Positions 1-58,354 of a stretch of 58,354 bases of DNA are shown here, piece after piece. Source of the DNA: Vicinamibacterales bacterium (GTDB taxonomy: Bacteria; Acidobacteriota; Vicinamibacteria; Vicinamibacterales; JAMQPK01); NCBI GenBank assembly GCA_036556585.1, contig DATBJG010000321.1, forward strand, positions 1 to 58,354, in the 5' to 3' direction. Under the pieces are notes generated by a model. The model searched no databases. It was not told the DNA's origin and saw only the letters and a program-made list of their open reading frames with translations. Numbering within the stretch: position 1 is the stretch's first letter; the number at the start of each line of letters is the position of its first letter. Position numbers and translations under genes: made by a program.

Positions 1-77
1 TTCTGTATTCGCTGGAATTCGCGTGTCAACGGGCTCGCAGCGAGCTGGTTCCTCGTGGCACTCGATGTGACAAAGTA

Positions 78-563
78 GTGCCAGAGCTGAGAGCCGAAAG
101 TCGAAAACCGAGAGCCCCAAAACCGAAATCCGAGAGCCGAAGGCCGAGAGCCAAATTGAAGGTTCTGCTCATTGACGACACGCCTGAGATTGCCGAACTT
201 CTGACATTTGCGTTGCGCGATCGCGGTTTTGAGGTAGTGGCCGAGGGCTACTCGGCGCTCATCAACGAGCGCATCATCGAGCATCGAGCCGACGCGGTTG
301 TGCTTGATTGCTCGGCGTACGACATGAGCGAGTCGCTCTTCGACACGATTCGCGATCACTCCCCGCACGCCGAACTGCCGATCGTCATCATCAGCGATAC
401 GCCAGAGGATGCCGACCGAAGCCTCCGCGCGCGCCAGGCGCAGCATGTGTTGCTCGTGCCGAAGCCGTTTACCGGATCCCAGGTTGCCCGCGCCCTCGCG
501 GCGCTTCTACCGAAGGACGCGGCGGAGATCTCGAATGTCGAAAGCCGAGACCCGCAAGCCTAG
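78..563 (+). CDS. single-domain response regulator (CheY-like receiver)
   Basis: Receiver signature KVLLIDD...DAVVLD...VPKP in the track ORF. The first ~26 codons are read through a heptamer array, so an internal TTG at 156 (giving MKVLLIDD) is an equally plausible start. Confidence 0.75.
   Translation: MPELRAESRKPRAPKPKSESRRPRAKLKVLLIDDTPEIAELLTFALRDRGFEVVAEGYSALINERIIEHRADAVVLDCSAYDMSESLFDTIRDHSPHAELPIVIISDTPEDADRSLRARQAQHVLLVPKPFTGSQVARALAALLPKDAAEISNVESRDPQA
86..155. repeat. heptanucleotide tandem array, ~10 units of GCCGARA/CCGAGAG type
   Basis: Read directly: gctgaga gccgaaa gtcgaaa accgaga gccccaa aaccgaa atccgag agccgaa ggccgag agccaaa. Confidence 0.85.
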
Positions 564-642
564 ACCCGCGCGCGAGAGCCGAGAGACTAGACCCGAGACC
601 CGAGAGCCAAACACGAGAGCCGAGAGCCTAGAGCCGAAACCC
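531..642. repeat. heptanucleotide tandem array, ~16 units of CCGAGAC/CGAGAGC type, same orientation as 86-155
   Basis: Read directly: tcgaatg tcgaaag ccgagac ccgcaag cctagac ... gagagcc gagagcc tagagcc gaaaccc. Spans the stop of the receiver gene and ends just before the next start. Confidence 0.85.
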
Positions 643-646
643 GACC

Positions 647-964
647 ATGTGGTCTCTCAACGACTGGGAGTACGTCGAGCGGCAGGTGGTGACCGATCCG
701 AAGGGTCGTCAGTGGTCGATTGCGCTGATGGATCTGCTGGGACAGAAGGGGGATCCCGACCGGCCCAGTGAGTGGCTCGAGCTGCAGTACTCCTCCGGTC
801 GATATTTCACTCTCGTCTATTCGTCGAGCGGTGCGATTCAGCGGGAACAAGGGTATACGTCCCTGGCAGAGGCAACCCGCGCCTACGAACGGCTCCTTCT
901 TGCCGTCGTCGACGGCACGCTCGATCCTGCCCAGCCCGTATTCCGGGAAGATCTGGAAGACTGA
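647..964 (+). CDS. hypothetical protein (105 aa)
   Basis: ORF begins right after the repeat array and has a protein-like composition. I recognise no motif. Confidence 0.5.
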   Translation: MWSLNDWEYVERQVVTDPKGRQWSIALMDLLGQKGDPDRPSEWLELQYSSGRYFTLVYSSSGAIQREQGYTSLAEATRAYERLLLAVVDGTLDPAQPVFREDLED

Positions 965-1021
965 GACCCACCCTCCTTGGGATTACGCCAAACAGCGTAG
1001 CCGCGGAGCTGACTAGACGTC

Positions 1022-1046
1022 TTAGTCTATAGATATGATAGACTAA
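1022..1046. promoter_or_regulatory. AT-rich perfect palindrome TTAGTCTA-N9-TAGACTAA (candidate operator)
   Basis: Read directly. The core TAGTCTA recurs at 1383-1389 just upstream of the Rrf2 start, and a near-palindrome gactagacgtcttagtc lies at 1011-1027. Confidence 0.4.
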
Positions 1047-1099
1047 TACCGAAATGGCTTCTCACGGCCTGCCCCTGCCGTCCGCTCCATTCCATCCCA

Positions 1100-1336
1100 C
1101 TGCGGCGGCGTTCGGTCTTGCGCGGACCGGGAATCGTGACGACCGACCTGACACTTGAAAAGAACATCCCGTTCGGAGACCGTTTTCGGCTCGACCTGCG
1201 GGTCGAAGCGTACAACCTCTTCAACCGGGCAAATTTCAACATGCCGGGCGCCACGCTTGGCGCGCCGGACTTTGGCGTGATCTCGAGTGCCCGTGCCGCT
1301 CGCACGCTGCAGCTGGCCACGCGGCTCAGTTTTTGA
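1100..1336 (+). pseudogene. 3' remnant of a TonB-dependent receptor gene (C-terminal ~70 codons only)
   Basis: Translation ...DLTLEKNIPFGDRFRLDLRVEAYNLFNRANFNMP...RTLQLATRLSF matches the C-terminal barrel strands and terminal aromatic residue of TonB-dependent receptors (compare the end of 29503-32562). The upstream in-frame sequence is AT-rich palindromic DNA, not receptor-like. Confidence 0.6.
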
Positions 1337-1357
1337 GCAAACCGGGCCCCGGATGGC

Positions 1358-1390
1358 TTGACAACTTACCCTATAGGTCTAGTAGTCTAA
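1358..1390 (+). promoter_or_regulatory. putative Rrf2 promoter/operator (TTGACA then taggtcta-g-tagtctaa)
   Basis: TTGACA at 1358-1363 and TAGTCT at 1383-1388. The GTG start at 1397 leaves a very short leader. The -10 assignment is weak. Confidence 0.3.
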
Positions 1391-1396
1391 TTTCGC

Positions 1397-1855
1397 GTGC
1401 TGTCGAAGAAATCGAAGTACGGCCTCAAGGCGCTTCTGGTTTTGGGACGAGAGGCAGGTCGGGGACCGGTTCTTGTTTCCGATATTGCCGATCGCGAAGC
1501 CATTCCCAGAAAGTTTCTCGAGGCCATTCTTCTCGAGCTCAAACGTCACGGCATCGTCGAGAGCAAGAAGGGCAAGGGTGGCGGCTATTTCCTGCGCCGG
1601 CCACCGGCAGACGTCGCGTTTGGTGAGGTGATTCGGGTGCTCGAGGGACCGCTCGCGGCGGTCTCGTGCGTCAGTCAGACGGCATATATGAAGTGTGCCG
1701 AATGCGTTGACGAGGAAACCTGCGGCGTTCGCCTGGCCATGAAGCAGGTCCGCGACGCCACGGCCCGAATCCTCGATCACAAGACGCTGGCGGACGTGAA
1801 CTTGCAGGTCGCCCGAATGCACCGCCGGACCGGTCGAAGTGGACGAGGACGGTAG
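1397..1855 (+). CDS. Rrf2 family transcriptional regulator (Cys-containing, IscR/CymR/NsrR-like)
   Basis: N-terminus MLSKKSKYGLKAL..., wHTH IPRKFLEAILLELKRHGIVESKKGKGGGY, and a Cys cluster C-x8-C-x2-C-x5-C. Confidence 0.9.
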   Translation: MLSKKSKYGLKALLVLGREAGRGPVLVSDIADREAIPRKFLEAILLELKRHGIVESKKGKGGGYFLRRPPADVAFGEVIRVLEGPLAAVSCVSQTAYMKCAECVDEETCGVRLAMKQVRDATARILDHKTLADVNLQVARMHRRTGRSGRGR

Positions 1856-1875
1856 AAGGGCGCAACGCTAACCCC

Positions 1876-2901
1876 ATGATCGAGTCGCAAGCCCTCACGC
1901 TCGTTGTCATCACCTTCGTCGCCGCCATTGTCAACGGCGCCCTCGGCTATGGGTTCTCGTCTATTACCGTTCCGATTGCACTGTTATTCCTCGCCAATCG
2001 CGTTCTCAACCCCGCGCTGGTCCTGATCGAAGTCGTCCTCAATGCCTACGTTCTGTGGAACAACCGGGATGCGCTGCCGAATATCTGGCGCCGGGTGATG
2101 CCGATTGTGATCGGACTCGCGCCGGGCGTCATGCTAGGCACGGTTATCGTGTCCGAATTGAACCCGAGCCATCTGCGGTTCGGCACCTTCCTGGTTCTGC
2201 TTCCGCTGATTCTCGTGCAGGCGGCCGGGTACCGGCGACCGATCCGGTCGGAACGGTCCGTCGGCGTCATCTTTGGAACTGGCGTGGGTGTCCTGTATTC
2301 GGTCACGACTATTTCTGGACCGCCGCTGGCGGTCATGCTCAACAACCAGGGTTACGCCAAACGCGATTTTCGCGCTGCGCTTGGTCTGGTGCGCCTGGCC
2401 GAGTCGACGATGACGGCTGTCGCGTACGCGTATGTGGGTTTGTTTACCGCGACGAGCATGGCGCTCATTCCGTGGATCGTACCGAGCATCCTCATTGGCG
2501 TGCCCATTGGCGCCTTCATCATTCAACGGATCCGCGTGGAGACGTTCCGCCGTATCTGCATGAGCTTTGATGCGTATGTCGTGGCATTCGGGATATCCCG
2601 GTTGCTCGACGAATTGCGGCTGGTCGAAAGCCCCGCGGCGTATCTCGTGCTCGTGGCTGTGGCTGTGATCGATACGTGGCTGTTGATTCGGTTCTTTTCA
2701 CAAGGAGTGGACGAGTCGATCACGACTCAATCTGAAAGCGGTCCGCCATCAACGCGCGACAGAGCCCTGATCCCGACCGAGGACGCGGCGCACTTCGCGC
2801 GCCAGCGCGACGAAGGTGAACGGCTTTTGCAGGAACGGCAGCCCGTCGTCACCCACGCCGCGGCGCACGACCGCGTCATCCGTGTAGCCCGACATGAATA
2901 G
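1876..2901 (+). CDS. TauE/SafE (TSUP, DUF81) family anion exporter with ~80-aa non-membrane tail
   Basis: Multi-TM protein with Gly-rich TSUP-like helices. The last 153 nt overlap the convergent kinase gene. Confidence 0.8.
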   Translation: MIESQALTLVVITFVAAIVNGALGYGFSSITVPIALLFLANRVLNPALVLIEVVLNAYVLWNNRDALPNIWRRVMPIVIGLAPGVMLGTVIVSELNPSHLRFGTFLVLLPLILVQAAGYRRPIRSERSVGVIFGTGVGVLYSVTTISGPPLAVMLNNQGYAKRDFRAALGLVRLAESTMTAVAYAYVGLFTATSMALIPWIVPSILIGVPIGAFIIQRIRVETFRRICMSFDAYVVAFGISRLLDELRLVESPAAYLVLVAVAVIDTWLLIRFFSQGVDESITTQSESGPPSTRDRALIPTEDAAHFARQRDEGERLLQERQPVVTHAAAHDRVIRVARHE

Positions 2902-5055
2902 CACCCGCGTTTCCGACCGGTGGGCGGACAGCTTTTCCCACAACGCTCGACCGTTCATTCCCGGCATCACGACGTCCGTCAGCAGCAGGTGTATTGGCCC
3001 CGCGGTGCGCGATGCCAACTCCAGGGCTTCGTCACCCCTTGCCGCTTCGATCACGGAATAACCCTCTCGATTGAGCACTTCGCGCGCGAATTTCCGCACG
3101 CGCGTGTCGTCTTCAGCAAGCAGCACTGTTTCGGCCCGTTCGCGCGGCGAGCTGACCGGGCGTTCCTCCACCGGCAGTTCCGGTTCGCGGTTCACACGTG
3201 GCAGGACGATCCGGAAGACGGTGCCGCGGTTCAACTCACTTTCGACGGCTATCGACCCGCCGCTTTGCTGCACGATCCCGTAAACCATGGCAAGGCCGAG
3301 GCCGGTCCCGCGACCCGCCTCCTTGGTTGTGAAAAACGGCTCGAAAATGTGTGACAGCGTGTCGGCATCGATGCCGCAGCCGGTATCGCGGACGGTGATC
3401 CGCACATAGGAACCGGGGCTGATGGCAGGCGAATACGTCGCATCAGCGCTCTCGAGCGTGACGTTTGCGAGATCGATGGTCAGTTGGCCGCCGGTCGGCA
3501 TGGCGTCCCGTGCGTTCACGACCAGGTTCATGATCACCTGTTCGATCTGGCCAGGATCCGCTCGAATCGACCAAAGAGCCTGATCCACGTGAACGGCCAG
3601 CTCGATGTCTTCGTCAAGCAACCGTCGAAGCATCTTTTCTGTGCCTGTCACGATCTGCCCGAGGTGAAGCACCTTGGGAGCCAGAATCTGCTTGCGGCTG
3701 AACGCCAGCAACTGACGCGTCAGCGCGCCGGCGCTTTCGGTCGTCCTCAGGATCTGTTGCACATCGTCACGGCGACCATCGTCCGGCGGCAGGCTCATAA
3801 GGAGCAACTCGCCGTAACCGTGAATGGCCATCAGCAGGTTGTTGAAGTCGTGTGCCACGCCACCGGCCAGCTGTCCGATAGCATCCATCTTCTGAGAGTG
3901 GCGGAGCTGACTTTCTCGATGCTGCGCCTCGGCGTGCCAGTGGGTCAGCGTTTCGGTCATCTCGTTGAACGCGGTGGCCATTGCGGTTGCCTCGTCCCGG
4001 CCGCGAGTGGGCACACGCCGGTCCCACCGGCCGGCGGCGATGTCCTGGGCAACAGCCGCCACTTCTTTGAGCGGCCGGGTCACGCGTCTGCTGAGCAGGA
4101 CTCCGCCTGCAAGTGCGAACAGAAAGGTGATGCCGCCAAGCCAGATCACTCGAGACTGGATCTCGTCGACAAATGTCTGGGTTGGTTGCCAGTCCTGAAG
4201 AAGCACGAGCGTTCCGATGCTGGAATTGGACGGATCGGTTTCGAGCGGATAGACCCCGCTGACGTATTGCATTCTCCCGAGTGGACGGAGCGCCGGTGGT
4301 TGACCGACCCGACCGAGAGTCCGGGCATCGCCGGTCAATTCTGCCGCCAGCGCACCGCGGAGGGCGGGTGCGAGGCTGCTGCCACTGATGCGGTCGTTCC
4401 AGATCATGTTGACTTCGCACCGGGTAGTGCGGGAGAGCTCGCGTGCCACGACATCGTCGAGCGGGTAGCCGACGGTAACGGTGCCCAGCACCTCATTCGC
4501 AAACGTCGCAGGCTCTGTGACGACGATATTCAACTGTTGATCGATCGGAACGACCGCGCGATGAGATCGCCCCTGTCGGCCTGCGTCGATGCCGCGCGCG
4601 AGTTCGGTCGGAAGGGGAGTCTCCCCGAGCCATGGGGGGCCCGCAATCGCCACGCCGGCCGCATCGGTCACCAGTAGAAAGCGTGCACCAAGCGCGCGCC
4701 GATACCCGTCGGCCATTTCCTGAAGAGTCGCCGCATCGCGGGCAAGGCGAACGTCGGTCATGTGCGCGCGAAAGACCGGTAGCTCTGTGATCAACCGAAT
4801 CTGGGCAGCCGCTGCCTCGACGCGGTCGTCCACCAGGTTGTCAAAGGCAGCGCGTGCAGCCTGGAGGTCGTCGGCGGCACGCACCACGGCATTTGTCCGA
4901 ACGACGCGGGCGGTCAAAAAGAGCACGGCAGCGAGCGAAAATCCGGCCACAAGGCTAATACCGACGACGACGCGCGCTTCGAGGCGTCGATGCCAGGGGA
5001 TCGATCGTATGGGAGGTCGCGGGGATGCAATTGGCAACGGCAGGCGATTGGCCAC
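2749..5055 (-). CDS. hybrid sensor histidine kinase (periplasmic sensor, HAMP, HisKA, HATPase_c, C-terminal receiver)
   Basis: H-box GGVAHDFNNLL, N-box NLVVNARDAM, G-boxes DTGCGI and GTGLGLAMV, receiver LLAEDD...DVVMPGMNG. GTG start 4 nt after the upstream stop. Confidence 0.9.
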   Translation of the reverse strand: MANRLPLPIASPRPPIRSIPWHRRLEARVVVGISLVAGFSLAAVLFLTARVVRTNAVVRAADDLQAARAAFDNLVDDRVEAAAAQIRLITELPVFRAHMTDVRLARDAATLQEMADGYRRALGARFLLVTDAAGVAIAGPPWLGETPLPTELARGIDAGRQGRSHRAVVPIDQQLNIVVTEPATFANEVLGTVTVGYPLDDVVARELSRTTRCEVNMIWNDRISGSSLAPALRGALAAELTGDARTLGRVGQPPALRPLGRMQYVSGVYPLETDPSNSSIGTLVLLQDWQPTQTFVDEIQSRVIWLGGITFLFALAGGVLLSRRVTRPLKEVAAVAQDIAAGRWDRRVPTRGRDEATAMATAFNEMTETLTHWHAEAQHRESQLRHSQKMDAIGQLAGGVAHDFNNLLMAIHGYGELLLMSLPPDDGRRDDVQQILRTTESAGALTRQLLAFSRKQILAPKVLHLGQIVTGTEKMLRRLLDEDIELAVHVDQALWSIRADPGQIEQVIMNLVVNARDAMPTGGQLTIDLANVTLESADATYSPAISPGSYVRITVRDTGCGIDADTLSHIFEPFFTTKEAGRGTGLGLAMVYGIVQQSGGSIAVESELNRGTVFRIVLPRVNREPELPVEERPVSSPRERAETVLLAEDDTRVRKFAREVLNREGYSVIEAARGDEALELASRTAGPIHLLLTDVVMPGMNGRALWEKLSAHRSETRVLFMSGYTDDAVVRRGVGDDGLPFLQKPFTFVALAREVRRVLGRDQGSVAR

Positions 5056-5058
5056 AAT

Positions 5059-6054
5059 CTACCAGCCGTGTCTGAGTGTGACGGTCAGCCCGACATCGAT
5101 GCCGGTCTTTTTCCCGTTGGCGAGGGGCTCGGTTTGGTGCAACACATTGAAGTGACCCGCGATTGCTGTCGTGAGCTGAACGCGTCCGCCGGCGGTATAT
5201 CGAGTGTTGAACGCGGACCGGCGGCCGGCCTCGTAGTCGAGGTCTTCAACCCGGCCCACCAGCGTGAATGGTCCAAGAGCCGGTTTGTGAACCATGGCAT
5301 CGACGTACCATCCGTCGGTCGACACCGAATCGAACGGCCTTCCGGCAATGTACTCACCTCTCAGTTGAATGCCGTTCTGCATCCAGCGCACGTCAACGCC
5401 CGTGAAGACCATCTGGCCGCGGGCAAAGCTCCGGCGCTCGTACGGTTTCGAACGAAGATGACTGAATCCCACGACCAAGGATCCACGGTAGGCCTGCACG
5501 TGAACGACCGGGTCGAAACCGGGGCGGCGGACGGCGGTGCCAATGTCCTGAGGGACGCCTAGGCTGACCTCGGCATTGACACTGGGTGTGCCGACGATGA
5601 GATTTGCGCCGCCCTCGAGAAAGTGATTCGACAGCCCGTAGTAACCGTCGTACCGGATCAGCGGGGCGCGAAGGAAACCTGTATAGGCATGGTCGCCGCG
5701 CGAGTAGATTCCGAATGGTGTGCGGTAACGACCGAGCCGCGCGCCGGCCAGCCAGCGACTTCCATGAACGATCCGTTCCGCATAGGCTTCGACGAGCTGC
5801 AACCGGCCGGCGTATGGATAGGCCCCGCCAAACGCGTCGGTCTCTGCGTCCGACCGCGTGGCCCATGCGCCTTCAACGTACACGCGAATCTCCGATTCCA
5901 GCTCACCAAACAGCCTCGCCTGCGTTCCGAGAATCGCAACTTCCTCGCTCGAGCCTCCCGTCACAACCGACAACTCGCTCGTGAACGACTGAGCGTCCGC
6001 TGTTGCAGTTGCCGTGAGTACGCAAGTACAGATGACGGAGACCAGGGACTTCAT
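5059..6054 (-). CDS. putative outer-membrane beta-barrel (porin-like) protein
   Basis: Signal peptide MKSLVSVICTCVLTATATADA, Gly/Tyr/Arg-rich alternating strands, and a C-terminal ...LRHGW. Start trimmed to the ATG in an ATGA overlap with the upstream stop. Confidence 0.6.
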   Translation of the reverse strand: MKSLVSVICTCVLTATATADAQSFTSELSVVTGGSSEEVAILGTQARLFGELESEIRVYVEGAWATRSDAETDAFGGAYPYAGRLQLVEAYAERIVHGSRWLAGARLGRYRTPFGIYSRGDHAYTGFLRAPLIRYDGYYGLSNHFLEGGANLIVGTPSVNAEVSLGVPQDIGTAVRRPGFDPVVHVQAYRGSLVVGFSHLRSKPYERRSFARGQMVFTGVDVRWMQNGIQLRGEYIAGRPFDSVSTDGWYVDAMVHKPALGPFTLVGRVEDLDYEAGRRSAFNTRYTAGGRVQLTTAIAGHFNVLHQTEPLANGKKTGIDVGLTVTLRHGW

Positions 6055-6620
6055 GGCCATCGAATGTCCAGAGGCTGTCCCGGCCGAAGCGTGACAGAAC
6101 CGGTGAGCGGCTGAGTTCCGGCACGCCACGCGTGATAGGTGTAAGACCCTTCAGGGACGCCGCGAAGGGTGAACGCCCCCGTGTCATCGGAGACGGCAAA
6201 TGCCGGAGAATCGACCGCGACAACGTACGCCGCCATCTGCGGATGGATGTTGCAGAAAATTCGGCTCACGCCGGGCTTGTCGAACGTGACCCGTTTCACG
6301 CTTCCAATGGGGTAGAGACCCAGATCGAACTTCTTGCCATCGCGGAACGAAAAGACGTTGTGAAAGACGCGGTCGTTATTTGGAAAGTCCACTATCGTAC
6401 CGACCTGCACGGCAAGGACGCGCGGTGAAAATCGCAGGTTGCGCTGATCCAGGACAGTCCGGCGCGAATCCATCGAACGAGAAAGCGCCGGCGACTCCAG
6501 CCACACCACCACATCCGGCTCAGGCGTATCGCCGAGGCGTGCCGTACCCTGCACGTCGAGATGTATTGCGGCGGTCGCAAGGCTCGCAAACCACAGAGCA
6601 GCCGCCAGTAAGCTGGACAT
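6051..6620 (-). CDS. secreted cupredoxin-like protein (amicyanin/plastocyanin-type ligands) with CarboxypepD_reg-like C-terminal domain
   Basis: Start trimmed to MSSLLAAALWFASLATAA (signal peptide). Contains FHNVFS and FCNIHPQM (C-x2-H-x2-M) plus a C-terminal FTLRGVPEGSYTYHAW Ig-like motif. Confidence 0.65.
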   Translation of the reverse strand: MSSLLAAALWFASLATAAIHLDVQGTARLGDTPEPDVVVWLESPALSRSMDSRRTVLDQRNLRFSPRVLAVQVGTIVDFPNNDRVFHNVFSFRDGKKFDLGLYPIGSVKRVTFDKPGVSRIFCNIHPQMAAYVVAVDSPAFAVSDDTGAFTLRGVPEGSYTYHAWRAGTQPLTGSVTLRPGQPLDIRWP

Positions 6621-6811
6621 CCCTATATCTTGGTTATCGGCAGGTGGTTGGCGATCTGCACGCAAAGTAACGCGGTGGACTGCTGCGCAATTGGAGCTCG
6701 GCCGTACGATGTTTCGGTCAGCGCTCTCCGCACGCACATCGGGTACGCCACGTGCCAAATCGACAAATTTGATGCTGTTTCGGACTACCGGGTGCTTATA
6801 GGATCACCACT

Positions 6812-7444
6812 ATGACTCGCGCGCGTGTACTGCTGGCGGACGACCATACATTGGTGGCCGAAGGGATCGGGACCCTGCTGAAGGACCGTTACAAGATTGT
6901 TGGCATCGTGAATGATGGTCACTCGCTGGTGCAGGCGGCGCTCAAGCTGCGGCCTGACGTGATCGTGGCGGATATCTCAATGCCGCGAAAAAGCGGATTG
7001 GAGGCGTTGCGCGAGCTCAAGGCACTGGGGCTGCCTGCCAAGTTCCTGGTTTTGACGATGGACGCCGATCCATTGATGGCCGTTGAAGCACTGGAGGCTG
7101 GCGCGGCTGGGTATCTATTGAAGCACTCAACTGCGACCGACCTCTTCATGGCCATGCAGGAGGTGTTGAAGGGTCGCATCTACACGTCACCGTCAGCGCA
7201 AATCCCGAGACTGTCCAACAAGGTGGAGCTCTTGCGGACGCGTCCAATCGAGCTCTCGCCACGCCGTCGCGAAGTCCTGCGTCTCATCGCTCAGGGGCAA
7301 CGGCCAAAGCAGATCGCCTCCGAGCTCGGGCTCTCGAAGCGCACGGTCGAAACTCATAAGTACGAAATCATGAGCACGCTCGGCCTGCGGAGCACGGCGG
7401 AGCTCGTGCGGTACGCGGTCAAACTGCGTCTCGTGCCGGAGTGA
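6812..7444 (+). CDS. NarL/FixJ-family response regulator (REC + LuxR-type HTH)
   Basis: RVLLADDH...DVIVADISMP receiver and LSPRRREVLRLIAQGQRPKQIASELGLSKRTVETHK HTH. Confidence 0.9.
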   Translation: MTRARVLLADDHTLVAEGIGTLLKDRYKIVGIVNDGHSLVQAALKLRPDVIVADISMPRKSGLEALRELKALGLPAKFLVLTMDADPLMAVEALEAGAAGYLLKHSTATDLFMAMQEVLKGRIYTSPSAQIPRLSNKVELLRTRPIELSPRRREVLRLIAQGQRPKQIASELGLSKRTVETHKYEIMSTLGLRSTAELVRYAVKLRLVPE

Positions 7445-7445
7445 G

Positions 7446-7487
7446 CACCAGTCACTGCCCACTGGCCACTAGCCACTACCCATCGCT
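7446..7487. repeat. heptanucleotide tandem array, 6 units CACTNNC type
   Basis: Read directly: caccagt cactgcc cactggc cactagc cactacc catcgct. Sits between two convergent stops and covers the last codons of the DUF1622 gene. Confidence 0.8.
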
Positions 7488-7843
7488 TCCGCGCGCCGGA
7501 CCTCAGTACCGGATTCGGCGGCACTCTCCAGATCTTTTTCCAGGAAGTAGTTCAGGAAGGTTCGGATGACCGCAATCGCCCCGAGTTCGGCGATGTCCAT
7601 CCAGGTTGGGGATACGACACTTCGGATGATGTCGGCGGCCAGCTCGAATTCGAGCCCGAGGAGCAACCACACACCAAACCGACGCCAGATTTCCTTGCGT
7701 TCGCCGTGCGTCGCACGTCCCCGACCGACGAGTCCGAGAATTCGCGCGAACGCTTCGGCGGCGCCGAACGCGACCACGAGCACGGCGGCGGCTTCGACTG
7801 CCAGCGCAACGCCACCGGCGAAGACTCCAACAAGTTCCTCCAC
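7469..7843 (-). CDS. DUF1622 family membrane protein
   Basis: RFGVWLLLGLEFELAADIIRSVVSPTWMDIAELGAIAVIRTFLNYFLEKD matches the DUF1622 pattern. Start trimmed to a GTG just after the upstream TGA. Confidence 0.7.
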   Translation of the reverse strand: MEELVGVFAGGVALAVEAAAVLVVAFGAAEAFARILGLVGRGRATHGERKEIWRRFGVWLLLGLEFELAADIIRSVVSPTWMDIAELGAIAVIRTFLNYFLEKDLESAAESGTEVRRAEAMGSG

Positions 7844-7844
7844 G

Positions 7845-8879
7845 TCAGGACTCGCGAGCCCCACCCTGATCGGGGCTGACGCGTGGCCGCACGATACAGC
7901 GGAAGCCAACGTGGCTTGTCGACGTATCGACGGGTTCGGGGAACCGGGCAGCCGGACGATATCGCCGACAATAATTCGGCGCGCAGAGGTGCGAGCCACC
8001 CTTTAAGACCTTGCGCGGGATCTTGATGCTTGGCTGGGTCGGGTCGCAACTATCCTCGAGACGACCGCCGCGCGGATTGTGCGGCACACAGCAGGCTTTG
8101 ACGACTTCGTCAGGATGTTTGGGCTGATACCAGTCGGTGGTCCACTCCCAGACGTTTCCAATCATGTCGTAGATCCCGTAACCATTGGCTGGAAATGCCG
8201 CGACTGGCGATGTGCGCTCGAAGCCGTCGCGAACGAGATTCGACCATGGGAACTCACCCTGCCAGGTGTTGGCCATATGTCGGTTACCCTGAACCAGTTC
8301 GTCGCCCCAGGCATACTCGGCGCCCTCCAGACCCCCGCGTGCGGCAAACTCCCACTCCGCTTCGGTCGGTAGCGCTTTGCCCGTCCACGCAGCGTACGCT
8401 TCGGCGTCGGCAAACGTGACGTGCACAACAGGGTGACGCATCAGTCGGTCGATCGAACTCAGAGGACCGGTCGGATGTTTCCAGTCAGCGCCAGCCAGAT
8501 ACTGCCACCAGTGGCTGATGTCACGGCGATCAACGGGACCGGTGGGTTGAACGAACACGAGCGAACCGGCATAAAGCATCTCAGGCAGGGCACCGGGGTA
8601 ATCCGCCGGGTTCGGAGGACGCTCGGCAAACGTCACGTGACGTGTGGCCTCGACGAACTGTTGGAACCGTTCGTTGGTCACGGGATAGCGATCGATCCAG
8701 AAGCCATCGACCGAGACGCGGTGAACGGGCTGCTCTTCAGGGTAGTGCTGCTCGGAACCCATCTTGAACGTGCCGCCAGGAACCCAAATCATGTCCGGGA
8801 AGGGCGGCTGCAATTCGGGGCGCTTGTCCGTTGCCGTGTCAGTGGCCGACGTTGAACCTGTCTGCGCTGTCGTGTCCAT
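7845..8879 (-). CDS. formylglycine-generating enzyme (FGE/SUMF1) family protein
   Basis: WVPGGTFKMGS...RYPVTNERF...GNVWEWTTDWY...KGGSHLCAPNYCRRYRPAAR. GGAGAG RBS upstream of the ATG. Confidence 0.9.
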   Translation of the reverse strand: MDTTAQTGSTSATDTATDKRPELQPPFPDMIWVPGGTFKMGSEQHYPEEQPVHRVSVDGFWIDRYPVTNERFQQFVEATRHVTFAERPPNPADYPGALPEMLYAGSLVFVQPTGPVDRRDISHWWQYLAGADWKHPTGPLSSIDRLMRHPVVHVTFADAEAYAAWTGKALPTEAEWEFAARGGLEGAEYAWGDELVQGNRHMANTWQGEFPWSNLVRDGFERTSPVAAFPANGYGIYDMIGNVWEWTTDWYQPKHPDEVVKACCVPHNPRGGRLEDSCDPTQPSIKIPRKVLKGGSHLCAPNYCRRYRPAARFPEPVDTSTSHVGFRCIVRPRVSPDQGGARES

Positions 8880-9022
8880 GGGTTCTCTCCGGCTTTCCCG
8901 TTACGCTTCGTGGGACGCGCACCACGGTATTTCGTGAGCCCTGCAATTCTGACCGATGTACGCAGTCGGTTCCAGTGGTGCACTGCCGGACTGCCGGCTG
9001 TTGTGCATGTTCCATTCCCGAG

Positions 9023-9901
9023 CTACTGCAGGCCCAGCCAATTCCCAAGAAGCGCGGCCCAGGGAACCTCGGAATAGACCAGAACCAGCAGGAAAGCCCC
9101 AAGGTAAAGGCCCCTCAAGGCTCGCTGATCGTATTCGCACTGGGCCAGCCCCATGATGAGAAGGAGCCACCCAAACCCGGCGACAGGGGCAAACGCATAA
9201 GTGCCAAAACAGAAGGCGAGCAGAGAGGCATGTCTCAACCTGCGGGTGCGTCGTCCGCCAGGCACGAGTGAGGTGAGCGCCACACAGATTTCCACGATCA
9301 AAGTTCCCCACGTTGCGATTCCCGCCAGAACTCGCAGGCGCCAGGGTTCTGTCACAACTGGAGGCGTCAGGAGTTCTGCGCCTTCGGGCAGAGCTTGAAG
9401 CGCGAGTCTATTCTGCTCAAGCTCGTTGCGGGTCAACCCGCCAATCAACATGGCCACATCAGCGAACCGCGGATCGGTGAGGACTGTGACTCGAAAGAAG
9501 CGCCCATCGAGGTAGTCCGGCGACAGTACGGCTTTCCACAACACAGCCAGCGCAAAGGCAAGGCCGATCAACCATCGGCTGCTCTTTTCGAGCATGGCGG
9601 AAATATCGGTTGTGGCCAGGGCCAGCGCGACCGCCAGACACCAGTAGCCGAGCAAATAGATGTGGTTGTCTGCCAGTGGCCAGTCGTCGAGAATCCTGAC
9701 GCCGACAAGTACGGCAAGGGCGAGCCACGTGGCCGGAGTTCGGAGCGCTGTCGGCAGGACGATGGCCAGCGCGGCCAGACAGAGGATGACGGGCAGCACG
9801 TACCACGGCCCCATCGGCCGCAGCAGCAAGGCAATCGCAGTGAGACGAAGAGCCGTCTCCACCGTCCCACTGCAGGCGGCCGGCCTGAACCACAACCTCA
9901 C
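9023..9901 (-). CDS. hypothetical polytopic membrane protein
   Basis: About 8 hydrophobic segments. GTGA overlap with the upstream gene. No family recognised. Confidence 0.6.
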   Translation of the reverse strand: MRLWFRPAACSGTVETALRLTAIALLLRPMGPWYVLPVILCLAALAIVLPTALRTPATWLALAVLVGVRILDDWPLADNHIYLLGYWCLAVALALATTDISAMLEKSSRWLIGLAFALAVLWKAVLSPDYLDGRFFRVTVLTDPRFADVAMLIGGLTRNELEQNRLALQALPEGAELLTPPVVTEPWRLRVLAGIATWGTLIVEICVALTSLVPGGRRTRRLRHASLLAFCFGTYAFAPVAGFGWLLLIMGLAQCEYDQRALRGLYLGAFLLVLVYSEVPWAALLGNWLGLQ

Positions 9902-10320
9902 GGGATGCGGTAGGAGAAGCTTCGCACGCGGCGTTCGGTGGCCCGCAGCGAGATGGGATCGAAGTCCTGACGCCAGACTTCCATCTTCACGGTTTCCACT
10001 GGTTGACCACGCCGCTTCTCGCGAGCCACAACAGCCTTCGCCAGTTGCGTGAGTCGGAAGTCGGAAGGGAATGTGGCAGCCCGCGCGGCCGGTTCCTCGA
10101 GCGAGGGCGAGATCTCCAGAGTCTCAGATCGATTCGGAGCCTCGGCCACGATGTCGATACCCCGAAACGGTGTGTGGTCGAGCGAGGCAAACATGCCAAA
10201 CCCGCCACCCTTCCAGGGACTGAGATCGGCAACCTGTGCAAGCAGGATTTGAAGGGCTGCCGTCGTAACGAGCAGCAACGGAGCAACCGCCGCCGGCCAT
10301 CGGGACGGTTTACGCCTCAT
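9898..10320 (-). CDS. hypothetical membrane-anchored protein (140 aa)
   Basis: N-terminal basic segment plus a TM helix, translationally coupled to 9023-9901. Confidence 0.55.
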   Translation of the reverse strand: MRRKPSRWPAAVAPLLLVTTAALQILLAQVADLSPWKGGGFGMFASLDHTPFRGIDIVAEAPNRSETLEISPSLEEPAARAATFPSDFRLTQLAKAVVAREKRRGQPVETVKMEVWRQDFDPISLRATERRVRSFSYRIP

Positions 10321-10409
10321 CTGGTGAAGTCAGCGCAGGACGACGACCTGATAACCGCTACGGACACCCTCAAGATCTTCGGTGGACCGCTTGAAAGGCC
10401 AGGCACGAC

Positions 10410-10431
10410 GGGCCGCGAATAATCGCGGCCC
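10410..10431 (-). terminator. GC-rich stem-loop (9-bp stem, 4-nt loop) downstream of the DUF2780 gene
   Basis: gggccgcga-ataa-tcgcggccc read directly. There is no U-tract, so terminator function is uncertain. Confidence 0.3.
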
Positions 10432-10456
10432 ATCACTCGAGCTCGCGAACCAACGG

Positions 10457-10903
10457 TTATTTCAACGCGGCCGCCAGGAGATTTCCGACGTCCGCACCGC
10501 CGCTCTTCGTGACGAAGCTCGTGAGCACGGGCACCGCTTTGGTCACCATGTCGGGCTTCAGTCCGAGTTTCGAGAACGCTCCGGCGGCACTCGAAAGTCC
10601 TCCCAATGCGCCGGCACCCGGGATTCCGGCACCCGTTGTTCCAACGGCCGCGGCCGGCGCCGCCTTGAGCAGCCCGTCCATCCCGGGCACCGAAGCGGCC
10701 ACTTTCGACCACTCCTCGGGCTTCATGCGGCTCTGGGCCAGACCGAAGAGTGCGCCAGCCGCCCCTTCGGCCTGTTCGGGCGTGGATCCGAGTTCTTTCG
10801 CCAGCGAGCTGACGAGCTCGGAACTGGCCGGGGCCTGTGCACTCGCACCCACCGCAAACGCGAGCATCAACGTCAACACGACAGCGAACGTCCTGATTGG
10901 CAT
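10457..10903 (-). CDS. DUF2780 (VcgC/VcgE-like) secreted protein
   Basis: Signal peptide, then LVSSLAKELGSTPEQAEGAAGALFGLAQ...AFSKLGLKPDMV...FVTKSGGADVGNLLAAAL. GAGGAGG RBS. Confidence 0.8.
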   Translation of the reverse strand: MPIRTFAVVLTLMLAFAVGASAQAPASSELVSSLAKELGSTPEQAEGAAGALFGLAQSRMKPEEWSKVAASVPGMDGLLKAAPAAAVGTTGAGIPGAGALGGLSSAAGAFSKLGLKPDMVTKAVPVLTSFVTKSGGADVGNLLAAALK

Positions 10904-11116
10904 ACAACCTCCTCTTTGAGCACGTCGGGTACGACGGGCAGCGCCCTCTCGTGCGTCGGCTGTCTGGGGGTTCAGCCCCGCGAGATGTCACGGTTGCCAC
11001 GACCAACAACAGCGTTGCGTGACCAGCCGCAAGGCTGATCGATGACGCTACCGTCGTTTGGACGTGTCTCGTCGCGCCAATTGCATTTCCCGTTCCGGAG
11101 ACGTGAGCGGACGGTA

Positions 11117-11758
11117 TTAGTCGGTGGGGCTGTCCGGATGTGACGTCGCCAGCGTGTGCCGTCCGATGAGCCGTGTCAACTCGGCCACCGATCCCACGCC
11201 AAGCTTGTGCATCATGTGGCCGCGATGAATCTTGACCGTCTTTTCGCTGAGATCCAGTTCGGCCGCGATCTGCTTGTTGAGCAGTCCTGCCACGACGAGG
11301 TCACAGACTTGACGCTCCCGGGGCGTGAGTCGTTCGAGCCGCGACGCGATCTCGGCGCGCTCCTGGCGTTCCACCAGGGCCTGCTCACTTCTGACGAGCG
11401 CGCGCGTCACGACGTCGAGCAGTTGATCGGCTGCCACCGGTTTGACGAGAAAGTCCATCGCGCCGGCCTTCATGGCTTGCACCGACGTGCCGACATCGCC
11501 ATACGCGGACATGAAGACCACCGGCAGCGACGGGTTGGGCCCAAGCTGTCGCTGCAAGTCGAGGCCGGTAATGTCGGGCATGCGTTGATCGAGCAGCAGG
11601 CAACCGGGGCCATCGTGCTGGGCACGGGCCAGAAACGCACGCGGGGACGAATAGGGCTCGACAACGAAATCGGCCGACCGCAGAACGCGGGTGAGCGCGC
11701 GGACGACCGCCTCGTCATCGTCCACGATAAAGACCGTTGGGGTTGCTGTGGCCATCAC
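11117..11758 (-). CDS. FixJ/NarL-family response regulator
   Basis: VFIVDDD...LLLDQRMPDITG receiver and LTPRERQVCDLVVAGLLNKQIAAELDLSEKTVKIHR HTH. Confidence 0.9.
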   Translation of the reverse strand: MMATATPTVFIVDDDEAVVRALTRVLRSADFVVEPYSSPRAFLARAQHDGPGCLLLDQRMPDITGLDLQRQLGPNPSLPVVFMSAYGDVGTSVQAMKAGAMDFLVKPVAADQLLDVVTRALVRSEQALVERQERAEIASRLERLTPRERQVCDLVVAGLLNKQIAAELDLSEKTVKIHRGHMMHKLGVGSVAELTRLIGRHTLATSHPDSPTD

Positions 11759-13632
11759 GCTGCTTTCGCGGCGGGCAGGGTGACGCGAAACTCGGCGCCT
11801 CCCTCGGGGAGATTATGCACGACAATCCGCCCTCCGTGGAGCTCGATGATGGAACGACTGATGGAGAGTCCCATACCGAGGCCGTTCTTTTTGGTCGTAA
11901 AGAAAGGCTCGAACAGACGCTCTTCCACCTCGGCGCTGATACCTGCACCAGAATCGCGCACCGAGAGCTGAATGTTGTCGCCCGACCGCTCCGTCGTGAC
12001 CCCAATTGACGCACGGGATCCCGACCCATTCTGATGCGCCGCGTCCATCGCGTTCAGCACGAGATTCAAGACGACCTGCTGCAGTTCGAGGTGATCGCCC
12101 GAGACGGGCGGCAGGTCAGGTTCCAGCTCAACCGACATCATGACGTTGTTCAGCGTCGCCCGGTTCCGCACAAGGTCCGTCGTGCTGGCCGTAATAGCAT
12201 TGACGTCCACAGGTGACCATTCAAACGGTTCTTTCCTGAGCAGCCGATGCATCCGGTGAACGACTGCCGACATGCGCAGGCTTTCGGACGCAATGTCGTC
12301 GAGGATCTCTGTCGCCTCAGGCGGAAAGGATCCGTCCGGACTGACCTGACGCTGGAGAGCCTGGGTGTTGCCGAGAACGGCCGACAAGGGTTGGCTCAAC
12401 TCGTGGGCCACGGAGGCGAACACCTCGCCGGCGGCTGCCCGAACATTCAGGTGCGCCAACTCGTGCAGTTGCTGCTGCACGCGCATTTCTGCCTTCTTAC
12501 GCGCGTCACGTTGCACCAGCAGCGCTCCGATGATGAGCATCTGAAAGCTCAACGCGCCGGCAATTCCAAGCATGGCCCACCGGTGGCGCTGCCACGCCGA
12601 GGATTCCCGGTTCAGGACGACACTCCCCGCCGGCAGGGAGCGCTCGCTGATGTTCCACCGTCTGAGCTGTTGCCAGTCGAACAGCCATGACGAATGACTG
12701 GTGAAATCGGTTGAGCCTGTTCCCGGCTCTCGCAGCCCAAGAACCGCCAGGACCTGATTTCCACCGCGTTGTCCGAGGGCTTTGTAGTTGAAAACGCGTC
12801 CCCCCACGACGCCGGCGGATCCGACCCAGTTGTCGTGAATGGCAAAGAAGGGGCGGTTGGCGACCGCCGCTAATTGTGCGATGGCGTTCCGTTGAGGGAT
12901 GAACGTCTGGCCTGAGCCGTCGGCGAAAAACGTCAAGGCCAGCACCAGGCTGTCTGCCGGGAGTTGCCGGGCGTGCACCAGAATCTTTTCGAACGAAAGG
13001 CCCGACAGTTCCGTGATCGTCACTCTCTTGCCGAGCGGGGCCAGCGCGGCGCGCGCCTGACGGAGGTAGCGCTGATCGTTGGGTGTGGCCCCACCGAGGA
13101 GAATGATCTGGCGGGTTTCCGGGACCAGAGACAGCGCCGCTTCGGCAGTCTGGAGGAAATCAAACCGCATCGGCACAATGGCAGTGCGGCGTCTGGTACT
13201 GAGATTGGATTCTCCGAAGAAGTCCTCGACCAGCAGCACTGCGGCGGGTGCGGGCCACACGCCCGACGCATGTCGGCTGGCAAAGTCGGACGCGGCCCGG
13301 CCGACGGCAACCACCACGTCAATGCGCCGGTTGACGTAGCGCATGGCGAGCCAGTCCGCAAACTGCTCGTAATCCTGTTCGGCAAATCGCGTCACATCCA
13401 GGTGCTGCGTGGAGATCGAGAAGGCCCGGGCACTTCCCGCCAGCGAACTGCGAACACCTTCCACGAGATCTTGAATGGCTGGCGTGATGGGCTGATCGGG
13501 GAGGAGCAGCAGGACCTCGAACTTTTGAACCTCCTCAGCGGCACGAGCAGGGGTTCCTATCGCCGTCCATCCGCTCACTGCCAGAGCGGCCACGGTTCGA
13601 ATCAGACGCTGTTCGGTACTGGCCACGTCCAC
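11755..13632 (-). CDS. sensor histidine kinase with periplasmic ABC-substrate-binding-like domain
   Basis: N-terminal ~330-aa periplasmic domain, one TM, H-box FASVAHELSQPLSAV, N-box LNLVLNAMDA, G-boxes DSGAGI and GLGMGLSISRSI. ATGA overlap with the regulator gene. Confidence 0.85.
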   Translation of the reverse strand: MDVASTEQRLIRTVAALAVSGWTAIGTPARAAEEVQKFEVLLLLPDQPITPAIQDLVEGVRSSLAGSARAFSISTQHLDVTRFAEQDYEQFADWLAMRYVNRRIDVVVAVGRAASDFASRHASGVWPAPAAVLLVEDFFGESNLSTRRRTAIVPMRFDFLQTAEAALSLVPETRQIILLGGATPNDQRYLRQARAALAPLGKRVTITELSGLSFEKILVHARQLPADSLVLALTFFADGSGQTFIPQRNAIAQLAAVANRPFFAIHDNWVGSAGVVGGRVFNYKALGQRGGNQVLAVLGLREPGTGSTDFTSHSSWLFDWQQLRRWNISERSLPAGSVVLNRESSAWQRHRWAMLGIAGALSFQMLIIGALLVQRDARKKAEMRVQQQLHELAHLNVRAAAGEVFASVAHELSQPLSAVLGNTQALQRQVSPDGSFPPEATEILDDIASESLRMSAVVHRMHRLLRKEPFEWSPVDVNAITASTTDLVRNRATLNNVMMSVELEPDLPPVSGDHLELQQVVLNLVLNAMDAAHQNGSGSRASIGVTTERSGDNIQLSVRDSGAGISAEVEERLFEPFFTTKKNGLGMGLSISRSIIELHGGRIVVHNLPEGGAEFRVTLPAAKAA

Positions 13633-13675
13633 ACCCAGCGGGATTCAACAATTCGGCACCGCTGAAACCCTCGTG

Positions 13676-15268
13676 TCAGGCTGCGCCGCGCTTGATGGCC
13701 AGCTTCTGGAGACGACTTCGCAACGTGCTCGGCTTCAGTCCTAGGACCTGGGCGGCTCCGCGCGGACCTTCAATCCGCCACGAGGTTGCGACAAGCACGC
13801 GGAGAATGTGCTCGCGTTCGACCGCCTCGAGAGTCGTCGAGGGTGATGCACTCTGTTCGATGCTCAGCGGCAGGCTGATCTCGTTGAGCGACAGCACGCC
13901 GTCCGAGGTAAGGATAATGGCGCGCTGAATAACGTTTTCAAGCTCGCGGATGTTGCCGGGCCAGTGATATTCCTGCAACGTTCGCATCACCTGCGGCGGG
14001 ATCGGCTCGACTTTCTTTCGAAGCTGGCGGGCAAATCGATCGGCAAGATGCCGCGCAAGGAGTGGAATATCCTCGCGGCGGTCCCGGAGCGAGGGAAGCG
14101 TAATCGGGAATACGTTGATGCGGTAATAAAGGTCGCGGCGGAAACGTCCGCTTTGGACGTCCTCTGTCAGGTCACGATTGGTGGCGGCAATCACCCGCAC
14201 ATCGACATTCATCGTCCGGTTGCCGCCCAGCCGATCCAGTTGTCCTTCCTGAAGCACCCGGAGCAATTTGGGCTGCAGTTCGAGAGGCAGATCGCCAGCC
14301 TCGTCCAGGAAGAGCGTGCCTCGGTGTGCGAGCTCGAACCGGCCGGCCTGGCTCGTGTGCGCCCCGGTAAACGCGCCGCGCTCTCGACCGAACAGTTCGC
14401 TTTCGATCAGCGTGGCCGGCAACGCCGCACAGTTGAGGGCGACAAATCGACTGTGACGACGAGGGCTGCGCTGATGGATGGCCCGGGCAATCAATTCCTT
14501 GCCCGTACCGGTTTCTCCAAGGAGCAGCACCGTGGCATGCGTCGCGGCCACCTGCTCGACGCGGAACATGACGTAACGCCACGCCACACTTTCGCCGACG
14601 ATATCGTCCTCGATTCCTCGGGTCAGACCCGAGTCGAGGTGCCGTTCACCCTCAGCCGCCAGGGATTTGTGGTTGCCGTTGGTCCGCTCGGCCTCGGCCG
14701 GTGCATCACCCCGGCCGATGCCATCGCCCAGGAGAAACTTGCCCAGCGTTTCCGTGAGCCCAACCAACGACTCCAGCGATTCGGCCTCCCACTCCAGGGC
14801 TGAATGACGCAGGCACAGCAACGCGGCTCTTGTGCTTCGGTCACCGTTTCGCCAGGGTGCACACACGAGTGTGCGCACGCCGGTCGCCCAGAGCCGGCGG
14901 TGCTCGTCGGCCGGGACATCGGGCGTGCCTGAGGGCGTTCCGGAAAGCAGTACCGGATTGGCCTGCTGCACGGCACGACGCAACCACGGGCGGCTCACCA
15001 GGTCCGTCAGGTGGGTATCCACCAGGGACTTGGTGCTGACCGTTACGACCCGGTTCGCCCCATTGAGCGCCAGGTCGAACGCGATGAGCGTCCCTTCATC
15101 GAACGCCAGGTTGGCGGTGAGCTTCGAGAGCGTTTCCTTGGTTCTGTCGAGGGACGCGGCCGGACTCTGCCCGAGAAAGGTGCACAACTCGGCCACGAGA
15201 TTCTCAACTTGTCCGGAGTGCCAGCCGGGGGAAGACGATGAGTGTGAGGGCGTGAAGTGGTTGCTCAT
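13676..15268 (-). CDS. sigma-54-dependent transcriptional activator (GAF-like sensor, AAA+, Fis-type HTH)
   Basis: Walker [15 protein letters not shown] loop (ERGAFTGA), C-terminal [22 protein letters not shown]. Start trimmed to MSNHF. Confidence 0.9.
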
Positions 15269-15567
15269 AAGATGAATTCCACTGTGAAATTCCACGACCC
15301 TGCCGCAGGCCGCCGAATGTCGTGTCGCGGCCACAAAGTAGGCTGTGGGGTACGCAACCGCAATGGGACAAAAGACCTAAGTAATTGTACGGGTAGGAGA
15401 TGTGACAGGAATGTATCGGCCGATGTCAGTGAAGGACCGTTCGCGGAGGTTTGACGCGGCCCACGACATGCCGCGACCGGCGCGATGGATTGCGGTCGGC
15501 AGATGGCCGTACAGGCCTATTGCACCGGGTCGCGCGGCGGCACGCTGTGTGATTCTGCGTTTGGAAC

Positions 15568-15894
15568 GTGATGTACATAGCCTCTGTGATTCTGTCGCTC
15601 CGTCACAACAAGCGTACCGAGGTGCTGAGTGCGGTCGATCAGTTGATGCGACACCTCCGCTCCACGCCGGGCTCTCTTGGTTGTCGATTGCTCGCTGAAG
15701 CGAACGATGCCGATTCGCTCACGCTCGTATCGGAATGGGCCACACGGGAAGCGCTCGAGACCTTCTTGACGTCACGTGAGTTCACAGTTTTGCAAGGGAT
15801 GCGCATCCTGCTGCGCAAGGATCCAGAGACTGTGCTGGACGAAGTTGTCGGCCGTGCGACGGTGCCCCTGGCAAGGGCTCATGCGAAGACCTGA
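15568..15894 (+). CDS. ABM (antibiotic biosynthesis monooxygenase-like) domain protein
   Basis: About 100 aa with ...[35 protein letters not shown], typical of ABM/dimeric alpha-beta barrel proteins. Confidence 0.65.
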
Positions 15895-15926
15895 CGTCGT
15901 CCACCCATCGGGCGTCGAGGAGGGAC

Positions 15927-16361
15927 ATGTTCAAAGAATTTCGGGAGTTCATTGCCCGCGGCAACGTCTTGGATCTGGCCGTCGCCGTCGTCATTGGCGC
16001 GGCGTTCGGGCGAATCGTCTCATCGCTTGTCGAAGGCGTCGTGATGCCGCCCATCGGCCGTCTGCTGGGTCGAGTGGATTTCTCGAGCCTGTTTCTGGTG
16101 CTCGATTCGTCCAGGGGCGTGCCAGCGTCGCTGGCTGACGCCAAGACCAAGGGGATCCCTGTCGTCGCGTATGGTGCCTTCCTCAACGAGGTCGTCAACT
16201 TCCTCATCATCTCGTTTGTGATCTTCCTACTTGTCAAGCAGGCGAACCGCTTTCGACAAGCTCCAGGCGTGACCAAGAAGGATTGCCCTCACTGTCTAAC
16301 GGCGATTCCGATCAACGCAACGCGCTGCTCGGCCTGTTGTGCCGACCTCGCCGGGCGATGA
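15927..16361 (+). CDS. mscL: large-conductance mechanosensitive channel with Cys4 C-terminal tail
   Basis: [31 protein letters not shown]...PPIG...[20 protein letters not shown]. Tail CPHC-x11-CSACC. Confidence 0.9.
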
Positions 16362-16450
16362 GCGCGTAGCGGTCTGGCGATTTCCCCTTAATTTCTGCAC
16401 GTCCCGACCGACCGGAGGCACACTCGACGTGTCTGCGGACTGGACAGAAG

Positions 16451-16747
16451 ATGTCAAAACGAACACTCCCTGATGTGGCCATTTTGCTCGAATATGCTCG
16501 ATGCTACTGTCGGAGCATGATGACACTTCACAAGACTCCTCACCGTCGTCGCCGAGACCAACCGAAACCGGAAATGGAGCGGGTCCGTCAGGAAACGCAA
16601 CAGATGCTCGAGATGCAGTCGCGGCGCATCGCGCAGCTCGAGGCACACCTCGATGAAGTGCTTGCCACGAGTGACGAACTGCAGGCGCAGTTTCTCAAGC
16701 TTCGACGCGATGCGCTGATAATTGCCGGGCAGGCGGTCGCGCATTAG
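16451..16747 (+). CDS. hypothetical coiled-coil protein (98 aa)
   Basis: ORF with a heptad-like C-terminal half. An almost coextensive antisense ORF exists, so coding status is uncertain. Confidence 0.35.
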   Translation: MSKRTLPDVAILLEYARCYCRSMMTLHKTPHRRRRDQPKPEMERVRQETQQMLEMQSRRIAQLEAHLDEVLATSDELQAQFLKLRRDALIIAGQAVAH

Positions 16748-16761
16748 GCCAAACTAGGGGG

Positions 16762-18246
16762 ATGTTGTTTCGCAAGGCGTTGAAATTTGCGGTCCTCGCG
16801 ATTGCCGTCCTTCTGGTGGTCTTTGGCGTGCTCTATCAGTTTTTCGGCCTGCGGCTCGTGCTGGATGGCGGTGGGCGCCCACGTCTGCTCGTTGTCGAAT
16901 CCAGCCAACGGCAAGCCGAGCGGATAGCACGGCACCGGGAAGCGCAGCGAGCGGCAGCCCGACAGGCCCCCGCGATAGAGTCAGGGTCGCCGGAGACTCT
17001 GTCTTCGCCCGTGTCGAACGAGGCCGCGGTACCGCCACCGGGTACTGCACCGACCGAAGATACCTCCGGGCGAGATGCGCCACCTCCGTACTGGACGAAC
17101 TTTCGCGGGCCACTGCGAGACGGCGAATATCGCGAACGCGAGATCCTGACAGACTGGCCGAACGGCGGATTGAAGCCCCTCTGGAAACAGCCTGTGGGTG
17201 GAGGATATGCCTCCTTTGTCGTCGCTCGGGCCCGCGCGTTTACGATTGAGCAACGTGGGCAAGAGGAAGTGGTCGCTGCTTACGACGTGCGGACCGGGCG
17301 CGAGCTGTGGACCAACACATGGCGCGCGGAGTTCCGCGAGGCCCTGGGTGGTGACGGTCCCAGAGCCACACCCACGTGGGCGGACGGACGAGTGTACGCG
17401 CTGGGCGCGACGGGCGAGCTGCGGACCCTGGACGAAGCGACTGGCCGAGTTATCTGGCGCACGAACATTCTGACCGACAGCGGAGCCACAAATCTGGACT
17501 GGGGCATGGCCGCCTCGCCGCTCGTCTTCCACGACACGGTGATCGTGTTACCCGGCGGACCGAATGGACAGTCAGTCGTCGGGTATGACCGGGCGACCGG
17601 CAAGCGCCGCTGGTCGGCCCTTGGCGACCAGCAGGCGTACGCGTCTCCCATGCTCGTCACCCTGAATGGCATTGAGCAGCTGCTGGTCTTCAGCGCAACC
17701 AGGGTGATGGGGCTTGCCCCGGGAGACGGCACGTTGTTCTGGGAGTACCCGTTCCCGACCTACAATGGCATCAATGCTGCCCAGCCGCTCGTCATTGGCA
17801 ACAATCGGATCTTCGTGTCGGCCAGCTACGGCGCGGGCGCGGCGATGATCGAACTGTCTGGCAGTGCCGGCGCGTTCTCAGTTCGTGAGGTGTGGCGCAA
17901 TACGCGGATGAAGAACCGGTTTTCGGGTTCAGTCCTTCGCGACGGCATCATTTACGGGCTCGACGAATCCATTCTGGCGGCCGTGGATGCGGAGACGGGC
18001 GAACTCAAATGGAAGGGTGGACGCTATGGATACGGTCAGGTGCTTCTTGCTGGCAATAATCTGATCGTGCTGACCGAAGACGGCGACCTGGCTCTCGTAC
18101 GTGCGACACCCGAACGACATCAGGAAATCACACGCTTTCGGGTCCTCGAGGGCAAGACCTGGAACGTCCCGGCTTTGGCCGACGGCCATTTGCTCGTTCG
18201 AAATCTGGCAGAGATGGCCGCCTTCGATCTGAGGCTTCAGCGATAA
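16762..18246 (+). CDS. PQQ-like beta-propeller repeat protein with N-terminal TM anchor (BamB-like fold)
   Basis: Repeated ...G.V(Y/I)A(L/V)D..TG...W motifs (VAAYDVRTGRELW, LRTLDEATGRVIW, VVGYDRATGKRRW, AAVDAETGELKW). Confidence 0.85.
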   Translation: MLFRKALKFAVLAIAVLLVVFGVLYQFFGLRLVLDGGGRPRLLVVESSQRQAERIARHREAQRAAARQAPAIESGSPETLSSPVSNEAAVPPPGTAPTEDTSGRDAPPPYWTNFRGPLRDGEYREREILTDWPNGGLKPLWKQPVGGGYASFVVARARAFTIEQRGQEEVVAAYDVRTGRELWTNTWRAEFREALGGDGPRATPTWADGRVYALGATGELRTLDEATGRVIWRTNILTDSGATNLDWGMAASPLVFHDTVIVLPGGPNGQSVVGYDRATGKRRWSALGDQQAYASPMLVTLNGIEQLLVFSATRVMGLAPGDGTLFWEYPFPTYNGINAAQPLVIGNNRIFVSASYGAGAAMIELSGSAGAFSVREVWRNTRMKNRFSGSVLRDGIIYGLDESILAAVDAETGELKWKGGRYGYGQVLLAGNNLIVLTEDGDLALVRATPERHQEITRFRVLEGKTWNVPALADGHLLVRNLAEMAAFDLRLQR

Positions 18247-18388
18247 TCGGCGTCTACGGCTCATGAGTTTCTCCGTTCGGCAACGAAGTCACGACATTGG
18301 TGTACGCACGTCCTGGGTGCTTCGCCAACCCGCATCCGGAGGATTGTCATGAGCGAAGGCCTGATCCTCCGAACACAATAGGTCACCA

Positions 18389-19216
18389 GTGTCAAAGCTG
18401 CGCGGAAAAATTGCCCTTGTGACGGGAGCGAGTCGTGGCGTCGGTAGGGGCATCGCGCTCGCCTTGGGAGAGGCCGGTGCGACGGTCTACATCACGGGCC
18501 GAAGCAGCGATACCGACACCACCGAAGGGCTGCGAGGGACGATCAAGGAGACTGCGGACACGGTCACCGCGAGAGGTGGCCACGGCATTGCCGTCCGCTG
18601 CGATCACACGGCGGATGCGGAGGTCGAAGCGCTCTTCGAGCGAGTGAAACGCGAGCAGGGGCGACTCGACCTGCTCGTCAACAACGTGTGGGGAGGCTAC
18701 GAACAACAGGACTGGGCACGCTTCGGCGCCCCGTTCTGGGAGCAACCGCTCAGACTCTGGCCGAGCATGTTCGAAGCTGGTGTAAGAGCGCACCTGGTCT
18801 GCAGTCGATTGGCCGTGCCACTGATGTTTTCAGCGGGCGGGGGCTTGATCGTTTACACGACCGCGTGGGATCGCGACAAGTATCTCGGCAACTTCTTCTA
18901 CGATCTCTCAAAAGCCACCGTGAACCGGATGACATTCGGCATGGCGCGCGAACTGCGCGACCGACAGATTGCCGTGATCGCACTTGCGCCTGGGTTCGTT
19001 GGTACCGAGCGTGTGCGTGCGGCGTTCGGTTCACACCCGCTGCCCGAGAACGCAGAGTCCCCGGAGTATGCGGGACGAGCCGTCGTTGCGCTGGCAACCG
19101 ACGACAACGTCATGGCCAGATCGGGTCGTGTGCTGACCGTCGGAGAGCTGGCGAAAGAGTACGGATTCACGGACGTCGATGGTCGCCAGCCGCCACCATT
19201 CCACATGGAGAGCTAG
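18389..19216 (+). CDS. SDR family oxidoreductase
   Basis: TGASRGVGRGIA cofactor motif, NNVWG, and Y-x3-K (YDLSK). Confidence 0.9.
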   Translation: MSKLRGKIALVTGASRGVGRGIALALGEAGATVYITGRSSDTDTTEGLRGTIKETADTVTARGGHGIAVRCDHTADAEVEALFERVKREQGRLDLLVNNVWGGYEQQDWARFGAPFWEQPLRLWPSMFEAGVRAHLVCSRLAVPLMFSAGGGLIVYTTAWDRDKYLGNFFYDLSKATVNRMTFGMARELRDRQIAVIALAPGFVGTERVRAAFGSHPLPENAESPEYAGRAVVALATDDNVMARSGRVLTVGELAKEYGFTDVDGRQPPPFHMES

Positions 19217-19228
19217 ACCAGGGGCAGC

Positions 19229-19873
19229 CTACCGGCCCAGTTTTCTCACCAGGAAGGGCCACGCCGTGTCCCAGTGCATCGAGCCGAAATACTGCGCTGC
19301 TCGATCCGCGGTTTCGTATTCGTAACTCTGTGGGTCTGCGCTCCGGGGCACATGCTCTCCAAAGAGGATCTGGTGAGCGAACTCATGGACGGCAGTACGA
19401 CCGACGCCTCTTGCAATGGCTTCAACGAGCGCGGCGCGACCCGTTTCAGCTGGTGCGTAGTGGATGACCAGATCGGCTACGGCCTGAAAGCTCACAGATC
19501 CCTGGCCGCCGAGGGGTCCCAGTGGAAGAGACTGCCCGACCGGGCTGGGGGGACCTGGACGCGGCGGGTACCGCTGCACGACACGAACCCGATACGACCC
19601 TGTCGGATCTTCTGAAAAGGCCAGTCGGAGACCTGCGTACGCCGTCTGCAGCTCCTTCAAGGCTGTTGATCGAATTGTGTTCTGCTCCTCGCGGGTGATC
19701 GGGCGGTCGAGTCCGGAAACCTCGAACGTTACGTGATCGAACCAGAAACCGGCCTCGGCGACGTGCTGTTTCGAACGTCGATCGAGAACAGCGACGAGCG
19801 AAACCGTCGCCACCAGAGCCGTGGCCACGACAAGCGCTTGAACGGCGATGCCTTCCTGGCGGAGAGGGTGCAT
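19229..19873 (-). CDS. hypothetical membrane-anchored protein with HExxH motif
   Basis: Start trimmed to MHPLRQ. One TM helix and a C-terminal AVHEFAHQILFGEH motif. Confidence 0.55.
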   Translation of the reverse strand: MHPLRQEGIAVQALVVATALVATVSLVAVLDRRSKQHVAEAGFWFDHVTFEVSGLDRPITREEQNTIRSTALKELQTAYAGLRLAFSEDPTGSYRVRVVQRYPPRPGPPSPVGQSLPLGPLGGQGSVSFQAVADLVIHYAPAETGRAALVEAIARGVGRTAVHEFAHQILFGEHVPRSADPQSYEYETADRAAQYFGSMHWDTAWPFLVRKLGR

Positions 19874-19988
19874 GGACTGACGCCGCGTCGCTAATTGCGT
19901 GGCCTGCCAACCGAAGCTCTCGGACACTGAGCGCCCGCCTTCGCCAAGGCTACGGCGGGCAACCTTCGCCTGGATCGAGAGCGAAGGC

Positions 19989-20063
19989 TGGTGGGCCGCC
20001 CGGGGATCGAACCCGGGACACCGTGATTAAAAGTCACGTGCTCTACCACTGAGCTAGCGGCCC
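19989..20063 (-). tRNA. tRNA-Lys (anticodon UUU), CCA encoded
   Basis: Reverse complement folds as a cloverleaf: acceptor GGGCCGC, D-arm GCTCAGTGGTAGAGC, anticodon loop CTTTTAA, T-arm CCGGGTTCGATCCCCGG, 3' ACCA. Confidence 0.92.
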
Positions 20064-20168
20064 TTAGTGCTCAGGCCCGAGTAGTTTAGCGGTTCTTGCC
20101 GAATCCTGCGAGGCGGGTGTGACCATCGTGTCATATAGGGGTTGGGTGTCTTGCCGATAAGCCTGCTG

Positions 20169-20564
20169 ATGACGATTGCCGGGCGCAGACGCGTGCTCCT
20201 GGTCGAGGATGACGCCTCGGTCAGACGGCCCCTTCAGAAGTTTCTTGAAATTCACCACTTCCACGTTGGCACCGCTGAAACCGCCGATGAAGCGCTCGAT
20301 GCAATTCGACAGTTCAGACCGGCGGCGGCAGTCGTGGATCTACGGCTGGCACGAGGCAGCGGGCGAGACGTGATCGTCTCGATGCCGCCAGAGGTGCCGG
20401 TCATCATTTTCTCGGGGCTTCCTACCGAATCGTGCGAGCTCGAGACGATCCGCCCGCGAACGCGCCTGATCGTCAAGCCTTTCTCGCTCGTGCTGCTTGT
20501 CGAAGCGCTGGAAGAAATGTTGGGGCAATCTGCGGTGGGTCCCGGCGTCGGCAGCCCTCAGTAA
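20169..20564 (+). CDS. single-domain response regulator (CheY-like receiver)
   Basis: RVLLVEDD...AAVVDLRL...VKPF. The track ORF starts at TTG 20142; the internal ATG 20169 (MTIAGRRRVLLVEDD) seems more likely. Confidence 0.75.
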   Translation: MTIAGRRRVLLVEDDASVRRPLQKFLEIHHFHVGTAETADEALDAIRQFRPAAAVVDLRLARGSGRDVIVSMPPEVPVIIFSGLPTESCELETIRPRTRLIVKPFSLVLLVEALEEMLGQSAVGPGVGSPQ

Positions 20565-20569
20565 GTTCT

Positions 20570-21517
20570 CTACAAAATCTTCATCCCGAGCGCCGAAAGT
20601 GCGAGCTCCGTCGCGACCTGGGCGGTCTGGTTGCGGACATCGAGCGTGGGGTTCACCTCGACAATGTCGAGCGAGGTCAGCCTGCCGGAGTCGGCAATGA
20701 TCTCCATGATGAGGCGTGCCTCTCGATAGTTGAGGCCCCCGTTGACCGGCGTTCCCACGCCGGGGGCAATCGAGGGATCGCACACGTCCATATCGAACGA
20801 CACGTGCAGGCCTCCGGTCTCGCGTGAGGCCAGAATCACCGCTGTTGCCGCAACCGTGGCAATGCCCATTCGATCGATATCGTTCATCGTAAACACGTGA
20901 ACTTTCGAATCGCGCACGAGCACACGTTCGCGATCGTCGAGGTTACGGACACCGACGAGCACCGTATGTTCCGGCCGTACCTTTGGAGAAAAGCCGCCAA
21001 TACCTGCGAGTTCGGCGGGCTCGGATCCGAGCAGGGCGGCCAGCGGCATGCCGTGCACGTTGCCGCTTGGCGTGCTGCCGGGCGTGTTCATGTCGCCGTG
21101 GGCGTCAATCCAGATGAGTCCGAGAGGTTGATCCTTGCGCCGTGCCTGATCGGAGGCCGCCGCCACCGAACCGGCCCCGAGGCTATGATCTCCGCCCATC
21201 ACGAGGGGCAGCCCTCCGGCTTCGAACGTGGCGAGCGACATCTGGTACAACTTCAGGCAGACGCGCGCAATTTCTCGTGCGTACTTCTTGTTTCTGTCGC
21301 CGACGCCTTTGAGTTCGCGATTGGGGGCGGGGAGGTCCCCCTTATCGACAACCGTATGTCCGAGTGCGGCGATGCGTTCAGCAAGCCCGGCCACTCTGAG
21401 AGCGGATGGCCCCATATCCACACCGCGCCTTCCGCCACCAAGATCGAGCGGCACGCCTATCAGATGGATGGGCACCTCGCGGCGCTGGATGCCACCAAAG
21501 ACTGGATCTGTACTCAC
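20570..21517 (-). CDS. arginase/ureohydrolase family enzyme
   Basis: GGDHS, DAHGDMNTP and SFDMDVCDP manganese-ligand motifs. Start trimmed to a GTG just downstream of the upstream stop. Confidence 0.9.
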   Translation of the reverse strand: MSTDPVFGGIQRREVPIHLIGVPLDLGGGRRGVDMGPSALRVAGLAERIAALGHTVVDKGDLPAPNRELKGVGDRNKKYAREIARVCLKLYQMSLATFEAGGLPLVMGGDHSLGAGSVAAASDQARRKDQPLGLIWIDAHGDMNTPGSTPSGNVHGMPLAALLGSEPAELAGIGGFSPKVRPEHTVLVGVRNLDDRERVLVRDSKVHVFTMNDIDRMGIATVAATAVILASRETGGLHVSFDMDVCDPSIAPGVGTPVNGGLNYREARLIMEIIADSGRLTSLDIVEVNPTLDVRNQTAQVATELALSALGMKIL

Positions 21518-21525
21518 CTTGTGAA

Positions 21526-22155
21526 TCAGCGTCGCCGAAACGAGACGGACATACCTTCTCCAGACGGCGACACGATGGTCGTCAGGAGATCGGGATGCCG
21601 CTGGATGGTCGTCAGAAAATCGCCCATCTCGTCGCGTTTGTTGACCACGTTGTGGGCGAGAAACAAGGCGCCGCGCGTGAGCTTGGGATATACGAGGTCG
21701 AAGTACTTCTGGTAGTCGCGCTTCCACGCATCCACGAACGCAAAGTCGAATGGTCCCGGCTGCTTGGGAATCTCTCTGAGGGCATCACCGGTCACGACCT
21801 GCACGATATCTGACAGGCCGGCCTTCTTGATGTTCTGCACGGCTTCGGCTGCGCGCGCCTTGTCGTACTCCAGCGTGAGCAGGCGGCCGCCCGTTTCACG
21901 CAGCCCGAGACCGATCCAGATGGCGCTATAGCCGCTGGCCGTGCCAATCTCGAGGGCGCGTTGCGTTCCCTTCGACGTGACCAGCAGGCGCAGGAACCGG
22001 CCGTCTTCTTCGGAGACCGCCAGTTGACCTGTGTCCGCAACGCGAATCGCACGCAGCACCGTGTCAACCTGCGAAGACCCGGTCTGCGCCCAGGCAACGC
22101 CATTGTGACCACAAAACGCAAAGAGCAGAAGAAGGAGAAGGCTCTGGCGCATCAA
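21526..22155 (-). CDS. class I SAM-dependent O-methyltransferase (family 3, caffeoyl-CoA OMT-like) with N-terminal signal peptide
   Basis: MMRQSLLLLLLFAFCGHNGVAWAQ, then ALEIGTASGYSAIW...FDFAFVDAWKRDY. Confidence 0.85.
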   Translation of the reverse strand: MMRQSLLLLLLFAFCGHNGVAWAQTGSSQVDTVLRAIRVADTGQLAVSEEDGRFLRLLVTSKGTQRALEIGTASGYSAIWIGLGLRETGGRLLTLEYDKARAAEAVQNIKKAGLSDIVQVVTGDALREIPKQPGPFDFAFVDAWKRDYQKYFDLVYPKLTRGALFLAHNVVNKRDEMGDFLTTIQRHPDLLTTIVSPSGEGMSVSFRRR

Positions 22156-22173
22156 AGTAAGAATACCGGAGTC

Positions 22174-22278
22174 GGAAGACAGAAGACAGAAGATAGAAGA
22201 CGGAAGACGGAATCAGACGAATAGAGACAGAATGAGAAGATCATTCTGTCTTCCGTCTTCTATCTTCTGTCTTCCGTC
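22174..22278. repeat. inverted pair of GAAGACR heptamer arrays forming a hairpin (perfect 27-bp stem 22182-22208 / 22248-22274)
   Basis: Verified base by base: gaagacagaagatagaagacggaagac versus gtcttccgtcttctatcttctgtcttc. The right arm encodes the last codons and the stop of hemY. Confidence 0.9.
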
Positions 22279-23675
22279 GAGCGAAGCTCATTAGCGACCG
22301 CTCGTGCAGTTGTGCGGCCGTCGGCAATGCAGTCGGGAATCCCAACCCCACGGAGCCCTGTGCCGGTGATGAACAGTCTCGGCCACTGTGCCAGGCGCCG
22401 ATCGATCTCCGCCATCCGCTTCACGTGTCCTACCTCCTGTTGCGGGCTGGCGCGATGCCAGCGATAGACCCGGGCGAGGGACGGGCGGGCGTGGATGCGA
22501 AGAATCGCGCCGAGATCACGTTCGGCCGCTGACACGAGCTCTGCATCACTTCGTTCCACCGCTTGTGGATCGCGTGCGCCGCCAAGAAACGCACGCAGCA
22601 ACACTTGGCCTTCTGGCGCACGCTTCGGCCATTTTGACGAGACCCAGGTGCCAGCCGTAATCGTCAGGCCTTCGCGACGTGGGACGACAAATCCGGTTCC
22701 GTGCAATGGATGGCCAACAGCGGCGGCTGGATAAGCGAGAAACACCGTCGCAGTGGACCAGTACGGAATACCGCAACACATTCTTGCCAGTTCCTCGTCG
22801 AAAGGCTGAACCAGCGAGGCCGTTGCCCACGCCGGCAGGGCCAGCACGACGGCTCGAGCTTCGATCACACCATGTTGATCCTGGTAAACGCGCGTCCATT
22901 CTCCAGGCTCGATCCGTTGTACCAATCCGCCGCAACGGAGACTTCCTTCCGGCAGGCTCGAGATGACTGCGTCAACCAGTTCGCCCAATCCACCTGGCAA
23001 GGAGCGGAAGACACCGTCACCTCCACTTTTTGCAGATCTCGTGGCAAAGGCGCGGATGATGCTCCCGGTTGTGGCCTCTGCCTCGACAAGACGCGGAAAC
23101 GATGCGCCGATGGACAGGTGATCCACGTCACCAGCATGAATGCCGGCAAGGAGTGGTTCGGCGATGTAGTCAACCGCCTCGCGACCGAAATGCCGCTGCA
23201 CGAACGACGCGATTGATTCGTCCTCTCCCGATTGTCGCGGTCGCGAGAACACCTCGCTCGCCATTCGGAGCTTGGCAGACGGGCTGAACAGGCTGGATGT
23301 GACGAGCGGCCAAAGGCGCGTGGGGAAGCCGAGGATCGAAGCCTCGGGAATCGCGTGCAGGGCGCCGCCCCGATACACAAATGCCGTTCGCGGTACTTGC
23401 GTGGCTACCAGACGATCCGAGATCCCCAGCTCGTGGCAGAGTTCTGGGGCAGCCGGTTTTTGCACGAGGAGCGAATCGGGGCCGGCATCGACGAGAAATC
23501 CGTCATGGTGCTCCGTCACGATGACGCCGCCTGGTCGCGGCCGTTTTTCGAGAATCCGGAAGGTCAGGCCTCGAAGCTGGAGCTCATACGCGGCGGATAA
23601 GCCAGAGATGCCCCCGCCAACGATGGCGACATCAACGCGATGAGGCGGGTTGTCACTGGCGGGCTCGGCCATCAT
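22260..23675 (-). CDS. hemY: protoporphyrinogen/coproporphyrinogen III oxidase (HemY/CgoX type, FAD-dependent)
   Basis: VAIVGGGISGLSAAYEL FAD motif and PPOX-like length. ATGA overlap with hemH. Confidence 0.9.
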   Translation of the reverse strand: MMAEPASDNPPHRVDVAIVGGGISGLSAAYELQLRGLTFRILEKRPRPGGVIVTEHHDGFLVDAGPDSLLVQKPAAPELCHELGISDRLVATQVPRTAFVYRGGALHAIPEASILGFPTRLWPLVTSSLFSPSAKLRMASEVFSRPRQSGEDESIASFVQRHFGREAVDYIAEPLLAGIHAGDVDHLSIGASFPRLVEAEATTGSIIRAFATRSAKSGGDGVFRSLPGGLGELVDAVISSLPEGSLRCGGLVQRIEPGEWTRVYQDQHGVIEARAVVLALPAWATASLVQPFDEELARMCCGIPYWSTATVFLAYPAAAVGHPLHGTGFVVPRREGLTITAGTWVSSKWPKRAPEGQVLLRAFLGGARDPQAVERSDAELVSAAERDLGAILRIHARPSLARVYRWHRASPQQEVGHVKRMAEIDRRLAQWPRLFITGTGLRGVGIPDCIADGRTTARAVANELRSTEDRR

Positions 23676-24562
23676 GCGCGTGCCAGTTCGCGCGCCACGA
23701 GGTCTCCGAGCATCCGAATGAACGTCGGAGCCGTATTGAGGGACGTCGTCCGTCGGAGGGATACGCCGAGATCCCTGGCGACGCCGGCGGCCTGCACATC
23801 GATGTCAAAGAGAATTTCCGTGTGGTCGCACACGAATCCAATCGGGACGACCAGGAACTTGGAAACTCCCTCGACGATGCGCTCGCGAATGAAATCGGAC
23901 AGATCGGGAGCCAGCCACGGTTCAGCTGTGCGACCGGCGCTCTGCCAGGCTTGCTGGTAGTGCTTGAACCCGCACATGCGGGCGATAGCCGCAGCGGTGG
24001 CGGCAACTTCATTCGGGTAGGGGTCACCAGCATCGACCACACGAGTTGGGAGACTGTGAGCCGTGAACACGATCTCTTCGTCTGGTTGTGGCGCTGCCTC
24101 GCGCAGTCGCCCGGCAAACGCCTCGACGAGCGAGGGGTGATCATGAAACGACCGGATGCAGACAAACGCCATACCCGCTGGCAGCGCGGCCTCCGCCGCA
24201 GCCACGTACTTCTGGACGCTCAGCGACGAGAACTGCGGCGCGAGCGGAATGCCTACAACCTGCGTGACGCCGGCTTCGGCGAGCGTCTGGACGGCATCGG
24301 CAATGAACGGCTTCCAGTTACGCATGCCGACGACGACGAGCGACGGAATGCCGTTGTTGTCGAGCAGTTCTTGAAGTGCGCGACCCTGAGCGCGCGTGAT
24401 CTCTGTCAGCGGCGAACGCCCGCCAATGGCGGAGTAGTTGTGCCGCATTTCCTCGACCAGCTCTGCGCTGGGCGCGCGGCCACCCCGGACCAGCTGAAGA
24501 TACTCCGGCATCTCGTCCAGCGATTCCGGAGTGCCGTGGGCCATGAGGAGAACACCGATCAT
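23672..24562 (-). CDS. hemH: ferrochelatase
   Basis: MIGVLLMAHGTPESL..., ...LVVPIGFVCDHTEILFDID. Start trimmed to MIGVLL. Confidence 0.9.
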   Translation of the reverse strand: MIGVLLMAHGTPESLDEMPEYLQLVRGGRAPSAELVEEMRHNYSAIGGRSPLTEITRAQGRALQELLDNNGIPSLVVVGMRNWKPFIADAVQTLAEAGVTQVVGIPLAPQFSSLSVQKYVAAAEAALPAGMAFVCIRSFHDHPSLVEAFAGRLREAAPQPDEEIVFTAHSLPTRVVDAGDPYPNEVAATAAAIARMCGFKHYQQAWQSAGRTAEPWLAPDLSDFIRERIVEGVSKFLVVPIGFVCDHTEILFDIDVQAAGVARDLGVSLRRTTSLNTAPTFIRMLGDLVARELARA

Positions 24563-24565
24563 AAA

Positions 24566-24612
24566 AAAAGAATATAGAAGATAGACGTCAGAAGACTCCG
24601 TCTTTATCTCTC
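24566..24612. repeat. degenerate GAAGA-type heptamer array between hemE and hemH
   Basis: aagaata tagaaga tagacgt cagaaga ctccgtc tttatct. Shares the 14-mer aagaatatagaaga with 43727-43740. Confidence 0.7.
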
Positions 24613-24614
24613 CA

Positions 24615-25649
24615 TCACCGGATCCTATGCTCCTTGATGTAACGGGCAAGCGTTTGGACCTGCTCGACACTCGTGGGAGGCAGGATGCCGTGACCCAGAT
24701 TGAAAATATGACCGGGGCGGCCGGCGGCTCGTTCGAGTACGGCGTCGGCGCCCTTCAGCATGCGCTCCATGGGCGCGAGCAGAAGCGTCGGATCCAGATT
24801 GCCTTGAATCCCGCGGTCGTACCCAATTTGCTCCCAGGCATCATCGAGCGGAATACGCCAGTCGGCACCAATGACATCACCGCCCGCCTCGCGCATGTCC
24901 TTCAAGATTGATGCGGTGCCCGTGCCGAAATGAATGGTCGGCACGCCAAGGCCTTTGAGTCCCTGGAAGATTCGCTGCGTGTGGGGCATTGCAAATTCCC
25001 GGTAGTCCGCGGAGCTCAATGCTCCGACCCAGGAATCAAACACCTGCACGGCCTGCACGCCGGCCTCGATCTGTGCGCGCAGGAAATCTGTTACCACGGT
25101 CGCAAACTTCGAGCAGAGCCGGTGCCACGCCGCTGGATTCGAGTACATCAAGTGTTTGGTGATGGAAAAATTGGATGAGTGCCCGCCTTCGATTGCGTAT
25201 GAGGCCAAGGTAAACGGTGCACCCGCAAACCCAATCAGCGGTACTCGACCCGCGAGCTCGCTCCGCACAAGCCGGATCGTCGTCAACACGTGCGCAAGGG
25301 CTTCGCGAGGATCGAAGACGACCAACCGATCGATGTCGGCTTCGCTGCGGACAGGTGTATCGATTGCGGGACCTTCACCACGGACAAAATCGAATGGCAG
25401 CCCCATCGGTTCGAGCGGCAGCAACAGGTCCGAGAAGAGAATGGCCGCATCCACGTCGAGCCGCCGGATTGGCTGCAGGGTCACTGTTACGGCCAAGTCC
25501 GGCGTGCGGCAGATGTCGAGCAGCGAGTGACGCTCGCGGAGTGCCCGGTATTCGGGCATGTACCGCCCGGCCTGTCGCATGAACCAGACGGGTGTGGTCG
25601 GGACCGGCTCGCGCCGGCAGGCGCGAAGGAAAATGGAATCGGGGACCAA
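24615..25649 (-). CDS. hemE: uroporphyrinogen decarboxylase
   Basis: FLRACRREPVPTTPVWFMRQAGRYMPEYR signature. TTG start. Confidence 0.92.
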   Translation of the reverse strand: MVPDSIFLRACRREPVPTTPVWFMRQAGRYMPEYRALRERHSLLDICRTPDLAVTVTLQPIRRLDVDAAILFSDLLLPLEPMGLPFDFVRGEGPAIDTPVRSEADIDRLVVFDPREALAHVLTTIRLVRSELAGRVPLIGFAGAPFTLASYAIEGGHSSNFSITKHLMYSNPAAWHRLCSKFATVVTDFLRAQIEAGVQAVQVFDSWVGALSSADYREFAMPHTQRIFQGLKGLGVPTIHFGTGTASILKDMREAGGDVIGADWRIPLDDAWEQIGYDRGIQGNLDPTLLLAPMERMLKGADAVLERAAGRPGHIFNLGHGILPPTSVEQVQTLARYIKEHRIR

Positions 25650-25653
25650 GGTA

Positions 25654-25716
25654 GTCGTCAGTCGTCAGTCGTCAGTCGTCAGTCGTCAGTCGACAGTCGT
25701 CAGTCGACAGTCGTCA
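25654..25716. repeat. heptanucleotide tandem array, 9 units GTCGTCA/GTCGACA
   Basis: Read directly. Begins 5 nt upstream of the hemE start codon (on the opposite-strand reading). Confidence 0.9.
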
Positions 25717-25790
25717 AGCGTCCAGACGTTCATCTGCACCTATCGTACTATGAGCGTGGAGATTGAGGGCTGGTAGGGCGGATCCTATTA

Positions 25791-26231
25791 CTACGGCTTG
25801 AGGAGATTGCGCGCGAGGGCGAGCAGATCCTCCAGCCAGAGGGGCTTGAAGCGAAGATCGGCGCCCAGCTCGCGCAGTTCGTTTGATACCTGCTGATCGA
25901 GAAAGTAATCGCCGGTCACGATGGCCACGGGCACTGCCTGAAGACCAGGCTTCGTCCGAAGGATGCGCAGGAACTGCAATCCATCGGTCAACGGCATCCG
26001 GAGGTCGAGGATAATCGCGTTCGGAGACGCGTGCTCAGCTTGAGAAAGACCCGCCTCCGCAGAAAGAGCCGTCACCACGTTATAGCCCTCGAGCCGCAGC
26101 ATCCGCTCGAACGTTTCGGTGACGCTCGGATCGTCATCGACAATCAGGATGGTGCGTGTTGCCGTTGGTGTGGAGATGGCCGTGGCCACGGGACTATTGT
26201 GCGAGGTCATGATTTGTGGGTCAAGCGCCAC
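25791..26231 (-). CDS. single-domain response regulator (CheY-like receiver)
   Basis: ILIVDDD...AIILDLRMPLTDG...FKP. GTG start, or an ATG 21 nt downstream. Confidence 0.8.
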   Translation of the reverse strand: MALDPQIMTSHNSPVATAISTPTATRTILIVDDDPSVTETFERMLRLEGYNVVTALSAEAGLSQAEHASPNAIILDLRMPLTDGLQFLRILRTKPGLQAVPVAIVTGDYFLDQQVSNELRELGADLRFKPLWLEDLLALARNLLKP

Positions 26232-26464
26232 CCTTCGGCGCGTTCCTGACCAGGTTCACCTGCCGGGTCAGCTCATGCGTACTTATCGGCGCGAGCGGTG
26301 CCGGCATTACCTGGGTGGCGGGGCGTTCTTGGCACCCTGACACTTTGCCCAGACTGACCAATTGGGTGGTATCGTGCGCCGATTGTGCACAGAATTTCTC
26401 CGAACTGGTGTTCGTGTTAGACTTACGAGTTTGATCGAGGGTTCAGCACGCCCTGGGAGGCCGT

Positions 26465-27010
26465 GTGAGTCCAATCCTGGTGCGGCCCGTCCGCGAGCAG
26501 CTAGAGCACGATCGCGTTATCCGCTTGCTGCAGACGCGTTTCCGCCGCCGTTATGAGGTCGGCATCAACCCGGGTCAGGAGCAAAATGCCGCCGTCGGGA
26601 CCGGCCCCTCTGCGAACTACCCCGACGTCGTCCTGCTGGCGTCAGACCGGGGGCGACGGTTACAGGGGGTCATTGAGGTCGAGACGTCCGAGTCGGTCAA
26701 CAATCTGGAAGCAATGGCCCAGTGGGCCCGGTTGGCAAAACTGCGCGCTCCCTTTCATCTGTATGTTCCGGCCTCGGCGGTCGACGTCGCGCGGCGGCTG
26801 TGCACCGACCACCAGATTGCGGTGGCCGAGGTCGTGAGCTATCACAGCATCGGTGACCAGCTGCGGTTTACCACGGTGTACCGTGCGCCAGCGGAACCGC
26901 GACGCGCGTCCGTCCGCGTTACTGCCTCACGTCGTCTGGACGCTCCTCGACCGAAAGCCGGTGCCAAACGACCCGTGCGCAAGCCTGCACGACCGTCACG
27001 ACGAAAGTAG
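26465..27010 (+). CDS. hypothetical protein, possible PD-(D/E)xK-like core plus Arg/Lys-rich tail
   Basis: GGGAGG RBS and a GTG start. YPDVVLL...VIEVETSES resembles a restriction-endonuclease-like motif without the Lys. Basic C-terminus. Confidence 0.6.
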   Translation: MSPILVRPVREQLEHDRVIRLLQTRFRRRYEVGINPGQEQNAAVGTGPSANYPDVVLLASDRGRRLQGVIEVETSESVNNLEAMAQWARLAKLRAPFHLYVPASAVDVARRLCTDHQIAVAEVVSYHSIGDQLRFTTVYRAPAEPRRASVRVTASRRLDAPRPKAGAKRPVRKPARPSRRK

Positions 27011-27017
27011 AAACCGA

Positions 27018-27974
27018 GTGCCTCACCTGCGATTCACCCGCGACAAGCGGGGCTATGAAAATACGTACGTCGTCCATGCAGTGCGACGCCGTGGAAAAGC
27101 GCGACAGCGCATTCTGTACTGGTTCAGGACCCCGCCCAATGTCCGAGTGGGCCGTGCAGCCCTCGACGAAGACGCGATCCGACTGATCGAGGAAAACAAT
27201 CCGGACATCGAATTCGACTGGACCAAGATTCTCGAGGCTCAGCCTCCTGTCGCGCCGGCTCCTGAGGAGACTCGAGATCGCCGACGACGGGTGCGGGGTC
27301 AGACAGCGGCAGGGCGCGCGCGAGTGGCGGAGGCCGGAGTGCGCGAGCCGGTCGCCGAGCCCGCTGCCGAGCCTGGGGCAAGTGCTGCAGTACCTGACGC
27401 GGCACCAATGGGTGATGCACCGCAGTCCGAGGTTGTGACACCCGAAGTGGCGGACGTACCCGAAATCGAACCTCCCGTGCTCGTGCCAGTCACCGTCTAC
27501 CACGGCGGTGCCGATGTGCTCGTCGCAAGCGTCGTGGACGAATCGCCGCGACAATCGGCCGTCGAAGCGCGTCTGGGTTCTGAATTGCTCGGCCGCATTC
27601 GCGCCCGGTACGCGGAAATCTCGGCGCGGATCACCGAACGTGTTGGCGGTGACCCCGCGCGTTTCGAAGAGATGCGACGTGCGGCCGAAGCGCTGAATCC
27701 TGATTTGTGGGTCACCGAAGACGAGATTGCCGCGGGGTTGCAACACTTTGACGCACGGCTCGGCGAGATTCGCCGTGCCCTTGGGATCAAGCGCCGCCGT
27801 CGGTCCCGTCGTGGCGGGCGTCGCCGGCGAGGACGGCGGCCCGATCAGAGCCCGACTGCGACGGCGGGATCGGCTCCAACAACTTTAGAAACTGGACCGC
27901 CGGACCATGCCGATGAGCTCGACCAAGGTGAGGTGGGGGACGACGAAACGGACTCGGACGACACTGACCACTAA
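27018..27974 (+). CDS. hypothetical protein with conserved-looking N-domain, disordered acidic/Pro-rich middle and poly-Arg then poly-Asp tail
   Basis: Start trimmed to GTG 27018, 8 nt after the upstream stop. Contains RDKRGYENTYVVH...ILYWFRTPP. Confidence 0.55.
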   Translation: MPHLRFTRDKRGYENTYVVHAVRRRGKARQRILYWFRTPPNVRVGRAALDEDAIRLIEENNPDIEFDWTKILEAQPPVAPAPEETRDRRRRVRGQTAAGRARVAEAGVREPVAEPAAEPGASAAVPDAAPMGDAPQSEVVTPEVADVPEIEPPVLVPVTVYHGGADVLVASVVDESPRQSAVEARLGSELLGRIRARYAEISARITERVGGDPARFEEMRRAAEALNPDLWVTEDEIAAGLQHFDARLGEIRRALGIKRRRRSRRGGRRRRGRRPDQSPTATAGSAPTTLETGPPDHADELDQGEVGDDETDSDDTDH

Positions 27975-27996
27975 CCACTGACCACCGGCCACGCCG
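27962..27996. repeat. heptanucleotide tandem array, 5 units CACTGAC type
   Basis: cactgac cactaac cactgac caccggc cacgccg. Covers the stop of the preceding gene. Confidence 0.8.
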
Positions 27997-28014
27997 TGGT
28001 TTATACTGGACCCC

Positions 28015-29280
28015 ATGAAGCACCACTATGTCTTGACCCTTCTTGTGGTCGGCTGCGTCTGCGCGGTCCTCAGCGGCAATCAGGCGCCGGCCCCCCAGGC
28101 AATCGGCCAGGAACCGCCGGATTTCAGAGTGGCGGTCGATCTCGTCACGACTGATGTCATCCCCCGCGATGCGCGCGGTCAGTTTGTCGCGGATCTCAAG
28201 AAGGAGGATTTCGAAGTCTACGAGGACGACGTCCTGCAAGAGGTCACCTCGGTCGTTCTGATTCACGGCGGGCGCGTCTACAACCAGGTGCTTCCGCCCC
28301 CGCCGCCTCCGCAAGAGGGCATCATTCTGCCGCCGACTCGGCCGATGAACGACACGGCTGGTCGCATCATCGTGTTATTTGTGGACGACCTCCACATGCA
28401 GTTCCGTGACACCGCGCGGATCCGCGACCTTTTCAAGCGGATTGGCAAGACACTCATACACGAAGGCGATCTGTACGGGATTGTGTCGACGGGACCTTCG
28501 TCGTTGTCAATCGATCTGACGTACGACCGAACCCGCCTCGATGAAGCCATCAAGAAAATTTCCGGGAATGGCCTGAAGCCATCCGAAATTATCAGCGGGC
28601 CGGAAAGCTCGCAGGGTCCGACCGAGTTGCGCTATCGGGCGCACGTCGCGTTCTCGACTGTATACGACCTGCTCAAGAACATGGAGAAGGTCACCAATCG
28701 CCGCAAGGCAATTCTCTATGTAAGCAGCGGCTACGACTTCAATCCGTTTGCCGCAGCCCGAGCCGGACTACCCGAAGGCTCACCGTTCCTCAGTCGGCCG
28801 GGCGCGCAACACAATCCCAACGATCCATTGGGGGCCAACGATCCCACGCGTCAGGGACAGCAGTTTGCGGATGCGGATCTCGCGCTGGAACTCGGGGAGG
28901 TGACGCGCGCCGCGAACCGTGCGAACGCGACGCTCTATACGATTGATCCGCGGGGACTGGTGGCCGGGCCCGATCTCGACGAGGAGGTCGACCCGCAGGA
29001 GTGGAACAAGTACATCATGAGGACGCAGGATAGTCTGCGGCTCATGGCCGAGAACACCGGGGGCATTGCCGTGGTCAACAGCAACGACTTCGACAAGTTC
29101 CTCAAGCGGATCGACAACGAGACGAGTGACTACTACGTGCTGGGCTACACGTCGAGGAATCCCGATCCCACCCGGCGCACCCGCAGGATCGAGGTCAAGG
29201 TCAAGCGATCGGATTTGACCGTGTGGTCCCGCACCTCGTATTCACTACGTCCGACGCCGCCGCCCGCGCCACCTCAATAA
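28015..29280 (+). CDS. VWA domain protein (acidobacterial VWFA-related type)
   Basis: Signal/anchor sequence, then FRVAVDLVTTDVIPRDARGQFVADLKKEDFEVYEDD and ...IVLFVDDLH (MIDAS-like region). Confidence 0.88.
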   Translation: MKHHYVLTLLVVGCVCAVLSGNQAPAPQAIGQEPPDFRVAVDLVTTDVIPRDARGQFVADLKKEDFEVYEDDVLQEVTSVVLIHGGRVYNQVLPPPPPPQEGIILPPTRPMNDTAGRIIVLFVDDLHMQFRDTARIRDLFKRIGKTLIHEGDLYGIVSTGPSSLSIDLTYDRTRLDEAIKKISGNGLKPSEIISGPESSQGPTELRYRAHVAFSTVYDLLKNMEKVTNRRKAILYVSSGYDFNPFAAARAGLPEGSPFLSRPGAQHNPNDPLGANDPTRQGQQFADADLALELGEVTRAANRANATLYTIDPRGLVAGPDLDEEVDPQEWNKYIMRTQDSLRLMAENTGGIAVVNSNDFDKFLKRIDNETSDYYVLGYTSRNPDPTRRTRRIEVKVKRSDLTVWSRTSYSLRPTPPPAPPQ

Positions 29281-29285
29281 GTGCT

Positions 29286-29445
29286 GGGGATTCGGGGTTG
29301 GGGATTCGGGGTTCGGGAATCCCGAATCCTGATTGTCGAATCTCAGTTGCCTGATTGTCGAATCCCGATTCCCGAATCCCGAATCCCGATTGTCGAATCT
29401 CAGTTGCCTGATTGTCGAATCCCGATTCCCGAATCCCGAATCCCG
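29286..29445. repeat. composite GGGGATT/GAATCCC heptamer element with an exact 57-bp tandem duplication (29331-29387 = 29388-29444)
   Basis: A G-rich arm (ggggattcggggtt x2) is followed by a near-complementary C-rich array. The duplication was verified base by base. Confidence 0.9.
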
Positions 29446-29502
29446 AGGTAGTCTTACCCCCGTTACATGTGACCGCTAGTCTACCGGAGCGGAGGGCCAA
29501 CC

Positions 29503-32500
29503 ATGACGAGCGTGCGATGGACCCTGAGGCTGTCGTTTGTGTGGATGCTGATGTGTCTCGCGATTCCCGTTGCGGCACAGACGGCTGCGACCGGGAATAT
29601 TGAAGGGGTGGTCACTGACGTCAGCGGGGGCGTGCTGCCCGGCGTCACTGTCCTCGTGCGAAATGTCCAAACCAACGTGTCACGCGAAACCGTGACCGAC
29701 AGCGACGGGCGCTTTCGCGCAGGCGCCCTGCAACCGGCGGAATACGAGGTCAGCGCGACGCTGTCCGGCTTCAGCGTGCAGCCTGTGACCGGCCTGCGGG
29801 TGCTGGTAGGACAAACCGTGACCGTCGATCTCCAGATGCGACCGGCGGGGGTCACCGAAACCGTATCGGTCACCGCCGAGTCACCGATTCTCGACACGCG
29901 CCGCACCGACGTGAGCAACGTCATCACCCAGGAAATGATGCAGAACCTCCCGATTACCGGGCGGCGCTGGGACAACTATGTGCTGATGAGTCCGGGCGTC
30001 ACCAATGACGGAAACTTCGGGCTCGTCGCGTATCGGGGAATCAGCGGTCTCTACAACAACAACATGGTTGATGGCGTCGACAACAACCAGGCGTTCTTTT
30101 CCGAGGCGCGTGGCCGCACCCGGACGGTGTATTCGATCAGCCAGGCCACCATCAAGGAATTTCAGGTCGGTATCAGCAACATGTCAGCGGAGTTCGGACG
30201 CGCCGCCGGCGGCACGGTTAACGCGGTCACCAAGTCCGGAACCAATAACTACAGCGGCGAGGGGTTCTACTTCCTCCGGGATGATTCCTTCCAGGCCAAG
30301 AATCCGTTTGTCAACATTCCCGGGGATCCCGGAGGTAAACCCGACGAGCGACGTCAGCAGTTTGGTCTTGCCCTTGGCGGGCCAATCAAGAAAGACCGGG
30401 TGTTCTTCTTTGGTGGGTACGATCAGCAGGTCCGCACGTTCCCGGCTTACACGTCGCCTTCGAATGCGACGTTCCTGACAGCCCCTTGCACCGCGCCGGC
30501 GGCAAACTGTGCCGCAACCTTGAGCTTTTTCAACTCGGTGGCTGGTCTCAGCCCTCGAGAGGGCAACAACAAGGTCAGCTTCATCAAGGTGGATTCAACG
30601 CTGAACGGAAACCACACGCTCACCCTGAGCTATAACGGCCACCGGTGGGATTCGCCGAACGGCATTCAGACCCAGCCGGTCATCACGGTCGCGGACTCCA
30701 TGAATGGCTCCGACCTGGTCAAAACCGACTTTTTCGTTGGCAGTCTCAATTCAATCCTGGGCCAGAAGTGGCTCAACGAGTTCCGGGTTCAGATCGGGCG
30801 CGATAACGAGGAACAGCAGCCGAATGGCGTGCCGCCCGGAACCACAGTCACAGGGGGTATTGGTTTCGGCATGCCCGATTTCCTCCCTCGGACGGCGTTC
30901 CCACACGAACAGCGATATCAATTCATCAACGCCATTACCTCCTACTGGGGCGCGCACAGCGTGAAGGCCGGCGCGGATATCAACTTCGTCAAGGAACTGC
31001 AGATCAACCTGTTCCGCGGCGGGGGCGTATACAGCTATTCCAGCTTTAGTGCTCTGGCCAACGATTGTCCCATCGGCGCAAGCGGCTGCACGCCCGTGGT
31101 CGATGCGGCAGCCGGTCGACACTACAGCAATTTCCAGCAGGCGTTCGACTTGAACGGCCTCGCCGGCAAAATGGCTTTCAACACGTGGGATTACAACTTC
31201 TACGTGCAGGATACCTGGCGGGTGAACAACGCCCTGCTCGTCAACCTCGGACTTCGTTACGAATATCAGCAGCTGCCTCAGCCAGGGGACGTTCAGGTTG
31301 ACGGCGTGACGTTCGCGGGGAACCCGCTCTACCCGGAGACGCAGGAGTTCAACCAGGACAAGACGAACTGGGGGCCCAGGATTGGCGTCAGCTACGACTT
31401 TGGAGGAAATCACGCCACGGTCCTCCGCGGAAGCTACGGCATCTTCTACGGGCGAACCAGCAACAGCGCGGTGGCCAATGCGCTGACGAACACCGGTAAT
31501 GCGATTGCCGGTTACTTCTTTACGCCAACGACAGCGGGAGCACCGGTGTATCCGGCGATCTTGAGCGCGCCGCCGACTATCGCGGGCAGTGTCCCCGACG
31601 TTCAGTACTTTGCGACCAACCTGAAGCGCCCGATGATTCAGTCCGTCGACGTCACGCTCGACCGGCAGGTGATGCGCGACGTGACTGTCTCGGCGTCCTA
31701 CCTGTTCAGTCGCGGCAGCCGGTTGCCGGCTTTCCGTGACATCAACTTCAATCCGGCCAACTCTCAGGTGAGATACGTCTTGGACGGGCAGGCGCTCGGG
31801 ACGTTCCCCTTGTATAGAGGCGCGAGACCGGTAGCCACAGCCACCCGCATTCTCGTACTCGAGCCGCGGGTTGAGTCCATCTATCACGCCCTGGTGCTCG
31901 CAGCCAACAAGCGGTTCTCTGGCGGGATTCTCCTGGGAGCCAACTACACGCTGTCCAAGGCCGAGGACGATCAGCAGAACTCGAGCACGTTTTTTGGCGG
32001 AAACCAGCCGTACGACACGCTCAATCTGGATCTCGTGGATGGCCGTACGACCTCGACATTGGACCGGCGTCACAAGTTCAGCGCCAATTTCCTCTATCAA
32101 CCACCCCAGCTCTGGGGGATTGGTATCAGCGGCGTGTTGGTGCTCGAGAGCGGGCTACCAATCAGCGAGACCATTTCGGGCACGCTGTCGGCGGCCGTGG
32201 GTGCGACCAACAGCTCGAGCACCAACGGGACAGGCGGCGCTACGTTCGCGCCCTGGTTGGGGCGGAACACCAATCGGTATCCGGGACGGGCGACTTTGGA
32301 TTTGCGGCTCTCGAAGAGGTTCGCGCTCGGTCGCGGGACCGAAGCCGAGGTCCTCTGGGACATGTTCAATCTCTTCAACCGGACGAACGTGACGACCGCG
32401 TCGGACATTGCCTTTAACGTGGCGAGCTCGACCTTCGACGCAGCGGCAAACCTGGCCACGGTCAATCTCACTCGCAATGCTGGCTACCTGGTCCCGACGA

Positions 32501-32562
32501 GCTCGAGTAATACTTTTATTGGATCTCGCGACATGCAACTGGGCCTGCGATTCCTCTGGTAA
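29503..32562 (+). CDS. TonB-dependent receptor with N-terminal CarboxypepD_reg-like domain
   Basis: Signal peptide, GNIEGVVTDVSGGVLPGVTVLVRN, plug region, long barrel, C-terminal ...MQLGLRFLW. GGAGG RBS. Confidence 0.92.
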   Translation: MTSVRWTLRLSFVWMLMCLAIPVAAQTAATGNIEGVVTDVSGGVLPGVTVLVRNVQTNVSRETVTDSDGRFRAGALQPAEYEVSATLSGFSVQPVTGLRVLVGQTVTVDLQMRPAGVTETVSVTAESPILDTRRTDVSNVITQEMMQNLPITGRRWDNYVLMSPGVTNDGNFGLVAYRGISGLYNNNMVDGVDNNQAFFSEARGRTRTVYSISQATIKEFQVGISNMSAEFGRAAGGTVNAVTKSGTNNYSGEGFYFLRDDSFQAKNPFVNIPGDPGGKPDERRQQFGLALGGPIKKDRVFFFGGYDQQVRTFPAYTSPSNATFLTAPCTAPAANCAATLSFFNSVAGLSPREGNNKVSFIKVDSTLNGNHTLTLSYNGHRWDSPNGIQTQPVITVADSMNGSDLVKTDFFVGSLNSILGQKWLNEFRVQIGRDNEEQQPNGVPPGTTVTGGIGFGMPDFLPRTAFPHEQRYQFINAITSYWGAHSVKAGADINFVKELQINLFRGGGVYSYSSFSALANDCPIGASGCTPVVDAAAGRHYSNFQQAFDLNGLAGKMAFNTWDYNFYVQDTWRVNNALLVNLGLRYEYQQLPQPGDVQVDGVTFAGNPLYPETQEFNQDKTNWGPRIGVSYDFGGNHATVLRGSYGIFYGRTSNSAVANALTNTGNAIAGYFFTPTTAGAPVYPAILSAPPTIAGSVPDVQYFATNLKRPMIQSVDVTLDRQVMRDVTVSASYLFSRGSRLPAFRDINFNPANSQVRYVLDGQALGTFPLYRGARPVATATRILVLEPRVESIYHALVLAANKRFSGGILLGANYTLSKAEDDQQNSSTFFGGNQPYDTLNLDLVDGRTTSTLDRRHKFSANFLYQPPQLWGIGISGVLVLESGLPISETISGTLSAAVGATNSSSTNGTGGATFAPWLGRNTNRYPGRATLDLRLSKRFALGRGTEAEVLWDMFNLFNRTNVTTASDIAFNVASSTFDAAANLATVNLTRNAGYLVPTSSSNTFIGSRDMQLGLRFLW

Positions 32563-32564
32563 AC

Positions 32565-32621
32565 AAAAAAAGGGGTCGGGAATCTTTTTCGCGTTCGTGA
32601 AAAGACTCCCGACCCCTTTTT
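32565..32621. terminator. bidirectional intrinsic terminator
   Basis: A-run, ggggtcggga ... tcccgacccc stem with additional inner pairing, then a T-run, immediately after the receptor stop. Confidence 0.8.
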
Positions 32622-32738
32622 GTGAGTGTAACAGTGTACCGTCTACTATGTACTCCTTACAGTCTGCGTTCGGTCGCTTGCGTATCTGTCAGTCGTCTGT
32701 GAGAGAGCAGGGGACCGTCTGCGCTTGTGGTGTTCTGA

Positions 32739-32954
32739 CTATCCGGCTTTGACGGCGTCGATCACTTCGAGACCCTGACGACTTCGCACTTCCGACGGCA
32801 GCGTGTGATTTCTGCGGTGCGTGTGGGTCTGACAGGTGCCTCCCTTTTCCTCGACGTATGCGAGTTCGCGACGCGTGGCCACCTCGCGATAGCGACCAAC
32901 GACGCATCCGCATCCCAGCGTGGTGAACCCAAGAAGCAGTACGAGGCTACCCAT
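32739..32954 (-). CDS. possible small lipoprotein (71 aa)
   Basis: GGAGGG RBS 4 nt before the ATG, and MGSLVLLLGFTTLGC lipobox-like signal. No family recognised. Confidence 0.4.
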   Translation of the reverse strand: MGSLVLLLGFTTLGCGCVVGRYREVATRRELAYVEEKGGTCQTHTHRRNHTLPSEVRSRQGLEVIDAVKAG

Positions 32955-33294
32955 AACACCCTCCGACAAAAGGGATCAGTGCAAGTCCTGTACCTACTGA
33001 CAGCCTTGGGTGAGCCGAAGCGTGGCCGCCAGGTCACCAGCGGGGCCATTCGGGATTCTTTGGGGAACTCAGCCTTTCATGGTCGCCAACGCGCCACTGG
33101 CCGGCCGGTCATCTGTGAAGCCAGGGGCCAAGTGTGCCGAGAAATGACGTCGTGACGATTTTTGACAACAAAATTTTGGAGCCTCATCCAAAAATTCTTC
33201 ATTTCATCACTCCGTCCAGCGGCCGGAGGTGTGCCGTCCCACGACCTGCCGCGATGTTCGTGGGTGCTAGTATTTCGGCTAGCCCTACACACTG

Positions 33295-35877
33295 ATGCGT
33301 CGAATGATTCTGTCAGCGGCGCTCCTGGTCAGCCTGAACTTGATTGTTGCGGCGGGTGCGGGACTGTTTGCCACTCAGGTGGCGGAGATCCCCGTCCCGT
33401 CCCAATTCCTCAAGCTCTCGATTGGCGGCAATGGCGTGCTGGCATCCTACGACCAGATCGTCGCCTACTGGCGCGCCGTCGATGCGCTGAGCGATCGCAT
33501 CGTCGTGCAGGAACTCGGCAAGACGACGATGGGCCGTCCGTATGTGGCGGCGATCGTAACGTCGCCGGAAAACCAGAGACGTCTGGAGGAATATCGCCTC
33601 ATCAACCATCGGCTCTACGATGCCCGCCGAACGTCGGATTCGCAGGCTCAGGAGCTGATTTCGCGCGGCAAGACGATCGTGGCCATCCAGATGGGAATTC
33701 ACTCGGACGAGGTGGCTGCGCCGCAGTTGTCGCTCGAACTGGCGCACCAGTTCGCGACGGATAACTCGGCGCGAATGCTCGAAATCCTCGATCAAACCAT
33801 CATCATTCTGTCGCCATCCCACAATCCGGATGGGACGCAGATGGTGGCCGAATGGAACCAGCGAACCCTGGGGACGCCCTACGAGGGGTCCGTTCTGCCG
33901 TTCCTCTATCACCACTACGTCGGCCACGACAACAACCGCGATTGGTACATGTTTACCCAGGCGGAGAGTCGCATTACGGTGGGGCAGATTTGGAACCGGT
34001 GGCATCCGCAAATCAGCCACGACCTCCACCAGATGAGCCCCGACGGGGCCCGCGCGTTCGTGCCTCCGTATCTGGACCCCGTTGACCCCAACATCGATCC
34101 CATCCTCCGTGAGCAAACCAATGCCCTTGGGTCGCGTATGGCAGCCGAGCTGGCTGCCAAAGGGAAAGACGGCGTGGTGACCAATGCCATCTACGACCTC
34201 TGGACACCGGCCCGGGCGTATGTGAACTATCACGGGGGCGTGCGAATCCTGACGGAGGTTGCAGGCGTGAGGCTGGCGAGTCCCGTGACGCTCAGTCAGT
34301 CGTCGCTCAGACCCGGGATCGGGTTCGACCCACGGCGAGCCTCGTGGAATTTCCCGAGGCCGTGGTCGGGGGGCGCCTGGCGCATGCGCGACATCATGGA
34401 CTACCAGCACGTGGCGGTGGACGCGCTGCTCGATCACGCCGCACGGAATCGCGTGTCGTGGCTGACTCGATTCTGGCAGGTCAGCAAGCGGGCGAGCAGT
34501 AGGAGTGGCGGAAGCACAGAGCGGCGCCAACCCTACGCCGTTGTGATTCCGGCAGCCCAGCGTGATCCGCTGGCCGTCACCGAGATGCTGCGCGCGCTGC
34601 AGCTTGGCGATGTCGAGGTGCATCGGGCACGGGCAGCATTCAGGGCCGGCAACGGGCGGTATCCGGCAGGAACCCATGTGATCCTCATGGCCCAACCGGC
34701 TGGCGCGTTCGCAAAGACGCTCACCGAAGTGCAACGCTATCCGGACGTCCGACCCTACGCCGGTGCCCCCCCGCAGCAGCCCTACGACGTGACGGCCTAC
34801 ACGATGCCGCTCCTCATGGGGGTCACGGCGAGACAGGTGACGCAGCCGTTCGATGCCGATCTTGAATTGGTGCCTAACCCCGTTCCAGCCGTTCCCGGTA
34901 CGCTGGGACCGACGAGCCGAGGCGGGTACACGTTGGCTCACGATAGTGCGGGCACTCGTGCTCTCATTCGCTTGCTCAAGGGACAAGTGCGGGTCGGCTG
35001 GGCCCGTCAGCCATTTGTGGTCAACGGGAAGAAGCTCCCTGCAGGAACCATCGTGGTGCCCGAGGGACAGCCCGGCGCCCGAGACCTGCTTGCCGGGATT
35101 GTCCGCACGCTGCCTGTGAAGGTTGGCGTTACCGACGGGGCGTTGCCCCCAGTTTGGTCGCTCCGTCTACCTCGGGTTGGCCTGTACCGCTCCTATGCCC
35201 CCTCGATCGATGAAGGCTGGACGAGGTGGATCCTCGATCAATGGGCGCTGCCGTATTCGACCCTCGAGAACGGAGACATCCGGAACGGTCAAGCCACGCT
35301 GCGGACCAGGTTTGACGTCATCGTGCTCCCCGATCAGTATGTGACCGAGATCGTCGATGGGCTCGGTTCGGGACAAGTGCCGCCCGAGTATGCAGGTGGC
35401 ATTGGCGACGAGGGCGTGGGCGCCTTGCGATCGTTTGTCGAGCAGGGTGGAACCCTCGTCGCGCTCGACTCGGCATCGTCTCTTCCGGTCCAACGGTTTG
35501 GCCTGCCAGTCGAGAACGCTTCGCACAATGGCATTTACGGGCCCGGGTCCATTCTTCGTGCGCAAGTGGATGTGGGTCACCCGATTGGCTATGGCTCTGA
35601 AAGCGGGAGTATCGCCTGGTTTGAGCACAGCCTCGCATTTCGGGCCCGGGGAAATGCCCGATCAGTTGTGACGTACGCCCGGAGTTCGGAGCTCTTGCTG
35701 AGCGGCTGGCTGATGGGCGGGGAGCACCTGGCCGGGACCGACGCCGTCGTGGAGGCGCCGCTCGGACGTGGCCGAGTGATTTTGTTCGGTTTTCGCCCTC
35801 AGTATCGCGCGCAGACCTGGGCGACGTTCGGGCTGTTCTTTAACGCACTGTTTTATTCGACGACCACCAGCCACTGA
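33295..35877 (+). CDS. M14 family zinc carboxypeptidase-like protein with large C-terminal extension
   Basis: Signal peptide, GIHSDEV (HxxE zinc motif), and SPSHNPDG. Confidence 0.88.
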   Translation: MRRMILSAALLVSLNLIVAAGAGLFATQVAEIPVPSQFLKLSIGGNGVLASYDQIVAYWRAVDALSDRIVVQELGKTTMGRPYVAAIVTSPENQRRLEEYRLINHRLYDARRTSDSQAQELISRGKTIVAIQMGIHSDEVAAPQLSLELAHQFATDNSARMLEILDQTIIILSPSHNPDGTQMVAEWNQRTLGTPYEGSVLPFLYHHYVGHDNNRDWYMFTQAESRITVGQIWNRWHPQISHDLHQMSPDGARAFVPPYLDPVDPNIDPILREQTNALGSRMAAELAAKGKDGVVTNAIYDLWTPARAYVNYHGGVRILTEVAGVRLASPVTLSQSSLRPGIGFDPRRASWNFPRPWSGGAWRMRDIMDYQHVAVDALLDHAARNRVSWLTRFWQVSKRASSRSGGSTERRQPYAVVIPAAQRDPLAVTEMLRALQLGDVEVHRARAAFRAGNGRYPAGTHVILMAQPAGAFAKTLTEVQRYPDVRPYAGAPPQQPYDVTAYTMPLLMGVTARQVTQPFDADLELVPNPVPAVPGTLGPTSRGGYTLAHDSAGTRALIRLLKGQVRVGWARQPFVVNGKKLPAGTIVVPEGQPGARDLLAGIVRTLPVKVGVTDGALPPVWSLRLPRVGLYRSYAPSIDEGWTRWILDQWALPYSTLENGDIRNGQATLRTRFDVIVLPDQYVTEIVDGLGSGQVPPEYAGGIGDEGVGALRSFVEQGGTLVALDSASSLPVQRFGLPVENASHNGIYGPGSILRAQVDVGHPIGYGSESGSIAWFEHSLAFRARGNARSVVTYARSSELLLSGWLMGGEHLAGTDAVVEAPLGRGRVILFGFRPQYRAQTWATFGLFFNALFYSTTTSH

Positions 35878-35924
35878 CCACGAGCCACGGACCACTAGTC
35901 ACGGACCACAGACCACTGGCCATT
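35862..35924. repeat. heptanucleotide tandem array, 9 units GACCACN/AGCCACN
   Basis: gaccacc agccact gaccacg agccacg gaccact agtcacg gaccaca gaccact ggccatt. Sits between convergent stops and covers the last codons of the M14 gene. Confidence 0.88.
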
Positions 35925-35933
35925 GTCCTTAAG

Positions 35934-36461
35934 CTAGCCGCTGTCCTTGAGCCTCCGGAATCTCTCCAGGTCCTTTGCGCGCTGGGCCGCCGCGTACAAG
36001 CGGGTCCGAAGGATTCGCAATGCAAAGCCGGCATGAGCCGCGCCGGCTGCCAGGATGAACACGGGCTGGCCTGTCAGCCCGACAGGCACGAGGTTGAGCA
36101 GCAGCGCGGCGGCGTACACAAGTGAAAAGAGCGGGTCGATGCCATCTCCCGACGGTTCGCGACCGAACGCCATCGCGGTCCTTTCCCAGGCTGGAAGATG
36201 ACCGGCCTCCTCGTAGAACACCTGCAGGTATCTCCCGATTCGTTCAACCCCCACATGTAGTGCGTAGACGGCTTCGAAACCAGCCACCAGCACCATGAGG
36301 GCACCGAAAGTCGCGAAGCGCCCACCCTGCTGCAGACCAAGCACGAAAATGAGGGCCCAGACCGCCATCGATAGCACGAAAAGCGTAACCCGACGGGTTC
36401 CACGCTCGCGAATTGTGGCTCGAAGGGCTTCGTATTCCGCGCGGGATGTATCGCCGTTCAT
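35934..36461 (-). CDS. hypothetical membrane protein (4 TM)
   Basis: Hydrophobic segments. No family recognised. Confidence 0.6.
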   Translation of the reverse strand: MNGDTSRAEYEALRATIRERGTRRVTLFVLSMAVWALIFVLGLQQGGRFATFGALMVLVAGFEAVYALHVGVERIGRYLQVFYEEAGHLPAWERTAMAFGREPSGDGIDPLFSLVYAAALLLNLVPVGLTGQPVFILAAGAAHAGFALRILRTRLYAAAQRAKDLERFRRLKDSG

Positions 36462-36615
36462 CCAGATCCCATAATCGTAATAATTCCCGTGCAGACAGTC
36501 TCGGGAAATTACTGATTTGTCAGTAGTTTTGTTCTTTGCGCGCTATAGGACCTTTGTTACAATACCGATACACGAGGTTAGGCAAGCAGCACCGCTCCGT
36601 GGAGGATCCCGTCAA

Positions 36616-37659
36616 GTGATCACGAGGCGCGCGTCATGGTTGGTTCGTTGTGTCCTCGTGGTCGCCAGTCTGGCCGTACCTGCGAGTCACGCCGGAGCCT
36701 CCACACAAAGTACGTCGTCAAAGCCCACCGCCAAGTCCAGTACTAAAGCCAAGAAATCCACATCGCGACAGCGAGCAAGTTCTCGGGCGCGCCGAGCGGC
36801 TGCACGACGTGCGCAAGCTGCTCGAACACTGCGCGAAGCCTCGACGCCAAAGTATCGCGTCGATGAGATCACGGGCGCACTCGTGCCCGACCTGCGCGCT
36901 GATGCGGCAATCATTTACGACGTGAAGACCGGAGAGGTCCTCTGGGAGCAGAACGCACAGGATCAGCGGTCGATTGCGAGCATCACCAAGGTCATGACCG
37001 CCGTCGTGTTCCTCGAGGGTAATCCGGATCTCACGCAGGAAGTGGTCATCGCGCGCGACGACATGCGGGGGGCGTCGACGACCTTCCTGCGCTTGAACGA
37101 GCGTGTGAAATTTGATGATCTTCTGCACCTCACGCTGATCCCGTCGGACAACGCGGCCGCCAGGGCTTTGGCGCGGACGTATCCTGGTGGTATGCCGGCA
37201 TTTGTGGACCGCATGAACCAGAAAGCCCTGGATCTCGGTCTCCAGAACACGCACTATGCCGACCCCTCGGGACTGAGCTCGGACAATGTTTCCTCGGCGT
37301 ACGACATGGCTCGGCTTATCACGTATGCCGCGTCCAACGACAAGATTGCCAGCGTGATGCGCACCGCGGAGTACACGTTTGGCACCAGCCGGCGAAACCG
37401 TGTCACGGTGCGCAATACCAATCAGCTGGTCCGTCAGGGTGACGTGGACGTGCTCGGCGGCAAGACCGGCTTCATCCGCAAGGCGGGCTACTGCCTGGCC
37501 ACGCTACTGCGGCTTCCCGAAGGCGGCCCCGAAATTGCCGTGGTCGTCCTCGGCGCTCGGTCGAACGTCGGACGCTTCTGGGAAACCCGGCATCTGTTCA
37601 ACTGGTTCGCCCAGAACACCCGCAGCCTCTTCTCAACGTCGATTCCGCAAGAAGAATAG
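36616..37659 (+). CDS. D-alanyl-D-alanine carboxypeptidase (peptidase S11, PBP5/6-like)
   Basis: SIASITK (SxxK), PSDN (SxN) and GGKTGF (KTG). Start trimmed to GTG 36616, which follows a GGAGGA RBS. Confidence 0.88.
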   Translation: MITRRASWLVRCVLVVASLAVPASHAGASTQSTSSKPTAKSSTKAKKSTSRQRASSRARRAAARRAQAARTLREASTPKYRVDEITGALVPDLRADAAIIYDVKTGEVLWEQNAQDQRSIASITKVMTAVVFLEGNPDLTQEVVIARDDMRGASTTFLRLNERVKFDDLLHLTLIPSDNAAARALARTYPGGMPAFVDRMNQKALDLGLQNTHYADPSGLSSDNVSSAYDMARLITYAASNDKIASVMRTAEYTFGTSRRNRVTVRNTNQLVRQGDVDVLGGKTGFIRKAGYCLATLLRLPEGGPEIAVVVLGARSNVGRFWETRHLFNWFAQNTRSLFSTSIPQEE

Positions 37660-37688
37660 ACTTCTGTCTTCTGGCTTCTGTCTTCTGA
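37650..37688. repeat. heptanucleotide array GTCTTCT type (complement of the GAAGAC family)
   Basis: gacttct gtcttct ggcttct gtcttct, between convergent stops. Confidence 0.8.
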
Positions 37689-37699
37689 CACGCTCTTAG

Positions 37700-38566
37700 T
37701 TACCCCAGATATCCCTTCTGAATTGCCGCGGCGTCGAGCGGAAGTGTAGCCACGGAGTCCACGGCCAGAAGGGCACCGCGGGCGGCGTTGCGACCGTCGA
37801 ATGCTTTGAGATAGCGATGGCAGACGTCGCAGCCGTACAAGCGATAGCGACCGTCGCGGCTGGCAAAGGACGTAATCCGCGTCCGGTCGTGGTTGTCGCA
37901 GAACGGACAGGCCAGGGGATGGAAATGCCACGACCCTGTGCAGCGTCCGCAGAGCAGCAGGCGATCGGCTGCCGGCGTGATGGCAGCAAATTCCGGTTCA
38001 CCCCCACACAACGGGCATCGGGCGGCGTCCCAGCCCGCCAGATCGAGCTGCGGCAGCAGGGTTTCCGCACACCGCGCCAGGAAAGGTCGCATCGCAAGCG
38101 ACAGAACCTGGTCGAGCATGCCGGTGGAGTCGGCAGGCGCGGATGCCGAGTTGCCGGTGGCCGTTGACTGATACCACCGCTGAACGATCTGCTGAAACTG
38201 TTCGGGCTGGCGCGCAATAGCATGCAACGTCATGCTGCCTTCCTCGTCGAGCGAATCAAACCGTCTCAGGATATCGACCGTCTGTCGCACCATCAGCCTC
38301 ATCTCCGTCCAGTCGAGCGGGATCTCTTCGAAGGCAAGAAGCGGTCTGCGATCGGCCACGTGCCGTTGCACGCGCGCCTGATCGATCCGATGGGTGGGGA
38401 TGGGGACCCGGGACTGGACGCGACGCTGCAGCTCGACGAGAGCCAGCTGCATGTCAATGGCCGAACTCAACTCAGGATGAGTGTCTTTCAGCTTCTTGAG
38501 TTCGAGGACTTCACGGGATTCGGTTCGTGGCGGGCGCTGTGGCCGATTCTGATGCGGTTGATGCAC
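37700..38566 (-). CDS. fdhE: FdhE-like protein (formate dehydrogenase accessory protein family, four CxxC pairs)
   Basis: RCPLCGG...LLCGRCTGSW...ACPFCDN...LYGCDVCHRYLK. The track ORF extends antisense into glgA; trimmed to GTG 38566. Confidence 0.8.
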   Translation of the reverse strand: MHQPHQNRPQRPPRTESREVLELKKLKDTHPELSSAIDMQLALVELQRRVQSRVPIPTHRIDQARVQRHVADRRPLLAFEEIPLDWTEMRLMVRQTVDILRRFDSLDEEGSMTLHAIARQPEQFQQIVQRWYQSTATGNSASAPADSTGMLDQVLSLAMRPFLARCAETLLPQLDLAGWDAARCPLCGGEPEFAAITPAADRLLLCGRCTGSWHFHPLACPFCDNHDRTRITSFASRDGRYRLYGCDVCHRYLKAFDGRNAARGALLAVDSVATLPLDAAAIQKGYLG

Positions 38567-38671
38567 CCCGCGATTCTCGTTCAGGTAGCGGTGGGAAGCA
38601 ATGCGGTTAGAGTGTCCCCGCCATGCTACACTCCGAAGTTCAGGTCCCTGCCGTAAGGCGACACCAGGTCC

Positions 38672-40186
38672 ATGCCGAAGCGCCGACCATCGCGCGTTCC
38701 CAAGCCCGACGCTGTGCCGCGATCCGTGACGTTCGTGGGGTCCGAGGTCCTGCCGTTTGCGAAGACCGGCGGTCTGGCAGACGTCCTGTCGGGGCTGCCT
38801 CGGGCCTTGGGTCGTCTGGGGTACGACGTGACCGTGGTGATGCCACGGTACAAGGGGATCGATGCAGGCGTCTGGACTGGCCGGCTTCGGGTGCCGTTGC
38901 CGGGCTCGCCGCCTGAAGCGGATATCTGGGAACAGGAGATCGCGGCAAACGTCCGGATGACGTTCATCGACTGCCCGACTTTCTACGATCGTGACACGCT
39001 CTACGGAGAGGGAAACGACGACTACGCCGACAACCCGCGTCGGTTTGCCTTTCTCGCCCTCGCCGCACTCGAGTACGCCGCACAGCAGTCGCATCCACCA
39101 GACGTCATTCACGCGCACGATTGGCAGTGCGGGCTCGTGCCGGTGTATCTCCGGGCGCGGCCGGGGTCATTCGAGACCTTGGCAAACACCGCAACCGTCT
39201 TCACGATTCACAATCTGGCCTACCAGGGGCTCTGTGCATCGGACTGGATGCCACGGCTCGGGTTGGACTGGAGTCTGTTCGGCCTCAATGGACTGGAGTA
39301 TTGGGGACGCGTCAGCTTTCTCAAGGGTGGGATCAACTTCTGCGATCTCGTAACCACGGTCAGCCCGACCTATGCGCGGGAGATTCAAACCCCTGAATAC
39401 GGGTTCGGGTTCGAAGGGATCCTGGCCAGACGATCGGGGGATCTGGTTGGGATCGTGAATGGCATCGATGCGGAATGTTGGAATCCCTCGCGGGATCGAC
39501 ATCTGCCTCGGCCGTACACGGCGTCGACAGTCACCGCGGGAAAGCGTGAGGCCAAACGCGTCGTCCTCGAACGTTACGGACTTGCTGGCGATGAGCAGAC
39601 ATTGAGCCGGCCATTGATTGGGATGATTTCCAGGATGGTCGACCAGAAGGGATTGGATATCCTGACTGCGCTCGGCGACGAGCTCGCGCGACTCGGTGCG
39701 TCACTGGTCGTCCTCGGCACCGGGGATGGACGCTACGAGAACTTCTGGAGGGACATCGCGACAAGGCACCCTGCGAAGGTCGGGGCCAGGATTGGGTTCG
39801 ACGAGTCACTCGCGCACCTCATCGAGGCGGGCGCGGACATGTTCCTGATGCCGTCGCGGTTCGAGCCGTGCGGGCTCAACCAGATGTACAGCCTCCGGTA
39901 CGGGACGGTTCCTATCGTCCGGGCGACTGGGGGTCTGGACGACACGGTTCGAGACGTCGGGCCGCAGAATTCTGAAGGAAATGGCTTCAAGTTCACGCCG
40001 TACTCTTCGGCCGCGCTACGCGGCGCCGTTGAGCGGGCCCTGACCGCCTACCCGGACCGCCGGACTTGGAAGCTGCTACAGGCCAGAGGGATGCGGGAGG
40101 ATTTTTCCTGGGACAGATCGGCCGACGAGTACGTCAAACTGTATGAGCGGGCGATCGCCAGCCGTCGGGTCGCGGTTATGACGTAG
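38672..40186 (+). CDS. glgA: glycogen synthase (ADP-glucose type)
   Basis: FVGSEVLPFAKTGGLADV signature, GT5 length, C-terminal SWDRSADEY. Confidence 0.92.
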   Translation: MPKRRPSRVPKPDAVPRSVTFVGSEVLPFAKTGGLADVLSGLPRALGRLGYDVTVVMPRYKGIDAGVWTGRLRVPLPGSPPEADIWEQEIAANVRMTFIDCPTFYDRDTLYGEGNDDYADNPRRFAFLALAALEYAAQQSHPPDVIHAHDWQCGLVPVYLRARPGSFETLANTATVFTIHNLAYQGLCASDWMPRLGLDWSLFGLNGLEYWGRVSFLKGGINFCDLVTTVSPTYAREIQTPEYGFGFEGILARRSGDLVGIVNGIDAECWNPSRDRHLPRPYTASTVTAGKREAKRVVLERYGLAGDEQTLSRPLIGMISRMVDQKGLDILTALGDELARLGASLVVLGTGDGRYENFWRDIATRHPAKVGARIGFDESLAHLIEAGADMFLMPSRFEPCGLNQMYSLRYGTVPIVRATGGLDDTVRDVGPQNSEGNGFKFTPYSSAALRGAVERALTAYPDRRTWKLLQARGMREDFSWDRSADEYVKLYERAIASRRVAVMT

Positions 40187-40278
40187 GCCGGACCCTTAAG
40201 TCCGGCATCCCGGCTGTGCAAGCAGCGTATTTTAGAGCAACCGTAGAGGGGGTCTTCAGACCCGCCTAGGGAGAGGGC

Positions 40279-40611
40279 ATGGCTTCTGACAACGTACAGA
40301 CGATCACGGACGGGAACTTCGAGGACACGGTGCTGAAGGCGTCAAAACCGGTGCTGGTGGATTTCTGGGCCGAGTGGTGCGGCCCCTGCCGACGCCTGGC
40401 GCCCACAGTGGATGCGTTGGCCGGTGAGCTGGCAGGCAGGCTCACGGTTGGCAAGCTCAACGTGGACGAGAATCCGTACACGGCCGGACGATTCAGCATT
40501 CGTGGGATTCCAACCCTGCTGTTGTTCAAGGGTGGGCAGATCGTCGAGTCCGTTGTGGGTCTGGCTGACAAGGATCAGTTGAAGCAGGTCATCGAGCCTC
40601 ATCTGTCATGA
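40279..40611 (+). CDS. trxA: thioredoxin
   Basis: VDFWAEWCGPCRRLAP active site, 110 aa. Confidence 0.95.
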   Translation: MASDNVQTITDGNFEDTVLKASKPVLVDFWAEWCGPCRRLAPTVDALAGELAGRLTVGKLNVDENPYTAGRFSIRGIPTLLLFKGGQIVESVVGLADKDQLKQVIEPHLS

Positions 40612-41600
40612 ACGCTCCGCGCAACGTCATCATTATTGGTTCGGGGCCAGCGGGCCTCACCGCGGCTCTTTACGCGGCCCGCGCGAACCTGTCGCCTCTT
40701 GTCATCGAAGGACTCGACGCCGGCGGGCAACTCATGCTGACAACGGCCGTCGACAACTTCCCGGGCTTCAGGGACGGCATCCTGGGACCGGACTTGATGG
40801 CCGAAATGCGCGCTCAGGCCGAGAGGTTTGGGACCGAGATTGTGCAGGGTTCGGTGACGAAGGTCGATGTCAGGCGTCCTCCTTATACCGTGACCACCTC
40901 GTCCTCCTCCTATTCGGCGCTTTCGTTGATTATTGCCACCGGCGCTTCGGCACGGCTGCTGGGGTTGCCATCCGAACGGACACTGATGGGGCATGGTGTC
41001 TCAACGTGCGCAACCTGCGACGGGTACTTCTTCCGTGGGCGGCCCATTGCGGTCGTGGGGGGCGGTGACTCCGCCCTCGAGGAAGCGACGTTTCTGTCGA
41101 AGTTCGCTTCGCACGTCACGGTCATTCACCGCCGCGACAAACTGCGCGCGTCGAAGATCATGCAGGACAAGGCGTTCGCCAACCCGAAGATCTCGTTCGT
41201 CTGGGACACGGTCGTTGAAGACGTTCACGACGCCGCAAAAGGCGAGGTCACGGGTCTGACGCTGAAGCACGTGGACACGGGAGCTCGCAGCGAGCTCGCA
41301 GTCGACGGGTTGTTTGTGGCGATCGGCCACACCCCCAACACATCGTTTTTCGCCAATCAGCTGGAGATGGACGCCAACGGGTACATCGTCACGCGCACGG
41401 GCACGCGAACGAGCGTGGCGGGCGTGTTTGCCTGCGGTGACGTGCAGGATCACGTCTATCGTCAAGCCATCACCGCAGCCGGCTCCGGTTGCATGGCGGC
41501 TATCGATGCCGAGAAGTACCTCGAGGGCATACCGCATACCGAGACCCATCAGAAGCCATCAGCCATCAGCCATCAGCCTTCAGCTAAGGCTGGCACCTAA
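40608..41600 (+). CDS. trxB: thioredoxin-disulfide reductase
   Basis: IIIGSGPAGLTAA, redox CATCDG, GGGDSALEEA. ATGA overlap with trxA. The last ~17 codons lie in a heptamer array. Confidence 0.93.
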   Translation: MNAPRNVIIIGSGPAGLTAALYAARANLSPLVIEGLDAGGQLMLTTAVDNFPGFRDGILGPDLMAEMRAQAERFGTEIVQGSVTKVDVRRPPYTVTTSSSSYSALSLIIATGASARLLGLPSERTLMGHGVSTCATCDGYFFRGRPIAVVGGGDSALEEATFLSKFASHVTVIHRRDKLRASKIMQDKAFANPKISFVWDTVVEDVHDAAKGEVTGLTLKHVDTGARSELAVDGLFVAIGHTPNTSFFANQLEMDANGYIVTRTGTRTSVAGVFACGDVQDHVYRQAITAAGSGCMAAIDAEKYLEGIPHTETHQKPSAISHQPSAKAGT

Positions 41601-41630
41601 GCTGAAGGCTGAAGGCTGACAGCTGAAGGC
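41547..41630. repeat. heptanucleotide array CAGCCAT/CAGCCTT followed by complementary TGAAGGC units (hairpin across the trxB stop)
   Basis: agccttcagctaagg (41575-41589) pairs with cctaagctgaaggct (41596-41610) with one central mismatch. Confidence 0.85.
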
Positions 41631-41645
41631 TGTTATAATCAATAC

Positions 41646-42002
41646 ATGTGGACGAAAATGATGGGTGGTCCTCGGAAAAAGGCTCCGAAGACCATTGCGG
41701 TCATCGACCCCGACCGCTGTTTTGGGGCATTCGCCTGTTCGATCTGTCAAGCGGCGTGTCCCGTTGCCGGATGCATTGTCGAAGAGCCAGACCGGGATGG
41801 CCGAATGGTTTGCGCCGTGCGTGCCGACCTCTGTATCGGCTGCGGTCTGTGTGTCACGTTGGGAAATCCTACCGCTCCCCAACAGCGGGAGTTTGGCTGC
41901 CCCGCGGATTACGACGCGATTGACATGATGCCGTTCGAGGACGTCGTCAAGGCGATCCAGGAAGCTGAAAAGGCTGGAAAAGTCGGCGCGGTGGCATCGT
42001 AA
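41646..42002 (+). CDS. 4Fe-4S dicluster ferredoxin-like protein
   Basis: CSICQAACP and CIGCGLC motifs. Confidence 0.8.
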   Translation: MWTKMMGGPRKKAPKTIAVIDPDRCFGAFACSICQAACPVAGCIVEEPDRDGRMVCAVRADLCIGCGLCVTLGNPTAPQQREFGCPADYDAIDMMPFEDVVKAIQEAEKAGKVGAVAS

Positions 42003-42007
42003 AAAAC

Positions 42008-42109
42008 CAGAATACAGAATACAGAATACAGAACGGGAATTCGGAAGCCGGGTTTCTCAAACTCCTCTTCTGTATTCCACATTCTGTATTCTGAATTTGG
42101 TATTCTTCT
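42008..42109. repeat. inverted pair of CAGAATA heptamer arrays (imperfect hairpin: 13 bp + 3-nt bubble + 10 bp)
   Basis: cagaata x3 then cagaacg ... ttctgta ttccaca ttctgta ttctgaa. Fills the gap between convergent stops. Confidence 0.88.
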
Positions 42110-42114
42110 TTTTC

Positions 42115-43722
42115 CTACATCCGAAACACTCCAAACCGGGGAAGTCCCATCGGCGCGTTGAATGCGGCGCCGAGGCCGAGGGCGAGAGCCTGTCTCGTCT
42201 CGGCGGGGTCCAGAATTCCATCGTCCCAGATCCGCGCGGTTGAGAAGTACGGCGATCCTTCCCGTTCGTACTGCTGCAGGATGGGATCGCGGATGGCGGC
42301 TTCTTCTTCCGTTGTGGGTGTCCGGCCTTCCCGCGCGAGCTGGTCACGTTTGACCGTCGTGAGAACCCCCGCGGCCTGCTCAGCGCCCATCACTGAAATG
42401 CGTGCGTTGGGCCACATCCAAAGCAGCCTGGGCTCGTAGGCGCGTCCGCACATGCCGTAGTTACCGGCGCCAAACGATCCGCCAATGATGACCGTGAACT
42501 TCGGGACGACCGAATTGGCGACCGCGTGCACCATCTTGGCGCCATCCTTCGCAATGCCACCCCGTTCGTACTGCTTGCCGACCATGAAGCCGGTGATGTT
42601 CTGCAGAAAGATCAGCGGCACGCCGCGCAAGTTGCACAGCTCGATAAAATGCGTGGCCTTGAGAGCGGATTCTGAGAAGAGCACGCCATTATTGGCAATG
42701 ACTCCAACCAGAAAGCCATGCAGCCGCGCGAAGCCCGTCACGAGCGTCTGACCGTAACGCTGCTTGAATTCGTCAAATCGGGAGCCATCAACCATCCGCG
42801 CAATCACCTCGCGGACGTCGTACGTCTTCCGCAGGTCGGCGCTGACAACGCCATAGATTTCGCGAGGGTCGTAGCGTGGTTCTTCCGGTGACGTGACATC
42901 GACCGGCAGAAACTTGGACGTGTTGAGTGTTGACACAATCGTGCGCGCCAGCGTCAGCGCGTGGGCATCATCTTCAGCCATGTAGTCGGCCACGCCCGAC
43001 ACGCGTGTATGGACGTCGGCCCCGCCGAGATCTTCGGCGGTCACTTCCTCACCGGTCGCGGCTTTCACGAGCGGTGGGCCGCCCAGGAAAATCGTGCCGG
43101 TTCCCTTGACGATGATCGTTTCGTCGGACATGGCTGGGACGTAGGCCCCGCCCGCCGTGCACGAGCCCATCACGACAGCAATTTGAGCGATCGCCTCGGC
43201 GGACATCCGGGCCTGATTGAAAAAGATCCGCCCGAAATGGTCCCGATCCGGGAACACGTCTGCCTGAAGAGGAAGGAACGCCCCACCGGAATCCACCAGA
43301 TACACGCACGGCAGCCGATTCTCGAGCGCGATTTGCTGCGCGCGCAGATGTTTCTTGACGGTGATCGGGTAGTAGGTGCCGCCTTTGACCGTCGCATCGT
43401 TGGCAACGATCATGACTTCCCGTCCTGAGACGCGTCCGATCCCCGTTACCAGCCCAGCGGCGGCAGGAGCGTCGTCGTACATCGCGAAAGCCGCCAGCGG
43501 TGAGAGCTCCAGAAACGGAGACTGAGGATCGAGCAGCCGATCGATACGTTCGCGGACCGGCAGCTTGCCTTGAGAGCGGTGACGCTCGAGGGACTTCGGA
43601 CCTCCCCCGTCGCGGGCAGTCGCCAGACGTGCGTTGAGCTCGGCGACGAGATGCCCCATGCGTTCCGCGTTGTGGCGGAATTCCGGGCTGTCGGTACGAA
43701 TGCTGGTGTGCAGGACCTCCAT
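42115..43722 (-). CDS. acyl-CoA carboxylase carboxyltransferase (beta) subunit, methylcrotonoyl-CoA carboxylase-like
   Basis: [26 protein letters not shown]..., two crotonase-like halves. Start trimmed to MEVLHT. Confidence 0.9.
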
Positions 43723-43724
43723 GC

Positions 43725-43766
43725 GGAAGAATATAGAAGAAAGAAGACGGAAGACGGAAGACAGAA
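43725..43766. repeat. heptanucleotide array GAAGAA/GACGGAA type, 6 units
   Basis: ggaagaa tatagaa gaaagaa gacggaa gacggaa gacagaa. Fills almost the whole 51-bp divergent intergenic region. Confidence 0.85.
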
Positions 43767-43773
43767 TTTGGAC

Positions 43774-44664
43774 ATGTCTTTCATTGTCGAGCGCGTGACC
43801 CTCTACCTGCGGCTGACGTCGGCGGCGGCCTGGCATGCGCTCAAGAGGTTCTACAGCGGTCATGACCTCACTTATGCGGCGTCAATTGCCTACTGGGCGC
43901 TGCTTTCCCTGTTTCCGTTCCTGCTGTTGATCATGTCACTTGTTGGCGCTGCCACGGCGGAAGACGCAGATCGAACGGCGGTCATCCAGTTCGCGCTCGA
44001 CTACTTTCCCACGCGAGTGGAATTCGTTACCCGGCAGCTCGATGCTTTCCGACAGACGCCGCTGCAACTTGGGATTGCCGGCGTTGCTGGCCTCACCTGG
44101 GCTTCGTTGGGCTTTTTCGGATCTGTAAGCACGGCGGTGAACTACGCCTGGGGAGTCGAGACCCCTCGAAGCTTCCTGAAGCACCGGCTGTTTGCGTTCC
44201 TGATGCTGGTGACGGCCGGCCTGATGTTCGTCGTGGCAATGGTCATGGTGAGCGCGGTGCCAATCATCGAGGCTTCCTGGTTTGCTCAGGTTCTTTCGCG
44301 CTTCCCAGGATTGTTGGTGCTCCAGAGCCTGGCGGCGCGGTGGATTTCGACCGTGCTGCTCATCATCGTTCTGGGGTTCATCTACTATTTCGTCCCGAAT
44401 GCCAAGGTCCGCTTCCGACACGTCTGGGTGGGCGCCGTCTTGACCGGGTTCGTCTGGCGGGCCGCATTTGCCGGGTTCTCGTGGTACATCGGCGACGTGT
44501 CGGAGCTGAGCCGGATCCACGGATCCATTGCGGCCGTCGTCATTTTCCTGTTCTGGATTTATGTCTCCGCCGTCATCCTGCTGTACGGCGTGCAGTTCAC
44601 GGCCGCTTACGGACGGTTGAGGAGCGGCCACCGGCTGGAAGCAGCCGTAGAGGAAACTGAATGA
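43774..44664 (+). CDS. YihY/BrkB family membrane protein
   Basis: Start trimmed to [26 protein letters not shown] and a C-terminal [16 protein letters not shown]. Confidence 0.85.
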
Positions 44665-46805
44665 ATCGCCTGGCCACCGAGCAAAGTCCGTATCTTCTTC
44701 AGCATGCCGACAATCCTGTGGACTGGTATCCGTGGGGCGACGAGGCATTCGACAAGTCGCGTCGCGAGGACCGACCGATCTTCCTGTCGATTGGGTACTC
44801 GACCTGTCACTGGTGCCACGTCATGGCGCACGAATCTTTCGAAAATCCCGAAATAGCCGGGATCTTGAACCGCGAGTTCGTGTCCATCAAGGTCGATCGC
44901 GAGGAGCGTCCCGATATCGACCATGTGTACATGACGTTCGTCCAGGCCACGACCGGCTCGGGCGGCTGGCCAATGAGTGTCTGGCTGACTCCGGACCTCA
45001 AGCCGTTCTTCGGCGGGACCTATTTCCCTCCGAGAGCGGCGTGGGGGAGGGCAGGTTTTCCGGAGTTGCTCACTGAGATTGCCCGGGTCTGGAAGGCTGA
45101 GCGCAGTAACGTACTTGCCTCCGCCGCGACAATCGTGGAGCGCCTTGGTGCCTCTCAGGCGACCGAGCTTGGCGTACAGGTGCCGTCCGCGGAGATGCTC
45201 ACCCAGGGGGTCAGGCAGTTTGCTGGCGCCTTTGACCAGCGACGTGGCGGGTTTGGCGAGGCGCCCAAGTTTCCGCGGACGTCCGAACTCTATTTTCTAC
45301 TTCGCGAACACGTCCGGACGAACAACGACAGCGCGCAGCAGATGGTGCTCAAAACGCTTCATGCAATGGCTGTTGGTGGGATGCGTGACCACATTGGCGG
45401 AGGCTTTCACCGTTACTCGGTTGACGCCGACTGGCGCGTCCCGCACTTCGAAAAGATGTTGTACGACCAGGCTCAGCTTGCCCTGGCCTATCTCGAAGCC
45501 GTGCAGGACTCCGGCGATCAGTTTTTCGGGCAGGTGGCGGAGGATACGTTGCAGTACGTGCGTCGCGAAATGACGGACCCGGCGGGGGGCTTTTATTCAG
45601 CCGAGGATGCCGATAGTGTCCCGCCAGAAGACGCTGCGGATCCACACGCACATAAGAAGGAAGGCGCGTTCTACCTCTGGCGCGAGGAGGAGCTCGTAGA
45701 GCTTCTGGGAGCAGCCGACGCGGACGTGGTTCGCCAGCGTTTCGGAATTCAATCGAATGGCAATGCGCCTCACGATCCGCAGGGCGAGTTCACGGGGAAG
45801 AACCTGCTCTACTTGGCGCGATCTCTTGACGACATTGCGCAAAGTCTCGGCAGGACGCCGGCCGATGTGACAGAAACGCTCGCACGCGCGCGGCTGGCAA
45901 TGTTCGACGCTCGAATACGCAGGCCGCGCCCTCACCTGGACGATAAGGTCCTGACGGCCTGGAATGGCCTGATGATTGCGGCATTCGCACGAGGCGCGCG
46001 CGTACTGGCAGACGACGGCGGCACGGCATCGGGCGCCATCGCTCACCTCGCGACAGCGCAGAATGCGGCGCACTTCGTGCAAAAGGCCTTGTGGAATGCT
46101 GAAACCGGCACGCTGCTTCGACGGTATCGTGACGGTCACGCCGCGATTCCCGCCTATGCCCAGGACTACGCGTTTCTGATCTGGGGACTGCTCGAGCTGT
46201 TTCAGAGTGACGCGAATGCGGAATGGCTCGAATGGGCGCTGGTACTCCAGAAGCGGCAAGATGAGCTGTTCTGGGATTCGGAATCCGGCGGCTGGTTCAG
46301 CACGACAGGGCAGGATGCCTCGGTGCTCTTGCGTATGAAGGAAGACTATGACGGCGCCGAACCATCAGCGACCAGTGTCTCGGTCTACAACCTGCTGACA
46401 ATGGTCCACCTGACCGGCGATGCTGCATTCGCCAATCGAATCGAGCAGGTATTCAGGAGCGTGACGCCCAAGCTGCCACAGCTCGCGAGAGCCATCCCGA
46501 TGATGTTGTCGGCTCTCTCGATGTATCACGCCGGAATGGGTCAGACGGCGATCGTTGGGGCAGCAGGCCACGACGACACAAGACAGCTTTTCGGAGCGCT
46601 CCGGGAATCTTTTCAGCCGTTTTCGGTGATCGTTGGCGTGCGTCCGGGTTCGGATCAAGCCCGCCTGGCTCGCTTGCTTCCGTGGGTGGCCTCGCTGACA
46701 ATGCGTGACGGCAAAGCGACGGCATATGTTTGTCGGGAATTTGTGTGCAAGGAACCGGTCACCTCTCCCGACAGGTTGATCGGCCAGCTGACGTTTGACG
46801 TCTGA
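44661..46805 (+). CDS. thioredoxin-domain protein of the YyaL/DUF255 family (N-terminal Trx-like, C-terminal alpha/alpha toroid)
   Basis: [22 protein letters not shown]...[17 protein letters not shown] overlap with the upstream gene. Confidence 0.9.
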
Positions 46806-46818
46806 GCTGTCATGCGCT

Positions 46819-46837
46819 AACGACTGACGACTGACAA
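46819..46837. repeat. short CGACTGA heptamer array (complement of the GTCGTCA family)
   Basis: aacgactgacgactgacaa read directly. Confidence 0.6.
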
Positions 46838-46843
46838 CACTCC

Positions 46844-47194
46844 ATGACCTATCCCATCGACATCTGGCTTCGGGGCACCGATTATGCGACGACCCGTGAA
46901 AGCACGACGGCGTCGGAGCCTGCTGCCTGGACGGATGCCGATGTCGAAATCGTGCTGAAAGACATGCTGCGGGCGGTGGACCGCGAAAAAAATCCCAAGT
47001 CCGAGGAACGTCCGGTCTTTTTGCGCGGGTTCAGTTGGATCGTCAACCCCTACCAGGACGGCGGGGTCGTGATCGCCATCGAACTTCAGGCCGGAGCAGC
47101 AGTTGCAGGCCCGTTTGACATCGGTCGCCAGGAGCTCGAGCAGATGGTCACCCGGGTCATGACTCAGGGACAAGTCCCTCCGGGCGTGCACTAG
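46844..47194 (+). CDS. hypothetical protein (116 aa)
   Basis: ORF with protein-like composition. No motif recognised. Confidence 0.5.
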   Translation: MTYPIDIWLRGTDYATTRESTTASEPAAWTDADVEIVLKDMLRAVDREKNPKSEERPVFLRGFSWIVNPYQDGGVVIAIELQAGAAVAGPFDIGRQELEQMVTRVMTQGQVPPGVH

Positions 47195-47269
47195 CCACCC
47201 AACTTTCCGGGCTCCACTTCCGTCTAATCTCGCACATGACCACCTCGAGCGGGCTTTGTCAGGCCCCCC

Positions 47270-47319
47270 TTGACGGCACAGATGCTAAGAAAATAGCATA
47301 GTGCCAGTTTCTTAGCATC
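47270..47319 (+). promoter_or_regulatory. putative promoter (TTGACG-N18-TAGCAT) overlapping a perfect 12-nt inverted repeat GATGCTAAGAAA-N15-TTTCTTAGCATC
   Basis: Read directly. A third TAGCAT half-site lies in the spacer. AGGAG RBS and GTG start follow at 47332. Confidence 0.5.
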
Positions 47320-47331
47320 AGGAGCGCGACC

Positions 47332-47727
47332 GTGGCCAGGCCATCTCCAATCAGCCAGCTCAGCCGTCGTGAACGGCAAATCATGGACATCCTGTACCGC
47401 GATGGGAAAGCGACGGCCGCCGAAGTGCGATCGAGCCTCCCCGAGCCACCCAGCTATTCCGCCGTGCGGGCCATGTTGCGGATTCTCGAAGACAAGGGGC
47501 ATATCCGCCACGAAGAAGATGGCCCCCGATACGTCTACATGCCCATCGTCACTCGCGACAAGGCAAAGCGCTCGGCGCTGCGCCATGTCCTCAACACCTT
47601 TTTTGACGGCTCGGCGTCGCAGGTGCTCGCGGCGCTTTTCGAGATATCGCCACGGGACCTCGACGAGCAGGAACTCGCCCGTCTCCGTCGAATGATTGAC
47701 GCGGCCAAGAACAAGGAAGGGGAGTAG
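47332..47727 (+). CDS. BlaI/MecI/CopY family transcriptional repressor
   Basis: LSRRERQIMDILYRDGKATAAEV...YSAVRAMLRILEDKGHIRHEEDGPRYVY. Confidence 0.9.
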   Translation: MARPSPISQLSRRERQIMDILYRDGKATAAEVRSSLPEPPSYSAVRAMLRILEDKGHIRHEEDGPRYVYMPIVTRDKAKRSALRHVLNTFFDGSASQVLAALFEISPRDLDEQELARLRRMIDAAKNKEGE

Positions 47728-47729
47728 TC

Positions 47730-50249
47730 ATGTCGGCATCGCTCCTGTTACAGATCACCCTGAAGGTCTCGATTTTCCTTGCGATGGCGTGGCTCGCGAC
47801 ACGGGTCATGCGGCGCTCATCGGCGGCCGCCCGTCATTTCGTCTGGGCGACTGCCATTGTCGGGATTCTTCTCGTACCGGTGATGGTCCTCGTCGGGCCG
47901 GTGTGGAATCTGAGCGTGCTTCCGGCTGGCTCGGCTCTCGGGTCTGGGCGCTCGGCGCTCGTGGAATACGGACCCGAACCCCGCTCGCTCAGATCCGAGA
48001 GCCGAGCGCCCAGATCCGAAAGCCGAGCGCCCAGATCCGAGAGCCGAGAAACAGACCTTGGCACGGCTATGAGCTCACAGCCTTCGGGGCTAGGCATCGA
48101 GTTCCCCGAGAGCCGAGAGCCTGGATCCGAGAGCCGAGTGACCTGGCAACCAATGCTGATGGGTCTGTGGGCAGCTGGCGTCACCTTCGTGCTTCTCAGA
48201 TTGGGGATCGGCATCGTGTGGGTCTGCTGGATTGCACGTGGCGCGGAGCCCATTAAGGATGCCCCGTGGCTGACCATCCTGGACGAGGTGACCTCGACGC
48301 TCGGTATCCGAGAACGCGTATCGTTGCGGCGGAGCGACCGAACCACGGTGCCTGTCGCATGCGGGCTCTGGCGACCGACGCTGTTGATGTCCATGGATGC
48401 CGACGAGTGGTCAGCTGACCGGCGCCGCGTTGTTCTATTGCACGAGCTGGCGCACGTCAAACGGCGCGATTGCCGTCTGCAGGCGGTTGCCCAGCTCGCC
48501 TACGCCTGGCACTGGTTCAATCCTCTGGCGCACGTCGCGGTCGCGAAACTTCGCGCTGAGCAGGAGCGCGCCTGCGACGATCTCGTGCTTGCCGCAGGCA
48601 CCGATGGGCCGGCATACGCCGATCATCTCTTTGAAATTGCGCGGGCTTTTCGATTCGATCCGTTACCCCGATGGGCGATGCTGGCCATGGCCGCTCCCTC
48701 ACAACTGGAAGGTCGTGTTCTGGCAATTCTTGACGCTGGGCGACGCCGACACACGCCCAGCCGATTGGCTCGGACGATGGGTGCGGTTGTTGCGGCTGTT
48801 GCAGTGGTGTCGCTCGGCGCCTTCCGATTGTCGGCCGCCACCGCTGGTTCTTCAGTTGCCACGAATGAAACGGCCCAAAGTGTATTCCTTTCGGATGCTG
48901 CACAGGCCGATGTGGGCGTCACTGACTCACGGGGTGAGCCTGGCGTTCTGATCTATCCACCAGATGCGACGGTCATGTCGCCGCCCGATGTCGCGGCGCC
49001 TGACGTGGCGCTGCTTGCGGCGCAGGGTCCAAGAATAACCATAAGTCCCTGGGTCGACGGGCTGGCAGTTGAACCGCAATTTGATTTTCAGCCGCCGTTG
49101 CCGCCATTCGATATCGATCCCGACCCGAATCCGGACTTCGACTTCCAGTTCGACTTCAATTTCGACGGTCTGCCGCCCGTACCTCCAATGCCTCCGATTC
49201 CTCCGATGCCACCGATTCCTCCGATGCCACCGATCGCGGGATCGGTTGGTATCGCTAAGCCTCAGGCGGCTGATGCCGTGCCGGAAGAGACACGCCGCCG
49301 CGTGGCCGACGCGTTGAGTGTGGCGCTCAACGACGAGAACGAGCGGGTGCGCGAACAGGCAATTCAAGGGCTGGCCACGATGAGAGATCCGCGGGCTGTG
49401 CCTGCGCTCATCAAGGCACTGCAGAGCCGCGACGTGCGGCTTCGCCGTATTGCGGTTGGTTCACTCAGCCAGTTCGACACGCCTGAAGCGGCACAAGGAT
49501 TGGTGACGGCACTCAAAGACGAGAACCCAGACGTGCGCCGGCAGGCGATCTCGGCGCTTGGCCGTCGGCGCGATGACAAGTACGCCGACGCGCTCGTGAC
49601 GGCGATGCGTGATCAGAATCCGGACGTGCGCCGCCAGGCCGTCGCGGCGCTCGGCCGGAGCGGGCAGTCGGCAGCGGTCGTGACGGCGCTGGTTCAAGCT
49701 CTCAAAGATTCCGACGCCGACGTCCGTCAGCGTGCGGCAGCGTCGCTGGCCCGTACCCGATCGCCCGAAGCGGTGCCGGGGTTGATTGCGGCGCTCAAGG
49801 ACGCTGACCCGGAGGTTCGTCAGATGTCGGCCGTGGCGTTGGGCGCCATTGCGGATGCGCGCGCAATTGATGCGCTGACGGCCGCACTCAAAGATGCGGA
49901 CCCACGGGTGCGCGAACGGGCCGCGATCGCGTTGAGCCGGATTGCCCGCGGACAGCGGCGTGGAACGGGGCCCTTCCCGATCGCGGATTCCAATTTCAAG
50001 CAGCTTGAACACGAAATCGTGAGAGTCCAGCAGGTGGAGCTCGAAAAGGTCCACAAACAGCTGAGCAAGTGGCAGCTGGACTTTGGAAAGGGAAGCGCGT
50101 CAGCCTGGGATTCCGACTCCCTTGATCCACGCGAAATGGTGGATGCGGCCATGCGGCAGGCAGACAGGGCCTTCAAACAATACGAGGACAACTGGCGTCA
50201 CTTCGAACAGGACAAGGGCTTGCCGGAGCCTGGGACGAAGGGCCGCTGA
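47730..50249 (+). CDS. BlaR1-like M56 metalloprotease signal transducer with Pro-rich linker and C-terminal HEAT (PBS-lyase type) repeats
   Basis: N-terminal TM helices, VVLLHELAHVKRRD (HExxH), a later TM, PPVPPMPPIPPMPPIPPMPPI, then at least 7 repeats of the D..VR..A..ALG....A...L..ALKD type. Confidence 0.88.
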   Translation: MSASLLLQITLKVSIFLAMAWLATRVMRRSSAAARHFVWATAIVGILLVPVMVLVGPVWNLSVLPAGSALGSGRSALVEYGPEPRSLRSESRAPRSESRAPRSESRETDLGTAMSSQPSGLGIEFPESREPGSESRVTWQPMLMGLWAAGVTFVLLRLGIGIVWVCWIARGAEPIKDAPWLTILDEVTSTLGIRERVSLRRSDRTTVPVACGLWRPTLLMSMDADEWSADRRRVVLLHELAHVKRRDCRLQAVAQLAYAWHWFNPLAHVAVAKLRAEQERACDDLVLAAGTDGPAYADHLFEIARAFRFDPLPRWAMLAMAAPSQLEGRVLAILDAGRRRHTPSRLARTMGAVVAAVAVVSLGAFRLSAATAGSSVATNETAQSVFLSDAAQADVGVTDSRGEPGVLIYPPDATVMSPPDVAAPDVALLAAQGPRITISPWVDGLAVEPQFDFQPPLPPFDIDPDPNPDFDFQFDFNFDGLPPVPPMPPIPPMPPIPPMPPIAGSVGIAKPQAADAVPEETRRRVADALSVALNDENERVREQAIQGLATMRDPRAVPALIKALQSRDVRLRRIAVGSLSQFDTPEAAQGLVTALKDENPDVRRQAISALGRRRDDKYADALVTAMRDQNPDVRRQAVAALGRSGQSAAVVTALVQALKDSDADVRQRAAASLARTRSPEAVPGLIAALKDADPEVRQMSAVALGAIADARAIDALTAALKDADPRVRERAAIALSRIARGQRRGTGPFPIADSNFKQLEHEIVRVQQVELEKVHKQLSKWQLDFGKGSASAWDSDSLDPREMVDAAMRQADRAFKQYEDNWRHFEQDKGLPEPGTKGR
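47991..48053. repeat. in-frame heptamer array (3 x 21 nt: agatccg agagccg agcgccc) inside the BlaR1-like CDS
   Basis: Encodes RSESRAP RSESRAP RSESRET. Same CCGAGAG family as 86-155 and 531-642. Confidence 0.88.
48106..48140. repeat. second in-frame CCGAGAG heptamer array inside the BlaR1-like CDS
   Basis: ccgagag ccgagag cctggat ccgagag ccgagtg. Confidence 0.85.
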
Positions 50250-50264
50250 GCGGAAGGACCAACT

Positions 50265-51281
50265 ATGTGGCGTGCATATCTGGTCGTCGGCGCGCTGAGC
50301 CTCTTGTGCGTGTCCGGAACAGGCGAAGCGCAGATAAACCGGCCGCGTAGTACTCCGGCCGCCATCAACGAGCAGATTGCCGGACTCTCGGCATCAGATC
50401 CGGCAGCTCGTGCGCTGGCGGCGTGTTATCTGGGGGGCATGGGACGCCGTGCGGCGTCAGCCGTGCCGGCGCTCATGCGCCTTCTGGCTGATGCGACACC
50501 AGTCGATTGGGTTGCGTGCCACGGCGGTGGTTTTTGGACGTCGAATTTCAACGACCGAACGAAATCGTCCCCTGGTCTCGAAGCCTCCCGCGCTCTCGGC
50601 CTGATTGGTGAGGCATCGCTCGATTCCCTTTTGCAGATGGTGGGTCAGAGCAACCCGGTCATCCGCCGTCACGTCGCGCACGCGCTGGGCATCATTCGCC
50701 ATGAGCGAAGCCTGCCGCCGCTCCTCACGATGGCGAAGGACGCCGACACGCAAGTGCGAGCTGAAGCTGCAGCAGGGCTTGGCCGGCAGGGTGACGCGCG
50801 CGCATTCGATTCGCTCGTCGTGCTCACGCGCGACCCGGCCTCAGACGTCCGGCAGCAGGCGACGCGAGCGCTCGGTCAGTTGCGACAGAGCGACGTAGTC
50901 AAAGTCCTGGTGGACACGGTCAAAGACGCAGACGAAGCCGTTCGGTGGGAAGCCGTGGGCGCGCTCGGCCGCGTGCGCCACGATGAAACTGGCGGCGACG
51001 TGGTCTCAACGCTCATCACAGCGCTCGGAGATCGGTCTCCGTGGGTGCGTGAGCGTGCCGCCCAGGTCCTCGGCAGGTACCGGGACGAACGTGCGGTTCA
51101 GCCACTCGTGACGCTGCTGAAGGATGGCGATCCGGAGGTGCGTGAGGAGGCGGTGACCGCGCTGGGACGTTTTAGGGAATCCCAGGCCACCGATTCGCTG
51201 ATTACCGCTCTGAAAGATCCAGACGCCGGTGTGCGCGAGCGCGCAGCCCGTGCCTTGTCGCGAGGCCGCTATCGTCAATAA
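50265..51281 (+). CDS. secreted HEAT-repeat protein
   Basis: Signal peptide MWRAYLVVGALSLLCVSGTGEAQ, then repeats D..VR..A..ALG of the same type as the preceding gene. Confidence 0.85.
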   Translation: MWRAYLVVGALSLLCVSGTGEAQINRPRSTPAAINEQIAGLSASDPAARALAACYLGGMGRRAASAVPALMRLLADATPVDWVACHGGGFWTSNFNDRTKSSPGLEASRALGLIGEASLDSLLQMVGQSNPVIRRHVAHALGIIRHERSLPPLLTMAKDADTQVRAEAAAGLGRQGDARAFDSLVVLTRDPASDVRQQATRALGQLRQSDVVKVLVDTVKDADEAVRWEAVGALGRVRHDETGGDVVSTLITALGDRSPWVRERAAQVLGRYRDERAVQPLVTLLKDGDPEVREEAVTALGRFRESQATDSLITALKDPDAGVRERAARALSRGRYRQ

Positions 51282-51314
51282 CGAATCCGACCCCCGAATT
51301 CGACCCCCGAATCC
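51282..51314. repeat. GAATYCGACCCCC 13-mer x2 plus a partial unit (GAATCCC-related)
   Basis: gaatccgaccccc gaattcgaccccc gaatccc, filling the gap between convergent stops. Confidence 0.75.
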
Positions 51315-51319
51315 CTGCT

Positions 51320-52846
51320 CTACTTCACCCCTCCAGCCATCTTCCGGATGGGCCTGGCGAAGATCAGCAAGAGGAGCCCGAACCCGGCGGTAAACAAGCT
51401 GACGCTTTCGAAGAGTTGCGGCAGCGGTAATGTCTCGATGAGTCCCGCGACGCGTCCGGCCAGCAGGTTCCCGAGCGCGCTTCCCATGAACCAGACGCCC
51501 ATCATCTGACCAACGAAGCGCGGTGGTGAAAGTTTGGTGATGCTGCTTAGTCCAACCGGGCTCAGGCACAGCTCACCGGTCGTGTGCAGGAAGTACGTCA
51601 CCACGAGCCACGAAGGACTGACGAGGGATCCGCCGACCGCATAGGTCGATGCCCACGCCATGACGACAAACGAAAGTCCCAGCTGAATGAGGCCGTATGC
51701 GAACTTGGCAGGGATGGACGGGCTGCGCGTGCCAAGCCATAACCACAACGCGCTGAATGCCGGAGCAAAGAGGATGATGAAGAGCGCCGGGACCGATTGC
51801 AGCCAGCTGGCAGGCATTTCCCAGCCGAAGATGATGCGATCGGTCAGTCGCTCGGCAAAGAGATTCATCGAAGAGCCTGCCTGTTCGTAGCCCGACCAGA
51901 AGACCGCCGCCGACAGGAAGCACACGGCAATCACCCCGACGCGGCCGCGCTCGACTCCCGTCAGGCCCCCGAAAAACAGGAGATAGCAGATAAAGAGTCC
52001 CGCGAGGGCAACGATGAAGTACCCGGTGGCATCGACAAACCCCAGCAACGTGATCGCAATGAGGCCGGCCGACTGCAACCCGACGAGCAGCAGGACGATG
52101 CCCAGTACGGCGCCCACGCCGAGCGCCAGACTTCGCCACGCGCGAGCACGGCTATCCTGTGAGTGGGCGTCGGGTCTTGGCAGTCCGGCTTCCTTGAGAT
52201 GTTTTCCGCCAAGCGAGTACTGCACCAGGCCGAGCACCATTCCAATGCCCGCCGCGCTGAAACCAAGGTGCCAGTTGATGTTCTCGCCAAGAAAGCCGCA
52301 AATCAGAGGTCCGAGGAAGGCTCCCACGTTGATGCCCATGTAGTAGATCGAAAAGCCGGCGTCCCGCCGCGCGCCGCCTTCGGGATACAAATCGCCGACC
52401 ATCGCACTCACGTTAGGCTTCAGGAGACCTGTTCCAAGCACGATCAACATCAACCCGCCATAGAACGTCGTGATCGAGGGCACCGCCATGGTGAAGTGCC
52501 CGGCAGCAATGATGACGCCGCCAACGAAGACCGCGCGACGCTGACCGAGCAGCCGGTCCGCAATCCAGCCACCAGGCAGGGCCGACAGATAGACGGCGCC
52601 AGTATAGAGGCCATAAATCGCCGTAGCCGTGCCGTCGGTCATGCCCAATCCGCCAGTTGCAATGGCGTTGGTCATGAAGAGGACCAGGATCGCGCGCATC
52701 CCGTAGTAACTGAATCGTTCCCAGAGTTCCGTGAAGAAGAGCGTCGAAAGGCCCCGGGGATGCCCAAACCATTGCCGGTCCCGCGGCGCCGGAGGGGGCG
52801 GGACTACTCGTTGATCGAGTTCGAGATCGGCCAGCGTTCGTGCCAT
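51320..52846 (-). CDS. POT/PTR2 family proton-dependent oligopeptide transporter
   Basis: GHPRGLSTLFFTELWERFSYYGMRAIL signature, about 14 TM. Confidence 0.92.
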   Translation of the reverse strand: MARTLADLELDQRVVPPPPAPRDRQWFGHPRGLSTLFFTELWERFSYYGMRAILVLFMTNAIATGGLGMTDGTATAIYGLYTGAVYLSALPGGWIADRLLGQRRAVFVGGVIIAAGHFTMAVPSITTFYGGLMLIVLGTGLLKPNVSAMVGDLYPEGGARRDAGFSIYYMGINVGAFLGPLICGFLGENINWHLGFSAAGIGMVLGLVQYSLGGKHLKEAGLPRPDAHSQDSRARAWRSLALGVGAVLGIVLLLVGLQSAGLIAITLLGFVDATGYFIVALAGLFICYLLFFGGLTGVERGRVGVIAVCFLSAAVFWSGYEQAGSSMNLFAERLTDRIIFGWEMPASWLQSVPALFIILFAPAFSALWLWLGTRSPSIPAKFAYGLIQLGLSFVVMAWASTYAVGGSLVSPSWLVVTYFLHTTGELCLSPVGLSSITKLSPPRFVGQMMGVWFMGSALGNLLAGRVAGLIETLPLPQLFESVSLFTAGFGLLLLIFARPIRKMAGGVK

Positions 52847-52968
52847 TCAGCGTCCTTTTTGTCGAGTATAGCAAATAGCTTTCCAACGCCCGGGCCGATT
52901 TCGGCGTTGATTTCAAGTCGCATATGCCCAGCAGTGTCATCGTTGCGGTACGTCAGCACTCAGACATG

Positions 52969-52987
52969 AACTTTGTATTGCAAAGTT
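52969..52987. promoter_or_regulatory. palindrome AACTTTG-N5-CAAAGTT
   Basis: Read directly. Same ACTTTG-N5-CAAAGT core as 53992-54012. Confidence 0.4.
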
Positions 52988-53003
52988 ATGAACGAAAAAA
53001 AGG

Positions 53004-53396
53004 TCACGCAGGAACCCATCCGACCTTGCCCGGTGCCCGCACGATTTGGGAGGGGCGCACACCCTTCGGACGCGCGTCGCGAATGACACGCTCGAGTTCA
53101 GCCAGATACTCCACAAACCGTCGTCGTCCGTCGGTGGTGAGGCGATAGAGCGTTTGCGGTCGCTTTTTGTCGTAGCCCTTCCAGATTTCCACCAGTCCGG
53201 CTTCGCGAAGGACTTCCATGTGACGACTGAGATTGCCGTCGGTCAACGCACACAGCTGCTTCAGCTCGACGAAGAGGAGGCCGTCTGGCCTGGTGATGAG
53301 CGACGTCATGATGCCAAGACGAGCTTTCTCGTGCACGATCCGGTCGAGACCTTGGTACGCGTAACGACCGGTTGCGTGTTCCGTCTTCTTACGCAT
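53004..53396 (-). CDS. winged-helix transcriptional regulator (ArsR/PadR-like small wHTH)
   Basis: RIVHEKARLGIMTSL...FVELKQLCALTDGNLSRHMEVLREAGLVEIWKGY...TLYRLTTDGRRRF. Confidence 0.8.
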   Translation of the reverse strand: MRKKTEHATGRYAYQGLDRIVHEKARLGIMTSLITRPDGLLFVELKQLCALTDGNLSRHMEVLREAGLVEIWKGYDKKRPQTLYRLTTDGRRRFVEYLAELERVIRDARPKGVRPSQIVRAPGKVGWVPA

Positions 53397-54018
53397 CGAA
53401 CACCCTCTCCCGATTCCAGGTGAGCGCGGCTGCTGTACTCAGTTGGCCAACAGCAAATGTTCCACCCACCACCCAAGCGCTCGAGCTCCCTCGTCCGAGG
53501 AGGAGGAGCATTGCCCCTGCGGTGAGGTAATAGAGCGCGACCCATCCGGTCGTGCGGGGGAGGTAGGGGCGAGACGCAAAGATGCCCAGGCCGAAAACCA
53601 TCGCCCACAATCCGGGCAGAAACGGCGCAAGTCGAGTGTCGACGACACCGACCAATGTGATCACGACACCGGCTAGAAGGGCAGGGCCCAGCTGACCGAG
53701 GACGCGCCGCGTACGACGGCGGCCGTGTTCTGATTCCCACAGATAGTTCAGCACGGTACCAGACCCGGCGACCAAGCCGCCGAAGACGGCGACGATGCCC
53801 CAATACACCACCCAGGAGCGGACGTTGCCGCGCGGTACCAGGTACGGTTGAAACAGCGACCCGGCTGCACCACACATGCCCGAGAGGGCGACTGGCAGAG
53901 GACGATATCCTCGATAGATCTCAGTTTTGACGAGCTGCTGATGAATGGCCGAGATCTGATCGGCCGCGCTGCTGTAATCCACGGTGTTCAAATACTTTGC
54001 ATGACAAAGTATCGTCAA
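53389..54018 (-). CDS. hypothetical membrane protein (4-5 TM), co-transcribed with the wHTH regulator
   Basis: 8-nt overlap with the regulator gene. The first 12 track codons lie on a 21-nt palindrome, so GTG 53982 may be the real start. Confidence 0.6.
   Translation of the reverse strand: MTILCHAKYLNTVDYSSAADQISAIHQQLVKTEIYRGYRPLPVALSGMCGAAGSLFQPYLVPRGNVRSWVVYWGIVAVFGGLVAGSGTVLNYLWESEHGRRRTRRVLGQLGPALLAGVVITLVGVVDTRLAPFLPGLWAMVFGLGIFASRPYLPRTTGWVALYYLTAGAMLLLLGRGSSSAWVVGGTFAVGQLSTAAALTWNRERVFDA
53992..54012. promoter_or_regulatory. palindrome ATACTTTG-N5-CAAAGTAT (candidate operator of the wHTH regulator)
   Basis: Read directly. Lies in the divergent region between the membrane/wHTH operon and the DinB-like gene. 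Confidence 0.45.
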
Positions 54019-54043
54019 GTCAAGCCTGCTAGAATTCGGCGCG

Positions 54044-54538
54044 ATGCAAGCCTATTTGGACGATGTTATTGCTGAGTACAAGAAGCAGAAGCAACTGGCC
54101 GAGCGGGCCATCGCGCAAATTGGCAACGACGCCGACTTGTTTGTGCCGATGGGCGACGGTGAGAACTCGCTCGAGATGATTGTCAAGCATCTGGCTGGCA
54201 ACCTGCGGTCTCGCTGGACTGATTTCCTGACCACGGATGGCGAAAAGCCGACTCGACAGCGGGATGTCGAATTCGAACACGAGAAGGGTGAGACGCGTGT
54301 CTCGTTGTTGACTCGATGGTCGATTGGCTGGCGCGCGTTGTTCGAGACGCTCGAAAAGCTGACCCCGGACGATTTGTCACGGACGGTCTACATTCGAGGC
54401 GAGCCCCATACCGTCATCCAGGCGATCAATCGCAATCTCGCGCACACGGCGCATCACGTGGGTCAGATCGTGTTCCTGGCCAAGCACCTGACGGGCGATG
54501 GGTGGCGCACGCTCAGTATTCCGAGAAAGAAATCATAA
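54044..54538 (+). CDS. DinB-like protein (DUF1572 type)
   Basis: NSLEMIVKHLAGNLRSRWTDFLTTDGEKP.RQRDVEFE...AHTAHHVGQIVFLAK. Confidence 0.85.
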   Translation: MQAYLDDVIAEYKKQKQLAERAIAQIGNDADLFVPMGDGENSLEMIVKHLAGNLRSRWTDFLTTDGEKPTRQRDVEFEHEKGETRVSLLTRWSIGWRALFETLEKLTPDDLSRTVYIRGEPHTVIQAINRNLAHTAHHVGQIVFLAKHLTGDGWRTLSIPRKKS

Positions 54539-54979
54539 GTTCAGGTTGTTTCCCCGCGTCAGCCGCAGGACGACCAGCGCCATGAGGGAGAGCTGAACTG
54601 TGGCGGCCGCGGCAGCAATGAGGAGATCCCGAAGAAGTGCCCGAGGCCGGCTCAGGTCACCCAGCACACCGCTGAGGGCGAGGAGCAGTGCGGCGGGAAG
54701 ATAGAGCGATCCGATTGTGAATCCGGCCGCAGCGGCAAATGCAGCCGTGAGTCCGCAGGCCGCCCACACGAGGCTGGTCCTCCACGACATTTGCGTCACG
54801 ACGGTTCCCAGCACGATCACACCAACCAATCCCATTTCGAGCAGGTAATAGCGGACGAGAGAACTGGCGTAGATCGGGTTCGTGAGCCTGGGCCAGAACA
54901 AGAACCCGGGCACGATGGCCGCGAGTGAACCCGCAAGGCCCGTGACGAGTGACACATGACGGAAAGCGGCGCTCCACAT
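54533..54979 (-). CDS. hypothetical membrane protein (4 TM)
   Basis: Trimmed to MWSAAF. Entirely hydrophobic helices. No family recognised. Confidence 0.5.
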   Translation of the reverse strand: MWSAAFRHVSLVTGLAGSLAAIVPGFLFWPRLTNPIYASSLVRYYLLEMGLVGVIVLGTVVTQMSWRTSLVWAACGLTAAFAAAAGFTIGSLYLPAALLLALSGVLGDLSRPRALLRDLLIAAAAATVQLSLMALVVLRLTRGNNLNL

Positions 54980-55238
54980 TTGCGTCAAGGGTAGCACGCA
55001 GCTCCTTGCGGCTGGGTAGCCACTCGAGAACGGGTCGCGATGTCGCGGCTGTAAATTTTCGCATCTGCGTGTCTCAATTCCGAAGACGGCACGGGTCCCG
55101 GTGATACCCTCGGCAGAAGCCGTCGCATCGGTAACAGTCTGCGATTCTCTCACCTCGGCGACGTCTCGGCTCATCAGCTCGCCAACTGACTCTTCTAACA
55201 ACCTGGTTTCGGCACCGGTGATCGATGATCTGGACGCC

Positions 55239-56234
55239 TTACAGCACTGCGCTGAGGAAGCTCGAGCCGATGTTCAGGCAGTCGAAGACGTGGAGGCCGA
55301 GCTTGGAGGCCAATCCGACGCTGACCTCGATGCCGCGACAACTGTTTCCGTGCTGGTCCAGGCGGGGTGAGTAGGTGGCAATCCCCAGCTGGCGGTTGAC
55401 GACCGACAGCACGGCGCCGCTCACTCCGCTCTTGGCCGGCACGCCCACCCGGTACGCCCACTGACCGGAGTAGTCGTACATCCCGCAGGTAAACATGACC
55501 GACAGCACGTCGCGGACACAGCGGACGTCGAATACTGCTTCGCCAGTGATGGGGTTGCGGCCCATGTTGGCCAGAGTCGCCCCCATGAGCGCCAGATCCC
55601 GGCAGGTGACGAGAATCGAGCACTGTTGGAAGTAGACATCAAGCGCTGCTTCCGCCTCGGCGGGGATCATTCCGAAATTGAGCAGCAGATGCGCGATCGC
55701 CCGATTGCGATGGCCGGTACAGCGCTCGGAGTGGTACACAGCCGTATCGATGGTCAGGCGTCGCCCTGCGGCAGCGCTCAACCGGTCCAGGAGATAGTCG
55801 ACAGCCCGGTCGCCGTGGGCCTCATAGAGGAGCGCTGTGACGGTGATGGCGCCCGCGTTCACCATCGGGTTGTGCGGCCGATTCGTCTGATCCTGCAGCG
55901 CGATTGAGTTGAACAGATCGCCGCTCGGTTCGACGTCGACCCGTCGGTGGACAGTCTCGCGGCCGAGTTGCTCCAGGGCCAGGCCGAACACGAACGGCTT
56001 GGATACCGACTGGATGGTGAAGGGAACCTCGCAGTCCCCCGTCATGAAGACCTGGCCGGCAGCCGTCGCCAGACAGATTCCAAAATGCTCGGGGTTCACC
56101 TGGCTGAGCTCCGGAATGTAGGTGGCCACCTCGCCGTCGGTCAGCGGCTGGTACGTCCGGTGCAGCGCCTCGATCAGTTGCTGAATCTCATGCGTGTCGC
56201 GAGCGTCGGCTGGGTTCGTCGTATGAGGCGTCAC
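55239..56234 (-). CDS. glsA: glutaminase A
   Basis: FTIQSVSKPFVFGLALE (Ser-x-x-Lys), ...NPMVNAGAI..., GVPAKSGVSG. GTG start. Confidence 0.92.
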   Translation of the reverse strand: MTPHTTNPADARDTHEIQQLIEALHRTYQPLTDGEVATYIPELSQVNPEHFGICLATAAGQVFMTGDCEVPFTIQSVSKPFVFGLALEQLGRETVHRRVDVEPSGDLFNSIALQDQTNRPHNPMVNAGAITVTALLYEAHGDRAVDYLLDRLSAAAGRRLTIDTAVYHSERCTGHRNRAIAHLLLNFGMIPAEAEAALDVYFQQCSILVTCRDLALMGATLANMGRNPITGEAVFDVRCVRDVLSVMFTCGMYDYSGQWAYRVGVPAKSGVSGAVLSVVNRQLGIATYSPRLDQHGNSCRGIEVSVGLASKLGLHVFDCLNIGSSFLSAVL

Positions 56235-56817
56235 GAGTCGCGTCGGGTCAGCTAGTGGTGTTGGTTTCGGGAGATCCGAGGAGCAAGAGCTGTTCCATGA
56301 CGAGGGTCGTGTGGAATACGAGTTCGCCGCAAGACACAGCGTTTGAGCGCCGCGGAGGCCGCCCGGTCATGTCGCTCATCGAGGGGACGGGTTCGAATAC
56401 GACGAAACTGTTCCTACTGCGATTGAAACAAACCAAACTGTCGGTCGTGGCTCTCGGCCCTTTATCGGAAAAGCCAAGGAAGTCTCTGATTTGAGGGCAA
56501 CGGTCGCTACAGCCCGAATGACTATAGACAATTTCGTTTGGACAGACGCCGTGTGCGACATTATTGTCCAAAAGAGACGCAGGATTCATCGACCTGGGCG
56601 CAGCCGCGCGCGCGACTGACGTCGCCGGGGATGAGTACTCCGGGCCTGATCTGGTCGTGGAGAGCGTTTCCAGCCATGACAATCAGGTAACAGCCGCATG
56701 ACGATGGTGAAAATTCTTGCTGATGTTGTGGTGTCTTGGCATCTATTCCACAACTAATGGTTGCCAGCACGTTTTTCCGTCTGTTACCGTTCCGTGACTG
56801 TTCACGCTTCTCGTGTT
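56235..56817. other. unusually long, visibly AT-richer non-coding divergent region
   Basis: No convincing ORF: the track ORFs here are Ser/Thr/Cys/Asn-rich, unlike neighbouring proteins. Contains the hairpin TTTGGACA-N20-TGTCCAAA at 56537-56572. Confidence 0.5.
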
Positions 56818-57753
56818 ATGGCCCGCTCGGAATCCCGTGCGCCGACAAGCCTTCGCGACCTCCTCAAACGCCACAAAGCCGGCGTGGTGCTCGGCGGGTT
56901 CCGTTCCCATGGGCAGGTCGTCAACGTCCGTTTATCGAGAGCCGTGGCGCAGCCGCACGAACGAAGAACCTCCACCACTAGAACAATTGCCGTGGTCAAC
57001 CAGAAAGGGGGATGCGGCAAAACGACGACTGCGATCAACCTTGCCGCCTTTCTCGCGAACGCGGATCGCAAGACGCTCGTTGTCGATGCAGACCCGCAAG
57101 GGCACGCCACGCTTGGGCTTCAGCGGGCGCTCGATATGGATACGGGCACGATGTTCGACGTATTTGCGCGGGGCTCAGCCAAGAGCCAAAGGCATCACAA
57201 CGGCGTCCTGAAACCAGTCTTTGAAAACCTCGACCTGGTCCCGGCTGACATCCGTTTGAGCGCGGTTCCGGAATTGCTGACGAACGTCAACGGTCGAGAG
57301 GATATATTGGCCGGTTTCCTCGCGGGCCTCAATGCGACGTACGACTACATCATCATCGACTGTCCGCCGAATGTAGGCCTCCTGACATTCAACGCGCTGA
57401 AGGCGGCTTCGGAGGCTCTCATTCCGATGGACCCCAGTTTCTTTTCGCTTCATGGTGTCGGCAAATTGTTTGAGACGCTCGACGTCGTGGCGAACAAGAC
57501 AGGACATCATGTGATGCCGAGGGCGTTCGTGACGCTGTACTCGGGTGGCTACCGATTCGCGCAAGAGGTCGTTCAAGACATTCGAAAGCACCTTGGCGCC
57601 AGGTGTTTCAACACAGTCGTCAGGCGGAGCGTCAAGTTGGCGGAAGCGTCAAGTCACGGGGTGCCGATCAGTCGGTACTGCGACCACTGCGCGGGATTCG
57701 CCGACTACGCGGCGCTGACCGGGGAAGTGTTGCAGATGGAGAGTCGGTGTTGA
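56818..57753 (+). CDS. ParA/MinD-family P-loop ATPase (orphan)
   Basis: IAVVNQKGGCGKTTTAINLAAFLA deviant Walker A, VVDADPQGH, IIIDCPP. Start trimmed to MARSES. Confidence 0.88.
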   Translation: MARSESRAPTSLRDLLKRHKAGVVLGGFRSHGQVVNVRLSRAVAQPHERRTSTTRTIAVVNQKGGCGKTTTAINLAAFLANADRKTLVVDADPQGHATLGLQRALDMDTGTMFDVFARGSAKSQRHHNGVLKPVFENLDLVPADIRLSAVPELLTNVNGREDILAGFLAGLNATYDYIIIDCPPNVGLLTFNALKAASEALIPMDPSFFSLHGVGKLFETLDVVANKTGHHVMPRAFVTLYSGGYRFAQEVVQDIRKHLGARCFNTVVRRSVKLAEASSHGVPISRYCDHCAGFADYAALTGEVLQMESRC

Positions 57754-57810
57754 GGACGACTGGCTCCCCGCACTCCAGGGTGGGGGCAAGTGCCGGGAGC
57801 CGCAATGGAA

Positions 57811-58020
57811 CTACGGTGTTACAGGGTGGCGCATCAAGAACTCATCAACTTCGCGTTTGGCTTCGTCCTTGGCATAGCCGTAGCGTTCCTGAATTCTGCC
57901 CACCAGTTTGTCGAAGCTTCCTTCTACGCTCATCAGATCGTCATCGGTCAGTTTCGCCCATCGGGACTTGACCTCACCTTTCAGTTGTCGCCATCTGCCT
58001 TTCAGCACGTCATCTGCCAT
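57811..58020 (-). CDS. CsbD family stress-response protein
   Basis: KGRWRQLKGEVKSRWAKLTDDDL...GRIQERYGYAKDEAKREVDEF. AAGGAAGGA RBS. Confidence 0.88.
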   Translation of the reverse strand: MADDVLKGRWRQLKGEVKSRWAKLTDDDLMSVEGSFDKLVGRIQERYGYAKDEAKREVDEFLMRHPVTP

Positions 58021-58145
58021 GATTCCTTCCTTTCACGGAACAGAAACGCAAGGAGCGTGCCGGCCCAAAACGCGGTGTAGAGGTTGATTTCCGGAGATGC
58101 TGTGTCAGTAGACGAACAGAGCGTCTCGGTTGAAGACGTCCTCGA

Positions 58146-58354
58146 CTAACGCCGGCGCAGCCACATCTTCAGACGTTCGCTAATCAGATCGCGTCGCTCT
58201 ACGCCTTCTCGAGTCCCCTCGATGATCTGCGGGTATTCGTCAAGGAGCGCTTCAGCAAAGGCCGAGTGCTCTTCCCGCCACTGCAATACCTCGAACGGAC
58301 CCCGGTCGATTTTCTCGCGCCATTCCCTGAGCGTATACGGATTGAGGGTTTCCA
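58146..58354 (-). CDS. hypothetical protein, 5'-truncated by the window edge
   Basis: Open frame to the window end, translated by hand: ...ETLNPYTLREWREKIDRGPFEVLQWREEHSAFAEALLDEYPQIIEG...LKMWLRRR, ending in TAG at 58146-58148. Confidence 0.4.
   Translation of the reverse strand, partial: ETLNPYTLREWREKIDRGPFEVLQWREEHSAFAEALLDEYPQIIEGTREGVERRDLISERLKMWLRRR

Follow-up and report, generated by a model that had tools for sequence, protein, structure and literature searches.

Bacterial arrays of heptanucleotides have been on record since 1990, and we know of no agreed function for them and of no agreed cause of their period of 7. The STRR of Calothrix and Nostoc/Anabaena are arrays of this kind. 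The units of STRR1-3 are CCCCAGT, TTGGTCA and CAACAGT, and no tandem dimer of any of the three is present in the window, the 58,354-nt stretch of DNA from a Vicinamibacterales soil acidobacterium analysed here. In Xanthomonas and Nostoc, arrays of GGGAATC and GGGGAYT, respectively, lie 0-50 bp from ORF ends and form inverted pairs (Rehm et al. 2015, PMC4692102). They are kept between the same genes across species while their length and sequence vary, and are fewer between divergent genes; polymerase slippage has been put forward to explain them (PMC4692102). Marine Beggiatoaceae carry direct repeats of the heptamer TAACTGA directly upstream of start codons, with no obvious ribosome-binding site (MacGregor 2015, PMC4679880); this word occurs once in the window. 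Mrazek et al. 2007, as relayed in PMC4679880 and PMC4692102, reported heptanucleotide SSRs as over-represented in scattered phyla and proposed slippage. The account in PMC4679880 assigns the ten genomes richest in 5-11-nt repeats to Betaproteobacteria, Cyanobacteria, Actinobacteria and Gammaproteobacteria and does not name Acidobacteria.

The first-pass annotation had taken the window to be acidobacterial from its gene content. This is borne out by its best relatives, which are Vicinamibacterales MAGs with a hemE at most 75% identical, and our literature search revealed no earlier account of such arrays from Acidobacteria, in line with the annotator's impression. We called arrays with Tandem Repeats Finder (TRF) and by local lag-k autocorrelation, using Markov-2 shuffles as the null. 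The autocorrelation yields 20 lag-7 arrays (1027 nt) in the 58-kb window compared with 0.55 in the shuffles. All other lags from 4 to 13 give 0-3 arrays each, and besides 7 only its multiples 14 and 21 are enriched, so that the window shows the excess of period 7 over composition, with other periods at background, that characterizes Mrazek-type SSRs. TRF reported period 7 (or 14/21) at 85-152, 539-639, 7453-7482, 22175-22212 with 22244-22278, 25653-25716, 27962-27985, 29285-29446, 35862-35922, 37661-37687, 41554-41632, 42008-42033 with 42068-42106, 43727-43766, 46820-46835 and 47929-48146. Within the window, both methods thus confirm that heptanucleotide arrays are pervasive. The period was said to be strictly 7 nt; this fails at 51282-51314, where it is 13 (7+6), and the arrays at 46819-46837 (only 2.3 copies) and 24566-24612 are weak. 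The latter is degenerate, being absent from the TRF output and returned as 24564-24596 by the lag-7 scan. Several arrays contain indels, and 29317-29446 is a 57-nt higher-order repeat made of heptamers.

That the arrays are assembly or sequencing artefacts can practically be dismissed. It is true that short-read contigs often break inside them (25 of 86 in a metagenome scan for (GTCGTCA)3) and that module copy number could be collapsed. Yet identical arrays stand at identical places in contigs from more than 10 independent samples, the modules carry differing point variants, and relatives have arrays on contigs of 0.2-1.5 Mb (L001, L003, L017).

The arrays in a single orientation are the following; where no strand was assigned the array is marked unstranded.
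85..152, unstranded: GCCGARA/CCGAGAG direct array (TRF, sequence) whose end lies 3 nt ahead of a response-regulator gene that starts at TTG 156; RNA fold unstructured (z +0.6).
527..646, unstranded: CCGAGAG-type direct array (TRF, lag-7, sequence) spanning the final codons of the response-regulator gene (stop at 563) together with the entire 83-nt gap to ATG 647; fold z -0.8.
7446..7487, unstranded: CCACTNN direct array (TRF, lag-7) that begins 1 nt past the stop of a LuxR-type regulator gene (6812-7444); fold z -0.65.
24564..24612, unstranded: short degenerate GAAGAYA array (lag-7, sequence) that fills the 52-nt hemE-hemH gap and on the sense (minus) strand ends in TCTTCTATATTCTTTTTTT-ATG, which places a -10-like TATATT 8 nt ahead of the hemH start codon; no significant fold (z -0.6).
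25646..25726, unstranded: (AGTCGTC) x 9, the most regular array of all (TRF score 114, 92% matches), immediately upstream of the hemE start (25649, minus strand); as a triple, its unit is found in at least 120 metagenome stretches.
27958..27995, unstranded: CCACTRA direct array (TRF, sequence) upstream of TATACT-N7-ATG (28015), with a CTGACC hexamer inside it 18 nt upstream of the -10-like box.
35862..35931, unstranded: (RNCCACN) x 9 direct array (TRF, lag-7, sequence) formed by the last 16 nt of an M14 peptidase gene and the entire 56-nt convergent gap; the CCAC core is invariant, 3 positions vary, and the fold is unstructured (z +0.4).
37650..37692, unstranded: CTTCTGK direct array (TRF, sequence) overlapping the stop (37659) of a D-Ala-D-Ala carboxypeptidase gene; fold z -0.7.
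43726..43773, unstranded: GAAGACG/GAAGAAW direct array (sequence) that fills the whole 51-nt divergent gap from a carboxyltransferase start (43722, minus) to a BrkB-like start (43774, plus), with a -10-like hexamer at both ends; -2.3 kcal/mol as RNA.
46817..46844, unstranded: weak ACGACTG x 2.3 array (TRF, sequence) within the 38-nt gap preceding ATG 46844.
51282..51314, unstranded: CGAATCC + GACCCC repeat of period 13, not 7 (TRF), that fills a 38-nt convergent gap.

Arrays account for 13.1% of the non-coding and 0.58% of the coding bases of the window, and for 4.6% and 0.44%, respectively, in relatives, a predominantly intergenic placement as in STRR. The tabulated positions agree with the earlier description of arrays that adjoin stop or start codons and fill gaps; the gaps at 22156-22259, 24563-24614, 35878-35933, 42003-42114, 43723-43773 and 46806-46843 are almost wholly array. 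Arrays occur in 9 of 22 co-directional, 3 of 6 convergent and 1 of 8 divergent gaps, a bias that rests on small numbers and crude gene calls. Arrays close to a start codon are often followed by a -10-like box at 6-8 nt from the ATG, and therefore several of them are probably promoter-upstream DNA and not transcribed leaders. The genes downstream of several single arrays are probably leaderless.

A role in providing stop codons in all three frames was considered and rejected because several units, namely CCGAGAG, CTTCTGT, GAATCCC, CAGCCAT and CAGAATA, contain no stop in the sense orientation. An Rfam search of the whole window at gathering threshold matched one tRNA only, so no known RNA family covers any array. 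A Pfam scan of 50 window ORFs returned ordinary chromosomal genes and placed no transposase, reverse transcriptase or cold-shock protein beside the arrays. For hemE, BlaI and BlaR1, no exact-protein records were found.

Inverted pairs, and the higher-order repeat adjoining one of them, are found at these positions.
22163..22284, unstranded: inverted pair (GAAGACR)n-loop-(YGTCTTC)n (TRF, sequence) that fills the 104-nt gap between two minus-strand genes, from the stop of a protoporphyrinogen oxidase-like gene (22260) to the start of the following one (22155); RNA hairpin of -68.1 kcal/mol, z -9.9, with 0 of 200 shuffles as stable.
29285..29334, unstranded: inverted pair of GGGGATTC/GGGGTTC with GAATCCC (fold, sequence), beginning 4 nt past the stop 29280; hairpin of -35.5 kcal/mol, z -5.6.
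29335..29451, unstranded: GAATCCC/GATTCCC heptamers in a 57-nt higher-order repeat of 2.3 copies (TRF period 57, score 253).
41546..41634, unstranded: inverted pair (CAGCCWT)n / (GAAGGCT)n (fold, sequence) that contains the final ~18 codons and the stop of a thioredoxin-reductase-like gene and ends at TGTTATAAT-N6-ATG (41646); hairpin of -56.2 kcal/mol, z -8.5.
41999..42114, unstranded: inverted pair (CAGAATA)3 / (TATTCTG)n between convergent genes (fold, sequence), flanked by A6 at the left and a T-rich tract at the right; -45.7 (+ strand) and -50.5 (- strand) kcal/mol, z about -8.
47929..48138, plus strand: intragenic arrays in a BlaR1/Peptidase_M56-like gene (Pfam residues 6-333, translation), with a GCTCGGC-type array followed by its complement, which forms a 21-nt in-frame repeat (PRSESRA x 3), and lastly by a further CCGAGAG stretch; RNA hairpin of -87.4 kcal/mol, z -8.2.

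As had been noticed at the outset, an array is followed by its own reverse complement, namely at 22163-22284, 29285-29334, 41546-41634, 41999-42109 and 47929-48050. The RNA folds of these five pairs range from -35 to -87 kcal/mol (z -5.6 to -9.9), and the fold z of direct arrays is near 0. Irregular units are mirrored between the hairpin arms at 22163-22284 and at 11014-11161 of relative L003, which identifies the arms as inverted copies of each other. The suggested role in termination or RNA 3'-end stabilization is plausible for the inverted pairs from their predicted fold energies; the direct arrays are predicted to be unstructured. The pair at 41999..42114 has the predicted anatomy of a bidirectional intrinsic terminator, with A-tract, stem and U-tract on both strands. 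The other hairpins are without a clear U-tract, and one is intragenic. This array (47929-48140), correctly annotated as such, corresponds to about residues 66-137 of the Peptidase_M56/BlaR1-like protein, in frame and with period 21, and a hairpin at this position cannot be a terminator. Canonical terminator and promoter scans remained at chance (terminator hits 17 vs 14.7 and 15 vs 14.5) and missed the long array hairpins because the scan forbids loops >8 nt. In the small module-internal stem of 41546-41634 no compensatory change was found among the population variants.

G-quadruplex or i-motif formation, which has been put forward for the GGGNATC arrays in Xanthomonas and Nostoc, is an extremely improbable explanation of the arrays. 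The G-rich arm at 29286-29317 fits the G4 pattern, 29364-29387 and 29421-29444 are its C-rich counterpart, and the GAATCCC/GATTCCC units resemble the Xanthomonas unit; however, G or C runs are restricted to this locus (29286-29444), and GAAGACR, CCGAGAG, CCACTGA, GTCGTCA, CAGCCWT and CAGAATA lack G-runs and cannot form G4.

For population variation we used 64 kb of alignment to 25 independent same-species contigs (0.30% SNPs). Of 18 indel events 15 fall inside arrays, which directly shows the gain and loss of units between samples that the first-pass annotation had listed as a possibility, and matches the whole-unit change between close relatives expected of Mrazek-type slippage. The sizes recorded are 7 nt (four events) in intergenic DNA, 21 nt (two events) in the coding array, and 55, 57, 103, 199 and 220 nt for modules. 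At 85..152 contig L097 is one unit shorter, while at 527..646 L092 and L097 have an extra CGAGAGC unit (gap of 90 nt vs 83). At 29335..29451 L081 lacks one 57-nt copy and L083 equals the window. The 48-55-nt hairpin module at 41546..41634 is present once in the window, twice in L085 and three times in L084 and L087, with further copies in L086 (+220 nt vs the window) and L091 (+199 nt). A fourth CAGAATA unit is found at 41999..42114 in L091, with right-arm point variants in other contigs, and L218 and L219 have one additional 21-nt unit at 47929..48138. The array at 27958..27995 is unchanged across L081-L083, that at 46817..46844 keeps its copy number in 8 contigs with one SNP, and L082 terminates within 25646..25726. 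Intergenic unit changes stay inside the arrays and leave the distance from array end to -10 box or start unaltered. The sole coding polymorphism is in frame (+21 nt), unlike the frame shifts of a phase-variable on/off locus.

Several relatives have similar arrays at the orthologous loci, and so do Nitrospira and Anaerolineae. Orthologous gaps of relatives hold arrays of unrelated units, i.e. the position persists and the unit differs. Thus the hemE-hemH gap folds with -82.5 in L003, twice -53 in L017 and -60 in L018, and an array site 2.7-3.9 kb upstream of hemE is kept in nine Nitrospira loci with related but different units. This is the positional conservation with varying length and sequence known from Xanthomonas and Nostoc, seen here for the hemE-flanking gaps of Vicinamibacterales and the upstream site of Nitrospira.

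The units themselves were said to differ between loci, which is half right: several words exist, but they belong to few recurring families, each at many loci as in STRR. There are 36 unit pairs within one mismatch vs 4.2 expected, and 29 of the 36 link distant loci. The annotation's conclusion that the arrays share no binding word is too strong because of this recurrence at distant loci. Its 21-bp protein docking finds no support in our analysis. Variable positions within units cluster and leave a 4-nt core (best-3-block 147 vs 135 +/- 4, p about 0.004), which, from the unit sequences, hints at a constraint on the word. In the window the orientation relative to transcription is constant despite a strand flip, both for TGACGAC (25654, 46819) and for YGTCTTC (24566, 37650). 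In co-directional gaps of metagenomes (GTCGTCA)3 shows no orientation bias (15:19), and orientation was therefore dropped as general evidence for an RNA-level word. The intragenic bias of (GTCGTCA)3 in metagenomes, with 14 of 14 in one orientation, is trivial because the opposite strand has TGA in all three frames.

These features bear on the view that the arrays are multimeric platforms on which one or a few sequence-specific proteins recognize a 4-nt core that returns every 7 nt. These might be HutP/TRAP-type ring RNA binders or else cold-shock/OB-fold proteins, each of the latter occupying about 7 nt, and their binding would control termination, translation or RNA stability. The few unit families at distant loci, the confinement of variation to 2-3 positions with a core such as CCAC or GAAG kept, and the in-window orientation are consistent with such a platform, and a CspB-heptamer idea is discussed in PMC4679880. 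We nevertheless regard it as quite unlikely: several proteins would be required for the 5 or more unrelated cores found in 58 kb, related genomes have completely different units at the same site, the metagenome GTCGTCA arrays lack an orientation bias, copy number is unconstrained, and several arrays probably precede the transcription start. Moreover, the core-clustering signal is modest and could be inflated by block duplication.

Recurrence at distant loci, including the 14-mer AAGAATATAGAAGA that is identical at 24568 (array 24564..24612) and 43727, and the tandem duplication of whole hairpin modules could also point to spread by a copy mechanism, as of REP by RAYT transposases or as of MITEs. 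This is very unlikely, since no flanks common to same-family arrays of the window were seen, nor any terminal inverted repeats or target-site duplications beside them, no transposase or RAYT-like gene is among the 50 ORFs scanned, the arrays are orthologously positioned in different species, and the observed changes are local gains and losses of units.

The arrays might finally be neutral mutational debris that fills unconstrained DNA, with functionless hairpins and placement. Copy number that varies freely between samples, unit turnover between species, arrays in every gap type and even in a coding loop, and the unbiased GTCGTCA arrays of metagenomes (15:19) all fit this reading, and template switching can mirror arms without selection. 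Giant hairpins of unrelated units, however, recur in the same orthologous gap of several species, arrays are rare in divergent gaps (1 of 8), one pair has a complete bidirectional-terminator anatomy, and unit families recur with conserved cores. On balance we consider neutrality unlikely.

With somewhat better than even confidence we favour slippage-driven heptanucleotide SSRs, of the same kind as STRR and the heptamer arrays of Xanthomonas, Nostoc and Beggiatoaceae, some of which appear to have been co-opted as transcript-end hairpins. From the population variation we infer that strand slippage in replication would add or remove whole units, and neighbouring arrays may misalign or template-switch, whereby hairpin modules are duplicated and inverted copies are formed. 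Arrays would accumulate downstream of stop codons, up to the next promoter or start, because selection presumably purges harmful ones; within genes only those would persist that keep the frame in 21-nt steps and lie in tolerant loops. Once transcribed, inverted pairs would fold into very long and stable hairpins, both at the ends of genes and between cistrons, most likely acting as transcript-end elements, i.e. terminators or 3' exonuclease barriers like REP in E. coli. Single direct arrays would represent structure-free spacer DNA or RNA, several of them immediately preceding the -10 box of a probably leaderless gene, and changes in copy number would tune hairpin and spacer effects. Slippage alone leaves unexplained why the period is 7 and not 5, 6 or 8, and why the same or one-mismatch units stand at distant loci. 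A more far-reaching reading, which we hold to be quite doubtful, takes the arrays for more than slippage debris, as a genome-wide system shared by several lineages (Vicinamibacterales, Nitrospira, Anaerolineae and others). A dedicated factor would recognize, or else produce, the 4-nt core at every seventh nucleotide. A small vocabulary of words would then make up intergenic terminator-promoter cassettes, and copy number would serve as a heritable, reversible rheostat of operon polarity and leaderless-promoter strength in slow-growing soil bacteria.

The phenomenon now extends to abundant, mostly uncultivated soil lineages, with Vicinamibacterales and the same loci in Nitrospira and Anaerolineae. 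Arrays can form an eighth of intergenic DNA, and natural populations vary by single units, in-frame unit triplets and whole hairpin modules, which provides a concrete natural system for asking whether arrays set transcript ends or tune expression. A practical warning follows as well: arrays break short-read assemblies and confuse gene-start and stop calls.

Compared with known systems, the arrays resemble REP/BIME in that both would be intergenic or intercistronic 3'-end hairpins that could stabilize upstream mRNA or stop transcription. REPs are ~35-nt imperfect palindromes with a conserved consensus that are spread by RAYT transposases, and the 58 kb show no common consensus across loci and no transposase-like domain in 50 ORFs. 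SSR contingency loci of Haemophilus and Neisseria share slippage-driven change of unit number within a population. Their units are 1-5 nt and switch reading frame or promoter spacing, whereas the window units are 7 nt, change coding sequence only in frame (21 nt) and have no evident on/off logic. The tandem repeats of Borg elements likewise evolve rapidly and lie both between genes and, as in-frame additions of disordered peptide, within them, but their units are longer and of variable length without a fixed 7-nt period, and they belong to an archaeal extrachromosomal element (PMC9879509). Beggiatoaceae have a single dominant word in 2-6 copies, while the window has many words, longer arrays and hairpin pairs. 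In contrast to the SSRs of Mrazek et al., unit-level polymorphism in natural populations is directly shown for the window arrays. The GAATCCC/GATTCCC/GGGGATT locus has nearly the same word as the Xanthomonas and Nostoc arrays, yet those form one G-rich family, read as G4-forming, and the window has at least 5 mostly non-G-rich families in 58 kb. The proposed likeness to STRR holds for the array anatomy, since both are tandem heptanucleotides in intergenic DNA with a handful of families recurring at many loci; it does not hold as a tie to heterocystous cyanobacteria, as heptamer arrays also occur in Xanthomonas and Beggiatoaceae (PMC4692102, PMC4679880). The window differs from STRR in its host, a member of the Acidobacteriota and not a heterocystous cyanobacterium, in that about half of its arrays are inverted pairs with giant hairpins, and in the amplification of 48-57 nt modules. 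The Vicinamibacterales arrays are thus a known repeat type in a new lineage.

Tandem Repeats Finder recovers, with a period of 7, 14 or 21, almost every heptanucleotide array that the first-pass annotation had read from the sequence of the window. In a local autocorrelation scan (windows of 21 positions, identity of 70% or more at lag k) lag 7 yields 20 arrays covering 1027 nt, where second-order Markov shuffles average 0.55; the other lags within 4-13 yield 0-3 arrays each. As enrichment besides lag 7 is seen only at 14 and 21, the period is specific. Some assignments had to be revised. The stretch 51282-51314, previously taken for a 7-nt array, has a period of 13 (7-mer plus 6-mer), and at 46819-46837 the period of 7 holds with a mere 2.3 copies. 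The array at 24566-24612 can be retained as a degenerate one, and the heptamers at 29317-29446 are confirmed, yet Tandem Repeats Finder shows them to be organised as a 57-nt higher-order repeat. A G-quadruplex pattern fits solely 29286-29317 and its C-rich counterpart in the window.

To place the arrays relative to genes we combined Pfam hits, public-contig gene calls and a codon-bias caller. Arrays occupy 13.1% of non-coding bases, 22 times their share of coding bases (0.58%). Many intergenic gaps consist almost wholly of array (listed as all-array), and in places arrays overrun the 3' end of a gene and then provide its final codons and stop:

22156-22259, all-array gap between a protoporphyrinogen-oxidase-like gene and the next gene
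24563-24614, all-array gap between hemE and hemH
35878-35933, all-array gap, convergent genes
42003-42114, all-array gap, convergent genes
43723-43773, all-array gap, divergent genes
46806-46843, all-array gap
531-563, array inside the 3' end of a response regulator gene
41546-41600, array inside the 3' end of a thioredoxin-reductase-like gene
35862-35877, array inside the 3' end of an M14 peptidase gene

Of the gaps measuring 30 nt or more, 9 of 22 between co-directional genes, 3 of 6 between convergent genes and 1 of 8 between divergent genes contain an array; these numbers are small, and the trend agrees with that reported for Xanthomonas arrays (PMC4692102). The arrays at 47929-48140 are intragenic, as had been proposed for 47991-48140, and correspond to residues ~66-137 of a Peptidase_M56/BlaR1-like protein, where they are translated in frame with a 21-nt period (PRSESRA x3). 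The arrays are clustered, with none at 7500-22100 (14.6 kb), where genes for two-component and sigma-54 regulators abound, nor at 52000-58354 (last 6 kb); both stretches have intergenic gaps of 100-500 nt.

Natural variation was analysed in 25 same-species contigs from more than 10 other samples, recovered by exact-protein look-ups and differing from the window by 0.30% substitutions over 64 kb aligned. Fifteen of the 18 indel events fall inside heptamer arrays, providing direct evidence that the arrays are hypervariable unit by unit. The intergenic arrays at 86-155, 531-642 and 42008 have gained or lost single 7-nt units, the repeat at 29317-29446 is shorter by one 57-nt higher-order copy in contig L081, and two contigs carry one extra 21-nt unit, i.e. 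one more PRSESRA, in the coding array. The window has a single copy of a 48-55-nt hairpin module at 41546-41634, contig L085 has two, and L084 and L087 have three each; at this site L086 and L091 are longer than the window by 220 and 199 nt, corresponding to several further copies, and point variants distinguish the modules. Contig ends often fall within arrays. Two of the three non-array indels are one 254/255-nt deletion at 1088-1342, found in contigs L093 and L094. This segment holds an ORF (1118-1336) for a 72-residue C-terminal fragment of an OMP_b-brl_4 outer-membrane barrel, probably a gene remnant. The third lies within another, coding tandem repeat. In the BlaR1-HEAT protein gene, a 9/18-nt in-frame tandem repeat (CCTCCGATG x 5.9) occupies 49182-49234 and is 18 nt shorter in contig L218, showing that coding tandem repeats of other periods are polymorphic too. 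Contig L092 lacks ~50 nt (window ~27-84) immediately before the 86-155 array; GCGTG is thereby fused directly to the array, the edge of which is one deletion end.

The best-supported explanation is that the arrays are heptanucleotide simple-sequence repeats in which units are added, lost and replaced over time through replication slippage, a mechanism that we infer. Misalignment or template switching between neighbouring arrays would generate inverted copies and module duplications. Irregular units mirrored between the hairpin arms at 22163-22284 and in the Vicinamibacterales locus L003 fit such an origin. Selection would restrict arrays to the DNA from a stop codon to the next promoter or start, and inside genes would allow in-frame steps only, in tolerant protein loops. 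That selection is at work is indicated by the coding DNA, which shows in-frame steps only.

The arrays adopt two architectures. At five loci an array is followed by its own reverse complement, and the RNA folds into a very long hairpin with an energy (MFE) far below expectation:

22156-22290, minus strand, inverted pair, -68.1 kcal/mol, z -9.9
29278-29345, inverted pair, -35.5 kcal/mol, z -5.6
41540-41645, inverted pair, -56.2 kcal/mol, z -8.5
41998-42118, inverted pair, -45.7 (plus strand) and -50.5 kcal/mol (minus strand), z about -8
47920-48060, inverted pair, -87.4 kcal/mol, z -8.2

The remaining arrays are direct and unstructured as RNA, with z near 0 (e.g. 43720-43778, MFE -2.3 kcal/mol). 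Convergent genes border the pair at 41999-42114, which has A6 at one flank and a T-rich tract at the other; judged by its sequence, it has all the parts expected of a bidirectional intrinsic terminator. A canonical terminator scan of the window returned matches at chance level (17 versus 14.7 and 15 versus 14.5), and canonical terminators are therefore not obviously doing the transcript-end job. Within 20000-58354, stem-plus-U-tract matches occur at the level of shuffled sequence, the majority being intragenic. The sole Rfam match in the window is a tRNA gene at 19992-20063 (minus strand). Regarding effects on RNA, we infer that inverted pairs, once transcribed, most likely form transcript-end hairpins and that direct arrays may serve as structure-free spacers; copy number would tune both effects.

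Of 55 genes, nine carry a -10-like hexamer (TATAAT, TATATT, TATACT, TAGAAT and similar) 5-9 nt before the start codon, compared with 2.5% at random positions. The starts are at 6812, 18389, 24562 (minus strand), 28015, 36461 (minus strand), 41646, 43722 (minus strand), 43774 and 54044. Five of these genes directly follow an array:

hemH, array then TATATT-N8-ATG
28015, array then TATACT-N7-ATG
41646, array then TGTTATAAT-N6-ATG
43722, array then TATATT-N7-ATG
43774, array then CAGAAT-N6-ATG

Most of the nine genes have no Shine-Dalgarno match. This pattern suggests that leaderless mRNAs are common in the organism; if so, the arrays that precede the five listed genes would be promoter-upstream DNA and not transcribed leader.

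The unit sequences are not random. Allowing rotation and reverse complement, 36 array pairs have units with at most one mismatch, compared with 4.2 expected (maximum 12 in 2000 trials), and 29 of them connect distant loci. Single changes link families (TGACGAC to TGACCAC, ACAGAAG to ACAGAAT). An identical 14-mer, AAGAATATAGAAGA, is found at 24568-24581 and 43727-43740, a recurrence with a chance expectation of 0; read on the sense (minus) strand, it immediately precedes the hemH and carboxyltransferase starts and includes the -10-like TATATT. The recurrence of words at distant loci, together with the period being 7, is left unaccounted for by slippage and leaves some room for a less favoured model, that of a protein recognising a core at 7-nt intervals. 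Variable unit positions cluster so that a core such as CCAC or GAAG remains (147 versus 135 +/- 4, p about 0.004), a modest signal that block duplication can inflate. Units that belong to the same family keep their orientation relative to transcription within the window. In public metagenomes (GTCGTCA)3 occurs in at least 120 stretches, in organisms of 35-71% G+C, with no orientation bias in co-directional gaps (15:19), and orientation was consequently dropped as evidence.

We compared 80 orthologous loci; the closest hemE relatives are Vicinamibacterales MAGs (Acidobacteriota), at most 75% identical. Period-7 arrays are frequent in Vicinamibacterales with 63-67% G+C (L001, L003, L014, L017, L018, L019), in several Nitrospira and in one other Acidobacteriota locus (L068), and are very dense in Brevefilum fermentans (Anaerolineae; L049), with 8 arrays in 11 kb. 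Few or none are seen in the remaining lineages and in Vicinamibacterales whose G+C is 69% or higher. Several of the relatives that carry arrays are represented by contigs of 0.2-1.5 Mb, and the arrays can therefore not be put down to one odd assembly. In relatives, arrays cover 4.6% of non-coding versus 0.44% of 'coding' bases by crude gene calls. Position is kept while the unit changes, as seen for giant hairpins around hemE:

L003, hemE-hemH gap, unrelated units, -82.5 kcal/mol, z -8.7
L017, hemE-hemH gap, unrelated units, two hairpins of -53 kcal/mol
L018, hemE-hemH gap, unrelated units, -60 kcal/mol, inner arms of period 12/20, outer heptamers
L001, upstream of hemE, -70.7 kcal/mol

Likewise, an array site 2.7-3.9 kb upstream of hemE is common to nine Nitrospira loci (among L025-L037), where the units resemble one another without being the same (CGTGAAA, GTGAATG, GTGATGA, ACTCAGN, GGGGTNA). 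Inverted pairs with periods of 8 nt (CCACGAAA/TTTCGTGG) and 12/20 nt (AAGTCAAAGTCA/TTGGACTTTGAC) occur at L017 3238-3295, L017 13621-13680 and L018 11038-11158, indicating that the hairpin-from-tandem-units architecture is not strictly bound to 7 nt.

The arrays are thus real and well characterised, and their kind is already known. According to PMC4679880 and PMC4692102, a 2007 report named heptanucleotides the most abundant long-unit SSR class in phylogenetically scattered bacteria and suggested that polymerase slippage causes them, and three heptamer families were described in Calothrix in 1990. Literature searches returned no report of heptamer arrays in Acidobacteria and no description of those around hemE in Nitrospira and Brevefilum. 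The value of the present arrays lies in extending a known repeat kind to abundant uncultivated soil lineages, in their very high intergenic load, and in showing directly that natural populations are polymorphic by single units, by in-frame steps and by whole modules. Xanthomonas GGGAATC and Nostoc GGGGAYT arrays lie at most 50 bp from ORF ends, form inverted pairs and are constant in position but variable in length and sequence between species (PMC4692102); the TAACTGA repeats of Beggiatoaceae stand directly 5' of start codons (PMC4679880). None of these three words, nor STRR1-3 of heterocystous cyanobacteria, occurs in tandem in the window. In every structural respect the arrays of the window are of this known heptanucleotide kind, from which they differ in host lineage and words.
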